Source: Nitrososphaeria archaeon | Lineage (GTDB): Archaea; Thermoproteota; Nitrososphaeria; Geothermarchaeales; JDFR-13 | Assembly: GCA_027078545.1 (NCBI GenBank) | Contig: JALWXN010000004.1 | Location: forward strand, 512,001 to 576,000 | DNA: 64,000 bases | Direction: 5' to 3' | In this document: positions 1-64,000 of the stretch, one piece after another | Position numbering within the stretch: the first letter of the stretch is position 1 | How the letters are laid out: each line of letters starts with the position of its first letter | Translations under genes and position numbers: made by a program | Notes under the pieces: generated by a model | Told to the model about the DNA's origin: nothing | What the model saw: the letters and a program-made list of their open reading frames with translations, nothing else | Databases searched by the model: none

Positions 1-1839
1 GAGGAGCTTATCAGACTCTCATTTATAGGTCATAGGAAGGCGAATATCCCTCAGGATGTCCTCACGGTCTTATCAATTAGCTACTTGACTGGCAAGGTAG
101 ATATAAGGAACGGGAAAGTGAAGGAGAAGAGTCCATCCATACTCACGCTTATTCGTAATCTCAGGGATAGGCTTCAGAGGATTGATGAGGAGGTTTTTAA
201 AGCCATATGGGAGGACGAGGCCATAAATGGAGTCAAGTTTGGGGAGATAATTGAGATGCTCGGTAAAGCGTTTGAAGATAAGCGGTTTAGGGACTGGCTT
301 AGGAGAGAGGTCTCCACCAATGAGACAGTAACCGGGTGTAAGAAGAACTGTGTATACACATTAGCGATTAAGCTAGAGAGTGGGGAGGTAGTGGAACTGG
401 CCACAACTAGGCCCTATAAAAGATATCTGCTGGCTACAGAGATCTATCCAATAATCTCACCTAGAATCAACATTGTGAATGGCTACTGCTATGTATGCAA
501 CGAGAGGCGTATGGTGTTGACAGAGCCGATATTCCCACAGGCCTCACTACTAAAGATCTACACACTTGACAAGATCAGCTTTGTACAGGGGTTAGCGAGA
601 GATCCCAAAGGTAAGATGAGAAACTTCTCCATATGTCCAGAGTGTAACTTCCTAATTGTTGATGGCTTGAGGTATGTTGAGAATGAATATACCGTCAGAA
701 AGGTAGTCGTTGCTAGACACCGGGGTGGAGGCAAAGAGGGCGATAAACGTGATAATAACCTTTATGTAAATATGTATATAGTTCCAGCCGTTTCAAACAA
801 GAAGGTGGGGGTAGATCTCCTAGGTATTAATGAGGAGCTTAAAACTCTTTTCACTTGGGAGGATTGGAATTATTTGCAGAAATTCCTGAATAAGGTAAGA
901 GTAAAGCTGTCCCGGATTGCTGGGTCCATGTACTATATACATCTGATATTCGGGGGGACTAAGGCAAACAGTAGTGACTTTACATATGTGGGGTCGGTAC
1001 AGGATGTACCAGTATTTGACATGATTCGACTTGCTCAAATAGTTTCTGAGGTTAAACGCGAGAGTGGCTTCAAAGCAACAGATGCCCTTCTAAGGAACTT
1101 CCCAGTAGGGACATTGAAAAATATACTAAGAGTAGATCCGAAGGAAGAGGAAGTTAGTGTCCGTGATTTCCTATATCTAATGCGGGTACTTATGGTTAGA
1201 GAGCCATTTAATGATCATTTTCTATATATTTGGGCAGGGAAGACTGCTAAAGCATTGAGATTTAGATTGAATTGGTCTAAGACTAAGAATGCCGAAAAAA
1301 TATTCATTGATACGATACTAAAGTATTTGTTTCTGTTAAAGATTATTTATAAAATACTTGGAAAGAATAATATGGGTAGCATGTCTTCTAGCAATGCTAG
1401 CCAAGCCTCCCCCACTGATCAGGTTCTTGAGGAGACGCTGAAGTTACTTGAGGATGGAGAGCTGGCCAAGTTCATAAAATTTCTGGGGCTGGACAGAGCA
1501 AAGGCTGCATTATTCCTTCTTGGTGTCCTAGTGGCTGAGATAGGATGTGAACAGGCTAAGAAGGGAGATAACAGAAAAGCAGTTCTTAACAAACTTAAAT
1601 ACCCTGGCATGGATAGGTATGATGTAGTTGACCTTGCCAATTACATACCATTCGGTCTAAGGCACTACAGAATCTTTGGAGATTATGAGACTCTGTATTC
1701 AGCGGCAAAGAGACTTCTAGATATGGGTATTGAAGATCTCGGGACACCGGAAGAGAATCTTTTCTATATACTGAGCGGATATGCATATCAGACGTATCGC
1801 CTAAATAGTGGGGGAGGATGTGGTGAGGTGGAAGGTTAA
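1..1839 (+). CDS. cas8b: Type I-B large subunit Cas8b (Csh1/TM1802-like), 5'-truncated by window edge
   Basis: Frame is open from base 1. It has CxxC...CPEC Zn motifs and a C-terminal helical region (FLLGVL...FYILSGY) typical of Cas8b1, and lies directly upstream of cas7/cas5/cas3. Confidence 0.85.
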   Translation, partial: EELIRLSFIGHRKANIPQDVLTVLSISYLTGKVDIRNGKVKEKSPSILTLIRNLRDRLQRIDEEVFKAIWEDEAINGVKFGEIIEMLGKAFEDKRFRDWLRREVSTNETVTGCKKNCVYTLAIKLESGEVVELATTRPYKRYLLATEIYPIISPRINIVNGYCYVCNERRMVLTEPIFPQASLLKIYTLDKISFVQGLARDPKGKMRNFSICPECNFLIVDGLRYVENEYTVRKVVVARHRGGGKEGDKRDNNLYVNMYIVPAVSNKKVGVDLLGINEELKTLFTWEDWNYLQKFLNKVRVKLSRIAGSMYYIHLIFGGTKANSSDFTYVGSVQDVPVFDMIRLAQIVSEVKRESGFKATDALLRNFPVGTLKNILRVDPKEEEVSVRDFLYLMRVLMVREPFNDHFLYIWAGKTAKALRFRLNWSKTKNAEKIFIDTILKYLFLLKIIYKILGKNNMGSMSSSNASQASPTDQVLEETLKLLEDGELAKFIKFLGLDRAKAALFLLGVLVAEIGCEQAKKGDNRKAVLNKLKYPGMDRYDVVDLANYIPFGLRHYRIFGDYETLYSAAKRLLDMGIEDLGTPEENLFYILSGYAYQTYRLNSGGGCGEVEG

Positions 1840-1853
1840 GGAGGTGGGAGTAG

Positions 1854-2813
1854 ATGGATAGCGATATCCTGTTCATATACCAAGCCAAGATGGCTAACCC
1901 GAATGGGGATCCAGACGAGGAGAATAGGCCCAGGATGGATAAGTGGACGGGTAGGAACCTAGTCAGCGATGTTCGGCTTAAGAGATATCTAAGGGACTTG
2001 ATAATAGAGGAGGAAGGTTGGGAGAGAATCTGGGTAACAAAAGTCGAGGATAAACATGTAAGGGCTGAAGAAAGGCTCCATAAAATACCTGGTATAACCA
2101 ACGAAAGTGAACCTGAGGAAATAATAAGTAGAGTTACTTCCCAATGCATAGACGCTAGATTATTTGGGGCTACAATACCTATTCAATCAAAGGGTAAGGG
2201 TGAGGGAGAGACTCGCGGGAAGGGCCGCTCCATTAGTATAACAGGCCCTGTACAATTTACTTGGGGGTTTTCACTGCATAAGGTACAGCAGATGGAATGC
2301 ACTATAACGTCTATGTTTAAAGGTCGTCCGGGAGGTTCTGATGATGAAGGTGAGGCTGGTACGATGGGAAAGGACTATAGGGTGTACTATTCAATGATCG
2401 CTTTCTATGGGAGAGTGAGTAGTCAGAGGGCCAAGTATACTGGACTGACCTCTAAGGACTTGGAGAAGTACATCGATGGAAAGCTCTGGGAGGCTCTCAA
2501 AAGAATGACTAATACTAGGAGTAAGATAGGCCAGTCGCCACTACTATACATGAGGATACAGTATGAGGAGCCATTCTCAATCGGTGATCTGAGATCCCTC
2601 ATCGAGGTGGAGGAGCTAAAGGAGTCGATAAGGGATATGGATGACCTCAAGGTGAGCTTTGATAAGCTTGTGAAGCGATTAGAGGAGGTCAAGGACAAAA
2701 TTGTGACGGTAGTGTTGAAGGTGAATAAGGACTTCGAGGAGAGATTCGGTATTGCCAAGATATTGAAGGACAGCGCGGTTGGTGACAAGGTGAAGGCGGA
2801 GGACATGGTTTAG
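1854..2813 (+). CDS. cas7: Type I-B Cas7 (Csh2)
   Basis: ANPNGDPDEENRPRMD, VSDVRLKRYLRD, DARLFGA, SITGPVQF and TRSKIGQ are Csh2 signature motifs. Confidence 0.95.
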   Translation: MDSDILFIYQAKMANPNGDPDEENRPRMDKWTGRNLVSDVRLKRYLRDLIIEEEGWERIWVTKVEDKHVRAEERLHKIPGITNESEPEEIISRVTSQCIDARLFGATIPIQSKGKGEGETRGKGRSISITGPVQFTWGFSLHKVQQMECTITSMFKGRPGGSDDEGEAGTMGKDYRVYYSMIAFYGRVSSQRAKYTGLTSKDLEKYIDGKLWEALKRMTNTRSKIGQSPLLYMRIQYEEPFSIGDLRSLIEVEELKESIRDMDDLKVSFDKLVKRLEEVKDKIVTVVLKVNKDFEERFGIAKILKDSAVGDKVKAEDMV

Positions 2814-2834
2814 CCCTGCCGGTGCATAGGTAGG

Positions 2835-3638
2835 ATGAAGGAGCTTGAGCTGACCTGGTTCGACGTTAAGGGCTATATGGCCCACTTCAGAAAATTTTTC
2901 TCGACTACCACATCCCTGTCCTATATATTCCCACCGAGGACAACACTAATGGGCCTTGTAGCTGCAATAATAGGGATGGATAGAGACTCGTACTACGAGC
3001 TTTTCTCGCCTAGGAACTTATTCATAAGTGTTAGGATACTGTCACCCATACGAGTGGTTTTACAGGCGATTAACCATTTAAAGGTAAAGGAGCAACCAGA
3101 GCACAATATCAGAGGCTTGTATAGGGATAAAACTGGGCGTCTTAGGACATATGAGAGGATACAAGTCACAACAGAGTACGTGATTAATGGTTGGAGTTCT
3201 GAGGACTCACTAACCTATAGAGTCTATCTGGCAAGTTTATCACGTGATACGAGTGATTATGTTGAGACGCTTAAAAACTATCTGTCAAGAAGGATATCAA
3301 TGTATCCTATATCTTTAGGTCCTGCTTATGCTTTAGCTTGGATAGACAAGTATGGAACATTGACGGCGGAGGTAAAGACGTCCACAGGTGTTAATCATAT
3401 AGATCTAGTTTCTCCAGTTCCACTAGATTATGTTCAGGAAATCGATACTGGTTATGATAATAAATCCATTTATTATGAAGAAAAGGTTCCAAGGGACATG
3501 ATGAGTGGAAGAATTATTAGATCAACAGCTGATTATCTGGTTCCTGTGGGTAAACCGTTGAAGGTGAGGCTCACTGAGGGAGTTAAGTATTATACCTTCC
3601 TTGAAGATGGATATATCCTCTCCGTAACAGCTCTATGA
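2835..3638 (+). CDS. cas5: Type I-B Cas5
   Basis: N-terminal GYMAHFRKF..TTTSLSY.FPPRTTLMGLVAAIIG Cas5h motif. Confidence 0.93.
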   Translation: MKELELTWFDVKGYMAHFRKFFSTTTSLSYIFPPRTTLMGLVAAIIGMDRDSYYELFSPRNLFISVRILSPIRVVLQAINHLKVKEQPEHNIRGLYRDKTGRLRTYERIQVTTEYVINGWSSEDSLTYRVYLASLSRDTSDYVETLKNYLSRRISMYPISLGPAYALAWIDKYGTLTAEVKTSTGVNHIDLVSPVPLDYVQEIDTGYDNKSIYYEEKVPRDMMSGRIIRSTADYLVPVGKPLKVRLTEGVKYYTFLEDGYILSVTAL

Positions 3639-6229
3639 GGAGGGAAAAAGAGATGAATACTCAGTTTATCTCACACAGACCTTCTTACCCCCTAGGGAAA
3701 CATCTTCTGGAAGTATCGGGGTTGTCTTATAGGTTCGCCGAAAAGACAGGGGTGGAGGGCAAGATCATTGAGGTTGCTAGATATATAGGGGCCCTGCATG
3801 ATGTGGGGAAATATACAACATTTTTCCAGAGATATATCAGGAGGAAGCGGAGTAGATATCGAGGTAGGCATTCTCTTGTATCAGCCGTGATAGCCTATGA
3901 GGCCTCTAAGATATACGGTCCATTGGAAGACATGGGTATGGCTGAGCGGTTAGCCTACATTTTTGTACCTATTGCTTCTCACCACACTAGCCTTGACAGT
4001 CCTCATGTAAACCAATACGTCATCGACAACAATGAGACAATGTTATCTGATCAGCTGAACGATCTTTTCTTAAACAAGGAAAAGATATTTGAGGACCTTC
4101 GAAATTATGGTCTAGACTGGTTAATCACACCTTTAGACAAAACGTTTTCAAGACTAAAAGATCCGAGTACCTATATCGAGGGCCTAAGAGACGAGCTAAT
4201 CGAAGTAAACCTAGACATCTCAGAAAAAATTGAGCATTTGTCCTCGGAGGGTATGGCAGGTACATTGGAGTATTATCTTAAGTCAAAACTATTGTTTTCG
4301 ATCCTGATAGATGCGGACAAGAGAGCAGCCAGTGGTCTCATGGAGTCTCACGAGAATACGACCCATCTGATGAGTACTCATATCGAATCCTTCATAACGA
4401 GGTTCCCAGTAGAAGGGATTAACTGTGATCGTAGGCGTCTATTTGAGGTGCTTATGAAAAGGCTCTGTAGACTCTCCCCTCATGAGTATGATGTTTATGT
4501 AGTTAATGCGCCTACTGGGGCTGGTAAGACGTTGATGGGTATATATACTGCGCTTTGGATTAGGGAGCGTCTCGATGGGGATGGTCTTAGGAGGCCTGTG
4601 ATCTATGCCCTCCCACTCATAAATATTGTGGAGCAGACATACGAGGTAGTTAAGAAGATCTATTCAGAGGTACTTGGGGTTGATCATCCCGAGCCTGGTC
4701 AGCTTCTCAAGTATCACCATTTAAGCATGGTTGGGCATTTCGAGAGTAGGGATGACGAAAGGCCGGTCGATGAGCTCCTCCTCTCGGTGGACTCGTGGGA
4801 ATCCGACTTTATAGTCACCACTTTCAACCAGGTCATCGAGGCCTTTGTAAAGCCCCAGAATTCGTTGAATAAGAAGCTGCACAACATGGTTCCCTCGATA
4901 ATTATCATTGATGAGGTCCAGGCCCTGCCCACTGAGTACTGGCTCCTCCTACGGAGGCTTATCGAGGAGACTACGAGGGTATACGGGATAAAGTATGTCT
5001 TGATGAGCGCCACTATACCCCCATGGATAGTTAAGAGTGGAGACTTCAGATGGGTGGAGCTCCTGACCAACGAAAGAATAATCAATAGGATGGGTTGGGG
5101 ATATAACAGGTGGCGCCTAGTCGACCAGTCCCAGGCCGATATGGATACGGATGGCCTCGTGGATATAGCCTGTGAAATGGTTGATAGGTATGGGTCGCTA
5201 CTCATAGTGGTTAACACCATCCCAAGGTCCAAGGAGGTCTACCAAAGGCTCCGTAAGAAGCTATGCGCGAAATACAAGGTGGTGAAGTACCACACAGGAA
5301 AACAGCTCTGGTGTAGGGATAAGGGGGCCACGATAATCCTTAGCTACCTATCCACGAACGTCGTTCCAAAGGAGCGTATAGCTAGGATAGAGCGTCTCAA
5401 GCACCTGATCAGCGAGGGCTGGAGAGTAGTCCTAGTAAGTACGCAGGCCGTGGAGGCGGGTGTGGATATCGACTTCGAGGCGGGTATAAGGGATGTTGCC
5501 CCGATAGACTCGATTATACAGGTGGCCGGTAGGTGTAACAGGAATGCCAGGGGCGATCCTGCTCCGCTCCACCTAGTAAGGCTATGTAGACAAAGCGTTG
5601 ATGATGCTGAGGAGGGAGGGAGTAGTGAGAAGAGGTGCGATGCCAGGATTATATATGGCGTGGTGAGTGATGAGATCACGAGGGAGTCGTTGGAGGAGCT
5701 TAGGCGTGAGCTAAGGGATGACATTACGGAGAGGGATATGCTTCTCCGTATAGGGAGGATATTCGACAAGGTTGTTAGGAACAAGGCTGTGGAGACTAGT
5801 GACGCCTCTAAAAACGTCCTGAAGAAGATGGCTATGATAAGCCCTAGGGATAATGAGGTCAAGAACTTCAGTCTGCTGGAGGAGGGCTACAAGGCCGTGG
5901 ATATCTATGTAGAGCTCGATGATGAAGCGGTGAGGCTGAGGGAGGAGTATAACGACCTGGTAAACCAGTATAGAGATCTCCTCAGGAGGTTCTCAGAGGG
6001 TAGGGCCGAGCTTAAGGATGTTATCAACATGAGGAGGAGGCTTAGGTTGAAGTGGGCAGAGATGAGTAGGTACATAGCCAGCGACATACCCAGCAGAGTT
6101 TATATTGGTGATTATGAGGAGTGGGGGGATGCGGGGCTATATGTTGTGCGTAGCGAGGATGTTGGACACTTCTACGACCTAGTTACTGGGATAGTGCATA
6201 GGGATGGGGAGGGCACGGTCATAGACTAG
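3635..6229 (+). CDS. cas3: Cas3 HD nuclease/helicase (type I-B)
   Basis: HD motifs (HL...LHDVGK, H, SHH, DAD), APTGAGKT, DEVQ, MSAT, STQAVEAGVDID and QVAGRCNR. Confidence 0.96.
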   Translation: MRREKEMNTQFISHRPSYPLGKHLLEVSGLSYRFAEKTGVEGKIIEVARYIGALHDVGKYTTFFQRYIRRKRSRYRGRHSLVSAVIAYEASKIYGPLEDMGMAERLAYIFVPIASHHTSLDSPHVNQYVIDNNETMLSDQLNDLFLNKEKIFEDLRNYGLDWLITPLDKTFSRLKDPSTYIEGLRDELIEVNLDISEKIEHLSSEGMAGTLEYYLKSKLLFSILIDADKRAASGLMESHENTTHLMSTHIESFITRFPVEGINCDRRRLFEVLMKRLCRLSPHEYDVYVVNAPTGAGKTLMGIYTALWIRERLDGDGLRRPVIYALPLINIVEQTYEVVKKIYSEVLGVDHPEPGQLLKYHHLSMVGHFESRDDERPVDELLLSVDSWESDFIVTTFNQVIEAFVKPQNSLNKKLHNMVPSIIIIDEVQALPTEYWLLLRRLIEETTRVYGIKYVLMSATIPPWIVKSGDFRWVELLTNERIINRMGWGYNRWRLVDQSQADMDTDGLVDIACEMVDRYGSLLIVVNTIPRSKEVYQRLRKKLCAKYKVVKYHTGKQLWCRDKGATIILSYLSTNVVPKERIARIERLKHLISEGWRVVLVSTQAVEAGVDIDFEAGIRDVAPIDSIIQVAGRCNRNARGDPAPLHLVRLCRQSVDDAEEGGSSEKRCDARIIYGVVSDEITRESLEELRRELRDDITERDMLLRIGRIFDKVVRNKAVETSDASKNVLKKMAMISPRDNEVKNFSLLEEGYKAVDIYVELDDEAVRLREEYNDLVNQYRDLLRRFSEGRAELKDVINMRRRLRLKWAEMSRYIASDIPSRVYIGDYEEWGDAGLYVVRSEDVGHFYDLVTGIVHRDGEGTVID

Positions 6230-6230
6230 C

Positions 6231-6497
6231 CTATATGATGAAGTCTGTGGGCGCCTTCTCCCTACCCAGAACCTCCTTCTTGAGGAACTTCTCGGATGGG
6301 AGGCGGTAGATAAGTATTGAGTCCTCATCCTCGTCGATGATCTCCCTCAGCATCTCCTTAAGCCTCCTCAGGTTGGCCTCCGTGATCTCACCCTCGAAGA
6401 CGCTGTTCTGAACCCAGTTGAGATAGACCCTACAGGTCTTCAACACCTTACCAAGCCTCTCAACGTTGATGTCATAGACCAGGATGACATATACCAT
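6231..6497 (-). CDS. cas2: Cas2
   Basis: YVILVYDI...WVQNSVFEG...DSILIY; 88 aa. Confidence 0.96.
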   Translation of the reverse strand: MVYVILVYDINVERLGKVLKTCRVYLNWVQNSVFEGEITEANLRRLKEMLREIIDEDEDSILIYRLPSEKFLKKEVLGREKAPTDFII

Positions 6498-6510
6498 GCC
6501 TGGCAGCCCC

Positions 6511-7494
6511 CTATAGCTTCAAGACATATGGCCTATACTCCTCATCCCTCATCAGGTGCCTCTCAATCTTATACAGCTCTATACGTATAAGCCTCTCATA
6601 CTTCATCCTCCTCTTCCCACTCCGGAATGTCGCCTCCAGCCTATCGTTAAACTCCTTCACAAACCTCTTCATAGCCTCGCTGGTCATGAAGACCCCCTTC
6701 ACATCGTTGTGGAAGTCCCTAGGCGTTATCACCCTATTGTTCACAAGGTTGAATATAGTCCTATCGACGAATAGTGGCTTGAATATCTCGGCCACGTCTA
6801 GGTTCAGGGTGAAGCTCCTGAAGTTGGACTCGTGGAGATACCCTATACGGGGATCAAGCCTCGTCCGGTATATCTGGCCGAGCACCACCCTGTAGAGCAG
6901 GCTGTTCCCAAAGCTTATCAAGGCGTTTATCCTGTTCTCCGGTGGCCTCTTACTCCTCCTGTCGAAGCCGAAGCCCTCCCTAGTGATTATCCTGTTCCAA
7001 GCCATGTAATAGACCTTCCTAGCCCCACCCTCTAGGGCGAGTAGCTCTCCTATGGAGTCGATATTCCCCAGGTTCTCCAGCCTCCCCCTAAGTATTGATA
7101 TGGCGTCGTCGAGGTCCCTACCCTTCCTCCTATAATACATGAGCAGCCCAATCATATTCCTTATCGATCCCTCAACGAACTTCTTTGCGAGCCCTAGGCG
7201 GCACTCAGGGTTGAGGTAGCATTCAGCCTGTTTAACAGTCATGTAGCCAGAGGCGTAGAATAGCCGGGGGTAGAATGTGCCTACGTAGTGGCCATAGTAG
7301 TCGAAGAGGTGGAGTAGGATCCTGTTCTTATTGAGGAACTCGAGGAGCCTCTTATTGAACTCCACCTCTGAGAAGACGTAGATCTCGCTGACATTCGTCA
7401 CGGGTATAGATCTCTTCCCACCCTCGTAGTAGAGGTAGAGTGTGTTCCCACTCCTCTTCAAGACCCCATTCCGGAATATGTAGAGCCTCTTCAA
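6511..7494 (-). CDS. cas1: Cas1 (I-B-type)
   Basis: EG...Y, RSKRPPENRINALISFGNSLLY, GYLH and LDVAEIFKP motifs. Confidence 0.97.
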   Translation of the reverse strand: MKRLYIFRNGVLKRSGNTLYLYYEGGKRSIPVTNVSEIYVFSEVEFNKRLLEFLNKNRILLHLFDYYGHYVGTFYPRLFYASGYMTVKQAECYLNPECRLGLAKKFVEGSIRNMIGLLMYYRRKGRDLDDAISILRGRLENLGNIDSIGELLALEGGARKVYYMAWNRIITREGFGFDRRSKRPPENRINALISFGNSLLYRVVLGQIYRTRLDPRIGYLHESNFRSFTLNLDVAEIFKPLFVDRTIFNLVNNRVITPRDFHNDVKGVFMTSEAMKRFVKEFNDRLEATFRSGKRRMKYERLIRIELYKIERHLMRDEEYRPYVLKL

Positions 7495-8012
7495 CCCTCG
7501 GTACCCCAGCAGAAGTCCCTGTATCCACAGCGGTTACAGAACCTGATCTTCTTTGGGGGTGGGGGCCTAGGCATCATGACTATCTCCCTGATCTCCCTCA
7601 GGACATCCTCCAACATCTCTATATCCCCCTCCTCGAGGGTGACCCTGAATGTCTTATGCTCACGTGGAACCTTTATCCTACCCTCCATCTCCACGCCGAG
7701 CTCCCTCAGCCTGTAGAGATAGTACTTCAGCTGGAGCCTAGCAGCCTCGATGAAGGATGAGGAGGTCTTCACCTCATAGACCAGCTTCCTACCCCTTACA
7801 ACAACGTCGAACTTGACCCCCTCCAGCCCAACCTCCTTAGTCTCGGTGTCGAAGCTCGTCTCATGAATGGCGCGGCCCAGGTCTATCCGGGGGTCCTCCT
7901 CGTCAGGAGTTATGCTCCGCGCCATCAGCCATACCTGCCTCTTACAGATGGCGTAGTACCAGAGGAGAGTACCGGTTATCGCCCTATCCCCATCGAGGAA
8001 GTAGCTCATCAA
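7491..8012 (-). CDS. cas4: Cas4
   Basis: YYAICKRQVWL, G..IHE, D..EVK, QL.YY and C-terminal CxxCxYxxxC Fe-S motif. Confidence 0.95.
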   Translation of the reverse strand: MMSYFLDGDRAITGTLLWYYAICKRQVWLMARSITPDEEDPRIDLGRAIHETSFDTETKEVGLEGVKFDVVVRGRKLVYEVKTSSSFIEAARLQLKYYLYRLRELGVEMEGRIKVPREHKTFRVTLEEGDIEMLEDVLREIREIVMMPRPPPPKKIRFCNRCGYRDFCWGTEG

Positions 8013-8055
8013 GAAAAATGTATGGTTTTACGTCGAATAAAATCAGCCCGGGAAG

Positions 8056-8823
8056 CTATCCATCGAGAATCTTGAAGAGGCCGAAGCCCTGTGGATTCTT
8101 GGAGCCCAGCCCCGCCTCATATACAACCCTTATCAGGCCCAGTGACCCCCTGAGCCTATACAGGCCCTTCCAGCCCTTGATGACCGTCCCCTTGTAATAC
8201 GTCACGACCTCCTTGGGCCTCTTAATAGGAGTGATCTCTAGGTACATCTCGCCGGGGTCGCCGTGGAGTATGCTATACTTCCTCCTAGCATTCATGTTTA
8301 TAAGCTCGGTGAACTCCCTCTCCACCGGGTTGTAGTAATATGTCTTCCTCCTACCGTCGGGTGTCTGGAGGGTTGAATATACGGTGACTGGGCTGAGCAT
8401 CCTAATCCTATACTCAGCATCCTCCCTGTCATCCCCTCCCCATCTACGGTTCTCTACATGGATACTGACAACCCTGTAGCTCGAGCCACCTATCCTGACA
8501 AACCTATTCCTAGTCAGGCCAGTGACAAACTCGTCGATAAAGGTCTTTATAGGCGAGGATATGTAGAGAGACATCTCCCCCACGGGGATACCCACGCCCC
8601 CAGCCCTGTCCCACTTGACACCCCCAAGGATATCCGAGAAGCAGAAGAGCTTAAAACTCCTCCCACCAACCCTGAAGCCCTCCTGGTGGAGGAAACGGCT
8701 CAGCTCGGGGGAGACCACCCGGTAGACCATGCTCTGCACAGCATATCTATAGTGGAGAGGGATGGGATCATCCCCAACAAACACAACCCTAACCCTAACC
8801 ACAGACAGACTAATCACACACAC
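8056..8823 (-). CDS. cas6: Cas6 endoribonuclease
   Basis: LH..G...FKLFCFS and C-terminal GLGSKNPQGFG loop; divergent from the array 1 leader. Confidence 0.95.
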   Translation of the reverse strand: MCVISLSVVRVRVVFVGDDPIPLHYRYAVQSMVYRVVSPELSRFLHQEGFRVGGRSFKLFCFSDILGGVKWDRAGGVGIPVGEMSLYISSPIKTFIDEFVTGLTRNRFVRIGGSSYRVVSIHVENRRWGGDDREDAEYRIRMLSPVTVYSTLQTPDGRRKTYYYNPVEREFTELINMNARRKYSILHGDPGEMYLEITPIKRPKEVVTYYKGTVIKGWKGLYRLRGSLGLIRVVYEAGLGSKNPQGFGLFKILDG

Positions 8824-8956
8824 GAGAAATAAACCACAAAACCTACAAAGCGACCAGGTTTATATACCTCCTCCGCTGGGCTTGGCGGTCGCTACCCAAT
8901 CCTTAAAAAACCACTTAAAACCTAAGAAAACAGAATAAAATTAATACAAACCCAGA
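8824..8956 (+). promoter_or_regulatory. Array 1 leader / divergent cas6 promoter region
   Basis: AT-rich non-coding stretch with TTTATATA and TTAAAA boxes next to the first intact repeat. Confidence 0.75.
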
Positions 8957-9906
8957 GTTCCAGCATACCTACGAGGGTTCGAAACCTACACCAACTACAC
9001 CTGTGAGTATCCACCACTTATAGTTCCAGCATACCTACGAGGGTTCGAAACAATATGGCTTGAAAAATACGGCGATAAAGATGGACTATGTTCCAGCATA
9101 CCTACGAGGGTTCGAAACCACCAAGTAGGATAGCACAGCTGATAAACACTAGGCGTTCCAGCATACCTACGAGGGTTCGAAACAAGTTGTAATAGGAATA
9201 GGTTTGGTGGGTATATAAGTGTTCCAGCATACCTACGAGGGTTCGAAACGTATGTCGTCTAGGAATATCACTGGTATATCCTCGAGGTTCCAGCATACCT
9301 ACGAGGGTTCGAAACGGTAGTTAGCCGTTAGGATGAACGACACCTTCTCATGTTCCAGCATACCTACGAGGGTTCGAAACCACTAGCCACGACCCTTTCT
9401 TCTTCCTCTCTTCCCAGTTCCAGCATACCTACGAGGGTTCGAAACTATCTGTCCTCACCAACATTCTCCATATATTCCAGCGGTTCCAGCATACCTACGA
9501 GGGTTCGAAACCTCCTAGTGGTCGGGGTGCTGGCTGGCCTAGTATACGAGTTCCAGCATACCTACGAGGGTTCGAAACGTGTGAGGACACCGCCCACATA
9601 GTCCCCCAATGTCTCGTTCCAGCATACCTACGAGGGTTCGAAACCTCGACATAGTGATCACCCCAGGTGGACTTTTTCTTGTTCCAGCATACCTACGAGG
9701 GTTCGAAACTGTCAGTGTTTTTCTCGTCTATCTCTAGTAGCTCGTAGTTCCAGCATACCTACGAGGGTTCGAAACTATGGTAAAAACGGGGTGATGAGAT
9801 GCCAGTAGTCGGTTCCAGCATACCTACGAGGGTTCGAAACTGAATATCTCCTTCAGCTTCTCAACGGCCTCGTCGGGGTTCCAGCATACCTATGAGGGTT
9901 CGGAGT
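8957..9906 (+). CRISPR. CRISPR array 1: 15 repeats / 14 spacers (36-38 nt), repeat GTTCCAGCATACCTACGAGGGTTCGAAAC
   Basis: 29-nt direct repeats counted by eye. The last copy (9878-9906) is degenerate, the leader is on the left and the repeat ends in GAAAC, so it is transcribed on +. Confidence 0.98.
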
Positions 9907-10047
9907 GGGTGTTGTCTGTGTTTTGTTCTTGGTATGTTTGTGGTGGTTTGGTTAGATGTGCTTTTGCTATGAGTGAGGTATTTTTGTTTGGATGTTGGGA
10001 TTTATTGGTTGTGTTCTCTTTGGTCTCCACGGTCTATGTTGCTGTGT

Positions 10048-10404
10048 CTACTTGTTGCAGTATGTTTTCCGTATTTTGTAGTCGTCTCTGAGGAATACTC
10101 CGTCTCGGCATATCTCGTCTGCTATTGGGTCTCCCTTTGTGAAGAGCCTCTTAAGCTCCCCGGGGTTTAGGGGTATTACTTCGTAGTTGGGTGGTGGGTC
10201 TATCTTCCTGAGCCTCTCTGGGGGCCTACCCTTGAATACTTCTGATATGAGGACGATGTCGACGTCGCTCCACTCGTTGAAGTCTCCCCTGGCGTATGAC
10301 CCGATCAGGACCGCTGTACATTTGAAGCCTAGGCCCCGTGCCCACTCCATCGCCTCGGCGATGACCCTACTCCTTATTTCCCGCCTCTCCTCAATGATCC
10401 CCAT
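10048..10404 (-). CDS. Minimal nucleotidyltransferase (MNT antitoxin-like)
   Basis: GSYARGD...SDVDIV pol-beta motif; overlaps the HEPN gene. The start at ATG 10404 is inferred. Confidence 0.88.
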   Translation of the reverse strand: MGIIEERREIRSRVIAEAMEWARGLGFKCTAVLIGSYARGDFNEWSDVDIVLISEVFKGRPPERLRKIDPPPNYEVIPLNPGELKRLFTKGDPIADEICRDGVFLRDDYKIRKTYCNK

Positions 10405-10790
10405 GTCTCTTCCACCCACTTGAGGAGTCTCCAGGCCTGTGTCAACGCCTCTCTACAGTCCGCCTCGGTGTAGTAGTCCATCGGCGTTCCCTCGCCCCAG
10501 ACGTCTGGATACCTCGTGGGGATATACAGCTTATCCAGCATCCTAGCAGCCTCAAAAACCTCCGTGGGAACCTCAATGTATTCGGATAATTGTTTAAGCA
10601 ATATAGTTATGCTATGCCCACCCCTCCTAAACCCCAACCCATACATCAACGCCTTTACAGCGAACCCAGCCGCCTGCTGAGCCTTGAAACAAGCCCAGTT
10701 ATAAAACTCATTCTCCAGGTCTGAAGTTGCAGACTCGAGAGTCTCCCTAGCTGTAGAAATCCATCTACTAAACTCATCATTATCCAGCAT
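10374..10790 (-). CDS. HEPN domain protein (HEPN-MNT pair)
   Basis: YNWACFKAQQAA..AVKA...GHSI...LDKLYIPTRYPD archaeal HEPN signature. Confidence 0.9.
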   Translation of the reverse strand: MLDNDEFSRWISTARETLESATSDLENEFYNWACFKAQQAAGFAVKALMYGLGFRRGGHSITILLKQLSEYIEVPTEVFEAARMLDKLYIPTRYPDVWGEGTPMDYYTEADCREALTQAWRLLKWVEETWGSLRRGGK

Positions 10791-10907
10791 ACCACTCTAA
10801 CATACCAACCTACCTATCACAGTAATATACTCAACTGCGCAAGCATTCCACAAAACATCACACCAAGACCTCGACTCACAGACACTCAAGCATCTACCAT
10901 ACACCAC

Positions 10908-13900
10908 ATTCCAACCCTTCCTAGTCTGGTTTTAACCCTCGATGAACTTCCTTATCTTCTCTACGAGATTCTTCTTTCAACCCTTCCTAGTCTGGTTCTA
11001 ACAGTGAAGATGAGTGATAATAGAGTGAAGTATAAGATCCCACTTTCAACCCTTCCTAGTCTGGTTCTAACTCGATCCTTCCTTCCAGCTCTTCGATTCT
11101 TTCGATGAGTTCTTTCAACCCTTCCTAGTCTGGTTCTAACTAAGAGAATAGACATTGGCAGTCATCATATTGACTTGTTGTCTTTCAACCCTTCCTAGTC
11201 TGGTTCTAACTGGATGCTTCTCTGGAGACCCCTCCACAAACCGGGTCTCCTTTCAACCCTTCCTAGTCTGGTTCTAACGGATTACCGACAAACTCACTAC
11301 CTTCCTTTCTCGGCTTCTTTCAACCCTTCCTAGTCTGGTTCTAACATCCTTAGCATGCTCAACATACTCAAGAGCAAGTGCACTTTCAACCCTTCCTAGT
11401 CTGGTTCTAACATACTCCGTAGAGTCCTACCAGGCGGAGTAACAATAGTGCTTTCAACCCTTCCTAGTCTGGTTCTAACTCAAAAGGAACATGAGGCGGT
11501 TGTATATGAGTTGTTTCACTTTCAACCCTTCCTAGTCTGGTTCTAACTTGAAGAAGGGTTAGAAGAGGCGACAATCGACGTATTCCTTTCAACCCTTCCT
11601 AGTCTGGTTCTAACTTTGGGATGTCCAGTGCCAGATGAGGAAAGCATGGGAATCGCCTTTCAACCCTTCCTAGTCTGGTTCTAACCAAGAAAGCATTTTC
11701 GACGCACGATAGTTCTCATGCCCACGCTTTCAACCCTTCCTAGTCTGGTTCTAACGCTTTGACTATTACCATGAAGCGTCGTAAATCCTCTTCTCTTTCA
11801 ACCCTTCCTAGTCTGGTTCTAACGCTCTCTTGACACCTTGGGATGCCTACAAGGACTTGTTAGCTTTCAACCCTTCCTAGTCTGGTTCTAACGTGATCTC
11901 GATCGTGTCTGCGATGATGATGTCTGAGTACTTTCAACCCTTCCTAGTCTGGTTCTAACCCTCGTGGATGGCTGGGTATATCCTGACGGGCAGGGCGTCT
12001 GTACTTTCAACCCTTCCTAGTCTGGTTCTAACACAGAGCCGATCAGGAAGACCGCTAGACCAACCCCGCCACCATCTTTCAACCCTTCCTAGTCTGGTTC
12101 TAACCCAGACCCCGCCCCTACCCAGTCCTCTTAGTTAGTTTACTTTCAACCCTTCCTAGTCTGGTTCTAACTCTTGATGTCAAGGAAAACGAGAGCATAC
12201 TGGTAAATACAATAAACTTTCAACCCTTCCTAGTCTGGTTCTAACCGGTATTTCCCTTCCACCAGTGCCGTTTCGAGTATGTCCTTTCAACCCTTCCTAG
12301 TCTGGTTCTAACTCTGAGCGACCCTCCTGCCGTTGGCTCATGGACATAGCTCCTTTCAACCCTTCCTAGTCTGGTTCTAACTTGTTGAAGCACTCTTGAC
12401 ATAGATTGTTACTATACCCTTCTTTCAACCCTTCCTAGTCTGGTTCTAACCGAACAACCCCCAAAACCCAACCGCCGAAAAAACCAAGAATTCTTTCAAC
12501 CCTTCCTAGTCTGGTTCTAACTCATTACCCTCTTGGAGTCGCTGAATAATGCCAGACCGACTCTTTCAACCCTTCCTAGTCTGGTTCTAACCGAGGTCAT
12601 AACTGAGGTATCGCTCACAGCGGGTGAGATCGCTTTCAACCCTTCCTAGTCTGGTTCTAACGCCAGGGAGGGGGCGACATTCATGTCGATAGTTCATATG
12701 CACCTTTCAACCCTTCCTAGTCTGGTTCTAACTGTCCATAGAAAATTTAACTAGGAAGATAGATAGATTACTACTTTCAACCCTTCCTAGTCTGGTTCTA
12801 ACCTTAGATGACATGATAGAGGAAACTATTCAGCGGTTGGCTTTCAACCCTTCCTAGTCTGGTTCTAACGGGAACTCACTAGGGCGGAAATACCTGTCCA
12901 CCGCATCATGCTTTCAACCCTTCCTAGTCTGGTTCTAACTATCATTTTCCCGACAAATAAGCCGCTTATCATCAATGCTGCTTTCAACCCTTCCTAGTCT
13001 GGTTCTAACAGTCTGATTACATACTTACAGGTATGCTAGTATCGGGGGTTGACTTTCAACCCTTCCTAGTCTGGTTCTAACATACGATTTCGATCGATGT
13101 ATGTCAGTAGCTCGTCCAGTTCTTTCAACCCTTCCTAGTCTGGTTCTAACATCGAATACGGCGTCCGTGATGGTCGGAAACCAGAACGCCCCTTTCAACC
13201 CTTCCTAGTCTGGTTCTAACTTCAGTACCCGCTTCAATTGTTTTGAGTTTCAACAAAACTGACTTTCAACCCTTCCTAGTCTGGTTCTAACGGTACTTAG
13301 AGTGGGGTGGCGAATCTATAAAAACTACAGAACTTTCAACCCTTCCTAGTCTGGTTCTAACTATGGGATTTGAAGGTTGTTTGGAGGGCTGGGTTGGTTT
13401 TACTTTCAACCCTTCCTAGTCTGGTTCTAACTTGGATGCGTAGGTCAGCTACAAAAGGGTTTCATATTTTGACTTTCAACCCTTCCTAGTCTGGTTCTAA
13501 CACTGTTAATCGGCAAGGTTGCTGAAATTTATTGCAATTATAAGCTTTCAACCCTTCCTAGTCTGGTTCTAACACTCATATCGACATCGTGCTGTTGACA
13601 CCAGTCCTTGAACTCTTTCAACCCTTCCTAGTCTGGTTCTAACTAATTAGTCCCCCGAACTCATCTACTATCCAGTAAACGTTTCTTTCAACCCTTCCTA
13701 GTCTGGTTCTAACTTTTAAACTCCTCTCCAGTATTGCCGAGGTCGCTATCCCATCTTTCAACCCTTCCTAGTCTGGTTCTAACATCTAGAAGACCAAGAC
13801 CAGAACCTCCTGTAGAGAAGCCCTTTCAACCCTTCCTAGTCTGGTTCTAACGTCTGCCTCACCACCATGTATTATTTCTACCTGACTTTTGTCTTTCAAC

Positions 13901-16155
13901 CCTTCCTAGTCTGGTTCTAACGATAAGCTCTTCAACGAGTCAAATGTTCCCGAGTAGTTCCTTTCAACCCTTCCTAGTCTGGTTCTAACGCGTGAGACCC
14001 TGCTCCCCTGTCTCCACGACCTGACATATCTCTTTCAACCCTTCCTAGTCTGGTTCTAACACGTTTGCTCGGGCTCTTCCAGCCAGACCCGGCCGTATCG
14101 TCTTTCAACCCTTCCTAGTCTGGTTCTAACGTGATATGATACCTAACACCCGTAGCTGATTTTCAGTTGTCCTTTCAACCCTTCCTAGTCTGGTTCTAAC
14201 CGCCAGTTCCCCACTCGACATCCCGAACCGACCCCCCAGGGGAGCTTTCAACCCTTCCTAGTCTGGTTCTAACAAGATGATGTTGTTGAAACTCGGCAAT
14301 GCGAACTTGTTGTTCTTTCAACCCTTCCTAGTCTGGTTCTAACTACCTTGATTCAGACCTTGTCCTATATACTCGTGTACAAGGCTTTCAACCCTTCCTA
14401 GTCTGGTTCTAACGTAAACTTGTATGAATCTCACGACTACACCACTTGGAATCTTTCAACCCTTCCTAGTCTGGTTCTAACTACCACTTTTCTGGCTACC
14501 TCTCACCTGAAACCTTGTTCCAGCTTTCAACCCTTCCTAGTCTGGTTCTAACACAGTTTCTCAGTTGACATGAGTCTGTAGGTGGCTGACTAGGCTTTCA
14601 ACCCTTCCTAGTCTGGTTCTAACATGACCCCCGGTACGAATATCCTGTATCTACCATTTGGATCCTTTCAACCCTTCCTAGTCTGGTTCTAACTCCCTAT
14701 ATACCTTATATAAGGGTAATAGGGTCTATCATATACTTTCAACCCTTCCTAGTCTGGTTCTAACGAGCTATACTTCTTCAGAAAAATCAACGCAAAGACT
14801 TTCTACCTTTCAACCCTTCCTAGTCTGGTTCTAACCACACTTCTGCGACTAACCGGGAGGAAGAGCCACGAATTAGCTTTCAACCCTTCCTAGTCTGGTT
14901 CTAACTTTAGTCTTCTGGTTCACCCTGATTGTCAGTTGGTAGTCCTTTCAACCCTTCCTAGTCTGGTTCTAACGTTTACGCCTTTATCCCATCCCATTTA
15001 TTCTCACCTAAACCTTTCAACCCTTCCTAGTCTGGTTCTAACTCAACCCAAACAACCCAGGAAAACCCGCACCCCAAAAATCTTTCAACCCTTCCTAGTC
15101 TGGTTCTAACTGGTCAGGGTAGGTGGCGGTGGAGCGAAGGCAGAGGATATCCTTTCAACCCTTCCTAGTCTGGTTCTAACATTGAAATGTACCTAAACCG
15201 TGTAGGCGATAAAGAGAACTCCTTTCAACCCTTCCTAGTCTGGTTCTAACCTTGATTTTGAGGGATCGATATGCTACCAAAAAGATTCAGAATCTTTCAA
15301 CCCTTCCTAGTCTGGTTCTAACTTGGCGGGGGTGATGGGATGAAGTTGCTTAGACTTGGTGTGGTCTCTTTCAACCCTTCCTAGTCTGGTTCTAACTGCT
15401 CGACCTTCAGAGCCTGATCGAGCCTGGGCAGAAGGTGCTTTCAACCCTTCCTAGTCTGGTTCTAACGTAAGACTAAGAACATCACATTGACTGGTCAACA
15501 GTTACTTTCAACCCTTCCTAGTCTGGTTCTAACTGATACTGGGATGGCGAGCGACAACTCAGCCCCGATCTTCCTTTCAACCCTTCCTAGTCTGGTTCTA
15601 ACGTATTCTGGGCGGTGAGCATGGTTTCTAGATAGATCCTACCTTTCAACCCTTCCTAGTCTGGTTCTAACCCAACCTCCTTCTGATAGCATCTTTAACA
15701 AATTCAGCTACTTTCAACCCTTCCTAGTCTGGTTCTAACCTGGTTCTGCTGCTTTCGGGCCTTTTCCTGGGGATGTTCTTCTTTCAACCCTTCCTAGTCT
15801 GGTTCTAACTAACTATGGCGGGATTCCTGACATAACGTGAAGACTGAATCTTTCAACCCTTCCTAGTCTGGTTCTAACATTTCAATCAGTTCAAAAACAC
15901 GATGCGTAAAGTGTACACTTTCAACCCTTCCTAGTCTGGTTCTAACGGGAGCTCGAAGTCCTGCGAAGATGAGTTCCCGACCATCACTTTCAACCCTTCC
16001 TAGTCTGGTTCTAACTCTGAAGACCCGTCACCAGCACCAGGATCAGTACCGCTGCCCTTTCAACCCTTCCTAGTCTGGTTCTAACCAAGGAGGTGGATGG
16101 CCTTCGTCTACTCCTCTACACGAATCCTTTCAACCCTTCCTAGTCTGGTTCTAAC
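10908..16155 (-). CRISPR. CRISPR array 2: about 76 repeats / 75 spacers (about 37-45 nt), repeat GTTAGAACCAGACTAGGAAGGGTTGAAAG
   Basis: CTTTCAACCCTTCCTAGTCTGGTTCTAAC repeats on +. The degenerate copy is at the left end and the leader at the right, so it is transcribed on -. Confidence 0.98.
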
Positions 16156-16298
16156 CCGTGGCTTTTCTTTTGTTTCTACATAGATGTTTTTGGTGTTTCT
16201 ATTATTTAAGTTTTATGTGTGTCAAACCTCTGATCCTGCAGGGGGTTTATAAAGATGTGACGCAGAAAAGTATATAAACCCTTATAAAGGGGGGTCTT
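16156..16298 (-). promoter_or_regulatory. Array 2 leader
   Basis: 143-nt AT-rich segment with TATA-like boxes, near-identical to 37995-38137. Confidence 0.88.
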
Positions 16299-16325
16299 GG
16301 ATCTAGGCTTCTTCTGTCGTTGTCG

Positions 16326-18233
16326 CTATGTGTCTTTGGTGTTCTGTGTGGTTTTTTCTTCTTTGTCCTCGTCCTTGTCTTTGATCCCTAGTTTTTCTTT
16401 GATCCATTTGATTTTTAGTTCTAGTCTTTTTTTCCTGTGTCTTGGCTGGGCTAGGACGCTGTGTCCGTGGCTTCCCTTTAGGAAGACTAGTAGTAGGGAC
16501 TCTTTCTTATGGGTTCTGAGGGCTAGGTGCATTGCCAGTGCCTGGTCTATGTAGCAGCGGTAGTCCTCTAGGCTGTGGATTATGAGTACTGGTGTCTTCA
16601 CCCTGTGGGCGTGGTAGGCGGGGCTCTTCTCCACATATTTCTCCAGGTTGTCTAGCGGTGTCCCGCCTATCTGGTCTGGGTTGAACCAGTATCCTATGTC
16701 TGATGCCCAGTAGTCTGCTATCCAGTCGGCTATCCCGTTCTCGCTCACGGCTGCCTTGAATAGGTCTGTCTGGGTTATTATCCAGTTGGTCATGTAGCCG
16801 CCGTAGCTTATCCCGGTGACGGCTGTCTTCTCCCTGTCGACTGGGTATCTCTCCATGACCTCCTCGACGAACCTCATTATCTGTCTATAGTCGATCTCTC
16901 CGTAGCGCCCCCTTATATCGGCGAACTCCTCTGTGTAGCCCTCGCTCCCATGTGGGTTGCAATATGCAACCAGGAAGCCCTGGCTAGCCATTAGCTGCAT
17001 CTCTGGGTGGAAGTAGTAGCCGTACATCCCCTTTGGCCCGCCGTGGATATAGAGTATCAATGGGTATGGCCCATCCCCATCAGGCTTGATGACCCAGCCG
17101 TCGATCTCCTCCCCCTCGGCCTCTATGGTGAGCTTCTCCGGCCTATATAGCTTGGCCTCCTCCACGAGCCATGTGTTGAGGCTCGTGACCCTCTCCTCCA
17201 CCTCCTCGCCATACCTGTAGATCTCTGGCGGCTCTGTCGGGCTGGACATGACGTAGTATAGGTGTCTACCCCTTGCCGATGCCTGTATAACGTATTTCTC
17301 ACCCCTTACGAGGTCCTCTATCCTGCCGCCCCTATACCTCGCCAGGACGGACATGCCGGCGTCGCTGTAGGTTATGACTGGGTCCCCCATGTAGTCGCCG
17401 TGGATCCCGGTTATATCCCTGTCTAGGATGCCGCAGGAGAGGCATTCAGGCATGTTGTTGTATAGCATGTATAGCCGTCCATGGCTTGATATCCCTATCT
17501 CGAAGCGGTGTCCGAGGAAGTATAGCTTCTCGCCGATGGATCTCGGCCTGTATATATGCATGTCGCTGAGGATCTCCCTACTCTCCCCGGTCTTGGGATC
17601 GAGGACCTTAAGCTTGTTCTTGAGGGGGTTTATCCAGTCCTCATATATCGTGTAGTATATCCTGCCCATGTGTACCTCGTATTCGAGGACTCCGTGCTCC
17701 TCCTCCGTGAGCCTCTTCACGTGGCCCGACTCAACCTCCACCCTGTATAGCTGGTCCCTCCTACCGGCTATTATCCCCATCCTGTCGAACCAGAGTGGGG
17801 CGTTATCGGTGTAGACGTAGTCGCCGTCCGGGTCGTAGCCGTCGGCCTCCTCCCCAGCCTGGACGATCAGTGTCTTACCGTCGAGCCACTCCACACCGGA
17901 GACCCCGTGTTTGAACCATGCCACGAGCCTGGGCTCGCCGCCCCTACCCACCACGTAGACGCCGTTACCCTCCTTCTTATCCTCATCCCTCCTGCTTATG
18001 AATGCTAGGAGCTCACCGTCCGGGCTCCATGAGGGAGCGGCGTCGTCCTTCCCCTGGAAATAGGTCTCGCCCCCGTCTCTCCATAGGATCCTTATCTCCC
18101 CCTGGTACTTGTTGTCCTCTGGCCTGGGGACTGATACTGTGTAGGCTAGGTCGCCCTTAGCCGAGACATCTAGTAGGCCTATCCTGTTTAGTCGTATAAC
18201 GTCGTCTATCTCGAGCCTCCTCATACCCCTCAT
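16326..18233 (-). CDS. S9 family (acylaminoacyl/prolyl oligo) peptidase
   Basis: Beta-propeller WSPDG repeats, IHGGP, GISYGG nucleophile, DYRC and HGH triad residues. Confidence 0.93.
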   Translation of the reverse strand: MRGMRRLEIDDVIRLNRIGLLDVSAKGDLAYTVSVPRPEDNKYQGEIRILWRDGGETYFQGKDDAAPSWSPDGELLAFISRRDEDKKEGNGVYVVGRGGEPRLVAWFKHGVSGVEWLDGKTLIVQAGEEADGYDPDGDYVYTDNAPLWFDRMGIIAGRRDQLYRVEVESGHVKRLTEEEHGVLEYEVHMGRIYYTIYEDWINPLKNKLKVLDPKTGESREILSDMHIYRPRSIGEKLYFLGHRFEIGISSHGRLYMLYNNMPECLSCGILDRDITGIHGDYMGDPVITYSDAGMSVLARYRGGRIEDLVRGEKYVIQASARGRHLYYVMSSPTEPPEIYRYGEEVEERVTSLNTWLVEEAKLYRPEKLTIEAEGEEIDGWVIKPDGDGPYPLILYIHGGPKGMYGYYFHPEMQLMASQGFLVAYCNPHGSEGYTEEFADIRGRYGEIDYRQIMRFVEEVMERYPVDREKTAVTGISYGGYMTNWIITQTDLFKAAVSENGIADWIADYWASDIGYWFNPDQIGGTPLDNLEKYVEKSPAYHAHRVKTPVLIIHSLEDYRCYIDQALAMHLALRTHKKESLLLVFLKGSHGHSVLAQPRHRKKRLELKIKWIKEKLGIKDKDEDKEEKTTQNTKDT

Positions 18234-18264
18234 TATTGGCGCTAGGCCCGTGATAAATCCGGCT

Positions 18265-19908
18265 CTACATATCCATGTGGGGCCTCGACATCCAGTCCAG
18301 CTCTATAGCTACGAACCATATCGTCACTATCCACATCGCGATGGCTATCACTATCTCTATGGCTAGGTTGAGCCTCCTCTGCCTCACCAGTGTACCGGCC
18401 CCATGTATCCTGGGTAGTACCCTGTAGGATAGTATGGTGGTACATGTCATTAGGAAGGCCATGGCGAGTGTGTTTGCCGCACCTGTGAGTAGTATCAGCC
18501 CCCCGGGCTGGGAGAGCATTATCTGGGGTATGGCTATGGAGGTGTAGGCTATCCATGAGAGGTAGTAGGTCTTGGTGTAGCCTATCCCCCTCCTAGCCGC
18601 GAGGTAGATTATGGAGGGTATCATTACGAGGTAGAAGATGAGGATTACGTAGGATACGGGTGGGGATAGGGGTTTGAGCATCCGGAAGTGGAAGAGTACC
18701 TCTGAACCCATCGTGGCTAGGGCTGTGGGGATGGAGAGTATGAGTATCAGCTTGGGGAGTAGGTGGGGGTCGTCGCCATACTCCTCCCTCACCACGACGT
18801 AGGACGTCTCCGCCATGAACCGGCTGAACAGGTCTCCAGCCACTAGGTATATGTCGAAGAGGAATAGGAAGGCTATTGCTAGGAATGCTACCCTGCCGTA
18901 TACGCCGTAGAGCGTCTCCATCCACTGGCTCTGTATCTCCACCAGCTCATAGTCCCTTGGGAGGGTCACCCCTCTAGGTACGAGTATCGAGTAGGTGAGT
19001 AGTGTTGTGAGTATTATCGTGAAGGTGTTGAGGGAGACGCCTATCAGGTTGTCCGTCCATAGCCAGTTGACCCACCTCCTCCACTCCTCCCTATCCTCCT
19101 CGGTCTCGACTACGAAGTCGTAGCCCGACTCTGGCATCGCCTCCGGGGCGCCTGTCAATGGGCTCCTTATCCTGCCTACATGCCTAGCCTGTCCATAGCC
19201 CTTTTCCCTCACCCAGTAGCTGTAGGCGAGGTTCCATATCCCCCCTGCCCCCGTATAGGCCATGAGGGTTACCCACGTCTTATAGTCCTCCATCTCCCAG
19301 CCGGGGAAGGGTGGCCAGTTGAACTGTGTGAAGCCTGTTAGATAGTCGGGTAGTGCCCTGGCAACGTCCGGGCTTATCAGGGCCACCGCCAGTAATCCGC
19401 CCATGGCCGTTACTGCTGCGAATGACTCGATCGCCTCTATCACCCTGTATACCGAGGGCCCTATCAAGACGACTATCATTGTTATGAGTACCACTATGAG
19501 GGACCAGAGCCTGACACCCTCTACTGGGGAGCCGGGTGGATAGTTGGTGAGTGAGTATATGGCTGAGGCAGCCGCACCTGCGTAGCCACCTACCCATGTG
19601 AAGATCATGGATATCAGGATGACCGTTGCCCAGCCGACCCTCCTGTCGAGCCTGAAGAGCCCTGTTATTATCCCCTCGCCAGTGGCCAGTGTATACCTCC
19701 CTATCTCCTGGTTATACCATACCTGTATCGCTGAGAAGATTAGGAGCCAGCCTAGGAAGGATATTCCATACTTCGCCACCATGTAGGGCCACCATATCAG
19801 CTCCCCACTCCCCTGGCTAAGCCCCGCCCAGACTAGTCCAGGCCCCAGTACAGCAGCTACTCCCGGGAAGTATGGTATCCTCCTTCTCCTGAGGGGCTTC
19901 AGTGTCAT
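18265..19908 (-). CDS. Nramp-like (APC superfamily) membrane transporter
   Basis: LGPGLVW.G...GSGELIWWP...QEIGRYTLATGE and multiple TM helices. Confidence 0.8.
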   Translation of the reverse strand: MTLKPLRRRRIPYFPGVAAVLGPGLVWAGLSQGSGELIWWPYMVAKYGISFLGWLLIFSAIQVWYNQEIGRYTLATGEGIITGLFRLDRRVGWATVILISMIFTWVGGYAGAAASAIYSLTNYPPGSPVEGVRLWSLIVVLITMIVVLIGPSVYRVIEAIESFAAVTAMGGLLAVALISPDVARALPDYLTGFTQFNWPPFPGWEMEDYKTWVTLMAYTGAGGIWNLAYSYWVREKGYGQARHVGRIRSPLTGAPEAMPESGYDFVVETEEDREEWRRWVNWLWTDNLIGVSLNTFTIILTTLLTYSILVPRGVTLPRDYELVEIQSQWMETLYGVYGRVAFLAIAFLFLFDIYLVAGDLFSRFMAETSYVVVREEYGDDPHLLPKLILILSIPTALATMGSEVLFHFRMLKPLSPPVSYVILIFYLVMIPSIIYLAARRGIGYTKTYYLSWIAYTSIAIPQIMLSQPGGLILLTGAANTLAMAFLMTCTTILSYRVLPRIHGAGTLVRQRRLNLAIEIVIAIAMWIVTIWFVAIELDWMSRPHMDM

Positions 19909-19924
19909 CGCCCCACCTCTCTAT

Positions 19925-21043
19925 CTATCCCCTCAATAGGTCAGTCTCTATCTCGACGCCTATCCCTGGCCTGTCGCCCAGCGCCTCCTCGAGGTCTATA
20001 GCCCCATCCCTGACCTCCGGCCTACCCCTCCTGACGAGCCTGTCCCGTAGCTCCGCCTCTAGGCCGTCGATCTGTATGTAGGCGAGGCCCTCCTCCGCAG
20101 CAGCTAGGTGTAGGGTTGCGTAGAAGCCGTATAGGGAGGCGTAGTAGTGGGGGCTGTAGAGGACCTTGTTCTTCCTGACTATCTCTATCAGCTCCCTGGC
20201 TATGCGGTAGCCCCCTGTCTTGGATACGTCTGGCATATAGATGTCTATAAGTCTATACTTCTCGAAGAGCCTTAGGAGGTCATACCTGTCATATATGTTC
20301 TCCCCACCTGCTATCCACAGCTCGTCGAAGTTCATTATGGCTATCCTCTTCACCATGTCTAGGGCGCCTATGTCGTCCATGTAGACGGGCTCCTCGAACC
20401 ACTTTATCAGCTCGCCTACTTCCTTGAGGAGTGAGAGGGCCTCCTCCATCGTGTAGCCCATGTTGGCGTCGACCATCACCCTCTCTATCCCCGTAGCCTC
20501 CACGAACTGCCTCACCATCTCGATATCCCGCTCCAGGTCGAAGCCCACCCTGAGCTTGAAGTCCTCCACGCCCTTGTCCATCCATCCCCTTACCCTGTCA
20601 ATGTCTCCAGGGCCTAGGCCTGTAACGTATACCCTGGCTTCTCGGTTCTTCATCCCGCCTAGGAGCTGGTATACAGGCTTGTTCTCCATCCTGCCTAGTA
20701 GGTCGTGGAGAGCCATATCTATGCCTGACAATACCCTGGATATCGCGCCCTTCCCCCAGACCATGCGGAGGGGCTGTGTAGCCCTATAGAGGTGGTCGAG
20801 AGCCTCGTCAATGCTGCTCCATTCTCTATCCACAATTAGTCTGGAGAGCTCCTCAATGGCTGCTGTGGTCTCTATCACTCCCCACCTGGGGAATAGGCTG
20901 AATATCTCTCCCCAGCCCTCATACTCCCCCGAGACTATCTTGACGAAGAGGTAGGTCCTCTTATCCACCTCTCCATAGGAGAGCCTCAGTGGTCTGGGGG
21001 TCTTCTCCGTGGCTGTATAGATCTCTATCTCGTCTATCCTCAA
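19925..21043 (-). CDS. Mandelate racemase/muconate-lactonizing enolase-superfamily enzyme
   Basis: EGWGE, IDMALHDL.G....PVYQLLGG, KLR, VDAN, EEP, GEN and PD..K.GG, PH motifs. Confidence 0.92.
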   Translation of the reverse strand: MRIDEIEIYTATEKTPRPLRLSYGEVDKRTYLFVKIVSGEYEGWGEIFSLFPRWGVIETTAAIEELSRLIVDREWSSIDEALDHLYRATQPLRMVWGKGAISRVLSGIDMALHDLLGRMENKPVYQLLGGMKNREARVYVTGLGPGDIDRVRGWMDKGVEDFKLRVGFDLERDIEMVRQFVEATGIERVMVDANMGYTMEEALSLLKEVGELIKWFEEPVYMDDIGALDMVKRIAIMNFDELWIAGGENIYDRYDLLRLFEKYRLIDIYMPDVSKTGGYRIARELIEIVRKNKVLYSPHYYASLYGFYATLHLAAAEEGLAYIQIDGLEAELRDRLVRRGRPEVRDGAIDLEEALGDRPGIGVEIETDLLRG

Positions 21044-21050
21044 CAGGTCT

Positions 21051-21449
21051 TCACCCCTCGAGTATCTCGTATGGACTTGGCGTGGGCCACTCGGGTAGGA
21101 GTGGGACGAGCATCACCCCGCCTACAGCCACGTATCTAAGGGTCTCCCTCCCCGTATTGATGACCCGGTGCCTAGCGTTCACGGGTATATATACCGCGTC
21201 CCCAGCCGATATCTCGTGCCTCTCACCCTCGACCTCCACCACCCCACTTCCCTGGACTATGTAGTAGACCTCTTCACACCTATGCCTATGTAGGGGTGTG
21301 GAGTGACCCGGCTCGACCTCGACGAGGCCTAGGCATAGGGTCTTTACGTCGAAGCCCTGCTCGGGATAGATCAGTTTCCAGTCCCTCACCCCGGGCCTCT
21401 CCATGGGGGCTCCGGATACATACTCCTCTCTACGTATAACCACCCTCAT
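21051..21449 (-). CDS. Cupin domain protein
   Basis: PG...PLHRH..EEVYYIVQGSG and GD.VYIP....H.V.N cupin motifs. Confidence 0.92.
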   Translation of the reverse strand: MRVVIRREEYVSGAPMERPGVRDWKLIYPEQGFDVKTLCLGLVEVEPGHSTPLHRHRCEEVYYIVQGSGVVEVEGERHEISAGDAVYIPVNARHRVINTGRETLRYVAVGGVMLVPLLPEWPTPSPYEILEG

Positions 21450-21528
21450 AATACTGTAGATGCCCAGCCTATACTAATGAGGATCTTTACAGAGAGCCCC
21501 GTTTTATCTGTGGACGCCCTATTAATTC

Positions 21529-22362
21529 TTGATGACGCGCTGGCCATATGTGCTGGGCCTATCCATAGCTGTCCTCACTATCCTAGGCCTCCTACTCCCT
21601 AGGGACATCTCACTCCCCCTCTGGCTCGTGATGGATGTCCTAGGGGATGCGGAGGGCTATGTCGTCATAACCCTGGCACTGTACTTCCTCCTTAGCCCAA
21701 GGATAGGCTACTCCTCACTACTCATAATCCTTGTCAGTGGGCTTGTCAACATTTATCTGAAGGATCTGCTACGTATACCTAGGCCGGAGGATGCGTTGAT
21801 AGAGGCTGAGGGCTACTCCTTCCCGAGTGGCCATGCCCAGGTATCGGGCACCTTCTGGACGGCCCTCTACCTATTCCTCAAGAGCAGAGCCGTGGTGGTG
21901 ATCGGGGCTCCATACGTAGCCCTGATATCTGTCTCTAGGCTGGTCCTAGGAGTCCATACACCCGTCGATGTCCTGGGCGGCGTGGTGATAGGCTTCGTGG
22001 TGGGGCTCTCAGCACCATTCATCATTGAGCTTATCGACGAGTATCTATTGACGAGGTATGGTGTCCACGTGATCCTAGGTAGTATAGCCCTATTGATGTA
22101 TGTGGGGATGGGCTACGAGACGCTCCTAAAGATTGGGGGTGTCGCGCTCGGCATGGCCCTACACCACGTCTTCTACAGGGAGGACTTGGAGCTGGATATG
22201 AGGACTAGGCTACTAGGCTATGTGGGGTACCTAGTCCCCGCCTTCATACTCACTAGGCTGGCCATAGACCCTGTGACGACCTTCCTAGTCTTCCTAGTCA
22301 TAGGTGGCTTGGCACCGGTCTACTACTTCAGGTTCCTCCCCCGTATGGGTAGAGGGGGTTAG
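21529..22362 (+). CDS. PAP2 family membrane phosphatase
   Basis: K......RP, YSFPSGH and SRLVLGVHTPVD motifs. Confidence 0.92.
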   Translation: MMTRWPYVLGLSIAVLTILGLLLPRDISLPLWLVMDVLGDAEGYVVITLALYFLLSPRIGYSSLLIILVSGLVNIYLKDLLRIPRPEDALIEAEGYSFPSGHAQVSGTFWTALYLFLKSRAVVVIGAPYVALISVSRLVLGVHTPVDVLGGVVIGFVVGLSAPFIIELIDEYLLTRYGVHVILGSIALLMYVGMGYETLLKIGGVALGMALHHVFYREDLELDMRTRLLGYVGYLVPAFILTRLAIDPVTTFLVFLVIGGLAPVYYFRFLPRMGRGG

Positions 22363-22431
22363 GAATCTGCTTAAACACATGGTGATCCTGGGTAGCCACC
22401 CTATTTAAGCGTTGGGGGGATCAGGATATAC

Positions 22432-24387
22432 ATGTTTAGGAGGGGTTTGGCACCCCTAATGCTCGCCGTGCTACTCATGCTCCCGATGCTTCCAGCGGCC
22501 TCCAGCCCCAGCCCAAGGCCTGTCCTACCCGGTGCTATAGAGGTGTACGACCTCTCATGGAGGGTGGAGAACGGTATACCCATCTTCTTCAACATCTTCC
22601 ACGGCATGGAGACTGTGGCGACTGTGGCGGAGAACGGCTACTATATGAACCGTCTAACCATGACTGAGCATACCTCGACCCATATGGATGCCCCCTGCCA
22701 CTTCGTCGAGGGGGCCTGGTGTGTCGATGAGATCCCTGTGAGGCGGCTCTACGGAGTAGCTGTCGTCATGGATGCGAGTAGATACATAATGGGTCCGAAC
22801 GACACTATAACCGCTAGTGAGATAAGGATCTGGGAGACGGTGACGGGGCTTAGGATCCCTAAGGGAGGGATACTCCTAGTCTACACCGGCTGGTCGGACT
22901 ACTGGGGCCTCTACGACTCATGGGAGGAGTACATGGACGCCACTGGTGGAGGTTTCCCAGGCTTCTCTGAGGACGCCGCTGACTACCTTATTGAGAGGGG
23001 TGTTATCGGGGTTGGTATAGATACGCTGAGCATCGACCCAGCCCCGAGCACCGACTTCATCTTCCATAAGAAGCTACTAGCCACGAATGCCTGGGCCCTG
23101 GAGAATGTTAGGATACCCAGGGAGATACTTAACAGCTACGTCTTCCTATTCGTGGCGCCGATGAAGATTGACCAGGGCTCGGGCGCACCGACCAGGGTAT
23201 TTGCATTCACGCTCGGCGAGGAGTACTTCCCCGTTGAGGAGGGGCTCATGCCACTTCCTGCTAAACCTGGCCCGCCGGTCCTGGAGGATTTCGAGCCTCC
23301 TAGGCACATGGTCCAGCTGGCCTTTGCACAGGAGATGAAGCGTGCCTTCGACTCTGCCGTTATATACGACCTCTCCTGGGAGGTTAGGAATGGCATCCCA
23401 CTCTTCTTCAACATATTCGACGGCTTCTCCAACCTAGCCACGATCGAGGAGCTGGGCTACTACATCAATAGGCTCGTAATGGTTGAGCATACCTCTACAC
23501 ATATGGATGCGCCGTGCCACTTCGTCGAGGGGGTGTGGTGTGTCGATGAGGTCCCGCCTGAGAGGCTGATCTCAAGGGCGGTCGTGATGGACGTCTCATG
23601 GGCCGTCTCGAGCCCTAACGATACTGTATCTGCTGAGGAGGTGCGTAGGTGGGAGAGGGAGGCTAATATCAGGATCTCGCCGGGGGACATAGTCCTCACC
23701 TATACTGGCTGGGGCGACTACTGGGGGCTGTACGACGAGTGGGGCGACTATATGGATGCTACTGGAGGCGGCTTCCCAGGCTTCGCCGAGGACGCGGCCC
23801 AGATCTTCGTATCCAGGGGTGTATATGGAGTTGGTATAGACACCCTGAGTACTGACCCAGCCCCATCCACGATCTTCCCCTTCCATAAACGTGTCCTAGA
23901 GGAGAATATCTATGGCCTGGAGAACGTCAGGCTCACCCGTGACTCCCCAGTCCTGAACAGGACATTCACAGCCTTTGTATTCCCCTTCAAGGTTGGCATG
24001 GGCTCGGGCGGCACGACAAGGATATTCCTCCTAGATGGGCTCGACATGTGGAGCGTCCTCGACGAGGTCGATGAGTGGCTAGAGATCTACAGGTATCTAG
24101 AGTGGAACAGGGCCTATAACCAGTACATAGGGAATGAGACGGCGTCACTGGGCAACTTCCTACGCAACATACGTGACGCGATAGACGATGTGAACAGCTC
24201 GTTGGAGGAGCTGGACCAGGCGGTGAAGGATCTCCAGCAGAGGATATCCGACCTGGAGGACGATGTCAAAGCCTCTAGGGAGGAGGTTGAGAGCCTATCC
24301 AGCCAGACAGGCCTAGCGATAGCGCTGTCACTCATAGCCCTGGCAGCCCTGGCACTATACATACTCATCACTAGGGCTAGGGAGTAG
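22432..24387 (+). CDS. Membrane-anchored protein with two tandem cyclase (kynurenine formamidase-like) domains
   Basis: Signal peptide; two copies of EHTSTHMDAPCHF...GVGIDTLS.D...H...LEN; C-terminal coiled coil and TM helix. Confidence 0.85.
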   Translation: MFRRGLAPLMLAVLLMLPMLPAASSPSPRPVLPGAIEVYDLSWRVENGIPIFFNIFHGMETVATVAENGYYMNRLTMTEHTSTHMDAPCHFVEGAWCVDEIPVRRLYGVAVVMDASRYIMGPNDTITASEIRIWETVTGLRIPKGGILLVYTGWSDYWGLYDSWEEYMDATGGGFPGFSEDAADYLIERGVIGVGIDTLSIDPAPSTDFIFHKKLLATNAWALENVRIPREILNSYVFLFVAPMKIDQGSGAPTRVFAFTLGEEYFPVEEGLMPLPAKPGPPVLEDFEPPRHMVQLAFAQEMKRAFDSAVIYDLSWEVRNGIPLFFNIFDGFSNLATIEELGYYINRLVMVEHTSTHMDAPCHFVEGVWCVDEVPPERLISRAVVMDVSWAVSSPNDTVSAEEVRRWEREANIRISPGDIVLTYTGWGDYWGLYDEWGDYMDATGGGFPGFAEDAAQIFVSRGVYGVGIDTLSTDPAPSTIFPFHKRVLEENIYGLENVRLTRDSPVLNRTFTAFVFPFKVGMGSGGTTRIFLLDGLDMWSVLDEVDEWLEIYRYLEWNRAYNQYIGNETASLGNFLRNIRDAIDDVNSSLEELDQAVKDLQQRISDLEDDVKASREEVESLSSQTGLAIALSLIALAALALYILITRARE

Positions 24388-24428
24388 AGAGACCCACCAC
24401 CCACTTTTTATAAAGACCTATCCAGGAA

Positions 24429-24510
24429 TGTGCCTGGGGCCGTCGATCCCCCGCCAACCTCATCACCAGGACACACCTAGCTCGTAGACGGGGGACGGTT
24501 CGCCCCAGGC
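24429..24510 (-). ncRNA. Putative archaeal box H/ACA guide sRNA
   Basis: On - strand: lower stem GCCTGGGGC/GCCCCAGGC followed directly by ACA, an internal pocket, upper stem TCCCCCG/CGGGGGA, and a K-turn-like GA...TGATGA around CTAGG/CCTGG. Confidence 0.65.
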
Positions 24511-24558
24511 TGTCCTTATATATGTATATGGCGCTAGTGGTTATCAATCAACGCCCAT

Positions 24559-25383
24559 CTATATGGCCTCCCTGAACACCTTTGCCCAGAACCCAAGCTG
24601 CTCCGAAGGAGTATACATGTCACCCTTGTCTTCTATCAGTCCGGCTCTCAGGAGGGCGCTTATATAGGAAGCCGCCGCACTACCTCCCTTAGAGATGCTC
24701 CCCTTGTTTATCAGCTTCTTGATGAGGTCGATATAGTCTCTGGGATAAGGTATCGGGGTCATGTCAGTAAGCTCTATATCATTGGGATCAGGGGCAAGCG
24801 TGGCTCTGAGATCGTCGGGCAACATGTCCAGTATCTCCTTCGCCCTCTCCTCGAACTCCTTTGGGGTATTCAGGGCCTTGAAGAATCTTTGCACGACTTC
24901 ATCATTGATTGAGCCACGGGCCCCATCTACCCCCTTGGTATATACGTGGTACGCCTTCAGCGGCCTGACAACCATAGACATTATCAGGGTTACTGTGGAG
25001 ACCATCTTCCTCCCACCCGTCACTAGTAGGTGTATACTGTAGTCGGGAGAGTCTCTAAAGAGCCTAAGCTTTCCAGCCAACATCTCCACAAACTTCTCCA
25101 CCTCGTCCCGAGTAGTCACGTCAGGGCCATCAATGAAGATGGATACGACGTCTCCATTCCCAAGCCCTAAGCTGGGTATGCCTCTCGGAGGTTTGCCATA
25201 GACGAGCTGGGCCTTAGCTATAGCGGCGGATGCATAACACCTCCTGTCGGAGCTCCCTATAAGCAGGACCTTGTCGGGCAGCACCCCCTGAGAAGCCATC
25301 TTATAGACGAAGCTAGTCACTACACCGGGGCTAAAGCCGATAGGACATATAAAGACGTTCAACACACTCCGAGGATCAGACAT
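24559..25383 (-). CDS. crn1: CARF-domain protein, Crn1/Csx14-like ring nuclease with C-terminal wHTH-like extension
   Basis: IGFSPGVV...DKV.LI.SSD...DVTT.DE...TGGRK pattern resembles Sso2081-type Crn1; divergent from the cmr operon. Confidence 0.7.
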   Translation of the reverse strand: MSDPRSVLNVFICPIGFSPGVVTSFVYKMASQGVLPDKVLLIGSSDRRCYASAAIAKAQLVYGKPPRGIPSLGLGNGDVVSIFIDGPDVTTRDEVEKFVEMLAGKLRLFRDSPDYSIHLLVTGGRKMVSTVTLIMSMVVRPLKAYHVYTKGVDGARGSINDEVVQRFFKALNTPKEFEERAKEILDMLPDDLRATLAPDPNDIELTDMTPIPYPRDYIDLIKKLINKGSISKGGSAAASYISALLRAGLIEDKGDMYTPSEQLGFWAKVFREAI

Positions 25384-25521
25384 TCAGGGAGACACCTCCA
25401 CCGGAAACAGGGGCAAACAAAAGACTCCCCCATAAAATATTTAAAAAATATAGGCGGCATCCCCAGCAAAAATTCATGAAATAAAAAGAGTTATATATTT
25501 CATAAACACAACAAAATTACT

Positions 25522-26490
25522 ATGAACTCCACCTCTGAACCCTCCTCATCCGCTACCTTCAGAGGTAAAGCAAACGTCCTATACATTGCCAGTATCACCC
25601 CGCTACACCTAGGTGTAGGCAGGGAAGAGGGAGTAGTAGATCTCCCAGTACAGAGAGACGCCTATGGAATCCCCACGATTTACTCCTCTAGTTTAAAGGG
25701 AGCTTTACGTAGTGCTTGGGGAAACTTCTTCACAGAGGGTGATAGCAATGGGGATGTAAACAGTGAATGTGTAGGTATACAGCGAGAGAGGGTTTTTGGT
25801 GATCAAGAGAATCCGGGTGCGATTAATTTCTTTGATGCATACATGCTCATATTCCCAGCACGAAGTTTAAAAGGAGTTGTGATAGGCGTCACGACACCCT
25901 TTCTTATAAAGAGACACTTCACTATGCTTAACATTTTAGGAATATGCGATGACAGTTGGGCTCAGATCGATATAGATGTGGATGAAGGAGATGCGATATT
26001 AATAACACAGGAAGGTGTGGATATAGAGACCTATATAGCAACTAGTGGAGACTGCTGTAAAGTTGTGATAAACGAGTTGGACTTCGAGGCTGTTGATGGT
26101 AATAACGGTGATGATATAAGCGATGATTTGAGATCCTTCGTGAAATCAGTATTAGATAATTTCTTCATACCGTATAAGGCGGTTGCAATAGTGCATGATG
26201 ACTGGCTAGGCTCACTATTAAATAGGTCTTTAATATACAGGACACGCGTAAGGCTCAAAGAAAAAACTAAAACTGTCGATGTGGGGCCTTGGACTGAGGA
26301 GCTGGTTCCTCCAGGCACTGTTTTCTCTATTTATTTGACAAATAACTCTCCTAAAAGAGAGGAGGTATTTGATAGGTATGTAACTTGCCTAGAGAATATA
26401 CTGACCTCTGGGATTTTCATCGGGGGAGATGAGACTGTTGGCTCTGGTCTGGTAAAACTTTTAGAGGGGGTTAATTGCGATGGACGCTGA
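25522..26490 (+). CDS. cmr4: Type III-B Cmr4
   Basis: TPLHLGVG....VDLPVQRD..GIPTIYSSSLKGALR, PWTEE and FIGGDETVGSG. Confidence 0.95.
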   Translation: MNSTSEPSSSATFRGKANVLYIASITPLHLGVGREEGVVDLPVQRDAYGIPTIYSSSLKGALRSAWGNFFTEGDSNGDVNSECVGIQRERVFGDQENPGAINFFDAYMLIFPARSLKGVVIGVTTPFLIKRHFTMLNILGICDDSWAQIDIDVDEGDAILITQEGVDIETYIATSGDCCKVVINELDFEAVDGNNGDDISDDLRSFVKSVLDNFFIPYKAVAIVHDDWLGSLLNRSLIYRTRVRLKEKTKTVDVGPWTEELVPPGTVFSIYLTNNSPKREEVFDRYVTCLENILTSGIFIGGDETVGSGLVKLLEGVNCDGR

Positions 26491-27022
26491 AAAGGTTAGA
26501 AGGGTTCTAGAGATCTGTATGGATGCCTATCAGTATATGACTAGCCCTGAAGGATTGGGGAGAGACGAGAGGAATAAAAAAGAAGCTTTGGAAGCGTTCA
26601 GAACCGATGCTAGGAAATACCCAGCATTAATAGCTAAAGAGGGTCTCTTCATCCCCCTACTTGATATGCTTAGAGATAGTGTGGAGAAAAAACGGGATAA
26701 ACCTCATTTCGTTAAGCATAAAAAAGTATATAGCTGGGTAGTGGTTAGGGTACTCTACGAAGTAATAGTAGGGGATGAGCGTTTGTCACAATACGCCAGA
26801 AAGGAACGTATTACAAACGATAACAGAACCTTCGACCAACTTGTTCTGAATGTAGATGGGGTAGTAGAATGGATAATAAGATTGGCACCGGGAGGAGACT
26901 CGATCGAAACGAACTTCCGAAATGAACACATGGCTAAGCAGCTAGTTGAATCCCTGCTCATCGTGAAGAAGTTTGCCGAGGCTATGATACCCCCCAAAGA
27001 GACTGGAGGCGGTGGATCCTAG
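26480..27022 (+). CDS. cmr5: Type III-B small subunit Cmr5
   Basis: FRT.ARKYPALI...GL and KKFAEA motifs; lies between cmr4 and cmr6. Confidence 0.85.
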   Translation: MDAEKVRRVLEICMDAYQYMTSPEGLGRDERNKKEALEAFRTDARKYPALIAKEGLFIPLLDMLRDSVEKKRDKPHFVKHKKVYSWVVVRVLYEVIVGDERLSQYARKERITNDNRTFDQLVLNVDGVVEWIIRLAPGGDSIETNFRNEHMAKQLVESLLIVKKFAEAMIPPKETGGGGS

Positions 27023-27925
27023 ATGGAGAATCTCATCTCGTTTACCTACCCGAAAGATAGAAGGGAGCTCGTTAAGTTCTATAGGGAAAAGGAATATAAG
27101 TCCTATTTCGCTGAAAGAGTTGCGCTTGCTAGTGCTGATTTAGTAAATACAGATGGCAATACTTTGGATGAGCCGCTTAACAGTGTGGTAACAAGCTATC
27201 TGAGGGTAATACATGACTCCCTTAGTGCTTCAGGAATCACGGTCTGGAGTATTAAGATGGAGACCGTCTCTAACTTGGCGTTAAATCTTTCAGGGGGCGT
27301 GTTCCATACAATCCTAAATCTAGGTGTTTCGTTGGATCCAATTCTAGGTATCCCGTTTATCCCATCGACGTCTATAAAGGGTGCTTGGCGTCATGCAGTA
27401 TGGATAATCCTTAGGAATCTATCACCAGATAATGCCGATACCCTGATAGAAGATCTCTTTGACAATATACCAGTGGTCGTGAAGGTATTCGATGCATACC
27501 CTACATATATCAACTCGGATGGTGGATACCTAGTTATTCCAGATATCCTGAACCCCCACTACACAAGTACTACTAGGAACGAGTTGGATGTAAATCCTAC
27601 GCCGATAATACATCTAACTATACCGAGGGGTATAGTGTTCGAAACAGTAGTGGGTATAGACGTAAAAGCTCTCATGAGGTCATTCGACGAGTCAACTGCA
27701 GAGGATGAGGAGGAGAGGCGTAGGATAAGGGATAGGAAGGAGAGGTGGAAAGACCTTATGAATAAACTGGCCGAGCGTCCAGAGGGGTCACGGGACAGGG
27801 TCAACAACATCGAGAAGACGATCCTGGTAATCCTGAAGGCCGGCCTCATGTTGGCTGGCAAGTTGGGTATAGGGGCAAAGACGTCGGTTGGCTACTCCCG
27901 CCTAGAGGTGGAGATAAATGAGTGA
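27023..27925 (+). CDS. cmr6: Type III-B Cmr6
   Basis: GIPFIPSTSIKGA, FDAYP, DILNPHY, NPTPI and GIGAKTSVGY. Confidence 0.93.
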   Translation: MENLISFTYPKDRRELVKFYREKEYKSYFAERVALASADLVNTDGNTLDEPLNSVVTSYLRVIHDSLSASGITVWSIKMETVSNLALNLSGGVFHTILNLGVSLDPILGIPFIPSTSIKGAWRHAVWIILRNLSPDNADTLIEDLFDNIPVVVKVFDAYPTYINSDGGYLVIPDILNPHYTSTTRNELDVNPTPIIHLTIPRGIVFETVVGIDVKALMRSFDESTAEDEEERRRIRDRKERWKDLMNKLAERPEGSRDRVNNIEKTILVILKAGLMLAGKLGIGAKTSVGYSRLEVEINE

Positions 27926-30900
27926 GGGAGGGGAACCGAATAGATTTGATGTCTTGGCCGAGTTCTTTGATCAAAAGGCATGGGCCTATCTACACGACCC
28001 TCTGGCTAAGGCCTACTTCATATATGCCCCAGATAAGAAACATGAAGATGAAGCTGAAAATGCATTTTCCAACATATGGGGTGAGGTTAATATTGACGAC
28101 CCGTTCAAGAAAGCCATTAATCAGGCAGACATACTAGGCTCTATGCTGGATAGGAGATGGACCGGAATCTTCCATTCAGAAGCGATAGAGTCCTTTAGAT
28201 ACGTGAGAGCCGACGATTTCAGACTGATCATCAATATATTTGACCCCGATAAGAAGAAACATCTTTCAAGGCCATACGACGATCAAAGTTTTGTAGATAT
28301 ACATAACGAAGTAGTCAAAGATCTAGCTAAACTATTGAGTAAAGAAGCGTTCTTGGCAGCTAAGCCAGACCTATGTATAGAGGACGCTCATCAAGTTACT
28401 GAGGTTATAAGGAAGATTATTAGGTATCATTTTCTCTATTTCTATGCAGAGCCAATATGGATCGCTCATGGTGGGGAGCCTTTACCAGCGGATACGAGGG
28501 TTCCAAACCACACTATCTTTGATCACATATCGGCTGCTGCTACTGTATACAACTTGATTACTAGGGTGGGGGATAGTGATGACCAGGAGGGTGGTTACCT
28601 GGTCAGGATAGATCTCGGGGGGATACAGCAGTTCATATCCTTCTCTAGGAAGGTTAGGGATCTCTGGGCATCAAGCTATATCCTCTCAATGATGGTGTGG
28701 GCGGCCATCAAACCCCTCATATTCGTATTTGGTCCCGACATCGTCCTAGTACCCACAATGAGGCTGAACCCTGTCTACCACCATCAACTCCATATCTGGA
28801 TAAGAGACATATATAGAGATGAGTTTCTGAAGGATCGCATCTACTCACTGGATGAGAGAGTGTGGATATATGTTTTCCTAGATCTATACAAGAAAAGCTT
28901 GTTAAGTGTGCTACCACCTATAGAAGCATTAGAACAGCAGCAAGATGAAACTCTTAAGCCTCCTAGATATGCCCTCATACCAGCTATAATCACCTTAGCC
29001 CTTCCACCTCCGAGTGTACTAAGGGAGGGCCTGGAGCTTCTACTCGAGATCTCGGGTTGTGATGATATAACATGTGACGATGAATCAGAGGAGGAGCATA
29101 GGGGGGCAGGCATACTCTCTAGGAGCATGGTAAAGGTGATTAGGAAGAAGTTGGATGAACTTAGGAGGTCTGGGGATTCAGCTGGACCCGAGTTTGTGGA
29201 AAGCTTGATAACATCTCTGATTGAGGCGGTTTGGAAGGACGTGTACGAAGACGTTATGGGTCTCTGTACAGAAGGTCTTAATGACGATGGTATAAGAGAA
29301 TTATTGAGAAGCTATCTAGCTAAGCTTATTGTACCAAATAACTCTTCGGTCGATGTCGACCTGTCATCATTGAAAGTTGATGAGCTGAGACTGATTTATA
29401 ACTACATAAAGTCTGTGAAAGATACACCACCCGTAATTATTAGGGTCGGTGCAGCTAAGCTAGACAAGAATCTAAGGAAGATACTGGACATGGCTATAGG
29501 TTCAGGAGAGGATGGAGGAGATGGTCTTGCCCATGCAGTGGCACAGTCAATCCTCGAACTTATGAATGATAGGATCAGTAGGAGGCTGGAGAATAAGCAT
29601 CTGGTCAGGGATACTCCCTTCGCCTATAGGGACCTATCCAGACTAACTGAGGAGATATTTTCCAAGAGAAGGAATGGTGAGGACATCGGGCTTGGAGTAG
29701 TTGTGGAAGAGGTAAAAGAGGTGAATGAAGGTCAAAAGAAGAATACTGTTATAGGAGTGAACCCTAACCGCGGTAGGGGGTATGACTACTGTACCATGTG
29801 TAGCATATTACCAGCGATAATCCACTATCACAGAGAGGTTGAATATGACTCTCCATACATATCGAAGGGTGAGAAGCTTTGCCCAGTATGCCTCTTCAAG
29901 AGACTCATAGGAGTGGATACCGAGTCGCTCAAAAAATTCGTAAAAATAGTTTTCTCATTGAAGGGAGAGGATCCACCTCGCCTAGAGGTGTTGTCTACCA
30001 TAGATGTCGCAAACAGATACTTGGGAGAGAAGATATCAAAGATATTAGAGGAGTATCAACAGCTAACTAACAATGGATCCGCATCTGATATCGATGTACT
30101 CCTCTCCAAATTCACCAAATGCTCAAACCGTGACTGGATATGTGAAAATGTCCAGCAAGCTCCCGGCAGACCTGTGTCCTTTGAAGAGATTGATATGCCG
30201 TTAGGTATAGTTACGCGAGGGGAAGAGGAATTCGACGAAGATATGTATAAAAAGGTCAAGAATGCTTGGGAGACACTGTTTAGAGAAAAGCTTGGGATAG
30301 ACTTCCCGAATGGGATAACTATATACTATGGGATCTTCATCACTGATGCTGATAGGATTGGGAAGATTGTTTCTGGGGAGCTTTTCAGGGCGCGGCCCTT
30401 CAAAAAGCGTGATCCCGAGCTTTATGGTTATGAGGATGAGGTGAGGTTCTATGTCGACTATATTAGGAAGAGCCTCAACATAGGTGATCCTAGTGCGAGG
30501 CGGTTCTTCAATATCTTATTATGTAGCGTGGAGAACGTACTCCTAAGCCTTAGGCCATGGGACAAGGAGAATAGAAGTCTTGGTATAACATATGCTAAGG
30601 ACTGTGTCATTAGGAGGCTTATAGCTAGGGGAGCTATTCCTAAGGATAAGCTGGACGACGAAAGATATATGAGAGAGATCGAGAAGCTTGTCTACAGCGT
30701 ATTAATCTTCTTCTATAGGCCCGTAATTCGACGGGATGTAGATAACGGTTTTGAGATAGGGTTTATCTTTAGGCCTAGAGTCGTGCCCTCACCATCCTAT
30801 CTCGTCTCGATATCAAGATCATTGATGATCTCCCTCCTCAGGGATGTATATAACGTCGAAAAGTCCAAGGGTATCGTGATATACGCCGGTGGAGACGACT

Positions 30901-31802
30901 TACTAGCACTGCTACCACTCGTTAAGCTGGATATCAAGGATGATGATGGTAAGAAGATAGTCTGTATGAGGGAGAACTTCCTGGAAACTATGGAGAATGT
31001 TAGGTCCTTCTATAGTCTCGGTGATGGGGAGGGCTTCGCTGTAGTAAAGAGTAGTAGGAATGGTGGAACTATAGTGGAGTATCCAGTCCCTATGCTCTAT
31101 GGTCTGGGGAGGAGCCAGGTACTTTTGATGGCCCATTATAGGGAGCCTATGTCCAAGGCTATTCAGCTGGCGCATGAACTTCTGGATAGGGTGGCTAAGG
31201 ATGGCTCTAGGTGGAGGCTTGAGTGTAGCGAGGGAGCCATCTACGAGAGGGACGGTCTTGTAATAACATCATATTCAGGGGGAGTCGTCCGTGCCCCCAC
31301 ATCTCCCGTGCTTCAATGTATGCTGATAAGTGGCTGTGAGTACGAGCCTGTCCACAAGTATCTCAGGAGTCTCTATAGCTACATCTATGGAGATAAGATC
31401 ATCAGCACGGAGGTAGCTGAAGAAGGGGAATGTAAGAGAAACCTTCTTTCACACTCATTCCTAAGGGATTATGTCCAGGATATGGGTCTAATGGGGTTGT
31501 CAGGCAAGTTGAATCCGGAGATACCAAGGAAAACCATCGTGAGAATCATAGGTAGGAATCTTAGAATAGGGGGTATGGAGGAGGCTGATGGAGCTCTCAA
31601 TCTTGCCCAGGAGATTTACAGGGAGATCTTCGACATCCTGAGATGTATCTATCATAGTGACAGGCTGCTGGAAGAGCTTATACTGGAGCAGATGATGATA
31701 ACCGGGGAATACGTAGAGTATGAATTGACAGCAAGTGAGATGGCGGTATCCATGCTCCTCAAAATGTCCGTGGCCACGAGGGGTGTGGGGGGCAATGACT
31801 AG
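27918..31802 (+). CDS. cas10: Type III-B Cas10/Cmr2
   Basis: LHDP (HD), PADTR.P.HTIFDH, GIQ.FI..SRK.RDLWASS, CxxC/CPVC Zn sites, DADRIGK and YAGGDD. Confidence 0.96.
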   Translation: MSEGGEPNRFDVLAEFFDQKAWAYLHDPLAKAYFIYAPDKKHEDEAENAFSNIWGEVNIDDPFKKAINQADILGSMLDRRWTGIFHSEAIESFRYVRADDFRLIINIFDPDKKKHLSRPYDDQSFVDIHNEVVKDLAKLLSKEAFLAAKPDLCIEDAHQVTEVIRKIIRYHFLYFYAEPIWIAHGGEPLPADTRVPNHTIFDHISAAATVYNLITRVGDSDDQEGGYLVRIDLGGIQQFISFSRKVRDLWASSYILSMMVWAAIKPLIFVFGPDIVLVPTMRLNPVYHHQLHIWIRDIYRDEFLKDRIYSLDERVWIYVFLDLYKKSLLSVLPPIEALEQQQDETLKPPRYALIPAIITLALPPPSVLREGLELLLEISGCDDITCDDESEEEHRGAGILSRSMVKVIRKKLDELRRSGDSAGPEFVESLITSLIEAVWKDVYEDVMGLCTEGLNDDGIRELLRSYLAKLIVPNNSSVDVDLSSLKVDELRLIYNYIKSVKDTPPVIIRVGAAKLDKNLRKILDMAIGSGEDGGDGLAHAVAQSILELMNDRISRRLENKHLVRDTPFAYRDLSRLTEEIFSKRRNGEDIGLGVVVEEVKEVNEGQKKNTVIGVNPNRGRGYDYCTMCSILPAIIHYHREVEYDSPYISKGEKLCPVCLFKRLIGVDTESLKKFVKIVFSLKGEDPPRLEVLSTIDVANRYLGEKISKILEEYQQLTNNGSASDIDVLLSKFTKCSNRDWICENVQQAPGRPVSFEEIDMPLGIVTRGEEEFDEDMYKKVKNAWETLFREKLGIDFPNGITIYYGIFITDADRIGKIVSGELFRARPFKKRDPELYGYEDEVRFYVDYIRKSLNIGDPSARRFFNILLCSVENVLLSLRPWDKENRSLGITYAKDCVIRRLIARGAIPKDKLDDERYMREIEKLVYSVLIFFYRPVIRRDVDNGFEIGFIFRPRVVPSPSYLVSISRSLMISLLRDVYNVEKSKGIVIYAGGDDLLALLPLVKLDIKDDDGKKIVCMRENFLETMENVRSFYSLGDGEGFAVVKSSRNGGTIVEYPVPMLYGLGRSQVLLMAHYREPMSKAIQLAHELLDRVAKDGSRWRLECSEGAIYERDGLVITSYSGGVVRAPTSPVLQCMLISGCEYEPVHKYLRSLYSYIYGDKIISTEVAEEGECKRNLLSHSFLRDYVQDMGLMGLSGKLNPEIPRKTIVRIIGRNLRIGGMEEADGALNLAQEIYREIFDILRCIYHSDRLLEELILEQMMITGEYVEYELTASEMAVSMLLKMSVATRGVGGND

Positions 31803-32979
31803 TATAAAGAGTCCCAAAACCGTGGTGGTTAGGCCCCTGGGTAGGGTCATGTTCAGAGGACCTGGAGAGTTTGATATGTCTAGTGCTGGTGTAAAGGCAT
31901 ACGCATCTTCAATGGCATACCCACTGCCCACGGCAATCGCATCGATATTAATCGGTGGTAAGTTCCGCGATGGCTCCAGACCACAAGACTATCCGTGGGG
32001 TGACTGGGTAGGGGAGTATAAGGTGTTGATGGATAAGCTCGGCATACCTACTCCTAGAGGACCGTTTATAAGGATCTCTGTAGATGGAGGCCACAACTAC
32101 TACGTTGTATATGACTATAAGCAGCAGTTCCTTCTAGGAATAGGTGAGAAGATAGAGATCCCCCTTAGGTTCATGGTCAATACACTGTTGGATGGTAGGC
32201 CGGGGGGACTTAGGATATCTCCTGAAAACGGTGGGTCTCCATACCCCAAGTTAATCCCAGCCTCGCGAGCTATCAGGGAGATCGTGGGGATAAACCTTGA
32301 GGGTGGGAAGACGACTGGTGGGAGGGGTGAGGGGAGGAAACGTGTATATACCGCAGAGTTCCTCTTCCCAGAATCATTAGTCCCCGATGTTGGGGAGAAA
32401 TCGGTTAACCAGGTGACCGTCGAATATAGATACCTAGTCCCACCTGAGATAGGGAGTCTCGACCCAATAGTAACCAGGATAGGTGGTGAGGGTGGTCAGG
32501 CCAGGGTCGAGGTATCAAGTGGGGCCGTTCTAGAAATAAATCTGTCTAGCTGGCGTGGCGATTGGCTAGGGCTCTATGTACTATCACCCATACTCATCCC
32601 AACAGACGAGGATATGCACAGTTACCTGCAAGGTGAAATAGAGGGGAGGCTAGACTCATCAGAGAGAGCTCTTCATGAGCTGTATGTGGTGGGGGAGACA
32701 GCCCTGCTGAACGCAGGCTTCGCACTAAGGAGAGACGATAAACATAGATCTAGGAGGCCCATATACCGGGCATTGAAGCCCGGGTCGCTAATATATTTCC
32801 GTCTAGACTCTCCAGGTGATAAAAAGGGAGGGAAGCAGAAAATAGATGAGGAGAACGTTGAAAAGTTAATATGGGAGGGTATTGGAATGGGCCGAGAGGT
32901 AGGCTTCGGAAGCATAATACCCTTCAACTATGAAATGGAGACCCACGAGGAGGTGTTAGAGACATGGGAAATAACATAG
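31795..32979 (+). CDS. cmr3: Type III-B Cmr3
   Basis: RPLG.VMFRGPGEF...YPLPTAIA, IGGEG, PGS.IY and GIG...EVGFG. The start at ATG 31795 is inferred. Confidence 0.88.
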   Translation: MTSIKSPKTVVVRPLGRVMFRGPGEFDMSSAGVKAYASSMAYPLPTAIASILIGGKFRDGSRPQDYPWGDWVGEYKVLMDKLGIPTPRGPFIRISVDGGHNYYVVYDYKQQFLLGIGEKIEIPLRFMVNTLLDGRPGGLRISPENGGSPYPKLIPASRAIREIVGINLEGGKTTGGRGEGRKRVYTAEFLFPESLVPDVGEKSVNQVTVEYRYLVPPEIGSLDPIVTRIGGEGGQARVEVSSGAVLEINLSSWRGDWLGLYVLSPILIPTDEDMHSYLQGEIEGRLDSSERALHELYVVGETALLNAGFALRRDDKHRSRRPIYRALKPGSLIYFRLDSPGDKKGGKQKIDEENVEKLIWEGIGMGREVGFGSIIPFNYEMETHEEVLETWEIT

Positions 32980-34460
32980 ATAGAAAGCTAGCCGAAGAGA
33001 TCCACAACAAACATAAGATAATGGGGATAGAGCTAGACGTCCTATTCCCAATGACCGGGGGATATATAGGAAAGCCCTATGACGACCTCCTAGGTCTCCA
33101 TGTACCAGAACCAAAAGATTTTAAATATCTATGGAGGTGGTGGGCGAGAATATTCATAAATGATGATCCAGACAACAATCTTCAGGATTTAGATAACAGA
33201 GTGGCGAAGGTTCTTGGTGGTACTTCGAATGATACTGGAAAGTCGCTATTTGATTTAGGGGTTCACGTCGTTGATGTATATCCTCCAAACATTCAGTATT
33301 TACCACCAGACTCCCTTTCAGTAGCCGTTAACAAATTGGCACATGAGGCATTTCAAGAAATTAATAACCTAGTGAGGATCGATATAATCCATCATGTTAG
33401 CCTATCAATCGGTGATCCGTCAAAAGGTGATATAAATGTCTCGATTTATAGGGACAGAAATAACAAAGAAGATGAATTTACCCTTATTGAGTCTTATGAT
33501 GAACTTTTTTCGAGTTATTTAAGTGGGGTAGATTACAAAGATGAAATAGCTAACTTTATGCAAGCAATTCCAAGGGTGAAACTCATAACTAGAGATAGAA
33601 TTGATAACGTCAGAACCCTTAGGAGTGATGAGTTTAAAGATAGTTTGAGAAAATCTTTGGTTAAGATTCTATCCCACCTATTCATTCCGCAAAGGATCAA
33701 GCTCAAACTACTTGTATATAGAAGTGATGCATCACGTGAAATAAGTGGTTATCATGCCGACTATCTAAAGTACCTCCTCGCATCCTTAATCCTCGGATCC
33801 ATAGGCTATATGAGCAGTAGGGGGATGGGGAGTATCGTTCCACCAAGAGATCCTAGCAACATAATCATTAATGCTGACGGACTTGAAGATGATATCAGGA
33901 ATTCTTACGGGGAACTACTGGATATACTCTTTTCGGGAGCTAGTAATATTGATATAAGCAGATTAAGGGAGGCTCTCGGATTAAGGACACCACTTCGCAT
34001 AAATAACATGCCTATGGTTCCTATCTTACATCCAAATTACTCATTCGTGATAGTCAAGAGATGTACCTCTAGTCAAGATGAGTTGTCCATACTAAGTAAG
34101 ATTAGTCAAACTATCAGCGGTAATAATAGTTTGTGCAATAGAGTCAATAGTAACACCCGCTCTCTAAACTGGGCTCTATGTAAATTAATGATGGGTGCTC
34201 CCAGGAAAAGCATAAGTTCTAAATATCCACGTGGTCTAAGGGGACATGAAGATTGTATTCCAAGAAGGAGGAGGTCGGCTATATCCTACAAAATGCTAGC
34301 ATATCCAAATATTAAAACGATTCTTACAACCGGATTCCTTTCAAGAGACATAGTAAATAGAGGTAGGCGTAGCAGATGTTGGAATAACTCCAGCTTGATG
34401 AGAGAATTGGACACGCTTTTCAAAAGTATCGGCCAAGAGATATCTAGAATCAGTTGTTAG
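32964..34460 (+). CDS. cmr1: Type III-B Cmr1 (divergent)
   Basis: FPMTGG...KYLWRWWAR, LGG, GSIGYMSSRGMGS Gly loop and RR.S; last gene of the cmr operon. Confidence 0.78.
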   Translation: MGNNIDRKLAEEIHNKHKIMGIELDVLFPMTGGYIGKPYDDLLGLHVPEPKDFKYLWRWWARIFINDDPDNNLQDLDNRVAKVLGGTSNDTGKSLFDLGVHVVDVYPPNIQYLPPDSLSVAVNKLAHEAFQEINNLVRIDIIHHVSLSIGDPSKGDINVSIYRDRNNKEDEFTLIESYDELFSSYLSGVDYKDEIANFMQAIPRVKLITRDRIDNVRTLRSDEFKDSLRKSLVKILSHLFIPQRIKLKLLVYRSDASREISGYHADYLKYLLASLILGSIGYMSSRGMGSIVPPRDPSNIIINADGLEDDIRNSYGELLDILFSGASNIDISRLREALGLRTPLRINNMPMVPILHPNYSFVIVKRCTSSQDELSILSKISQTISGNNSLCNRVNSNTRSLNWALCKLMMGAPRKSISSKYPRGLRGHEDCIPRRRRSAISYKMLAYPNIKTILTTGFLSRDIVNRGRRSRCWNNSSLMRELDTLFKSIGQEISRISC

Positions 34461-34546
34461 AACGAAGGGCTAACCCAGATGAGAGATAATTCTTATGGAT
34501 AGGTGTTGTGTTTAGCTGAAATTAAATAATTTTCATCTTCACCTTT

Positions 34547-35821
34547 CTAGATGTTACTCAACCATTTCCATAGTGGTGTGTGTTGTATTGTTTGGTTTTT
34601 GTGTTGGGTTGTGGTTTCTAGGTTCCATGTTATGACTCGGAGGTTTTTGCATTGAAGGTGCTCCCCTATCTTGACTAGGTTGTTGAGTTCTCTTCGTTCT
34701 ATCTCGTCGTGGCTGTTTGCGTAGGTTACCTGTATGAGCTCCTTGGTCTTGGTGCCTTCCCTGAGTATGAAGTCTACTTCTCTTCCCCTGTTGTCTAGGT
34801 AGTGGTATATCTGTAGGAGTGGCTCTTTATTCGTCCTCCTGAGTAGTTCTAGGTAGACTGTGTTCTCCATCTTCTTCCCGATGTCCCTCTCTATCTGGAG
34901 TGGTTTTGCGAGGCCTAGGTCTGCTATGTATACCTTCTTGGGCCACATCCTCCTCTGGTATACGCTTGGGGAGTAGCGGTCTAGGAAGAATACGCTTAGT
35001 GTGTCTCCCAATGCGTCTAGGTAGCTGTAGACGGTCTTCTTGGATAGCCCTGTCCTCTGCCCAATATAGTTCACTATCTTCTTGATGCTTAGAAGGTTAG
35101 AGTAGTTCTGGAATATGAATTCGAAGAGGAGCCTGGCGAGCTCGAAGCTCCGGAGCCTATGCCTCTCTATAAAGTCTCTGAGTAGGATCTCGTCGTAGTA
35201 GGTTCTCAGTATCTTCTCCCTGGTGAAGCGGTCGCTGGCCAGGACTACCTCTGGGTAGCCCCCTATCTCGAGGTACTCGTCTAGGAGCCTGAGTATGTAT
35301 CCCCTCTCCTCAAAGGTCGGGTACATGTCTGGGCTGGAGCCCCTGGCACTGAGGAATTCTCTGAAGCTGAAGGGTAGGAGTAGGTAGGATACCGCCCTCC
35401 CCCTTAGCTGTGTAGCCAGCTCCCTGCTCAGCAGCTTGGATGAGGAGCCAGTCACGAATATCCTATAGCCATAGTCGAGAAGCGTCCTCAGGAGGGCCTC
35501 CCAACCCCGAGCCTCCTGGACCTCGTCGAGGAGGAGGGTGTCAGGCCTAGTCCCAGTGACCTCTGTATAGATCTCCACCGCCTCGAAGAACTCCCTAGCC
35601 CCTACCCCCCTGAAGAAGACGTTCTCAAAGTTTAGATACATAGCCCTGGGGTATCGATGGGTCAGCAGGTAATACATGTAGAACGTCTTACCCGACCTAC
35701 GCGGCCCAACAATAGCGACGATCTTACCCGGAATAGGCCTGGCGTCAAGCTCGCGGAGGACCCCCTTGAACACCGGTCTCCTCCTAAAATAGTCTATAAC
35801 CACGTCTCTATCCAGAGGCAT
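34547..35821 (-). CDS. AAA+ ATPase (COG1373/DUF4143-type)
   Basis: GPRRSGKT, LDEVQ, TGSSS, LRGR, PFSFREF, GGYP, KVYIADLG, EN.V and EVDF..IQV. Confidence 0.92.
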   Translation of the reverse strand: MPLDRDVVIDYFRRRPVFKGVLRELDARPIPGKIVAIVGPRRSGKTFYMYYLLTHRYPRAMYLNFENVFFRGVGAREFFEAVEIYTEVTGTRPDTLLLDEVQEARGWEALLRTLLDYGYRIFVTGSSSKLLSRELATQLRGRAVSYLLLPFSFREFLSARGSSPDMYPTFEERGYILRLLDEYLEIGGYPEVVLASDRFTREKILRTYYDEILLRDFIERHRLRSFELARLLFEFIFQNYSNLLSIKKIVNYIGQRTGLSKKTVYSYLDALGDTLSVFFLDRYSPSVYQRRMWPKKVYIADLGLAKPLQIERDIGKKMENTVYLELLRRTNKEPLLQIYHYLDNRGREVDFILREGTKTKELIQVTYANSHDEIERRELNNLVKIGEHLQCKNLRVITWNLETTTQHKNQTIQHTPLWKWLSNI

Positions 35822-35839
35822 AGTGAATAAAATATGTCT

Positions 35840-35901
35840 AAACCCGTTAAAAAGTTCCCTAAGGAAACCAAAAACCCGTTAAAAAGTTCCCTAGGGAAAC
35901 C
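35840..35901. repeat. Tandem 30-bp direct repeat upstream of the ATPase, containing a TATA-like box and a palindrome
   Basis: AAACCCGTTAAAAAGTTCCCTA(A/G)GGAAACC at 35840-35869 and 35872-35901. Confidence 0.85.
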
Positions 35902-36208
35902 TACCAACCAAATAATAAAAAAGGCCCAACCACACCATACTAGGCCATACATCCCTCAATCAGGCCCTCAGCTCCTCCTCAAGAAGTTGGTCGGCCTGCT
36001 CCTCCACCACGTCAAATGTAAGGTCCTCCCTACCGTATCTACCTCTAAGCCTAGTTAGTGGATCCTCCTCAGCACCCGTCATACCCAATGTATTGATACT
36101 AAAAACCCCTACAAATATCAACAAAGCCTCCACGACATTCAACACACATGTATCCATTACGTAGCCATTACAATAAACCAGTCTAACACTAACATCAGAA
36201 AGAACACA

Positions 36209-37994
36209 CCTCCAACCCTTCCTAGTCTGGTTCTAACACCAAGGAGGACTACGAGGTTCTGACAGGGCTCTTCATCTTTCAACCCTTCCTAGTCTGGTTT
36301 TAACCGTTTCCTCGAGGCTGAGAGGGTCCCTCAGGAGGTGAAGGGGAATGGAATGCTTTCAACCCTTCCTAGTCTGGTTTTAACACGTGAAGCACGACGT
36401 CCCCCTGCTTGGCGCTCGTAAGATCGAGCTTTCAACCCTTCCTAGTCTGGTTTTAACGAAAACGTTTTACGCAATGTATTCTACAAGTAATATGTTTCTC
36501 TTTCAACCCTTCCTAGTCTGGTTTTAACTACTCAGAAACATCAAAGAGCTAATAGAAATATATTGTGCTTTCAACCCTTCCTAGTCTGGTTTTAACTCAA
36601 ACGCCATACTCTATCACCTCCTCTAGAACTCACACTGCTTTCAACCCTTCCTAGTCTGGTTTTAACTATAAGCCGATACTGAAACTGTTTATGCCGTATC
36701 TAGCGCTTTCAACCCTTCCTAGTCTGGTTTTAACAAACTGGTATGGCGATTACTGATGTCATTAGACTTGCAAGCTTTCAACCCTTCCTAGTCTGGTTTT
36801 AACATAGTAGGCTCAAGTACTTCTCGGTCTTGTGGCTTGGCATCACCTTTCAACCCTTCCTAGTCTGGTTTTAACATCGTCAAGACAGCAAGACCATCAC
36901 CCCCGCCACTAGAACGCTTTCAACCCTTCCTAGTCTGGTTTTAACTGGTATGATGGCCTGTCTCAGGAGTAGCTTCATCATGCTGACTTTCAACCCTTCC
37001 TAGTCTGGTTTTAACCGTCCGGCTTGAGCTTGTGGAACGGGACTACTACACAACTTTCAACCCTTCCTAGTCTGGTTTTAACATCGTCAAGACAGCAAGA
37101 CCATCACCCCCGCCACTAGAACGCTTTCAACCCTTCCTAGTCTGGTTTTAACAAGTTGTTCGACGATTGGAAAAGTGTTTTTCATCTCGTTTACTTTCAA
37201 CCCTTCCTAGTCTGGTTTTAACCTTCTCTGGGGTGGTGGCTTCCTGCCGCAGAGTATTGTTGTTCCCTTTCAACCCTTCCTAGTCTGGTTTTAACCATCC
37301 TGGTACAGGGAGCAGGACAGTAAACATAGATCTTACTTTCAACCCTTCCTAGTCTGGTTTTAACACGGGAAAGTCTACACTAGCACTACGCATGATGAAA
37401 TATGTCCTTTCAACCCTTCCTAGTCTGGTTTTAACACAGATACCGATTCCCGCCAATGTTGTTGTCCGTTTTATTCACTTTCAACCCTTCCTAGTCTGGT
37501 TTTAACACTACGTAAAACTGATGACGAAGACGGGATAGAGGATGAAGCTTTCAACCCTTCCTAGTCTGGTTTTAACTTCATCATGCGTAGTGCTAGTGTA
37601 GACTTTCCCGTTCCCTTCTTTCAACCCTTCCTAGTCTGGTTTTAACATGGGTGTTCTGTCAGGCTTATAAGCCTGAACCGATTTCTCTTTCAACCCTTCC
37701 TAGTCTGGTTTTAACGTATCTCCCGCCGAATATCTGGGTGGAGGTAGAAGTCCTTGACTTTCAACCCTTCCTAGTCTGGTTTTAACTGGATGATGAAGGG
37801 AAGGTGGTGAAGACCATCCCGAAGAGCTTTCAACCCTTCCTAGTCTGGTTTTAACATGACGGTAGCGGAAACCCGACAGGGGTCGCAGTCTACATACTTT
37901 CAACCCTTCCTAGTCTGGTTTTAACATATATATGATGTGCTCCACATCTTCAGGTTGTAGGGAGCCTTTCAACCCTTCCTAGTCTGGTTTTAAC
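36209..37994 (-). CRISPR. CRISPR array 3: 26 repeats / 25 spacers, repeat GTTAAAACCAGACTAGGAAGGGTTGAAAG
   Basis: CTTTCAACCCTTCCTAGTCTGGTTTTAAC repeats on +, one base different from array 2; degenerate copy on the left, leader on the right. Confidence 0.98.
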
Positions 37995-38137
37995 CCGTGG
38001 GTTTTCTTCTGTTTCTATATAGACGTTTTTGGTGTTTCTATTATTTAAGTTTTATGTGTGTCAAACCTTTGATCCTGCAGGGGGTTTATAAAGATGTGAC
38101 GCAGAAAAGTATATAAAGCTTTATAAAGGGGGGTCTT
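37995..38137 (-). promoter_or_regulatory. Array 3 leader (divergent from the second cas6)
   Basis: Near-identical to 16156-16298. Confidence 0.88.
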
Positions 38138-38168
38138 TGGGGCTGGTTCTGTTTTATGAATTTTTGAT

Positions 38169-39035
38169 GTGATGGTTTTTGATGTGAGGTTGCTTCTCCG
38201 TCTTAGGGCATTGGGAGATTTTGATTATGATCTGGAGTATTACCCCCGTGTCCAGGGCTTCCTCTATGATCTGCTTAGGGGGAGTGACTATGACTTTCTG
38301 CATGACGCGATGGGTGATAAGTTCTTCTGCTTCTCCAACATCTTCCCCGTCCCCCTTGATAGGGATACTGGGGATAAGCAGGTGGCTAGCCACGAAGATG
38401 CTTCTAATGGAGAGGAGGAGGCGTCTGTCGATGCGTATCAGATTAGGAGGGGTGATGTTAAGTATCTAATCATATCGACTCCGGATAAGAGGCTTTTCCA
38501 AGCCTTTGAAGACGGGCTTAGGGAGCATAGGGATAGCCAGGGGGGTGTGGCCCGCTTCGGCAATATGGTCTTCCAGGTACTGGACTGGAAGCGTGTCAAT
38601 GTCAGGGTTCCTGACCATCCATTCATCATCAGGTCGGCCACCCCGGTTGTCTATAGGATATATAGGCCGAGATATGGGGAGCTCGGGATAAGGAGTGATA
38701 AGGAGTATGTATATTGGCGGGAGGAGTATGGATTGGACACCCTCCTCAGGCTTATTAGGGAGGATATATCCACTAAGCACCTCATCTTCTATGGCCGCCC
38801 ACCGTATACGCTTGACTTCATCAAGAGGATAAGGTTTGTGAAGTCGGTTAGCGCCCACTTCACGATGAACCGTAGGAGGGTCCAGGTCGTCGGGTCGATA
38901 ATAGAGATCCATATCGACGATCCACTAGACAGGGAGGCGAAGAGGGTCGTCCGCTTCTTCCTGGATACTGGGCTTGGTGAGAGGAATCCCTTGGGCTTCG
39001 GCTTCATTAATATAATTCGTCGAAAGAATCGTTGA
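38169..39035 (+). CDS. cas6: Cas6 endoribonuclease
   Basis: QGFLY.LL....Y..LHD..G.KFFCFSNIFP and GLGERNPLGFGF. Confidence 0.95.
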   Translation: MMVFDVRLLLRLRALGDFDYDLEYYPRVQGFLYDLLRGSDYDFLHDAMGDKFFCFSNIFPVPLDRDTGDKQVASHEDASNGEEEASVDAYQIRRGDVKYLIISTPDKRLFQAFEDGLREHRDSQGGVARFGNMVFQVLDWKRVNVRVPDHPFIIRSATPVVYRIYRPRYGELGIRSDKEYVYWREEYGLDTLLRLIREDISTKHLIFYGRPPYTLDFIKRIRFVKSVSAHFTMNRRRVQVVGSIIEIHIDDPLDREAKRVVRFFLDTGLGERNPLGFGFINIIRRKNR

Positions 39036-39167
39036 TCAGCCCTGAAAAAGGCTTTGGAGACTGTCTATGCCCTGTTTAGCCGTCAAAATTGATTTATATA
39101 ATTGTGTATAGCCATATTATCCTTAGCCCGTTTCCTAACGGGCCCAGCGTCGTGTGGGGTGTATCCT

Positions 39168-39515
39168 ATGGAGGCCTCCCGATACGTCAAGGCCTTCAAC
39201 TGGGCCTTTATGGTGGGGAAGCTCATCATGGATAGCCAGGGTAGGGATGAGGGTGAGAAGCTCCTTAAGAGGCTGCTCTACGACCTTAGGGGTGAGGACC
39301 TGCCTGGCCGATTCAGGGATGTCCTTATGCAGGATATTTACTACCTCCAGACTGCCAGGGAGGTGGAGAGTCTGAAGAGCATCAGCGTGCCTCGATTCAT
39401 CCTGGAGGAGGGCCTCTATGGGGACCGTTTCTACTATCTGAAGTCCGCTATTATAGCGGGCTTCATGAATGCCCTGGCATCCTCGTATGGTGGAGGTGAG
39501 GAGGGTGGCGAGTAA
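39168..39515 (+). CDS. csa5: Type I-A small subunit Csa5/Cas11
   Basis: Small helical protein first in the operon (LLYDLRGED.PGRF...FYYLKSAIIAGFMNAL). The start is inferred from a GGGGTG RBS. Confidence 0.65.
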   Translation: MEASRYVKAFNWAFMVGKLIMDSQGRDEGEKLLKRLLYDLRGEDLPGRFRDVLMQDIYYLQTAREVESLKSISVPRFILEEGLYGDRFYYLKSAIIAGFMNALASSYGGGEEGGE

Positions 39516-40428
39516 GACGATCTCAATCGGGATAATAGGACGGATAACCGGGAACGTGAACGCCGATGGTGTCGTGGGCCAGCGCATACTGATCAAGAAG
39601 ATGTACTCCACCAAGGGTGAGGTCATACCCTTCGTATCGGCCCGTGCGGTTAAGAGGGCCATCAGGGATGAGCTGATGAACCGTGGATTCAAGATAGACC
39701 CCTTCATAAAGGGGAAGAAGGGAGCGCTAGACCTGTCAGACAGCGGCAAGCCCGATGAATATGTCGACAACGACCTATTCGGATACATGGTGCCCGTCTC
39801 TGGGGAGAGGGCGTGGATCAGGCAGGCACCAGTGGCGATTTCGTACTTCAAGGCTTTGAGGGACACGCCTGTCAGGGCGGAATTTGGTGGTAGGTTTCCC
39901 AGGCCACATGGGCCGAGTGGCGACCCTGTACCCTTTGAGGTTGAGGTGGCTGACTTCATAGGTAGGGTCTGTAGCATCGTGTACGACTATATAGGTGACT
40001 TCACGAAGGAGGTGGAGGCCGGTAATAATAGTATTAAGACACCAGTCCTGAGTAATGATGAGCGTAGGAAGCGGCTAGGAGCCTTCCTAGACATATTCCT
40101 CACCCCAAGCTATGTACTGCCTAGGAGGACTAACAGCCTGGTTATGCCCGAGTATATCTTGGCAGTGGCCGCCTTCTCAAAGGTCGGTCCAATACCCGTC
40201 TGCAACTACCTTGACATCGATGCAGATGGTAATGTTGATCTCAACCTTCTCAGAGGTCTCGTAAAGATGAAGGAGAAGTATAGGGGCGATGTAGAGATCT
40301 TTATCATAGCGTATAAGGATGCTGTGAGGATAATGGATGATCCAGTCCTAAGAGAGATAGCCTATGTTGTCGATGATCCGGACTACGTGGTCAATAAGCT
40401 GGTAGACCTGATGTTCCCTAAGGAGTAG
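39505..40428 (+). CDS. cas7: Type I-A Cas7 (Csa2/DevR family)
   Basis: GNVNADG, PFVSARAVKRAIRD, DLFGYM and R.APV.ISY; GTG start after GGAGGTGA. Confidence 0.9.
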   Translation: MASKTISIGIIGRITGNVNADGVVGQRILIKKMYSTKGEVIPFVSARAVKRAIRDELMNRGFKIDPFIKGKKGALDLSDSGKPDEYVDNDLFGYMVPVSGERAWIRQAPVAISYFKALRDTPVRAEFGGRFPRPHGPSGDPVPFEVEVADFIGRVCSIVYDYIGDFTKEVEAGNNSIKTPVLSNDERRKRLGAFLDIFLTPSYVLPRRTNSLVMPEYILAVAAFSKVGPIPVCNYLDIDADGNVDLNLLRGLVKMKEKYRGDVEIFIIAYKDAVRIMDDPVLREIAYVVDDPDYVVNKLVDLMFPKE

Positions 40429-40439
40429 GGACTGGGCTG

Positions 40440-41138
40440 GTGATGAAGGCGGTACTTGTTGAGGTGGAGTTCCCCGAGGCGGTCTTCACCTCCCACTACA
40501 CCAAGGGCTTCAGGGAGACCTATCTAATACCACTCCCCACATCCGTAGCAGGGATGTTCGGCGCCATGCTGGGCATAGAGAGGTATAATATGCCCAGCTT
40601 CATCAGGAACAAGTGGTTCGGGGCGAAGCTACTATCCTATAATGGTGTAGGGAGAGAGATCTACTTGTTCCCAAAGATTAAGGGAAAGGCTGATAAAAAC
40701 ACGTGGAATGTGGAGTGGGCCCCCGCGTTCCAGGGCATAGTGAATAACCCCAGGTATCTAATAGCAATGGCATCTGAGGATGAGGGACTCCTCAGAGACG
40801 TTCTACGGAGCTTGGGTAGGGGCTTGGTATACCTCCCATATGGAGGGCTTAACGACTTCATAGCCCTGGATGTAGAGGTTCACGGGGATCTCTACGACGT
40901 AGAGCTTACTAAGGAGGTTGAAGGGTATGCTCCTGAGGATGATGTGGCGACGGTCATACCGATGGAGGATGGGGAGATGTATAAGTCCTATGTGAAGTAT
41001 CGTGGAGATGTTGCCACATTCATAATGGTCTATAGGGCCAGGATCAGGCTGAAGAGGGAGGTATACGCAGTGAAGGACTATGGAGTCCCCCTCTACGAGA
41101 TCGGGGAGAACTTTAATTATCTGGTGATGGGTAGGTGA
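40440..41138 (+). CDS. cas5: Cas5
   Basis: A.F..HYTKGFRETYLIPLPTSVAGMFGAMLG and PYGG.ND. Confidence 0.9.
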   Translation: MMKAVLVEVEFPEAVFTSHYTKGFRETYLIPLPTSVAGMFGAMLGIERYNMPSFIRNKWFGAKLLSYNGVGREIYLFPKIKGKADKNTWNVEWAPAFQGIVNNPRYLIAMASEDEGLLRDVLRSLGRGLVYLPYGGLNDFIALDVEVHGDLYDVELTKEVEGYAPEDDVATVIPMEDGEMYKSYVKYRGDVATFIMVYRARIRLKREVYAVKDYGVPLYEIGENFNYLVMGR

Positions 41139-43396
41139 TCTGGAGGCCTAGGAAGATGATCGCCTGGGACGATCCTAATACTAAGGAGAGCCATCCCTGC
41201 AAACCCCTAGCAAGACATATTGAGGAGATTAGGAAGTTCTATGGCGTACTTAGGAGGCAGTACGACCCAGCTGTAGACCCCAGTCTAATAGGCTGGGCTG
41301 AGGAGATCATAGAGAAGGTCATCGATTATCACGACATGGGGAAGCTGCATCCCGACTGGTCGGTACGCCAGGACAGGAGGACTATAAACCATTCCGAGAT
41401 GTCCGTAAGATGGATACTGGATCACCTCCCAAGCCTCGGGATGCCCGGTATAGATACTAGGGAGTTCTGGCTCATGGTCTACCTCATCCTCAAGCACCAT
41501 AGTAGACTCTCCAAACCCGCTTTGACAGGGATTAGAGACAGGGAGCTAAAGACCTTCCTAGAGGAGTATTTCGAACCGACCATAATGCCAGGCAGTGTCT
41601 CCTTGTTTGACATCCTACTCGGCCTCAGTTTTGAGGAGGCCGTGGTACTGGCGGATCTCTACGGCATGTTCAAGGTCGCTGACATGTTTTCAGCCCTCGA
41701 CATATGTGTAGCGGATATAGATCCCTCACTCCAGATAAGCATAGATAAGGTCAAGAATATGCTTAGTGAGGACGGATCACTAGACATGAACAGGTTTAAC
41801 AGTCAGAAGAAGCTGGTGGATGCTGCTGATATAACCTTGTTGAGGGCGTATACGGGATGGGGCAAGACGACAGCCTCAATACTCTATGCCGTCTCTTCAG
41901 GCAGGAGAAGGGTGTTCTATATCCTCCCAACCATTACAGCCATCAACAAGTTCTATGAGAGGATGAGTAGGGCCTTCGGAGATGTGGTAGGGAAGTATTT
42001 CTACCTGTATGAGTGGGAGAAGGGATCCAAGAAGGATATTGATGACGAGCTGGTGAAGAGGGATCTCCTAAACACGCTGATGATTGAGCGTCTCTTCCTG
42101 AGATACCCAATAACCATAACCACTATCGACCAGCTGATACTCACATTCCTAAGGATATTCAAGTATCACCTACGTAGGTTCAGCTTCTACAACTCGGTTC
42201 TCATCTTCGACGAGGTCCATCTATACACCCCTAGGCTTATGGCACTCCTCCTGTTATTCCTTAGGCAGTTCCACCGTATCTATAGGCTCAGAACCCTCAT
42301 CATGTCCGCCACGCTACCCACTCCATTGATCGACTTTATCAAAGAGTATTTGGGTGCTGATGGTACAAGGGTGGATGTATTTGACCATCGGGACGGTTAT
42401 ATGGGTAGAAGGCGTGTCATGTACGAGGTTAGGGATGAGTCGATATTCGACGTATTGGATGAAGTCGTTAGCCGATTTAATAGGGGGGAGTCAGTACTGG
42501 TTATCCTAAACACGGTTGATAGGGCTGTTGAGGCGGCCCGTCTTCTTAGGGATAAGGTGGGTGGTGACGGCTCATCAGTGGTTCTCCTCCACAGTAGGTA
42601 TATGTATGTGGATAGGGAGAGGATAGAGAGGCGGGTAGAGAGACTCGTCAGGAGTGGTAAACCCCATATCTTCGTCTCCACACAGGTTTCCGAGGTCAGC
42701 CTGGACATATCCTATAGCTATCTCTATACCGAGGCTGCTCCTCTCTCCTCCATCATACAGAGGTTCGGGAGGGTTAATAGGCGTGGTGAGTATGAAACGG
42801 TGATTGACAGGGTGAATGCAACTATACTTACCGAGGTAGGAGGAGATGGAGGGGATTCCGGGAACAAGTATGCCCCATATAGTAAGTATGAGGTGTTGGA
42901 GACCATCGATGTTCTACGGGGTTATGAGGGTGATAAGCTGAGGAATGAGCTCCAGCTCCTCGAGGAGTATGACAGGAGGTTTGATGTAAACGAGTATCTA
43001 AAGGAGCTGAAGAATATGAGGCTAGAGTCCCTCCTTAGGGAGAATGGATATCTAATCGCGCTGGATCTGAGTGAGGAGTCTGTTAAGAAGCTTATAGACT
43101 ATAGGAATAGGGATAGCGTACTCGCCATACCCAATCCCGAGACGATGATCATTGATGATGAGGGTAGGAAGCGTGAGTTGGCCGAGCTCATAGAAACCCT
43201 GAGCAGCCCCGGCCTGCCATATGAGGATAGGCGGATCCTGCTTACAAGGCTGAAGGGATACCTCGTGCCCATGCCGATCTACTTCCTCGCTGAGGGGGGC
43301 CGTTGGAGGGGCTTCCCCATCGTCGATATGGATGGATACGTGTATAGTCCGTATTATGGATTTGCGAAGGTAGAGGTGATAGAGTATGTCCACTAA
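41135..43396 (+). CDS. cas3: Cas3 (fused HD + helicase)
   Basis: HDMGK, HH, TGWGKT, DEVH, MSAT, LHSR, STQVSEVSLDI and QRFGRVNR. Confidence 0.95.
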   Translation: MIWRPRKMIAWDDPNTKESHPCKPLARHIEEIRKFYGVLRRQYDPAVDPSLIGWAEEIIEKVIDYHDMGKLHPDWSVRQDRRTINHSEMSVRWILDHLPSLGMPGIDTREFWLMVYLILKHHSRLSKPALTGIRDRELKTFLEEYFEPTIMPGSVSLFDILLGLSFEEAVVLADLYGMFKVADMFSALDICVADIDPSLQISIDKVKNMLSEDGSLDMNRFNSQKKLVDAADITLLRAYTGWGKTTASILYAVSSGRRRVFYILPTITAINKFYERMSRAFGDVVGKYFYLYEWEKGSKKDIDDELVKRDLLNTLMIERLFLRYPITITTIDQLILTFLRIFKYHLRRFSFYNSVLIFDEVHLYTPRLMALLLLFLRQFHRIYRLRTLIMSATLPTPLIDFIKEYLGADGTRVDVFDHRDGYMGRRRVMYEVRDESIFDVLDEVVSRFNRGESVLVILNTVDRAVEAARLLRDKVGGDGSSVVLLHSRYMYVDRERIERRVERLVRSGKPHIFVSTQVSEVSLDISYSYLYTEAAPLSSIIQRFGRVNRRGEYETVIDRVNATILTEVGGDGGDSGNKYAPYSKYEVLETIDVLRGYEGDKLRNELQLLEEYDRRFDVNEYLKELKNMRLESLLRENGYLIALDLSEESVKKLIDYRNRDSVLAIPNPETMIIDDEGRKRELAELIETLSSPGLPYEDRRILLTRLKGYLVPMPIYFLAEGGRWRGFPIVDMDGYVYSPYYGFAKVEVIEYVH

Positions 43397-44363
43397 GAGT
43401 ATAAATTACTGGGAGGAGATCAATAGATGGCTTAGTCTTAGAAGAAAATATACATATACCCTAGAAATAGCAGCCCATAATATTTCTGGTATTAACTTCA
43501 TGAGTACGAGGGGACCAGCAAAAAGATTGGATGATGATTTAAAAGAAGGGAGGGACTACTTCGATAGCCTTATTGAGGTCTTAGATCATATGAAACGGTC
43601 AGACGAATACAAAGCCAGCGTTGTTCCAACTATGGTGTCTTGGAATAAAGGAAGGGGTCTATGGATAAAAAATGTCGAGCCATCGAGTATTGAGAAGGGA
43701 TATTTTGCATATATGGTTACAACTGGACTTGGTTATAGACCTCATAGGGAAGCTATAGTCATTGTTAACTTCATAGGCGATATGGATTTGGAGTCTAAGG
43801 CCAAGCTATGGCAGTATATCTTCCGGAGGGAGGATATAGGGTCGCCATTAAGACCTAATTGGAAGGTAATTAGCAGTGGCTCATTCGACTACGATATTCC
43901 CTTAAATGTAGAGGGGAAGCCCTTGTCGTACGTATTCGCAACGGCTATCCTTATACAGTATGCAAAGTTTCTGGGACAGACACAGGCATTAGACCCGGAT
44001 GCCGATCTCTCTATGGTGGTGCTAACGGTAGGAAGGAGTATACCCAATGAGCTCCAGGTATTTACACGGATAAACAGACTGGTGGGGCATTGGTTCGACG
44101 ATGTTATTAATAATAAGGGTAGGGGTTCAAGCGGCTTCGGACGCTTCGTCGGGTCACTCTACATATCTGATATGAAGTATAGGGATAAGTCTGTATCCAT
44201 GCTTAACAAGTTCCTCCACAGTTTCCTCAATGGCCAGGTGTCTGGTGAGCTCCTGGATAAGCTGATAAACCTAAGGGTCACATACATGTTGGGTGAGGTT
44301 ATTAAGAGCAAGGGTCGTGCCTATGGATTCCGGGGAGCCCAGTTCTTCTTCTCCAAGCTATGA
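43386..44363 (+). CDS. Probable type I-A large subunit Cas8a (divergent)
   Basis: Sits between cas3 and cas4 in an operon with no other Cas8 candidate; about 325 aa; no strong motif recognised. Confidence 0.55.
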   Translation: MSTKSINYWEEINRWLSLRRKYTYTLEIAAHNISGINFMSTRGPAKRLDDDLKEGRDYFDSLIEVLDHMKRSDEYKASVVPTMVSWNKGRGLWIKNVEPSSIEKGYFAYMVTTGLGYRPHREAIVIVNFIGDMDLESKAKLWQYIFRREDIGSPLRPNWKVISSGSFDYDIPLNVEGKPLSYVFATAILIQYAKFLGQTQALDPDADLSMVVLTVGRSIPNELQVFTRINRLVGHWFDDVINNKGRGSSGFGRFVGSLYISDMKYRDKSVSMLNKFLHSFLNGQVSGELLDKLINLRVTYMLGEVIKSKGRAYGFRGAQFFFSKL

Positions 44364-44373
44364 GGACTTCCCA

Positions 44374-44883
44374 TTGGATGAGTTTGTCAGGGGCGTCGAG
44401 ATATATTATTCAGTCGTCTGCCCCACCAAGCTATGGCTCTTCATGAAGGGCCTGGGTAGGGAGCATGAGAGCAGCCTCGTGATACTCGGTCGGCTACTAC
44501 ATGAGAGGTTCTTCAAGAGGAGGGTGAAGAACGTACTTGTTGAGGAGAAGGCCTCGATCGACTTCCTATCCTATGGAGATAAGATAGTCATCCATGAGGT
44601 GAAGCATAGTGATAAGCTCAGCCATGCTGATAGGCTACAGATAATGTACTACATCCTAGTCCTCCTGAACAAGGGTGTGAATAAGGTCTACGGCGTCATC
44701 CACTATCCTAGGCAGAGGAGGAGGGAGAGGGTACGCCTAACCAAGGAGGGGTATAGGGAGATTATGGAGAGGATAAGGTTTATCGAGGAGCTCCGGAATA
44801 GTGATGAGATGCCCCCGCCGGAGTGGAAGCCGATATGTAGGAGGTGTAGCTACCACGAGTTCTGCTGGCTGGAGGGGAGGTAG
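44374..44883 (+). CDS. cas4: Cas4
   Basis: Y..VCPTKLWLF, GRLLHE, ID...EVK, QI.YY and CRRCSYHEFC. The TTG start is inferred. Confidence 0.93.
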   Translation: MDEFVRGVEIYYSVVCPTKLWLFMKGLGREHESSLVILGRLLHERFFKRRVKNVLVEEKASIDFLSYGDKIVIHEVKHSDKLSHADRLQIMYYILVLLNKGVNKVYGVIHYPRQRRRERVRLTKEGYREIMERIRFIEELRNSDEMPPPEWKPICRRCSYHEFCWLEGR

Positions 44884-44921
44884 TGGGGCTAAGAGTATGT
44901 CTCCCCCAATATTTATAGGGG

Positions 44922-45932
44922 TTGTCCGTCTTGGCGAAGGTGAACTACTACCTAGTCAACCATGGTAAGCTTGTGAGGAAGGCCAACACCGTCTACTTCT
45001 ACAGGGTGGGCGAAAAAGGTATAGACAAGATACCCATACCAGTCAAGAAGATACACGCGGTCTACTGCCTCGCCCGTATAGGCCTCTCCTCAGGGGTGAT
45101 ATCATACCTATCCAAGCATAGGGTCCCTGTACACTTCTACAACAAGTATGGGGTCTACCTAGCCACACTATACCCCAGGAAATACCTCCTCTCAGGCTAT
45201 CTCCTGGTGAGGCAGGCTCTACACCACATATCCAGGTGGAGACGCCTATTCATAGCTAGGCAGATAGTGAAGGGAGCGATCTCAAACATGATTCGGAACC
45301 TTGAGAAGCAGGGGCAGAGGATGGATCTGAATAGGGAGATAGAGCTTCTAAAGAAGTTCCTCTCCGAGGTGGATCGTGTCAGGAGTGTTCAGGAGTTGAT
45401 GGGTGTGGAGGGGAATGCTAGGCATGAGTACTACAGGTCTTTCAACAAGATACTCGGGGGGAGGATGACGTATAGTAGGAGGAGTAGGAGGCCTCCCGAG
45501 ACTATGCTCGACGCCTTGATAAGCTTTGGAAACAGCCTACTATACGGCACAGTCCTGACAGAGATATATCATACCCAGCTAGACCCAACCATAAGCTATC
45601 TACACCAGCCATATGAGCGTAGGTATAGCCTAGCACTCGACATAGCCGAGATCTTCAAGCCGATAATAGTTGACCGGGTGATCTTCACACTGGTGAATAA
45701 GAAGATCATTGGGGAGGAGGATTTCAGGAGGGAGTTGAACGCCATCCTCCTGAATACTGAGGGGAAGAGGAAGTTCCTCAAGGAGTATGAGGGTAAGCTA
45801 CAGTCAACCATTAGGCACCGGGGCCTAGGGAGGAAGGTCAGCCATCAACGCCTCATAAGGCTGGAATGCTACAAGCTCATCAAGCATCTACTAGGCACCT
45901 CGGAATACCGACCCCTGGTAGCCTGGTGGTGA
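44922..45932 (+). CDS. cas1: Cas1
   Basis: EGNAR..YY, RSRRPP...DALISFGNSLLY, SYLH.P and LDIAEIFKP. Confidence 0.97.
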   Translation: MSVLAKVNYYLVNHGKLVRKANTVYFYRVGEKGIDKIPIPVKKIHAVYCLARIGLSSGVISYLSKHRVPVHFYNKYGVYLATLYPRKYLLSGYLLVRQALHHISRWRRLFIARQIVKGAISNMIRNLEKQGQRMDLNREIELLKKFLSEVDRVRSVQELMGVEGNARHEYYRSFNKILGGRMTYSRRSRRPPETMLDALISFGNSLLYGTVLTEIYHTQLDPTISYLHQPYERRYSLALDIAEIFKPIIVDRVIFTLVNKKIIGEEDFRRELNAILLNTEGKRKFLKEYEGKLQSTIRHRGLGRKVSHQRLIRLECYKLIKHLLGTSEYRPLVAWW

Positions 45933-45934
45933 GG

Positions 45935-46204
45935 ATGTACGTCATACTAACATACGACGTGAATGTGGAGAGGCTAGCGAAGGTTCTGAAGTATCTCAGG
46001 CAGTATATGGTCTGGGTACAGAACAGCGTCTTCGAGGGAGACCTGACCAGTGCAGAGCTTATGGAGATGCTCGACGGCCTAAAGGAGCTGATCGATGAGG
46101 ATGAGGACAGCATCAGGATCTACATCCTACCCTCGAAGAAGATCCTGGGGACCCTAATCATAGGAAGGAGATATGACACTTCACATGAGGACACGATCCT
46201 CTGA
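45935..46204 (+). CDS. cas2: Cas2
   Basis: MYVILTYDV...WVQNSVFEG...DSIRIY; start at ATG 45935. Confidence 0.95.
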   Translation: MYVILTYDVNVERLAKVLKYLRQYMVWVQNSVFEGDLTSAELMEMLDGLKELIDEDEDSIRIYILPSKKILGTLIIGRRYDTSHEDTIL

Positions 46205-46292
46205 TGGGATAACCATCGAGTTAGACCCCTGCCTAAGCCGGGAGCATCGGAGCGGCTCCTTATAATGGCTCCATCCCCAGATTGGCTTTGAC

Positions 46293-47384
46293 ATGGATAG
46301 GGGGTATCTCGCCGCCCTCACTGGTGTTGTGGGTCTATACACTGCTTTGGCGGGGCTATACTTCGACATTGCTTATCACCACGTCTTCCCCTTTGAGGCC
46401 TTCTGGAGCAACCCACACATATTGATGTATAGTGGGTTGGCGCTGGCCTTCCTCGTGGGTGGCTATCTACTCATTGATCCGGGGCTTAGGAGGGGGTTTG
46501 GAGGCTCGACTATCAGGATCCTGGGCCTGGAGATATCTCCCTACACCCTCCTCTACAGCCTCTCATGTATATCCGCCCTCCTCGCCGGCTACCTAGACAG
46601 TATATGGCATGGTATCTGGGGGAGCTTCGAGAGCTCCTACAGCTATCCACATACATTGGCACTCACTTCGAGCATCACGGCTGCCCTCGTCCTGGTGACG
46701 GTCCTCGTGAGGGAGTATAGATCCTCCATACTGGCGTCGTCAATATTCCTGGCAGGTATAGGAATGGCCCTCTTCAGAACCTTTATAGGCCCATTCTCAA
46801 ACCCCAGGGCCCTCTTCGAGGAGCTGGCCTCGGGGACTGGTCTGGGGCACCACTTCGAGGGGGAGTCGACCCTCCTCTGGGAGAAGTACTTGGAGAAGGG
46901 GCTCTACGCGGAGAACCCCCTACTCGCACCCATGGTGGTGGCCCTGGTCTACGCCTCGGTACTCATGCTTGCGTATCAATATACCGGGGCTAGGGAGGCG
47001 GTGCTCTATACCGGGCTACTGGTCACGGGCCTAATGCTCATATTCTACTTCTCCGTAGATCTGGCCGGGTATAACCCTGTATATAGGAGTCCACTCGCCC
47101 TCTCAGCCCCAATAATGGCGATGGCCATCTATCTACTTGGAGTCCCCAGGGGGTTCTTCGTGGCGACACTCGTCCCGGGGCTCCTCCACATCCTGCTCAT
47201 CGCTCCGGAACCACTTGCCCTGGTAACATCCTTGGTTGGAGGTGCTCTAGGCATCGCCATATCCGTGACTGCGTATCGTGGACTGATAAACATTGGTAGG
47301 TGGACACTCGGCCTAGTAGCAGTGTTCTTCGTAGCCGTGCCCATCGTCCTGGGCTATGCAGACATATATATCCGGTTCCTATAG
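46293..47384 (+). CDS. Polytopic membrane protein with duplicated D-x3-H-x12/13-H motif
   Basis: About 10 hydrophobic segments; DIAYHHVFPFEAFWSNPH and DSIWHGIWGSFESSYSYPH. Confidence 0.75.
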   Translation: MDRGYLAALTGVVGLYTALAGLYFDIAYHHVFPFEAFWSNPHILMYSGLALAFLVGGYLLIDPGLRRGFGGSTIRILGLEISPYTLLYSLSCISALLAGYLDSIWHGIWGSFESSYSYPHTLALTSSITAALVLVTVLVREYRSSILASSIFLAGIGMALFRTFIGPFSNPRALFEELASGTGLGHHFEGESTLLWEKYLEKGLYAENPLLAPMVVALVYASVLMLAYQYTGAREAVLYTGLLVTGLMLIFYFSVDLAGYNPVYRSPLALSAPIMAMAIYLLGVPRGFFVATLVPGLLHILLIAPEPLALVTSLVGGALGIAISVTAYRGLINIGRWTLGLVAVFFVAVPIVLGYADIYIRFL

Positions 47385-47386
47385 CG

Positions 47387-48415
47387 CTAGAGTATGATTC
47401 CTGGAGTCGCTACGAAGCCTATGTAGGCTAGGTACCAGCCCAGTATGAATACTGCCGCTGTGACTATGAGGTAGGCCCAGTCCCTAGCGTTTAGCCTCCT
47501 CTCGATCAGGTATGTCCTGTTGGGCTTTGCCCTGAATGCCCTGAGATCAGCGGCTATCGCCATGTTGCTACCCCTCCTCAGACTGCTGAGTATCAGTGGG
47601 ACGGTCATGTGTCTAAAGACCTTGATAGCGTTCCTCAGAGCCTTCAGGAGCTCCCTGGGATCCCTGCTCCTAGGCGGGCTCATCGAAAGCCCCCTCACCT
47701 TAGCCGCGTTTATGATGGTGTTGGCGTCCTCGAATAGGCTGGGTATAAGCCTTATACCTATGACTACTGCGAAGCTGAGGATGTATGGTACACCTATCCT
47801 GAAGTCCCCCCTCTTGATGAAGTTTGTCAGGCCTAGTAGGAGTGCGTTGGGAGCTGTTGAGATTGCTAGGAGTAGGCCGCTCCCAGCTGCAACCAGTATC
47901 CTCAGGCTCTGGAAGGCTCCGTAGTACATGCCCTCCAGCGTGAGTATATGCCCACCGAGGATGTAGTCTAGTCCGGGGTGCATCTCATAGATCGGGGTGA
48001 CGTCGTATATGAAGCTCCTGCTCCACCAGTCGTAGCCATAGCGTATCCCCTGGTAGAATATGCTGTTGATGGGTATGGGTAGGAGTAGGACAAGCATCGT
48101 TATCAGCTTGTCCCTAGGAGGCTTAGCCGCTATCCACATGAGGACTACCCATAGGAATAGTAGGCTCAGGATGAGTAGGTCGTCGAGGATCGAGGCTAGA
48201 AGTGTGACTGTGAATGTCCAGAATATCTTGACCCTCGGGTCAAGCCTGTGGAAGAAGCTGTCCCTCTCCTCGTATAGGAAGAACCTCCTAAGGGCGCCCC
48301 TAAGGATCAGCCTGTAGATCAGGAGGATTATGACTCCGGGGCCCAGGATGAAGAATACCGTGAAGTCGAATAGGAATTTGAGTGTGTCTAGGAGTATGGC
48401 TAATACATCCTCCAT
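47387..48415 (-). CDS. ecfT: ECF transporter transmembrane component T
   Basis: SFFHRLDPRVK, R.IP......I.NA.KVRG and A.AADLRAF coupling motifs. Confidence 0.9.
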   Translation of the reverse strand: MEDVLAILLDTLKFLFDFTVFFILGPGVIILLIYRLILRGALRRFFLYEERDSFFHRLDPRVKIFWTFTVTLLASILDDLLILSLLFLWVVLMWIAAKPPRDKLITMLVLLLPIPINSIFYQGIRYGYDWWSRSFIYDVTPIYEMHPGLDYILGGHILTLEGMYYGAFQSLRILVAAGSGLLLAISTAPNALLLGLTNFIKRGDFRIGVPYILSFAVVIGIRLIPSLFEDANTIINAAKVRGLSMSPPRSRDPRELLKALRNAIKVFRHMTVPLILSSLRRGSNMAIAADLRAFRAKPNRTYLIERRLNARDWAYLIVTAAVFILGWYLAYIGFVATPGIIL

Positions 48416-48421
48416 GCCTGG

Positions 48422-50128
48422 TCACCCCGTCTCTACCGGCTTGATAACCTCTAGGAAGTCCTCGACGCTGAGTATAGCTGGCCTGTCGGGGAAGATGTTC
48501 ATCCCGAGCTGGGTTATGTATGGTGGTAGGATGTCGTAGTTGGGTAGCCACTCGCTTGTGAAGAGCTCTCCAGGCTCGCCGTCGAAGACTATCTCACCGT
48601 TATGCATCAGTATAACCCTGTCGGCATACTCGGCTACGACCCTCATGTCATGGGTTATGAAGATCACTGTTATCCCCCTCTCCCTATTCAGCCTCCTAGC
48701 TAGGTCCATGAGCTTGACTGAGTGTCCCCAGTCCTGGCCGGTGGTCGGCTCGTCGAGTATGAGTATCTTCGGCTGCATAGTCAGTATCGTGGCTACAGCC
48801 AGCCTCCTCCTCTGCCCCCTGCTCAGGCTCTGTGGATGCCTATCCCTAAACTTCTCGAGGCCCAGCACCTGCAGAGCGTCCTCCACCCTCCTCCTAACCT
48901 CCTCCTCGTCCAGCCCCAGGTTCCTCGGGCCGAAGGCCAGCTCATCCTCCACAGTATTTGTGAAGAGCTGGTGATCCGGGTTCTGGAATACATAGCCTAC
49001 ATACTTGATTATCTCGGTCATAGGGGTCTCCCTAACATCGTGGCCATATATCCTGGCTGTACCCCTCGTAGGCTTTAAGAGGCCTACCAGGATCTGGCTC
49101 AGGGTGGACTTTCCGCTCCCATTCCTCCCTATTATGGCTACGAACTCCCCCTCCCATATCTTGAGGGAGACCCCTTTAAGCGCGGTCACCCCGTTGGGGT
49201 ATGTATGCCAGAGATCCTCCACCTCGATCGCTATCCTCCCCCCACTACCTACACCCTGCCCGGGCCTATCGATCCTGACTGGTCCGTTCACTAGTGGCTT
49301 GAAGAGCTGGACACCCTCCTCGAGGCTTATCGGCATACCGTCTCTCCAGCCATATTTATATGCGGCCTCGGAGATCTGTGGGGGTCTGACACCCTTCTCC
49401 AAGAACTCGTTGAGCCTTGTATATGCCTTGTGGGGCTCGTCGTCAACGATTATCTCCCCCTCCTCCATGAGTATTATCCTATCGGCGTACTTCGATACCT
49501 CGTCAAGCCTATGCTCGATCAGTATGACGGTTACGTCCCTCCTCCTCTGTATCTCGCTTATCACGCTTAGGACGGCCATAGCCCCCTGTGGATCGAGGTC
49601 TGAGGTCGGCTCGTCAAAGATTATTATCTCCGGCTCCATAGCCAGTATACCCGCTATAGCCGTCCTCTGCTTCTGCCCACCGCTCAGGGCGAATATGGGC
49701 CTATCCCTAATCTCGTATACACCCGCATCCCTCATAGCCCTCTCGACGCGGCGGATAATCTCCTCCTTAGGCATAGCCAGGTTCTCCGGTCCGAATGCCA
49801 CGTCCTCCTCCACGGTCAGGGCGAAGAGCTGGTCCTCAGGGTTCTGCAGTACCACCCCGACCAGCTGGGTCAGCTGGTGTAGAGGCTTCGTCTTGGTATC
49901 TATACCCTTCACCAGGACACGGCCCTTCATAACCCCCTTGTCGATGACGTGGGGGATGTATCCACAGATCGTCAGTGCCAATGTAGATTTTCCACACCCA
50001 CTCCTACCCGTGAGGACTATGAACTCCCCCTTCCTAACCTCTAGGTTTATCCCCTTGAGGACCCACTCATCGCTGAATGGATATTTATACCAGAGATCCT
50101 CTATCCGGAGTACGACCTCCCTACTCAT
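48422..50128 (-). CDS. ECF transporter fused double ATPase (A-A')
   Basis: Two ABC domains: GRSGCGKST/QNPEDQ/LSGGQ/DEPT and GRNGSGKST/QNPDHQ/LSRGQ/DEPT. Confidence 0.94.
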   Translation of the reverse strand: MSREVVLRIEDLWYKYPFSDEWVLKGINLEVRKGEFIVLTGRSGCGKSTLALTICGYIPHVIDKGVMKGRVLVKGIDTKTKPLHQLTQLVGVVLQNPEDQLFALTVEEDVAFGPENLAMPKEEIIRRVERAMRDAGVYEIRDRPIFALSGGQKQRTAIAGILAMEPEIIIFDEPTSDLDPQGAMAVLSVISEIQRRRDVTVILIEHRLDEVSKYADRIILMEEGEIIVDDEPHKAYTRLNEFLEKGVRPPQISEAAYKYGWRDGMPISLEEGVQLFKPLVNGPVRIDRPGQGVGSGGRIAIEVEDLWHTYPNGVTALKGVSLKIWEGEFVAIIGRNGSGKSTLSQILVGLLKPTRGTARIYGHDVRETPMTEIIKYVGYVFQNPDHQLFTNTVEDELAFGPRNLGLDEEEVRRRVEDALQVLGLEKFRDRHPQSLSRGQRRRLAVATILTMQPKILILDEPTTGQDWGHSVKLMDLARRLNRERGITVIFITHDMRVVAEYADRVILMHNGEIVFDGEPGELFTSEWLPNYDILPPYITQLGMNIFPDRPAILSVEDFLEVIKPVETG

Positions 50129-50203
50129 GCCCTCTATCCCCGGTGGGGATGTCTAGATAGTATCATGACATGGATGTATAAAAAGTGGGGATGGATAGCG
50201 GGC

Positions 50204-51388
50204 TCAGGGTATCAGCCTCTCAAGCACCTTGAATAGTGGCAGTGCGACGAAGGCTCCGTAGATCATGTTGAATACCGTCATCGTTATGGTATGCATGTAG
50301 ACGACGTAGCTCGTGGTGTAGAAGTGGTTGAGGTATGGGTAGAAGACGTAGTAGAGTGATATCCATGCGAAGAAGGCCCTGAGCCCGCCTATAAGGGCCG
50401 CGTCGATGACGGCCCATATACCCTTGGGCCTGGGTATCGTTGCTCCCTCGGCCTGGCTTAGGAAGTACTTGTTGGAGATTGCTAGGTACATATCCACGGG
50501 GACGGCCTGGGCCAGGGCGTAGACATACCACCTTATGTCGAAGCCGTAGAACATGAGCTGGCTCGTGAACTGGTAGACAAACTGGATGAATGTTGCTACC
50601 CCGGGCTTCCTAACTATCAATACGCCTAGTACGAAGAATGTGGCGTATCCTATGTCGCCGATCGCATAGTTCACGAATGGTATGGGTAGCCTGTTCGTCA
50701 TCGCGAAGAATCCTAGGCTACGCCCTATTACCTGTACCCAGACCGTTAGGAATATGCCGAATATCGTGGAGTATATGATGTCCTTAGTCTTGAATGATGC
50801 GCCGTAGAGCTTACCCTTTTCAATGGCGTAGAAGGTGGCGCCTATAGCCACTACCGAGACTATCAACGTGCCTAGATACACCATGAATGGCTCTGGCACG
50901 AATGGCCTCTTATAGGTCTCCTGGAACACCACGTTACCCTCTGCATCCATGATCGTCAATACGAAGTCGACGGCCTTCGGCTCAATAGTCTCCGGCACCG
51001 CTAGCTGGAAGGATAGCCTCTTGGTATCGCCGGGCTGGAGACCTGTAACATTGGCTATGAAGTAGGATCCGTCATCCGATGCCACGCCATCCCTCGGGGG
51101 CCTGAGAACCTTGAACCCGGCCTCTACAGGTACCTCGAGCTTCACCGTGAGGAGGTCGATGGGCTCGCTCCCCTCATTAGTGATGTATATGGCTCCCCAG
51201 AAGGAGCCCTGCCCCCTGAAGCCGCCGGATATTATGACCTGCTCATTGGTCTGGGCCTTGAAGGTCGTGTTGTAGTAGTGGGGGAAGTAGAACTCGACGT
51301 CGATGCTGGGCTGTGCCACCGCGTCGATGGGCGCTAGGACTAGGAGGGCTAGGATGAGGATTGGTAGGAGGGTGTGGACACCCCTCAT
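50204..51388 (-). CDS. ECF S-component (YkoE-like) fused to a signal peptide and extracellular beta-rich domain
   Basis: Signal peptide, about 140 aa beta-sandwich-like region and TM helix, then KTKDII...IVRKPGVAT multi-TM S-component-like region; in the ECF operon. Confidence 0.68.
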   Translation of the reverse strand: MRGVHTLLPILILALLVLAPIDAVAQPSIDVEFYFPHYYNTTFKAQTNEQVIISGGFRGQGSFWGAIYITNEGSEPIDLLTVKLEVPVEAGFKVLRPPRDGVASDDGSYFIANVTGLQPGDTKRLSFQLAVPETIEPKAVDFVLTIMDAEGNVVFQETYKRPFVPEPFMVYLGTLIVSVVAIGATFYAIEKGKLYGASFKTKDIIYSTIFGIFLTVWVQVIGRSLGFFAMTNRLPIPFVNYAIGDIGYATFFVLGVLIVRKPGVATFIQFVYQFTSQLMFYGFDIRWYVYALAQAVPVDMYLAISNKYFLSQAEGATIPRPKGIWAVIDAALIGGLRAFFAWISLYYVFYPYLNHFYTTSYVVYMHTITMTVFNMIYGAFVALPLFKVLERLIP

Positions 51389-51452
51389 CTCACCAATGTA
51401 AAAAACATTTACTGTATATGTATGGATTTTACCTATATGTTTAAAATCTGGG

Positions 51453-52868
51453 CTAGGAATAGACTCTTATCCAGCCTCCGGGCCTAAGAACTGCTTCCAC
51501 GACCGTGTATTCCACTCCCCCTACTGTGATCCTCCTGGTGCCTAGGAGCTCGTATCCCTCCCCCTCGACCCTGGCCTCTCCCCTGACGAGTAGGCCCTGG
51601 AGTAGGATCTCCCTCGGCTCCGCCGTCCATTCCTCTCCTCCCCTCCTGAAATAGATTGTCTCGGTGAATCCATGCCTGAGATATACACTATTCTCCTCCA
51701 GCCTCTCCTCGAACATCTCTGTGGGTATCATCTTTACATCGACGCCCTCCTCGCTAACCGTGATTATGAGCATGTGGTAGATGGCCCCCTCCTCAGGCGA
51801 GACGTAGAGTGGTGACCCGGCTCCTCCCGAGACGTAGAACCATGTGGGCTCGAGATACCTCCTGTAGTAGATGTGGTTATGGGCTTGGAGCGCAACTGTG
51901 ACGTTGTACTCCCTGAATATCTCCGCCACTTCCTTGTCATTGGTTATCGTCCTGTATGCGGGGCCGGAGAAGGCTGGTTTATGCATCGCTGTGAATCTAT
52001 ATCTATATTTCTGACCCTCCCCCAGCATCTCTATCATCCACTCCTTCTGCCTCCCAGTGATCATGTTGGCCTCTCCCACGATGTCTGTGTCTAGGATCAG
52101 GAAGAGATCCTTACCATATGCAAAGCTGTAGTAGAGCCTACCGAGATTCATCAGGAAGAGGATCTGGGCATCCCTATCGCCTGTCGACGGCGCCTCACCC
52201 GTCTTAACCTCATGGTTCCCTGGGGCGACGAATATGGGTACAGCTGAGGACTCGTAGATGGAGAGGAAGTCGCTCCACTGCCATGCCAGGACTACCGCCT
52301 CGCTCCTATATCCATAGACTATGTCCCCGCCCAGGATGGCGAAGTCGGGCCTCACTATGTTGAGGATCCTTATCAGCTTCTTGAACTGCTCTGGCTGTGG
52401 TGTTAGTGGGCCTCCCGGCCTATTATCGGCGAAGAAGGCGAACCTATACTCCTCCCTAGGGTTATCCGGGTCATAGACATATACCAGCTGCCTCGCCTTG
52501 GTCCTACCGCCGAAGTCGAAGATCAGCCTGTAGAACCCCTCCTCAGGGATGGAGATGGATACGGATATGTTCCTGGTCTCCCCGCCCCCGACGCTGTATT
52601 CCTGCTCCGCTATCAGCTCGGGCTCCCCCAGCCCCCCATACCTGTCGAAGCTCCTGATATAGACCTTCAAGACTCCCGATGCTCCCCAGCCCACGTTCTC
52701 CATCGTTAGGGTGAATGTTGTCTCACGCCCGACTGTTATGACCTCGGGATCCCAGTCTATCCATATGGGTCTGAGGCTGGGGGGTGCGGATACGCTGTAT
52801 AGGTAGAGGTATCCCCCGACGAGTATGGCCACTATGGCTAGGCCTAGTAGGAGCCTCCGCCTCATCAC
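51453..52868 (-). CDS. Membrane-anchored calcineurin-like metallophosphoesterase with Ig-like domain
   Basis: N-terminal TM, CARDB-like region (TLTMENVG), then AD, GGDIV, PGNHE, MHKP, AHNH and SGGAG. Confidence 0.88.
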   Translation of the reverse strand: MMRRRLLLGLAIVAILVGGYLYLYSVSAPPSLRPIWIDWDPEVITVGRETTFTLTMENVGWGASGVLKVYIRSFDRYGGLGEPELIAEQEYSVGGGETRNISVSISIPEEGFYRLIFDFGGRTKARQLVYVYDPDNPREEYRFAFFADNRPGGPLTPQPEQFKKLIRILNIVRPDFAILGGDIVYGYRSEAVVLAWQWSDFLSIYESSAVPIFVAPGNHEVKTGEAPSTGDRDAQILFLMNLGRLYYSFAYGKDLFLILDTDIVGEANMITGRQKEWMIEMLGEGQKYRYRFTAMHKPAFSGPAYRTITNDKEVAEIFREYNVTVALQAHNHIYYRRYLEPTWFYVSGGAGSPLYVSPEEGAIYHMLIITVSEEGVDVKMIPTEMFEERLEENSVYLRHGFTETIYFRRGGEEWTAEPREILLQGLLVRGEARVEGEGYELLGTRRITVGGVEYTVVEAVLRPGGWIRVYS

Positions 52869-52914
52869 TGAAATATTGGGGCTGGGCTATGAATAAAGTA
52901 TCGAGTGTCCAGAG

Positions 52915-54012
52915 ATGGAGACGAGGATCAGGGCTGGAGAGGTAGTCATCATAGAGGGCCCGGCTAGGATAAGGGTTTTGGATGGCGGCGTGTCTAGCCT
53001 AGGAGCCCCGGTTGGGGAGCTGGAGGTCCCCCCTACAAAGTCGCTACCCCTTAGGGCGGTTGAAGACTCTTTGGTGGAGGTGTTGATGGGGAGGATAGGG
53101 CCTGGCGATGTGGATATACCTAATAGCTGGGTGGAGGCGCTGGAGGCAGTTGCCTCGGAGGATGTTGAGAGGATAGCCGTCGTAGGAGGTGTAGACACGG
53201 GTAAGTCTGGCCTGACGACCTATCTCCTGAACGGCCTCCTCGAGAGAGGCTTCAGGACAGGGGTTATAGACACTGATATTGGTCAGAGCGATATAGGGCC
53301 GCCGACAACCCTGGGCCTCGCCATACCCGATGATCAGTATCCCCTCCTAACCATGCTAGCACCAGAGGCGCTATACTTCGTCGGCCTGACGAGTCCACGT
53401 GGACTTATACATAGGGTGGTCCAGGGCCTCGACACCCTCCTGGGCCAGGCCCTGGAGAAGGGTGTGGAGAAGGTTATACTCAACCCTACGGGCTGGTCCC
53501 ACGGCTACGGCCTATACCAGCTCAAGAATGTTAAGCTCTCCCTCTATAGGCCAGACCTAGTGATAGTCTTCAGCCATGAGGAGGATGTTATCAGCTTCCT
53601 CTCCCGTAGATATAGGGTCGTGGCTGTGGAGCCGCCGCCCAGCCTGAAGCCTAGGGACCATGCGATGCGTACTGAGTATAGGAACTGGCTCTATAGGAGA
53701 TACCTCAGCGGTGGGGAGGCGGTGGAAGTGGCTATGGATGAGGTGGAGGTGCTGGGCTATCCACTCAGGAGCCTCATGGATAGGTGGGGAGGGGATCTCA
53801 GGGGGATACTCGGAGCCTATACGACTGGTGAGGGCCTGGTCAACGCGTTATTCATAGTCTCGGATGTAGCTGGGGGCAGGTTAAGATTATACCTCTCCGG
53901 AGATGCATGGGGCATACCGACACTGGGCCTCCTGAGGCTGGATCCCGAGACGCTTACTGAGCTTGGATGGGTAGAGGATCTCATGGAGATCGTGCTAGAC
54001 CCAGAGTCCTAG
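52915..54012 (+). CDS. Clp1/Grc3-family polynucleotide 5'-kinase
   Basis: GGVDTGKS, DTDIGQSDIGPP, FVG..SP, NPTGW and R..R...Y..Y. Confidence 0.88.
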   Translation: METRIRAGEVVIIEGPARIRVLDGGVSSLGAPVGELEVPPTKSLPLRAVEDSLVEVLMGRIGPGDVDIPNSWVEALEAVASEDVERIAVVGGVDTGKSGLTTYLLNGLLERGFRTGVIDTDIGQSDIGPPTTLGLAIPDDQYPLLTMLAPEALYFVGLTSPRGLIHRVVQGLDTLLGQALEKGVEKVILNPTGWSHGYGLYQLKNVKLSLYRPDLVIVFSHEEDVISFLSRRYRVVAVEPPPSLKPRDHAMRTEYRNWLYRRYLSGGEAVEVAMDEVEVLGYPLRSLMDRWGGDLRGILGAYTTGEGLVNALFIVSDVAGGRLRLYLSGDAWGIPTLGLLRLDPETLTELGWVEDLMEIVLDPES

Positions 54013-54078
54013 CCGTTCCACACCGTTCCACCTATTCCCTTTAGACACTGGAACATCCTAGTTCATCCCGGTGAATCC

Positions 54079-54789
54079 GTGATGAGCATAGGTCTCAAGG
54101 AGATAGTGATACTACTGCTCGTTGCAGCCCCCATAGTGGCGGCCTACCCCGCCTACCAGGGCGCTGTGGACAGTATATATGGAGTCTCAGACTCGCTGGA
54201 CGACTCTGACCAGTACGTAACGGGCGACGACGACCCAGACATAGTTGAGTATAGGCTGAAGGTCACGCGTATGAGGGATAGGCTGGCAAGTCTCTATAGA
54301 GAGGGGGTCTTCACGGGGCAGTTGAAGGAGGAGGTGGGACACTTCCTCGTGGAGCTTAGCGACGAGAGGATAGCCTCCATGACGCCTCTAGAGCTTAGTA
54401 TGGCTGAGGAGAGGCTGGAGCACTACCTCAAGATGGTTAACGGCTACTATGACGACGACATCTATGAAGAGTATTACTATGATGATAGTCCATCCGAGGA
54501 TGACTGGGTGGACGGCTCAGCCGTAACTGAGAAGAGGGTGAGGTGGCTGATCAGGGAGATAATAGATAAGCAGGGTGATGTCTATGAGTATAGGGTTAAG
54601 GCAGAGACATATGGCGTCACCGATGTGGTCGACGACCTCGAGAGGGCGGAGACCCTTCTCGACCAGGCGCTCAGCATACTTGGGGATAGGGGTGTAGATG
54701 GGTTTGAGGAGGCTTGGAGCCTATACCTAGAGGCAGACCTCATCCTAGACACGGTGGACGAGGTCTTGGACCACGTGGCAGACGACTAG
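54079..54789 (+). CDS. Hypothetical exported acidic protein
   Basis: N-terminal hydrophobic signal, D/E/Y-rich helical body, host-like codons. Confidence 0.65.
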   Translation: MMSIGLKEIVILLLVAAPIVAAYPAYQGAVDSIYGVSDSLDDSDQYVTGDDDPDIVEYRLKVTRMRDRLASLYREGVFTGQLKEEVGHFLVELSDERIASMTPLELSMAEERLEHYLKMVNGYYDDDIYEEYYYDDSPSEDDWVDGSAVTEKRVRWLIREIIDKQGDVYEYRVKAETYGVTDVVDDLERAETLLDQALSILGDRGVDGFEEAWSLYLEADLILDTVDEVLDHVADD

Positions 54790-54837
54790 CCCCTCCCCCC
54801 TCCCCTTTTTATCACCACACCGGTAAATACTGTATCT

Positions 54838-55389
54838 ATGAGTCTCAAGATACCGGTCCTCCTAGGCACGGCTAGGAAGGGTAGGAGGTCTGAGAGGGCC
54901 GCTAGATACATGTTGGGCGTCGCGAGGGAGTATGGACTAGACACATTCCTCATAGATGTTAGGGATCATATCATAGGGTATACAGATGACGAGGCAGAGA
55001 CTGAGGCGGCTAGGCGTTATAGGGAGCTTATAAGGGGTATGGATGGACTGATAATAGTCACCCCTGAGTATAGCCATGGCTACCCGGGTGAGCTGAAGAT
55101 CCTCCTCGACACTACCTGGAGGGAGTATGACCGCCGCCCCCTCGGCATAGCCGCTGTATCCTCCGGTAGGGGTGGCACCAGGGTCGTCGACGTCCTTAGA
55201 ACCGCCGCCCTTGACCTGGGCTTCGTACCTATAAAGAGGGCCCTATACTTCGCCCCTATAGACGATATCCTGGACGAGGAGGGTAGGCTCATCAACAATA
55301 GGTTCAGGGAGTCGGTGGACAGGTTCATGGCGGAGCTCATATGGTTCGCCAAGACGCTCAAGTGGGGCAGGGAGAACCTGGAGCTATGA
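54838..55389 (+). CDS. NADPH-dependent FMN reductase family
   Basis: LGTARKGRRS and DG.IIVTPEYSHGYPGELKILLD. Confidence 0.9.
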   Translation: MSLKIPVLLGTARKGRRSERAARYMLGVAREYGLDTFLIDVRDHIIGYTDDEAETEAARRYRELIRGMDGLIIVTPEYSHGYPGELKILLDTTWREYDRRPLGIAAVSSGRGGTRVVDVLRTAALDLGFVPIKRALYFAPIDDILDEEGRLINNRFRESVDRFMAELIWFAKTLKWGRENLEL

Positions 55390-56093
55390 ATGTGAAGAGG
55401 GAGAAGGAGAGGATTAGGCTGGAGGTCTACCGGAGGCTTCTCGAGGCTGGCGCCGCGAGGCCCCCAATGCCTATCGAGGGTAGGATACCCAACTTCGAGT
55501 CGGCTGAGAAGGCTGCGGAGAGGCTGAGGGAGATACCGGGCTTCATGGATGCCGGGGTCGTAAAGGTCAACCCAGACAGCCCCCAGAGACCCGTTAGGAG
55601 GATGGTCCTCGAGATGGGTAAGAAGCTGGTCATGCCTACGCCCAGGCTTAGGAGGGGCTTCCTACTCCTAGACCCGGATAGGATCAGGAACATAGGCTTC
55701 GCCTCCACTATTAGGGGCGCCTTCACAGTGGGGAGGCCCGTCGAGCCTGAGGATCTCCCGGAGATAGGCTTCATCGTGGAGGGGAGTGTGGCGGCTGCCA
55801 GGGATGGTGGTAGGCTGGGTAAGGGTGAGGGCTATGCCGAGCTGGAGTATGCAATCCTGCTGGAGACTGGGAGGATAAGGAGGGATGTAGAGATAGCAAC
55901 TACGGTACATCCCATCCAGGTCTATGAGACGCTGCCTAGAGACCCCTACGACGTCTCCCTCACCTATATCGCCACCTCTAGGGAGCTGATTAGGTGTACA
56001 GACTTCTTCCGCCCACCCGGGATCCTCTGGGACTTGATAAGTGAGGAGAAGCTGGAGGAGATCCCTCTTCTTAGGCGATTAATGAGAAAATAA
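55386..56093 (+). CDS. 5-formyltetrahydrofolate cyclo-ligase-like (MTHFSD-type)
   Basis: GRIPNF, KVNPDSPQ, PTPRL and GSVA...G.RLGKGEGYAELEY. The start at 55386 is inferred. Confidence 0.88.
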   Translation: MNVKREKERIRLEVYRRLLEAGAARPPMPIEGRIPNFESAEKAAERLREIPGFMDAGVVKVNPDSPQRPVRRMVLEMGKKLVMPTPRLRRGFLLLDPDRIRNIGFASTIRGAFTVGRPVEPEDLPEIGFIVEGSVAAARDGGRLGKGEGYAELEYAILLETGRIRRDVEIATTVHPIQVYETLPRDPYDVSLTYIATSRELIRCTDFFRPPGILWDLISEEKLEEIPLLRRLMRK

Positions 56094-56170
56094 TGGGTTG
56101 ATATATACGTTATGCGTTATAAGTAGTCCCCAACAACCATTATATATACCTAGTTGAAGGGTGTAGGGAT

Positions 56171-57349
56171 ATGGATAGGAGAAAGTTCCTAGCAGTTGCA
56201 GGTGGCGGCGCCATAGCAATCGCTGCTGGATACTTCATCCTAAGCAACATGGGTGGAGAGGCCGGGAAGAAGACTATATACCTCTACACCTGGGAGGAGG
56301 AGATGAACTTCGACCCCCCAGTCGAGTATGAGGGTACGGCCTATGACAACATAACCGATCTATTCGCCGCAGTCTATCCAGAGTATAACGTCGTAGCCTC
56401 CTACTACGGCGACCAGGATAGGATGGTCGCCGACCTCCTTGCCGGTAAGAAAGCCGACGTCATAGCGCCATGTGTCGACTATATACCCACGCTTGTGGAG
56501 AACGACCTGCTGGCCGAGATAGACACCGGTATGCTCGAGAACTGGGACAAGATGTTCCCAATCTTCCAGGATATACAGGGCGTCAGGGTCAATGGGAAGG
56601 TGGTCTTCATACCCACCAACTATGGATATGAGGGCCTTGCCTATAGGGCGGATCTCTTCGAGCAGAATGGTCTAGAGACTCCTACTAGCTGGATGGACTT
56701 CTTCCAGCCTTGGGAGCTCGGCTTCGATAAGCTAGACAATCCTAAGAAGTTACTCATGCCGGATGACTCCTACATCGGTATAGCGATGGCTGCATTGGCC
56801 CTGGGCTACAACCTCGACGCTAATGGGGACGGTCTATGGGAGCTTACTGATGAGCAGCTGGAGAACTGTAAGGAGCTCCTGATCAACCAGAAGCCCTATG
56901 TACTCAAGTATAGCGAGGAGGTCGATGTGGAGATGCCCAACCTAATGAGTGTAGGTGACGTCATCTTCAGCATTGGATGGGCCCCCGAGGCATTGTCCCT
57001 CCAGGACGAGGGTATAGACGCCGTCTTCGTGCTTCCTGATGAGGGTCCACTCACATTCCTATGTGGAAACGCTATAGTTGCTAATGCTGAGAACTATGAG
57101 GATGCCCATAAGCTGGTCGACTTCTACCTCGGCCCGGTTATTCAGAAGTACTTCGCCACTGAGTATTGGTATGGCATCACCAATGAGGCGGTTGTAAACC
57201 TCCTTAGGGAGGAGGATCCCGAGCTTGTTGATAGCCTCTTGCTAGACAAGCCTCAGCAGGCCCTCGCAAAGGGTGCCTTTGAGTATCCACTGGCCGAGGG
57301 CCAGGAGGAGCTCTGGGAGGAGGTCTGGGACGAGGTCAGGGGTGCCTAG
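56171..57349 (+). CDS. PotD-like ABC substrate-binding protein with Tat-type signal
   Basis: MDRRKFL twin-arginine leader, LYTWEE and P.EG; heads a Pot-type operon. Confidence 0.85.
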   Translation: MDRRKFLAVAGGGAIAIAAGYFILSNMGGEAGKKTIYLYTWEEEMNFDPPVEYEGTAYDNITDLFAAVYPEYNVVASYYGDQDRMVADLLAGKKADVIAPCVDYIPTLVENDLLAEIDTGMLENWDKMFPIFQDIQGVRVNGKVVFIPTNYGYEGLAYRADLFEQNGLETPTSWMDFFQPWELGFDKLDNPKKLLMPDDSYIGIAMAALALGYNLDANGDGLWELTDEQLENCKELLINQKPYVLKYSEEVDVEMPNLMSVGDVIFSIGWAPEALSLQDEGIDAVFVLPDEGPLTFLCGNAIVANAENYEDAHKLVDFYLGPVIQKYFATEYWYGITNEAVVNLLREEDPELVDSLLLDKPQQALAKGAFEYPLAEGQEELWEEVWDEVRGA

Positions 57350-57407
57350 CACCCCGAATCTAAACCATTTATTTTTATAGACCCCACTGGAATGGTTTGG
57401 ATTCATA

Positions 57408-58490
57408 ATGGCTAAATCCGCCGACGTAATCCTTAGGGTTGACCGTGTCTCTAAGAGGTTCGGCGAGACATGGGCGCTTAGGGATGTCTCCCTAGACGTG
57501 TATAGGGGGGAGCTCCTAGTCCTCCTCGGCCCAAGTGGAAGTGGTAAGTCCACACTCCTCCGTATCATTGCTGGGCTTGAGACGGCTACTAGTGGGAGGC
57601 TCTACATGGATGGTGTGGACATAACCGATCTCCCACCCTACAAGCGGGATACTAGCATGGTCTTCCAGCACCTGGCACTCTTCCCCCACATGACTGTATA
57701 TGAGAACGTGGCCTACGGCCTGAAGATTAGGGGCGTCCCCAAGGAGGAGATCGACCGCCGCGTCGATGAGGTCCTCAGCCTCGTGAGGATCAGGGAGCTG
57801 AGGGATAGGAAGGTTACGAAGCTGAGTGGGGGGCAGCAGCAGAGGGTCGCTATAGCTAGGTCGTTGATCCTGAGGCCTAAGATACTACTCCTGGACGAGC
57901 CGCTGGGCGCATTGGATCTCAAGCTTAGGAAGGAGCTCCACATAGAGCTTAAACGCCTCCATGAGGAGGTGGGGAATACATGGATATTCGTAACCCATGA
58001 CCAGGAGGAGGCCCTTACACTGGCCGATAGGATCGGGGTGATGAATGAGGGACGGCTCATCCAGGTGGGTGAGAAGTGGGATGTCTATGACTATCCCAAG
58101 ACTAGGTTCGTCGCCGAGTTCATTGGGGAGACGAACATGTTTACAGTATCGATCGACGACATCTCTGGCGGTGTTGCGACTGGTAGCTGGAAGGGCTTCA
58201 GGGTGAGCTTTAAAGATGGTGGTTTCAGGCCGGGTGAGACCATATATCTGAGCGTTAGACCCGAGAACCTCCACATCTCTAAGGAGCCCCCCAGGGGGGA
58301 GGAGTATAACGTCTTCCATGGAGTGGTGGATGTGGAGGTCTTCAGGGGGAGCTACGTGATATACCATATCAGGCTTGATAATGGGGAGGTAATCAGGGTC
58401 ACGGTTCTGTCGAAGGACGCTGAGTTCGACCCTGGTGATAGGGTCTATGTATATTGGAGGTTTGATAAGGGGGTGCCCCTGAGGGAATGA
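57408..58490 (+). CDS. potA: PotA-like ABC ATPase
   Basis: GPSGSGKST, VFQ.LALFPH, LSGGQQQR, DEPLGALDLKLR and TOBE-like C-terminus. Confidence 0.88.
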   Translation: MAKSADVILRVDRVSKRFGETWALRDVSLDVYRGELLVLLGPSGSGKSTLLRIIAGLETATSGRLYMDGVDITDLPPYKRDTSMVFQHLALFPHMTVYENVAYGLKIRGVPKEEIDRRVDEVLSLVRIRELRDRKVTKLSGGQQQRVAIARSLILRPKILLLDEPLGALDLKLRKELHIELKRLHEEVGNTWIFVTHDQEEALTLADRIGVMNEGRLIQVGEKWDVYDYPKTRFVAEFIGETNMFTVSIDDISGGVATGSWKGFRVSFKDGGFRPGETIYLSVRPENLHISKEPPRGEEYNVFHGVVDVEVFRGSYVIYHIRLDNGEVIRVTVLSKDAEFDPGDRVYVYWRFDKGVPLRE

Positions 58491-59356
58491 GGAGGCCTAC
58501 TGGGGAGTCGCTCCAGAGGCTCAGGATATTCCTCTCGAACCTCCCTGCCTCTGCCTATATATTCATAATGTTCTACGTCTCGATAGGCATACTCATAGCG
58601 ATTAGCTTCACGGTTCCCAGGAAATATATTGTTGAGTGGAGCTTCACCCTTGAGAACTATGTTAGGATATTCACAGACCCGAGGTTCCTCAGCCCCATCC
58701 TTAACACCTTCTTGATCGTCACCGTGGCTACGATCCTCCTGATAATTGTGGGGTTCCCCATAGCCTACTACCTGGCTAGGGTGAATCCCAACCTGGGTAT
58801 CAAGCTCATCTTCTTCCTAATCATCCCTGTTGAGGTAAACTATTTGATAAGGGTCTATGCCTGGAGGAATATCCTGGGTGAGAACGGGTTCCTAAACTCT
58901 CTACTTCTGAGCCTTGGGGTGATCGATAAGCCACTCACATTCCTCTTCTACAGCTGGTTCGCCGTGGTCATAGTACTTATCCATGAGTGGCTCCCATACG
59001 TCGTCATACCGTTCTACGTGAACCTGGTTGGGATACCCAGGCAGCTCTATGAGGCGGCTATGGATCTCGGGGCTAATAGGTGGCAGATCTTCAGGTCGAT
59101 AACTCTCCCATTGGTGAAGCCGGCTGTATTGACGGTTCTATTCATAGTCTTCATACCCTCCCTCGGAGAGTTCGCTATACCCTCGCTGGTGGGTGGGGAG
59201 TCGGGGATAATGCTCGGCGTATTGATAGACAGGTATCTCTCAGACTTCCGCCTAGCCTTCGGCGCCGCGCTGAGCTTCATACTACTACTGGTGACGATGG
59301 GGCTGAGCATACTCATGATCAAGATATTCGGCTACGAGGCCCTCTACCAGAGGTGA
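58487..59356 (+). CDS. potB: PotB-like ABC permease
   Basis: TLENY, R.YAW..IL..NG and EAAMDLGA loop. Confidence 0.85.
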   Translation: MRRPTGESLQRLRIFLSNLPASAYIFIMFYVSIGILIAISFTVPRKYIVEWSFTLENYVRIFTDPRFLSPILNTFLIVTVATILLIIVGFPIAYYLARVNPNLGIKLIFFLIIPVEVNYLIRVYAWRNILGENGFLNSLLLSLGVIDKPLTFLFYSWFAVVIVLIHEWLPYVVIPFYVNLVGIPRQLYEAAMDLGANRWQIFRSITLPLVKPAVLTVLFIVFIPSLGEFAIPSLVGGESGIMLGVLIDRYLSDFRLAFGAALSFILLLVTMGLSILMIKIFGYEALYQR

Positions 59357-59360
59357 TATT

Positions 59361-60155
59361 ATGGAGACGTCGAGGCTGCTGAAGATAGCCCTTGTGGCTT
59401 ACACGGCGTTCACGGTAGGCTTCTTCATATACCTCCCCGTAGCCGTCATAATCGTATATAGCTTCAACGACGTCCCATTCTTCATCCCCGAGTGGAGGGG
59501 CTTCACCCTCGAATGGTTCGTCAAGGCCTTCACCCGTAGAGACGTCGTTACCAGCCTCTGGAACAGCCTATACATAGCGGTCTTCACGACGGCTGTCTCC
59601 CTCGCCCTGGCGATCCCCCCGACATTCTACGTTGTGCGTGGGCGTGGGAGGGTTAAGGATCTCTACATGCTATACCTTATGCTACCCTTCGTCATACCAT
59701 GGATCATCATCGGGGTCTCCCTCTACATCTTCTACTGGTACCTGGGGATTGAGAAGAGCCTCTTGACAGCCGCGTTGGGCCATATAGTATATAGCATACC
59801 CCTGATAGTCACCCTCCTCGCACCTAGGCTCTACAGCCTAGACCCGGATATTGAGAGGGCGAGCATGGATCTCGGCGCTACCCCCTGGCAAACCTTCCGC
59901 TACGTAGTGTTTCCACAGGTCTTCCCGGCGATAGTCTCGGCAGCCATAATAACCTTCATATGGAGCTTCGACAACTTCGTGATTAGCTACTATACCCTGG
60001 GTGGGGAGCTGACCTGGCCTGTATGGGTCTTCTCAGTAATCGGTAAGCAGAGGAATATATTCCCTGTCGTGATGGCCGTCTCAACCGTGATCATACTCGT
60101 CTCGACAGTGGTGATCGCCTATATCGTGAAGAAGGGCTATGTAGACATATTGTAG
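59361..60155 (+). CDS. potC: PotC-like ABC permease
   Basis: YLP..VI..YSFN...GFTLEWF, ERASMDLGA and SFDNF. Confidence 0.85.
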   Translation: METSRLLKIALVAYTAFTVGFFIYLPVAVIIVYSFNDVPFFIPEWRGFTLEWFVKAFTRRDVVTSLWNSLYIAVFTTAVSLALAIPPTFYVVRGRGRVKDLYMLYLMLPFVIPWIIIGVSLYIFYWYLGIEKSLLTAALGHIVYSIPLIVTLLAPRLYSLDPDIERASMDLGATPWQTFRYVVFPQVFPAIVSAAIITFIWSFDNFVISYYTLGGELTWPVWVFSVIGKQRNIFPVVMAVSTVIILVSTVVIAYIVKKGYVDIL

Positions 60156-60229
60156 AGACTCCCCTTCCCGGTGGTCTGAAAAACTGGTTTGGGTGGATAT
60201 GTGGCTCTCCCAGCTGCTCTAGAGGCTCT

Positions 60230-60391
60230 TTAGAACTCCTCTTCCTCCTCGTCTCCCCAGTCCTCCTCGTCGAAGTCCTCCAGGTCCTCGAGGTCCTCAA
60301 TGTCCTCGATGTCCTCTAGGTCGTCCCAGTCCTCGTCGAAGTCCTCCTCGAACTCCTCCTCCCACTCCTCCTCCATGTGGTAGGTCATCAT
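60230..60391 (-). CDS. Small extremely acidic protein (53 aa)
   Basis: GGGGTG RBS before the ATG and an upstream TTTATATA; 33 of 53 residues are D/E. Confidence 0.6.
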   Translation of the reverse strand: MMTYHMEEEWEEEFEEDFDEDWDDLEDIEDIEDLEDLEDFDEEDWGDEEEEEF

Positions 60392-60518
60392 TTTACTAGC
60401 CACCCCACCCTCAAGGGTCAATTAAAGTGTTTTCGGATTGGTATATAAAGCTTTATCTAGGCTATCCAGCCAGTCCTAAAAAAGCCTTTTTATACATATT
60501 TATCCATGGTGCCTGGGG

Positions 60519-61379
60519 ATGGCTGAGCAGAAGGTCTACAGCGTGGAGGAGGTTAGTAGGTATGCCCCTAAGCTCTTCGGCATACCCACAGGTGTGGAGG
60601 GGCTGGACAATCTGTTCTACAGGGTCGAGTATGTCGATGGGAGGCCTGTTAAGAAGCCTCTGGGCGGTTATCCATACCTAGCAGTCCTCAACATAACCGG
60701 TGTGGCGGATACTGGTAAGAGCCTGATGGCGGAGCAGTTCGCTGTTAGGCAGGCGGGTGACGGCTACCCCACCATATTCGTGACGGTGGAGACACCGAAG
60801 GAGTTCGTCGTCCAGGGCCTCCTACAGAGGGCAACTGCTATGAGGCTCGACCTGGAGAAGGTGAAGAAGAACCTCTTCGTTATCGATGCTGCCTCTGACC
60901 ATAGGATGAGGGAGGAGGTGGACTACCTCCTAGATACGCTGGCCTATGGGATCAGGGAGTACGGGGTGAAATCAGTCGTTATCGACAGTGTCACAGGCCT
61001 ATTCGAGGCCAAGGAGGTCCTGGCTAGGAGTATAGTTAGGAAGGTCTACAACTTCCTGAAGAAGTGGAGGCAGACGGCCCTGCTCGTCAGCCAGAAGAGG
61101 AGCGCCTCCGAGGAGATGAGTGCAGAGGCGGCGGGTGGATATGGCGTTGCCCATATAGTGGATGGTACGATAGTGCTTTACAAGAAGCTGATCATGACCA
61201 AGTATGACGTGTCTACCTTCAACATGCCCATCGGTAGTGTTATTAGGCTCTTCAGGATCGATGGCTGCAGGATGGCTGGACATGACTCCAACACCCATGT
61301 CATGGAGATCACTGAGGAGGGCCTTGTCAGGATTGGGCCTACCCTCGAGGAGTGGATAAGTGGTAGGGGACGCCAGTGA
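60519..61379 (+). CDS. KaiC/RecA-superfamily ATPase (archaeal single-domain KaiC-like)
   Basis: GIPTGVEGLD, GVADTGKS, VIDSVT, VSQKR and GVAHIVDGTI. Confidence 0.9.
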   Translation: MAEQKVYSVEEVSRYAPKLFGIPTGVEGLDNLFYRVEYVDGRPVKKPLGGYPYLAVLNITGVADTGKSLMAEQFAVRQAGDGYPTIFVTVETPKEFVVQGLLQRATAMRLDLEKVKKNLFVIDAASDHRMREEVDYLLDTLAYGIREYGVKSVVIDSVTGLFEAKEVLARSIVRKVYNFLKKWRQTALLVSQKRSASEEMSAEAAGGYGVAHIVDGTIVLYKKLIMTKYDVSTFNMPIGSVIRLFRIDGCRMAGHDSNTHVMEITEEGLVRIGPTLEEWISGRGRQ

Positions 61380-62433
61380 AGTGACCCGTATAGTCAGGGT
61401 TGACCATAATAGGCTGGATGAGCAGCTTAGAGAGGCTGTAGAGATACTTAGGAGGGGAGGCCTCGTAGTATTCCCCACAGAGACGGTCTATGGCCTGGGG
61501 GCCGATGCCTATATTCCAGAGGCGGTTGAGAAGATCTTCAGGGTTAAGGGTAGACCCCAGGACAACCCCCTAATAGTCCATATCTCAAGCATGGATATGC
61601 TTGGGAGGGTTGCTAGGGAGATACCTGTGGATGCATATAGGGCTGCGGAGAAGCTCTGGCCCGGCCCCTTCACGATGGTGTTGCCTAGGGGCGATGTCCC
61701 ACCGATAGTCTCGGCCGGCCTCGACACTGTAGCTGTTAGGATGCCTGGGCATAGGGTGGCGCTACGCCTAATAGAGCTCCTCGGCGACCCAATAGCTGCC
61801 CCCAGCGCCAACCGTTCTGGGAGGCCTAGCCCCACATCCGCCCAGCACGTGGTCGAGGATCTCTATGGTCTGGTCGACCTGATCCTAGATGATGGGGAGA
61901 CCCTCTACGGTGTTGAGTCGACAGTCGTGGACTTCACCACTGATCCGCCGACCCTCCTAAGGCCTGGCCCCCTAACCCCGGAGGAGCTCATGGAGATACT
62001 GGGGACTGAGCTGGAGATCCCTGGATATGCCCGTGGACTCACACATACCGGAGTCGCCAGGTCACCCGGCGTGAAGTATAGGCACTACTCACCCAGGGCG
62101 GAGGTAGTCCTGATAGAGATGGAGGACTATAGGGATCTCGATAGGCTTGTGGGGAGGGTTCTGGAGGAGTTTAACCGGCTCAGGGGTCGTAGGGTCGTTA
62201 TACTCGCTACTGATGAGACTAGGGATAGGTATTTAGGGCTTGGGGTCCCCGTCCTATCCCTTGGGAGCCGTGGCGATCCATACACCATAGCCAAGAACCT
62301 CTTCGCCATGCTTAGGGAGGCCGATAGGCTTGGGGCCGAGGTTGTCCTAGTGGAGGGTGTTGAGGAGAGGGGGCTAGGGCTGACCATTATGAATAGGCTT
62401 AGGAAGGCGGCCTCTAGGAGGGTGTCTACATAG
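61360..62433 (+). CDS. sua5: Threonylcarbamoyl-AMP synthase Sua5
   Basis: FPTETVYGLGA, KGRPQDNPLIVH, APSANRSGRPSPT, ESTVVD and PG.KYRHYSP Sua5 domain. Confidence 0.96.
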   Translation: MVGDASEVTRIVRVDHNRLDEQLREAVEILRRGGLVVFPTETVYGLGADAYIPEAVEKIFRVKGRPQDNPLIVHISSMDMLGRVAREIPVDAYRAAEKLWPGPFTMVLPRGDVPPIVSAGLDTVAVRMPGHRVALRLIELLGDPIAAPSANRSGRPSPTSAQHVVEDLYGLVDLILDDGETLYGVESTVVDFTTDPPTLLRPGPLTPEELMEILGTELEIPGYARGLTHTGVARSPGVKYRHYSPRAEVVLIEMEDYRDLDRLVGRVLEEFNRLRGRRVVILATDETRDRYLGLGVPVLSLGSRGDPYTIAKNLFAMLREADRLGAEVVLVEGVEERGLGLTIMNRLRKAASRRVST

Positions 62434-62490
62434 CCTGTGGCCCGGCTATATCTCTAACCCTATATATACTGTATATGGAGGTGTCACGCG

Positions 62491-63111
62491 ATGGTTATGG
62501 AGATCAAGCCTCCGAGGGAGCCGGATGAGGAGAGGGATGAGAAGGTATTGAAGATGCTTATTGAGGCGATCAGGATCATCGGTGGGCCTAAGAAGCTTGT
62601 GGGTATGAGGAACCTGACATGGCTCCCCAGCCTGGTCAGGGCTATGTATGCGGTCCTCCTGAGGAACGCTGGCTATACCTATGAGGAGATTGCGAGTAGG
62701 CTCGGTGTGACCAGGGCAACTGTGGAGAAGATGTTGACTGCCGATGAGGAGGCTGTCAAGAAGAAGGTTGCCGGCCTGACGGAGGAGGATATAGATGAGC
62801 ATGTGGCCGGCGGCCTGGCGAAGCTGGCTTATAAGGAGATGATGCGTAGGGGTGTGGAGGAGGAGATCGAGAAGATAACCACGACCTCGACCGCATTGGG
62901 TATCGACTGGCCAGTGAGAGTTGCAACGCTCCTCAAGGGTGCGGACTTCCCACTGGATAGGGAGGAGTTGATGGAGAGGCTTAGAGGCGTCAAGATAATG
63001 GGCGTCGACGCTGAGGAGCTGCTCGGTGAGATCGAGTATCCAGTGACCTCCCCAGTAGACCTTGTGAAGAAGGTCTCCGAGGTCCTCAGGAAGAGGAAGA
63101 TGGTTAAGTAG
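62491..63111 (+). CDS. KaiC-associated HTH regulatory protein
   Basis: LTWLPSL..A.YAV.L....YTYEEIA.RLG.T HTH and H.AGGLAKLAY, typical of proteins next to archaeal KaiC genes. Confidence 0.75.
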   Translation: MVMEIKPPREPDEERDEKVLKMLIEAIRIIGGPKKLVGMRNLTWLPSLVRAMYAVLLRNAGYTYEEIASRLGVTRATVEKMLTADEEAVKKKVAGLTEEDIDEHVAGGLAKLAYKEMMRRGVEEEIEKITTTSTALGIDWPVRVATLLKGADFPLDREELMERLRGVKIMGVDAEELLGEIEYPVTSPVDLVKKVSEVLRKRKMVK

Positions 63112-63117
63112 GGTGGG

Positions 63118-64000
63118 CTAAGCCCCACCCCTTAAAAACTTTAGCCAGATTATCAGGGCTGCAGCTACAGCCACAGCGCCTACCCCAAGGAGGAGGACTG
63201 GGTCGATCCCCCCACCCTCTACACCTGGCTCCTCACTAGGTGCTTCACCACCCTCTCTCGTGGGTTCCTCCTGCCTAGGAGGCTCCGTAGTGCTATCCTC
63301 ACCAGGCTCTCCAGCCTCTTCTCCCGGCTCCTCTACCTCTGTACCCGTGTCTATCTCAGTATTAGGTTCTCCACCAAGCTCAGCTGCCCGTATCAGGACT
63401 GTGTCCTCCAGTATCTTCTTCTCGGCGATCTGTGGCTCGTAGTAGTAGCTTAGATGTGCTGATACTCCTACCACCATCTGTGAACCTTCTTTCTGGGTAT
63501 ACTCCTCCACTTGTGTCCAGTCTATATCGCCTATCAGGGATATTGTGAAGGCTATCTCGTCCTCACTGATAGATACGCCACCCTCCACCTCCTTCTCATA
63601 GATGGGGATTACTGGGGACTTCACGATGGTTATCGTGTCGATCTCATCCGTGACGTGGTTGGTGGATATCTCGAATTTGAAGCTCACCAGTGTATCGCCA
63701 TATTTATACGAGACGTGGCCCCCGATGCTTAGGTGGATCTCCTCCGCTAGGAACTCCTGCATCTCCGCTATTGATATGGCTTGGCCGTTGAACCTAATCC
63801 TGACCACCGCTGCTTCGTCACCTATCTCGGAGGATACGGCTACAATGTCTATCCTATCCCTTAGGCCCATGATCCTATCGATAACCTCCTGTGGAACCTC
63901 TATGTCTGGGGGTGTCTCCTCAGGCGGATACTCCCTAAGGTCGTCCACATCGTCCGTCACGCTGTAGGCCTCCACCACATCTGTTATGTCGGCCATCCCC
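63118..64000 (-). CDS. Cell-surface protein with E/P/G-rich linker and C-terminal TM anchor (probably 5'-truncated)
   Basis: Acidic domain, low-complexity stalk, hydrophobic C-terminus with basic tail; runs to the window edge. Confidence 0.7.
   Translation of the reverse strand, partial: GMADITDVVEAYSVTDDVDDLREYPPEETPPDIEVPQEVIDRIMGLRDRIDIVAVSSEIGDEAAVVRIRFNGQAISIAEMQEFLAEEIHLSIGGHVSYKYGDTLVSFKFEISTNHVTDEIDTITIVKSPVIPIYEKEVEGGVSISEDEIAFTISLIGDIDWTQVEEYTQKEGSQMVVGVSAHLSYYYEPQIAEKKILEDTVLIRAAELGGEPNTEIDTGTEVEEPGEEAGEPGEDSTTEPPRQEEPTREGGEAPSEEPGVEGGGIDPVLLLGVGAVAVAAALIIWLKFLRGGA

Follow-up and report, generated by a model that had tools for sequence, protein, structure and literature searches.

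Short tracts of opposite strand composition, rich in A and C to the left and in G and T to the right on the + strand, flank CRISPR arrays and other loci in the genome of the Nitrososphaeria archaeon under study (G000). The bias depends on position, is present at silent sites, has a short length scale, does not follow the direction of genes or arrays, matches the leading-strand signature of this genome and is associated with variable sites. The reading that we tentatively favor is that these loci repeatedly initiate short recombination or repair synthesis, which runs outward and has the tracts as its mutational footprint. We found no description of such a local flip in the literature searched, which left out most subscription journals.

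Keto skew around the arrays and the cmr cassette

We scored keto skew, (G+T-A-C)/N, on the + strand of the window, that is, the whole stretch of 64,000 nucleotides that was analysed. An earlier note on this DNA had described a flip across all three CRISPR arrays and the cmr cassette, and all eight of its tracts were recovered. Keto on the left was -0.43 at 8760-8956 (array 1), -0.30 at 10560-10907 (array 2), -0.33 at 35780-36208 (array 3) and -0.32 at 25320-25560 (cmr cassette), and on the right it was +0.56 at 9907-10100, +0.34 at 16156-16600, +0.35 at 37995-38260 and +0.31 at 34500-34900, respectively; the 99th percentile of |keto| in 200-nt windows of the whole genome is 0.31. A segment scan of the window returned exactly eight tracts, alternately A/C- and G/T-rich and the same as those of the earlier note (Table 1), and the same scan of shuffled DNA returned none. 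An explanation by chance, by the composition of codons or amino acids, or by an assembly artefact is for all practical purposes already refuted, because the flip recurs in G002 and L341, which were assembled independently, and in genomes of a single contig; the bias also lies at silent sites with open frames.

Table 1. Skewed tracts, CRISPR arrays and the cmr cassette in the window.
Feature	Position	Strand	Keto
A/C-rich tract, array 1 left (leader side)	8769..8956	.	-0.48
CRISPR array 1, 15 repeats	8957..9907	+	
G/T-rich tract, array 1 right (trailer side)	9907..10224	.	+0.45
A/C-rich tract, array 2 left (trailer side)	10617..10907	.	-0.38
CRISPR array 2, 76 repeats	10908..16156	-	
G/T-rich tract, array 2 right (leader and 3' end of S9 peptidase gene)	16158..16683	.	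+0.33
A/C-rich tract, cmr cassette left edge	25279..25609	.	-0.31
Type III-B cmr cassette	25522..34460	+	
G/T-rich tract, cmr cassette right, in 3' end of AAA/DUF4143 ATPase gene	34573..34942	.	+0.36
A/C-rich tract, array 3 left (trailer side)	35760..36208	.	-0.33
CRISPR array 3, 26 repeats	36209..37995	-	
G/T-rich tract, array 3 right (leader and 5' end of second cas6)	37995..38332	.	+0.33

The array orientations had been given correctly: array 1 has its degenerate end repeat on the right, and arrays 2 and 3, with a shared leader on their right side, have theirs on the left. In the final repeat of array 1, C>T and A>G changes are seen on +, the spacers of array 2 show no skew by position in the array, and no structured RNA in the window matched Rfam. 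Sense-strand keto at 4-fold sites was -0.74 in the distal codons of the nucleotidyltransferase gene (Pfam), whose 3' end is entered by the trailer-side tract of array 1, +0.47/+0.40 in the HEPN gene, whose 5' end is entered by the left tract of array 2, and -0.71 near the end of the S9 peptidase gene. In the AAA/DUF4143 ATPase gene it ranged from -0.78 to -1.0 across the final 150 or more codons and was +0.58 in the first 50; the 5' end of the ATPase gene is reached by the left tract of array 3. From the leader-side tract of array 1, a weaker bias extends into the 5' part of cas6 (+0.38/+0.28, first 100 codons). An end bias like that of the S9 peptidase gene is absent in seven of eight homologous loci. 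The right tract of array 3 is replicated in a third lineage, L341, with outward values of +0.38/+0.28 and 4-fold values of +0.52/+0.46 in its cas6. The left tract of the cmr cassette spans the 5' end of a Csx14-like gene, intergenic DNA and the first cmr4 codons, extending ~150 nt into cmr4. The cassette itself (cmr4, cmr5-like, cmr6, cas10/cmr2, cmr3-like and a weak RAMP gene) is lower in GC, was not found in the congeners searched and shows no clear silent-site trend in its interior.

The outward residual at 4-fold silent sites was +0.58 ± 0.05 at 0-300 nt, +0.21 ± 0.04 at 300-600 nt and ~0 beyond. This silent-site bias is the main effect. The cas6 N-terminus, described as V/C-rich, is V-rich but not C-rich, and the K/T/N/Q-rich stretch at the peptidase C-terminus exists but is mostly an extension absent from homologues. 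The bias is not confined to the non-coding leader or trailer, and it also occurs at non-CRISPR loci. As the note had stated, the flip is independent of array strand and of leader or trailer side. Silent-site bias is equal in leader-side and trailer-side genes, convergent and divergent genes are alike, and both sides of + and - arrays are biased, so that the bias does not follow annotated transcript direction. Metagene profiles of ordinary gene starts and ends and of conserved promoters are flat, as are conserved gaps, and an origin in promoters, terminators or gene direction was therefore rejected; the position-dependent, strand-asymmetric mutational footprint that had been proposed is supported.

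Selection could in principle maintain the polar tracts as cis elements, such as terminators, insulators or recombinase-loading DNA. U-rich terminators and a G/T-rich preference of recombinases are known, the tracts are kept between sister species, and their divergence is not clearly raised. We consider this quite improbable, however, since the bias is graded with distance and affects third codon positions whichever strand is coding, no motif common to the loci was seen (only leaders align between loci), and decaying end repeats change in the same direction.

Distribution of the flip and possible outward transcription

In the whole genome, the flip flanks 13 of 14 array ends, and the earlier description of it as CRISPR-linked did not hold, because the same flip occurs at the 16S gene, a tRNA and variable islands. 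It is strongest at the 16S gene, where it reaches ~0.9 kb compared with ~0.5 kb elsewhere. We defined variable sites by alignment alone, as non-CRISPR indel sites of at least 500 nt between G000 and its sister species (G002). These 11 sites, a small set of which two lie near other flips, gave a mean of +0.24, with 20 of 22 sides positive (resampling P<1e-5). Conserved intergenic gaps, low-GC gaps included, gave means of 0.00 to 0.05; like ordinary gene ends, they lack the flip. AT-richness alone was rejected, as conserved gaps with GC below 0.42 give ~0.03 (rho -0.16, P 0.07). The non-array flips contain no hidden degenerate repeats. The correspondence with variability has exceptions on both sides: the variable sites at C4 777.7k and 691.9k show little flip, and flips occur at conserved sites at 787k, 124.5k and 338k. 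Between two strains 99.3% identical, ~59 of 86 SNPs are gathered in a single block that extends from the flip centre at 787 kb to the array, which anecdotally resembles an imported tract.

The main rival, possible but doubtful, is outward untranslated transcription over a few hundred bases on both sides of arrays, AT-rich islands and rRNA/tRNA genes. Read-through and cryptic or divergent promoters would send RNA polymerase outward, and up to the point of termination R-loops would leave the non-template (outward) strand open to deamination, oxidation and depurination. The polarity fits, premature termination would give the ~0.5 kb scale, and Sulfolobales arrays contain both sense and antisense cryptic promoters (PMC10883916). 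Raw flanks are more biased on the trailer (~0.55) than on the leader side (~0.34) and downstream than upstream of the 16S gene, the flip is also present beside rRNA operons of several other genomes, in L041 one is centred on a tRNA-Gly, and the purine-to-T changes look like single-strand damage. Nevertheless, the unlinked 23S gene shows no flip, 23 of 28 tRNAs show little or none (pooled, +0.11 upstream and -0.03 downstream), and the flat profiles of ordinary genes and the agreement of leader-side with trailer-side genes at silent sites also argue against transcription. Judged by gene type rather than transcript level, the flip does not scale with expression. It resembles transcription-associated mutational asymmetry in the gain of G+T on the exposed strand and in its strength beside rRNA genes and arrays, but differs in being symmetric on both sides and missing from ordinary genes, 23S and most tRNAs.

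The flip was found again in two sister lineages and in about 8 of 17 other Thermoproteota genomes; among five loci added from a separate assembly collection, those of L337 and L338 are identical to G002 DNA. High temperature, which the earlier note had offered as an explanation, is insufficient, because some genomes with reverse gyrase, among them G085, G141 and G161, have little or no flip, and reverse gyrase as the determinant was rejected since it occurs in flip and non-flip genomes alike. A G061 array has the reversed polarity out to 2.5 kb, whereas the G061 16S gene is normal; the reversal is known from this one locus.

Substitution signature and replication polarity

We estimated ratios of complementary substitution rates under a reversible approximation from the single genome pair G000 and G002. 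For C>T/A>G/G>T/A>T/A>C they were 1.55/1.53/1.37/2.52/1.96 in variable-site flanks, 2.8/3.4/3.8/8.3/1.9 in array flanks and 1.93/1.62/1.24/2.53/1.65 on the leading strand, and ~1 in the neutral zone; within these limits, the flip signature matches the leading-strand signature of this genome. For polarising, G003 was mostly too distant for DNA alignment, G004 stood at ~64% aa and metagenome homologues near 50%. On the outward strand the proposed excess of C>T and A>G was seen, but pure deamination is not supported, as the asymmetries of A>T and G>T equal or exceed those of C>T and A>G. Decayed end repeats carry 22 A/C>G/T changes on the outward strand against 1 in reverse (19 against 0 without the shared variant position), several of them in the outermost 5 nt, where they may be truncations. 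Loss of repair genes was rejected for NucS, present in G000 and G002, and EndoV, present in 22 of 22 genomes.

Silent divergence relative to background was 0.88 (corrected ratio; 0.78-0.98) at variable sites and 1.26x (CI 0.86-1.88) at arrays, so a hypermutation hotspot is not supported. By a two-state estimate, added damage from outward transcription predicts ~1.5-1.8x. Divergence that is not clearly raised would be expected if synthesis polarity replaces a symmetric process rather than adding damage.

At 4-fold sites the replichores are very strongly biased, with T-vs-A skew from ~-0.5 to +0.6 and a switch near the 16S gene. Mapped Sulfolobus origins run from A+C to G+T (PMC3000693), as do the tracts on the + strand. 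The flip therefore shares its polarity with the amino/keto (MK) disparity switch of archaeal origins in Z-curve analyses (PMC3000693, PMC4009838), and its substitution signature matches that of the leading strand of this genome, but it spans ~0.5 kb where origins span hundreds of kb, and its centres are arrays, 16S and variable islands. That the loci are weak true origins launching full forks is highly improbable. The 16S region does have a long-range step of +0.17 to +0.22, among the largest upward ones, and around it G000-G002 identity is high, with the lowest values at 760-800 kb. The arrays and the cmr cassette, however, have no such step (-0.06 to +0.07; null sd 0.076), no ORB-like matches lie near arrays or 16S, and the cdc6 genes at C4 150 kb and 284 kb show no flip, by which a cdc6-linked origin was rejected. 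A weak origin may apply at the 16S locus alone. A dif-like dyad at C4 332650 was rejected, as it lies inside a gene.

Fork barriers would yield the same polarity, if protein-coated arrays or islands and busy rRNA genes stalled forks from either side and helicase uncoupling exposed the leading-strand template just ahead of the barrier. Sulfolobales arrays are coated by Cbp1-Cren7 chromatin (PMC10883916), and polarised replichores often have the larger residual on the side facing the incoming fork. A ceiling effect predicts that side asymmetry too, the strongest case, 16S, sits where forks appear to diverge by the long-range step, and no rate increase is clear, making fork barriers improbable.

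Resected or break-induced single-stranded DNA gives rise to strand-coordinated mutation clusters, in which, as in the flip, the mutated strand switches across the centre with C>T and purine-to-T changes. Damage to 3' overhangs, however, predicts G/T on the left and A/C on the right, the opposite of G000 and matched only by the G061 array. The nascent strand of a migrating bubble predicts the polarity of the flip; the flip has no clear rate increase. Of the break, repair or synthesis-initiation hotspots suggested earlier, a start of synthesis or repair fits best, while plain break and resection is disfavored because the inward strand would be exposed, giving opposite polarity.

Proposed outward synthesis and its implications

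We infer that DNA synthesis rather than transcription made the tracts and that recombination or repair primed it; damage to the exposed strand or polymerase error would be the source of the changes. The tracts would then be a mutational footprint and not functional elements. Short synthesis would run 5'->3' away from population-variable loci (CRISPR arrays, defence and other islands, tRNA integration sites and the 16S gene) on both sides, probably as D-loop-primed recombination synthesis, gap refill or strand displacement. Within ~0.5 kb (~0.9 kb at 16S), it would set which strand acts as 'leading', so that neutral sites would move toward the equilibrium composition of this genome's leading strand, losing A and C and gaining T. 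This reading is weakened because 23S has no flip (23S genes, too, carry insertions in surveyed genomes), 16S has no insertion in this assembly (it carries them in some surveyed genomes), conserved sites can have a flip and variable sites can have little, and the G061 array is reversed.

Human CpG islands show a bidirectional strand asymmetry in intergenic stretches of up to 1 Mb, ascribed to origins (Polak and Arndt 2009, PMC2817419). It is likewise mirror-image, radiates from a locus class and has replication, transcription and recombination as candidate causes, but the archaeal flip is sub-kb, far stronger, and visible in composition and protein tails. A purine/pyrimidine (RY) asymmetry within CRISPR repeats and at the leader junction is also a compositional skew at arrays (bioRxiv 10.64898/2026.07.20.739571); keto skew and trailer flanks are unmentioned there.

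Silent-site T-vs-A skews reach ~0.6 across replichores, and local ones are stronger, so that keto skew scored at silent sites picks up signals to which GC skew is blind. Depending on where a gene lies in the genome, the footprint also shifts its codons and any unconstrained protein tail, and analyses of codon usage or selection in cas and adjoining genes can be led astray. The footprint provides a sequence-only marker of variable or recombining loci, emptied ones included (e.g. C4 1123.3 kb), and suggests where breaks, nascent DNA or R-loops could be mapped in cultured Thermoproteota that have the flip, such as Pyrobaculum, Thermofilum or Aeropyrum. It is conceivable, if rather unlikely, that in many hot-environment Thermoproteota base composition marks where recombination- or repair-primed synthesis starts, with a reach of 0.5-1 kb, and that in this lineage events at 16S mature into the main, Cdc6-distant replication start. 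If so, the footprint would tell by its sign, which is reversed at one G061 array, which strand is exposed in each pathway.

Strand-bias flips at arrays and variable loci

All eight tracts described in the earlier note around the three CRISPR arrays and the cmr cassette are present, with keto skew at about the 99th percentile of the genome or beyond, and shuffled DNA yielded none; the eight-tract pattern is real. The 1.24-Mb assembly (G000) is archaeal, probably from a thermophilic Thermoproteota lineage; it encodes reverse gyrase and carries its 16S and 23S genes at unlinked sites. Its contigs C2, C3 and C5–C11 are small and deviate in GC, and C3 holds part of a second 23S gene, probably contamination. 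Two type I cas modules also lie within the window (C4:512001-576000), and the features are collected in the table.

Features of the window, of contig JALWXN010000004.1 (C4) and of loci in other genomes
Feature	Location	Strand	Remark
CRISPR array 1	window 8957-9907	+	
CRISPR array 2	window 10908-16156	-	
CRISPR array 3	window 36209-37995	-	
Type III-B cmr cassette	window 25522-34460		
Leaders, ~140 nt	window 16156-16298, 37995-38137		common to all five arrays of the same repeat type (87-95%); likewise in G002 and L341
MNT-HEPN toxin-antitoxin-type pair (nucleotidyltransferase + HEPN gene)	window 10048-10790		between arrays 1 and 2
Short acidic low-complexity ORF	window 60230-60421	-	9-nt periodicity
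Decayed stretch	G000 C4:496100-497600		adjoins a 5-repeat array on its left side; flips very sharply near 497130; apparent gene remnant
One-sided G/T tract	G000 C4:357977-358818		no visible core; collinear in G002
Gene in that tract	C4:357977-358818	-	216 aa, K/T/H/N/P-rich throughout
Antitoxin/PIN gene pair (third lineage)	L341:11257-11908		after cas2; extra relative to the window; further variable site
Reversed array (G061)	L160:7500-17500		G/T left, A/C right, ~3 kb per side; cas1 sense fourfold keto +0.81 (background sd 0.18)
Broad A/C-to-G/T flip (G052)	L142:3500-7500		that genome's arrays show none
SNP block	L339:9850-12500		from flip centre to array

Third codon positions bore the pattern out: after subtraction of gene-strand and regional effects, fourfold sites beside arrays were enriched in G+T on the outward strand, by +0.58 at 0–300 nt and by +0.21 at 300–600 nt, the excess falling to about 0 farther away, and genes adjoining gaps of <250 nt had fourfold bias near zero at either end. 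The bias does enter coding sequence, mainly at silent sites, while the visible amino-acid effect is largely limited to free tails. End bias was absent at seven of eight loci homologous to the peptidase gene; in the remaining one the gene end abuts a tRNA-Gly, which is a flip centre in its own right. This ties the bias to position and not to the gene.

Genome-wide, 13 of 14 array ends were positive (mean +0.39), and the sole exception adjoins a decayed stretch carrying its own flip. The proposed CRISPR-specific link did not hold, as flips also occur at the 16S gene and at non-CRISPR variable sites. The 16S gene is the strongest centre (+0.9 across ~900 nt downstream), and no flip marks the 23S gene or most of the tRNAs. 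Outward untranslated transcription fits the length scale, and cryptic promoters are known in arrays (PMC10883916), but the flipless 23S gene speaks against this explanation, which we regard as unlikely; the footprint also differs from ordinary transcription bias in failing both the direction test and the expression test.

About 800 kb of the syntenic sister genome G002 (identity 83–94%; its contig 2 matches WAKB01000002.1 from assembly GCA_015523545.1 exactly) was aligned, and variable sites were defined as ≥500 nt in one genome that is missing or replaced in the other. The flanks of 11 non-CRISPR variable sites averaged +0.24 (20 of 22 sides positive) against 0.00–0.05 for conserved gaps (P<1e-5, resampling). 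Low GC alone was rejected as the cause, since low-GC conserved gaps remain near 0.03. The cmr cassette, not found among the congeners searched, belongs to the variable-site class. Some emptied sites still hold a tract (for example at 1123.3 kb). Variability and flips do not coincide everywhere: flat flanks occur at a few variable sites, and conserved sites host a few of the flips.

A leading-strand-like substitution signature

Silent-site replichore bias in G000 is large, with T-versus-A skew of about -0.5 over 0–60 kb; the skew jumps near the 16S gene, stays at +0.3 to +0.6 up to 420 kb and then declines gradually, crossing zero near 700–790 kb. Such bias on C4 is unusually strong for an archaeon, and its single upward switch lies near 194–196 kb, at the 16S gene and not at cdc6 (150 kb, 284 kb). 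Across the polarised arms, silent divergence between G000 and G002 is 0.26–0.30, and it reaches 0.44 at 640–800 kb. Mapped Sulfolobus origins show the polarity A+C then G+T (PMC3000693).

Near arrays, the outward strand has fourfold-site composition of about A 0.06, C 0.17, G 0.29 and T 0.48, shifted as on the leading strand but more strongly; its pyrimidine excess requires transversions. Complementary-rate ratios, in a reversible approximation, are nearly equal to those of the leading strand at variable sites and larger at arrays. Directly polarised changes in decayed end repeats, some possibly truncations, ran 22 to G/T against 1 in reverse. The strand that reads outward resembles a leading strand in its behaviour. 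An origin-type strand switch works in the same mode, but the arrays have no cdc6 or ORB, and a long-range skew step, present at the 16S region, was looked for at arrays and not found; that they are true replication origins is very improbable. Fork barriers, another replication-related source, are improbable too, though a little less so. Silent divergence relative to background was 0.88x (0.78–0.98) at variable sites and 1.26x (0.86–1.88) at arrays; being roughly flat, it indicates that the footprint alters direction more than rate. Selection as the source of the bias we consider slightly more doubtful than fork barriers.

Outward synthesis as a possible source

The earlier note attributed the footprint to outward-strand C>T and A>G changes, as expected under repeated single-strandedness at high temperature, and suggested that the loci may be hotspots of breakage, repair or synthesis initiation. 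As stated, the break-and-deamination version misfits, because a break with 5' resection would expose the inward strand and thus predict the opposite polarity. The polarity would fit if exposure or errors fell on the nascent strand in a migrating D-loop, or alternatively on a strand that is refilled or displaced, or on an incoming donor's 3' tail. We tentatively favour short outward recombination or repair synthesis as the source, because it unites the replication-like signature, short range, indifference to transcript direction, variable-site link and roughly flat rate. At L339, comparison with a 99.3% identical strain gave 86 SNPs, about 59 of them concentrated in a single block, which resembles an imported recombination tract and, from one strain pair, is suggestive only.

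Breadth and precedent

The flip recurs in relatives, namely in G002, in the one visible flank of G004 and beside the array-3 homologue of the third lineage; a contig-end array in G003 has none. We surveyed silent sites within 600 nt of cas1-linked arrays in 17 other genomes, kin among which are not independent. Five (G121, G118, G076, G111, G159) gave +0.36 to +0.52; G097, G153 and G180 gave weaker values, yet their raw flanks flip; in eight, the silent-site flip was weak or absent. Flanks of rRNA operons flip in largely the same genomes as arrays. The G061 array, a single locus, is reversed (-0.45 to -0.55, reaching 2.5 kb), its 16S flip has normal polarity, and a 400-kb sample of that genome showed no replichore skew.

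Our literature search found no account of the local flip pattern. A 2026 archaeal skew survey, which mentions neither keto skew nor CRISPR, concluded that there is little strand-specific mutation in archaea (PMC12999951), and the closest published analogue is the mirror asymmetry around human CpG islands (PMC2817419). The present analysis adds controls, a connection with variable sites, the leading-strand match, a multi-genome survey and the reversed case.
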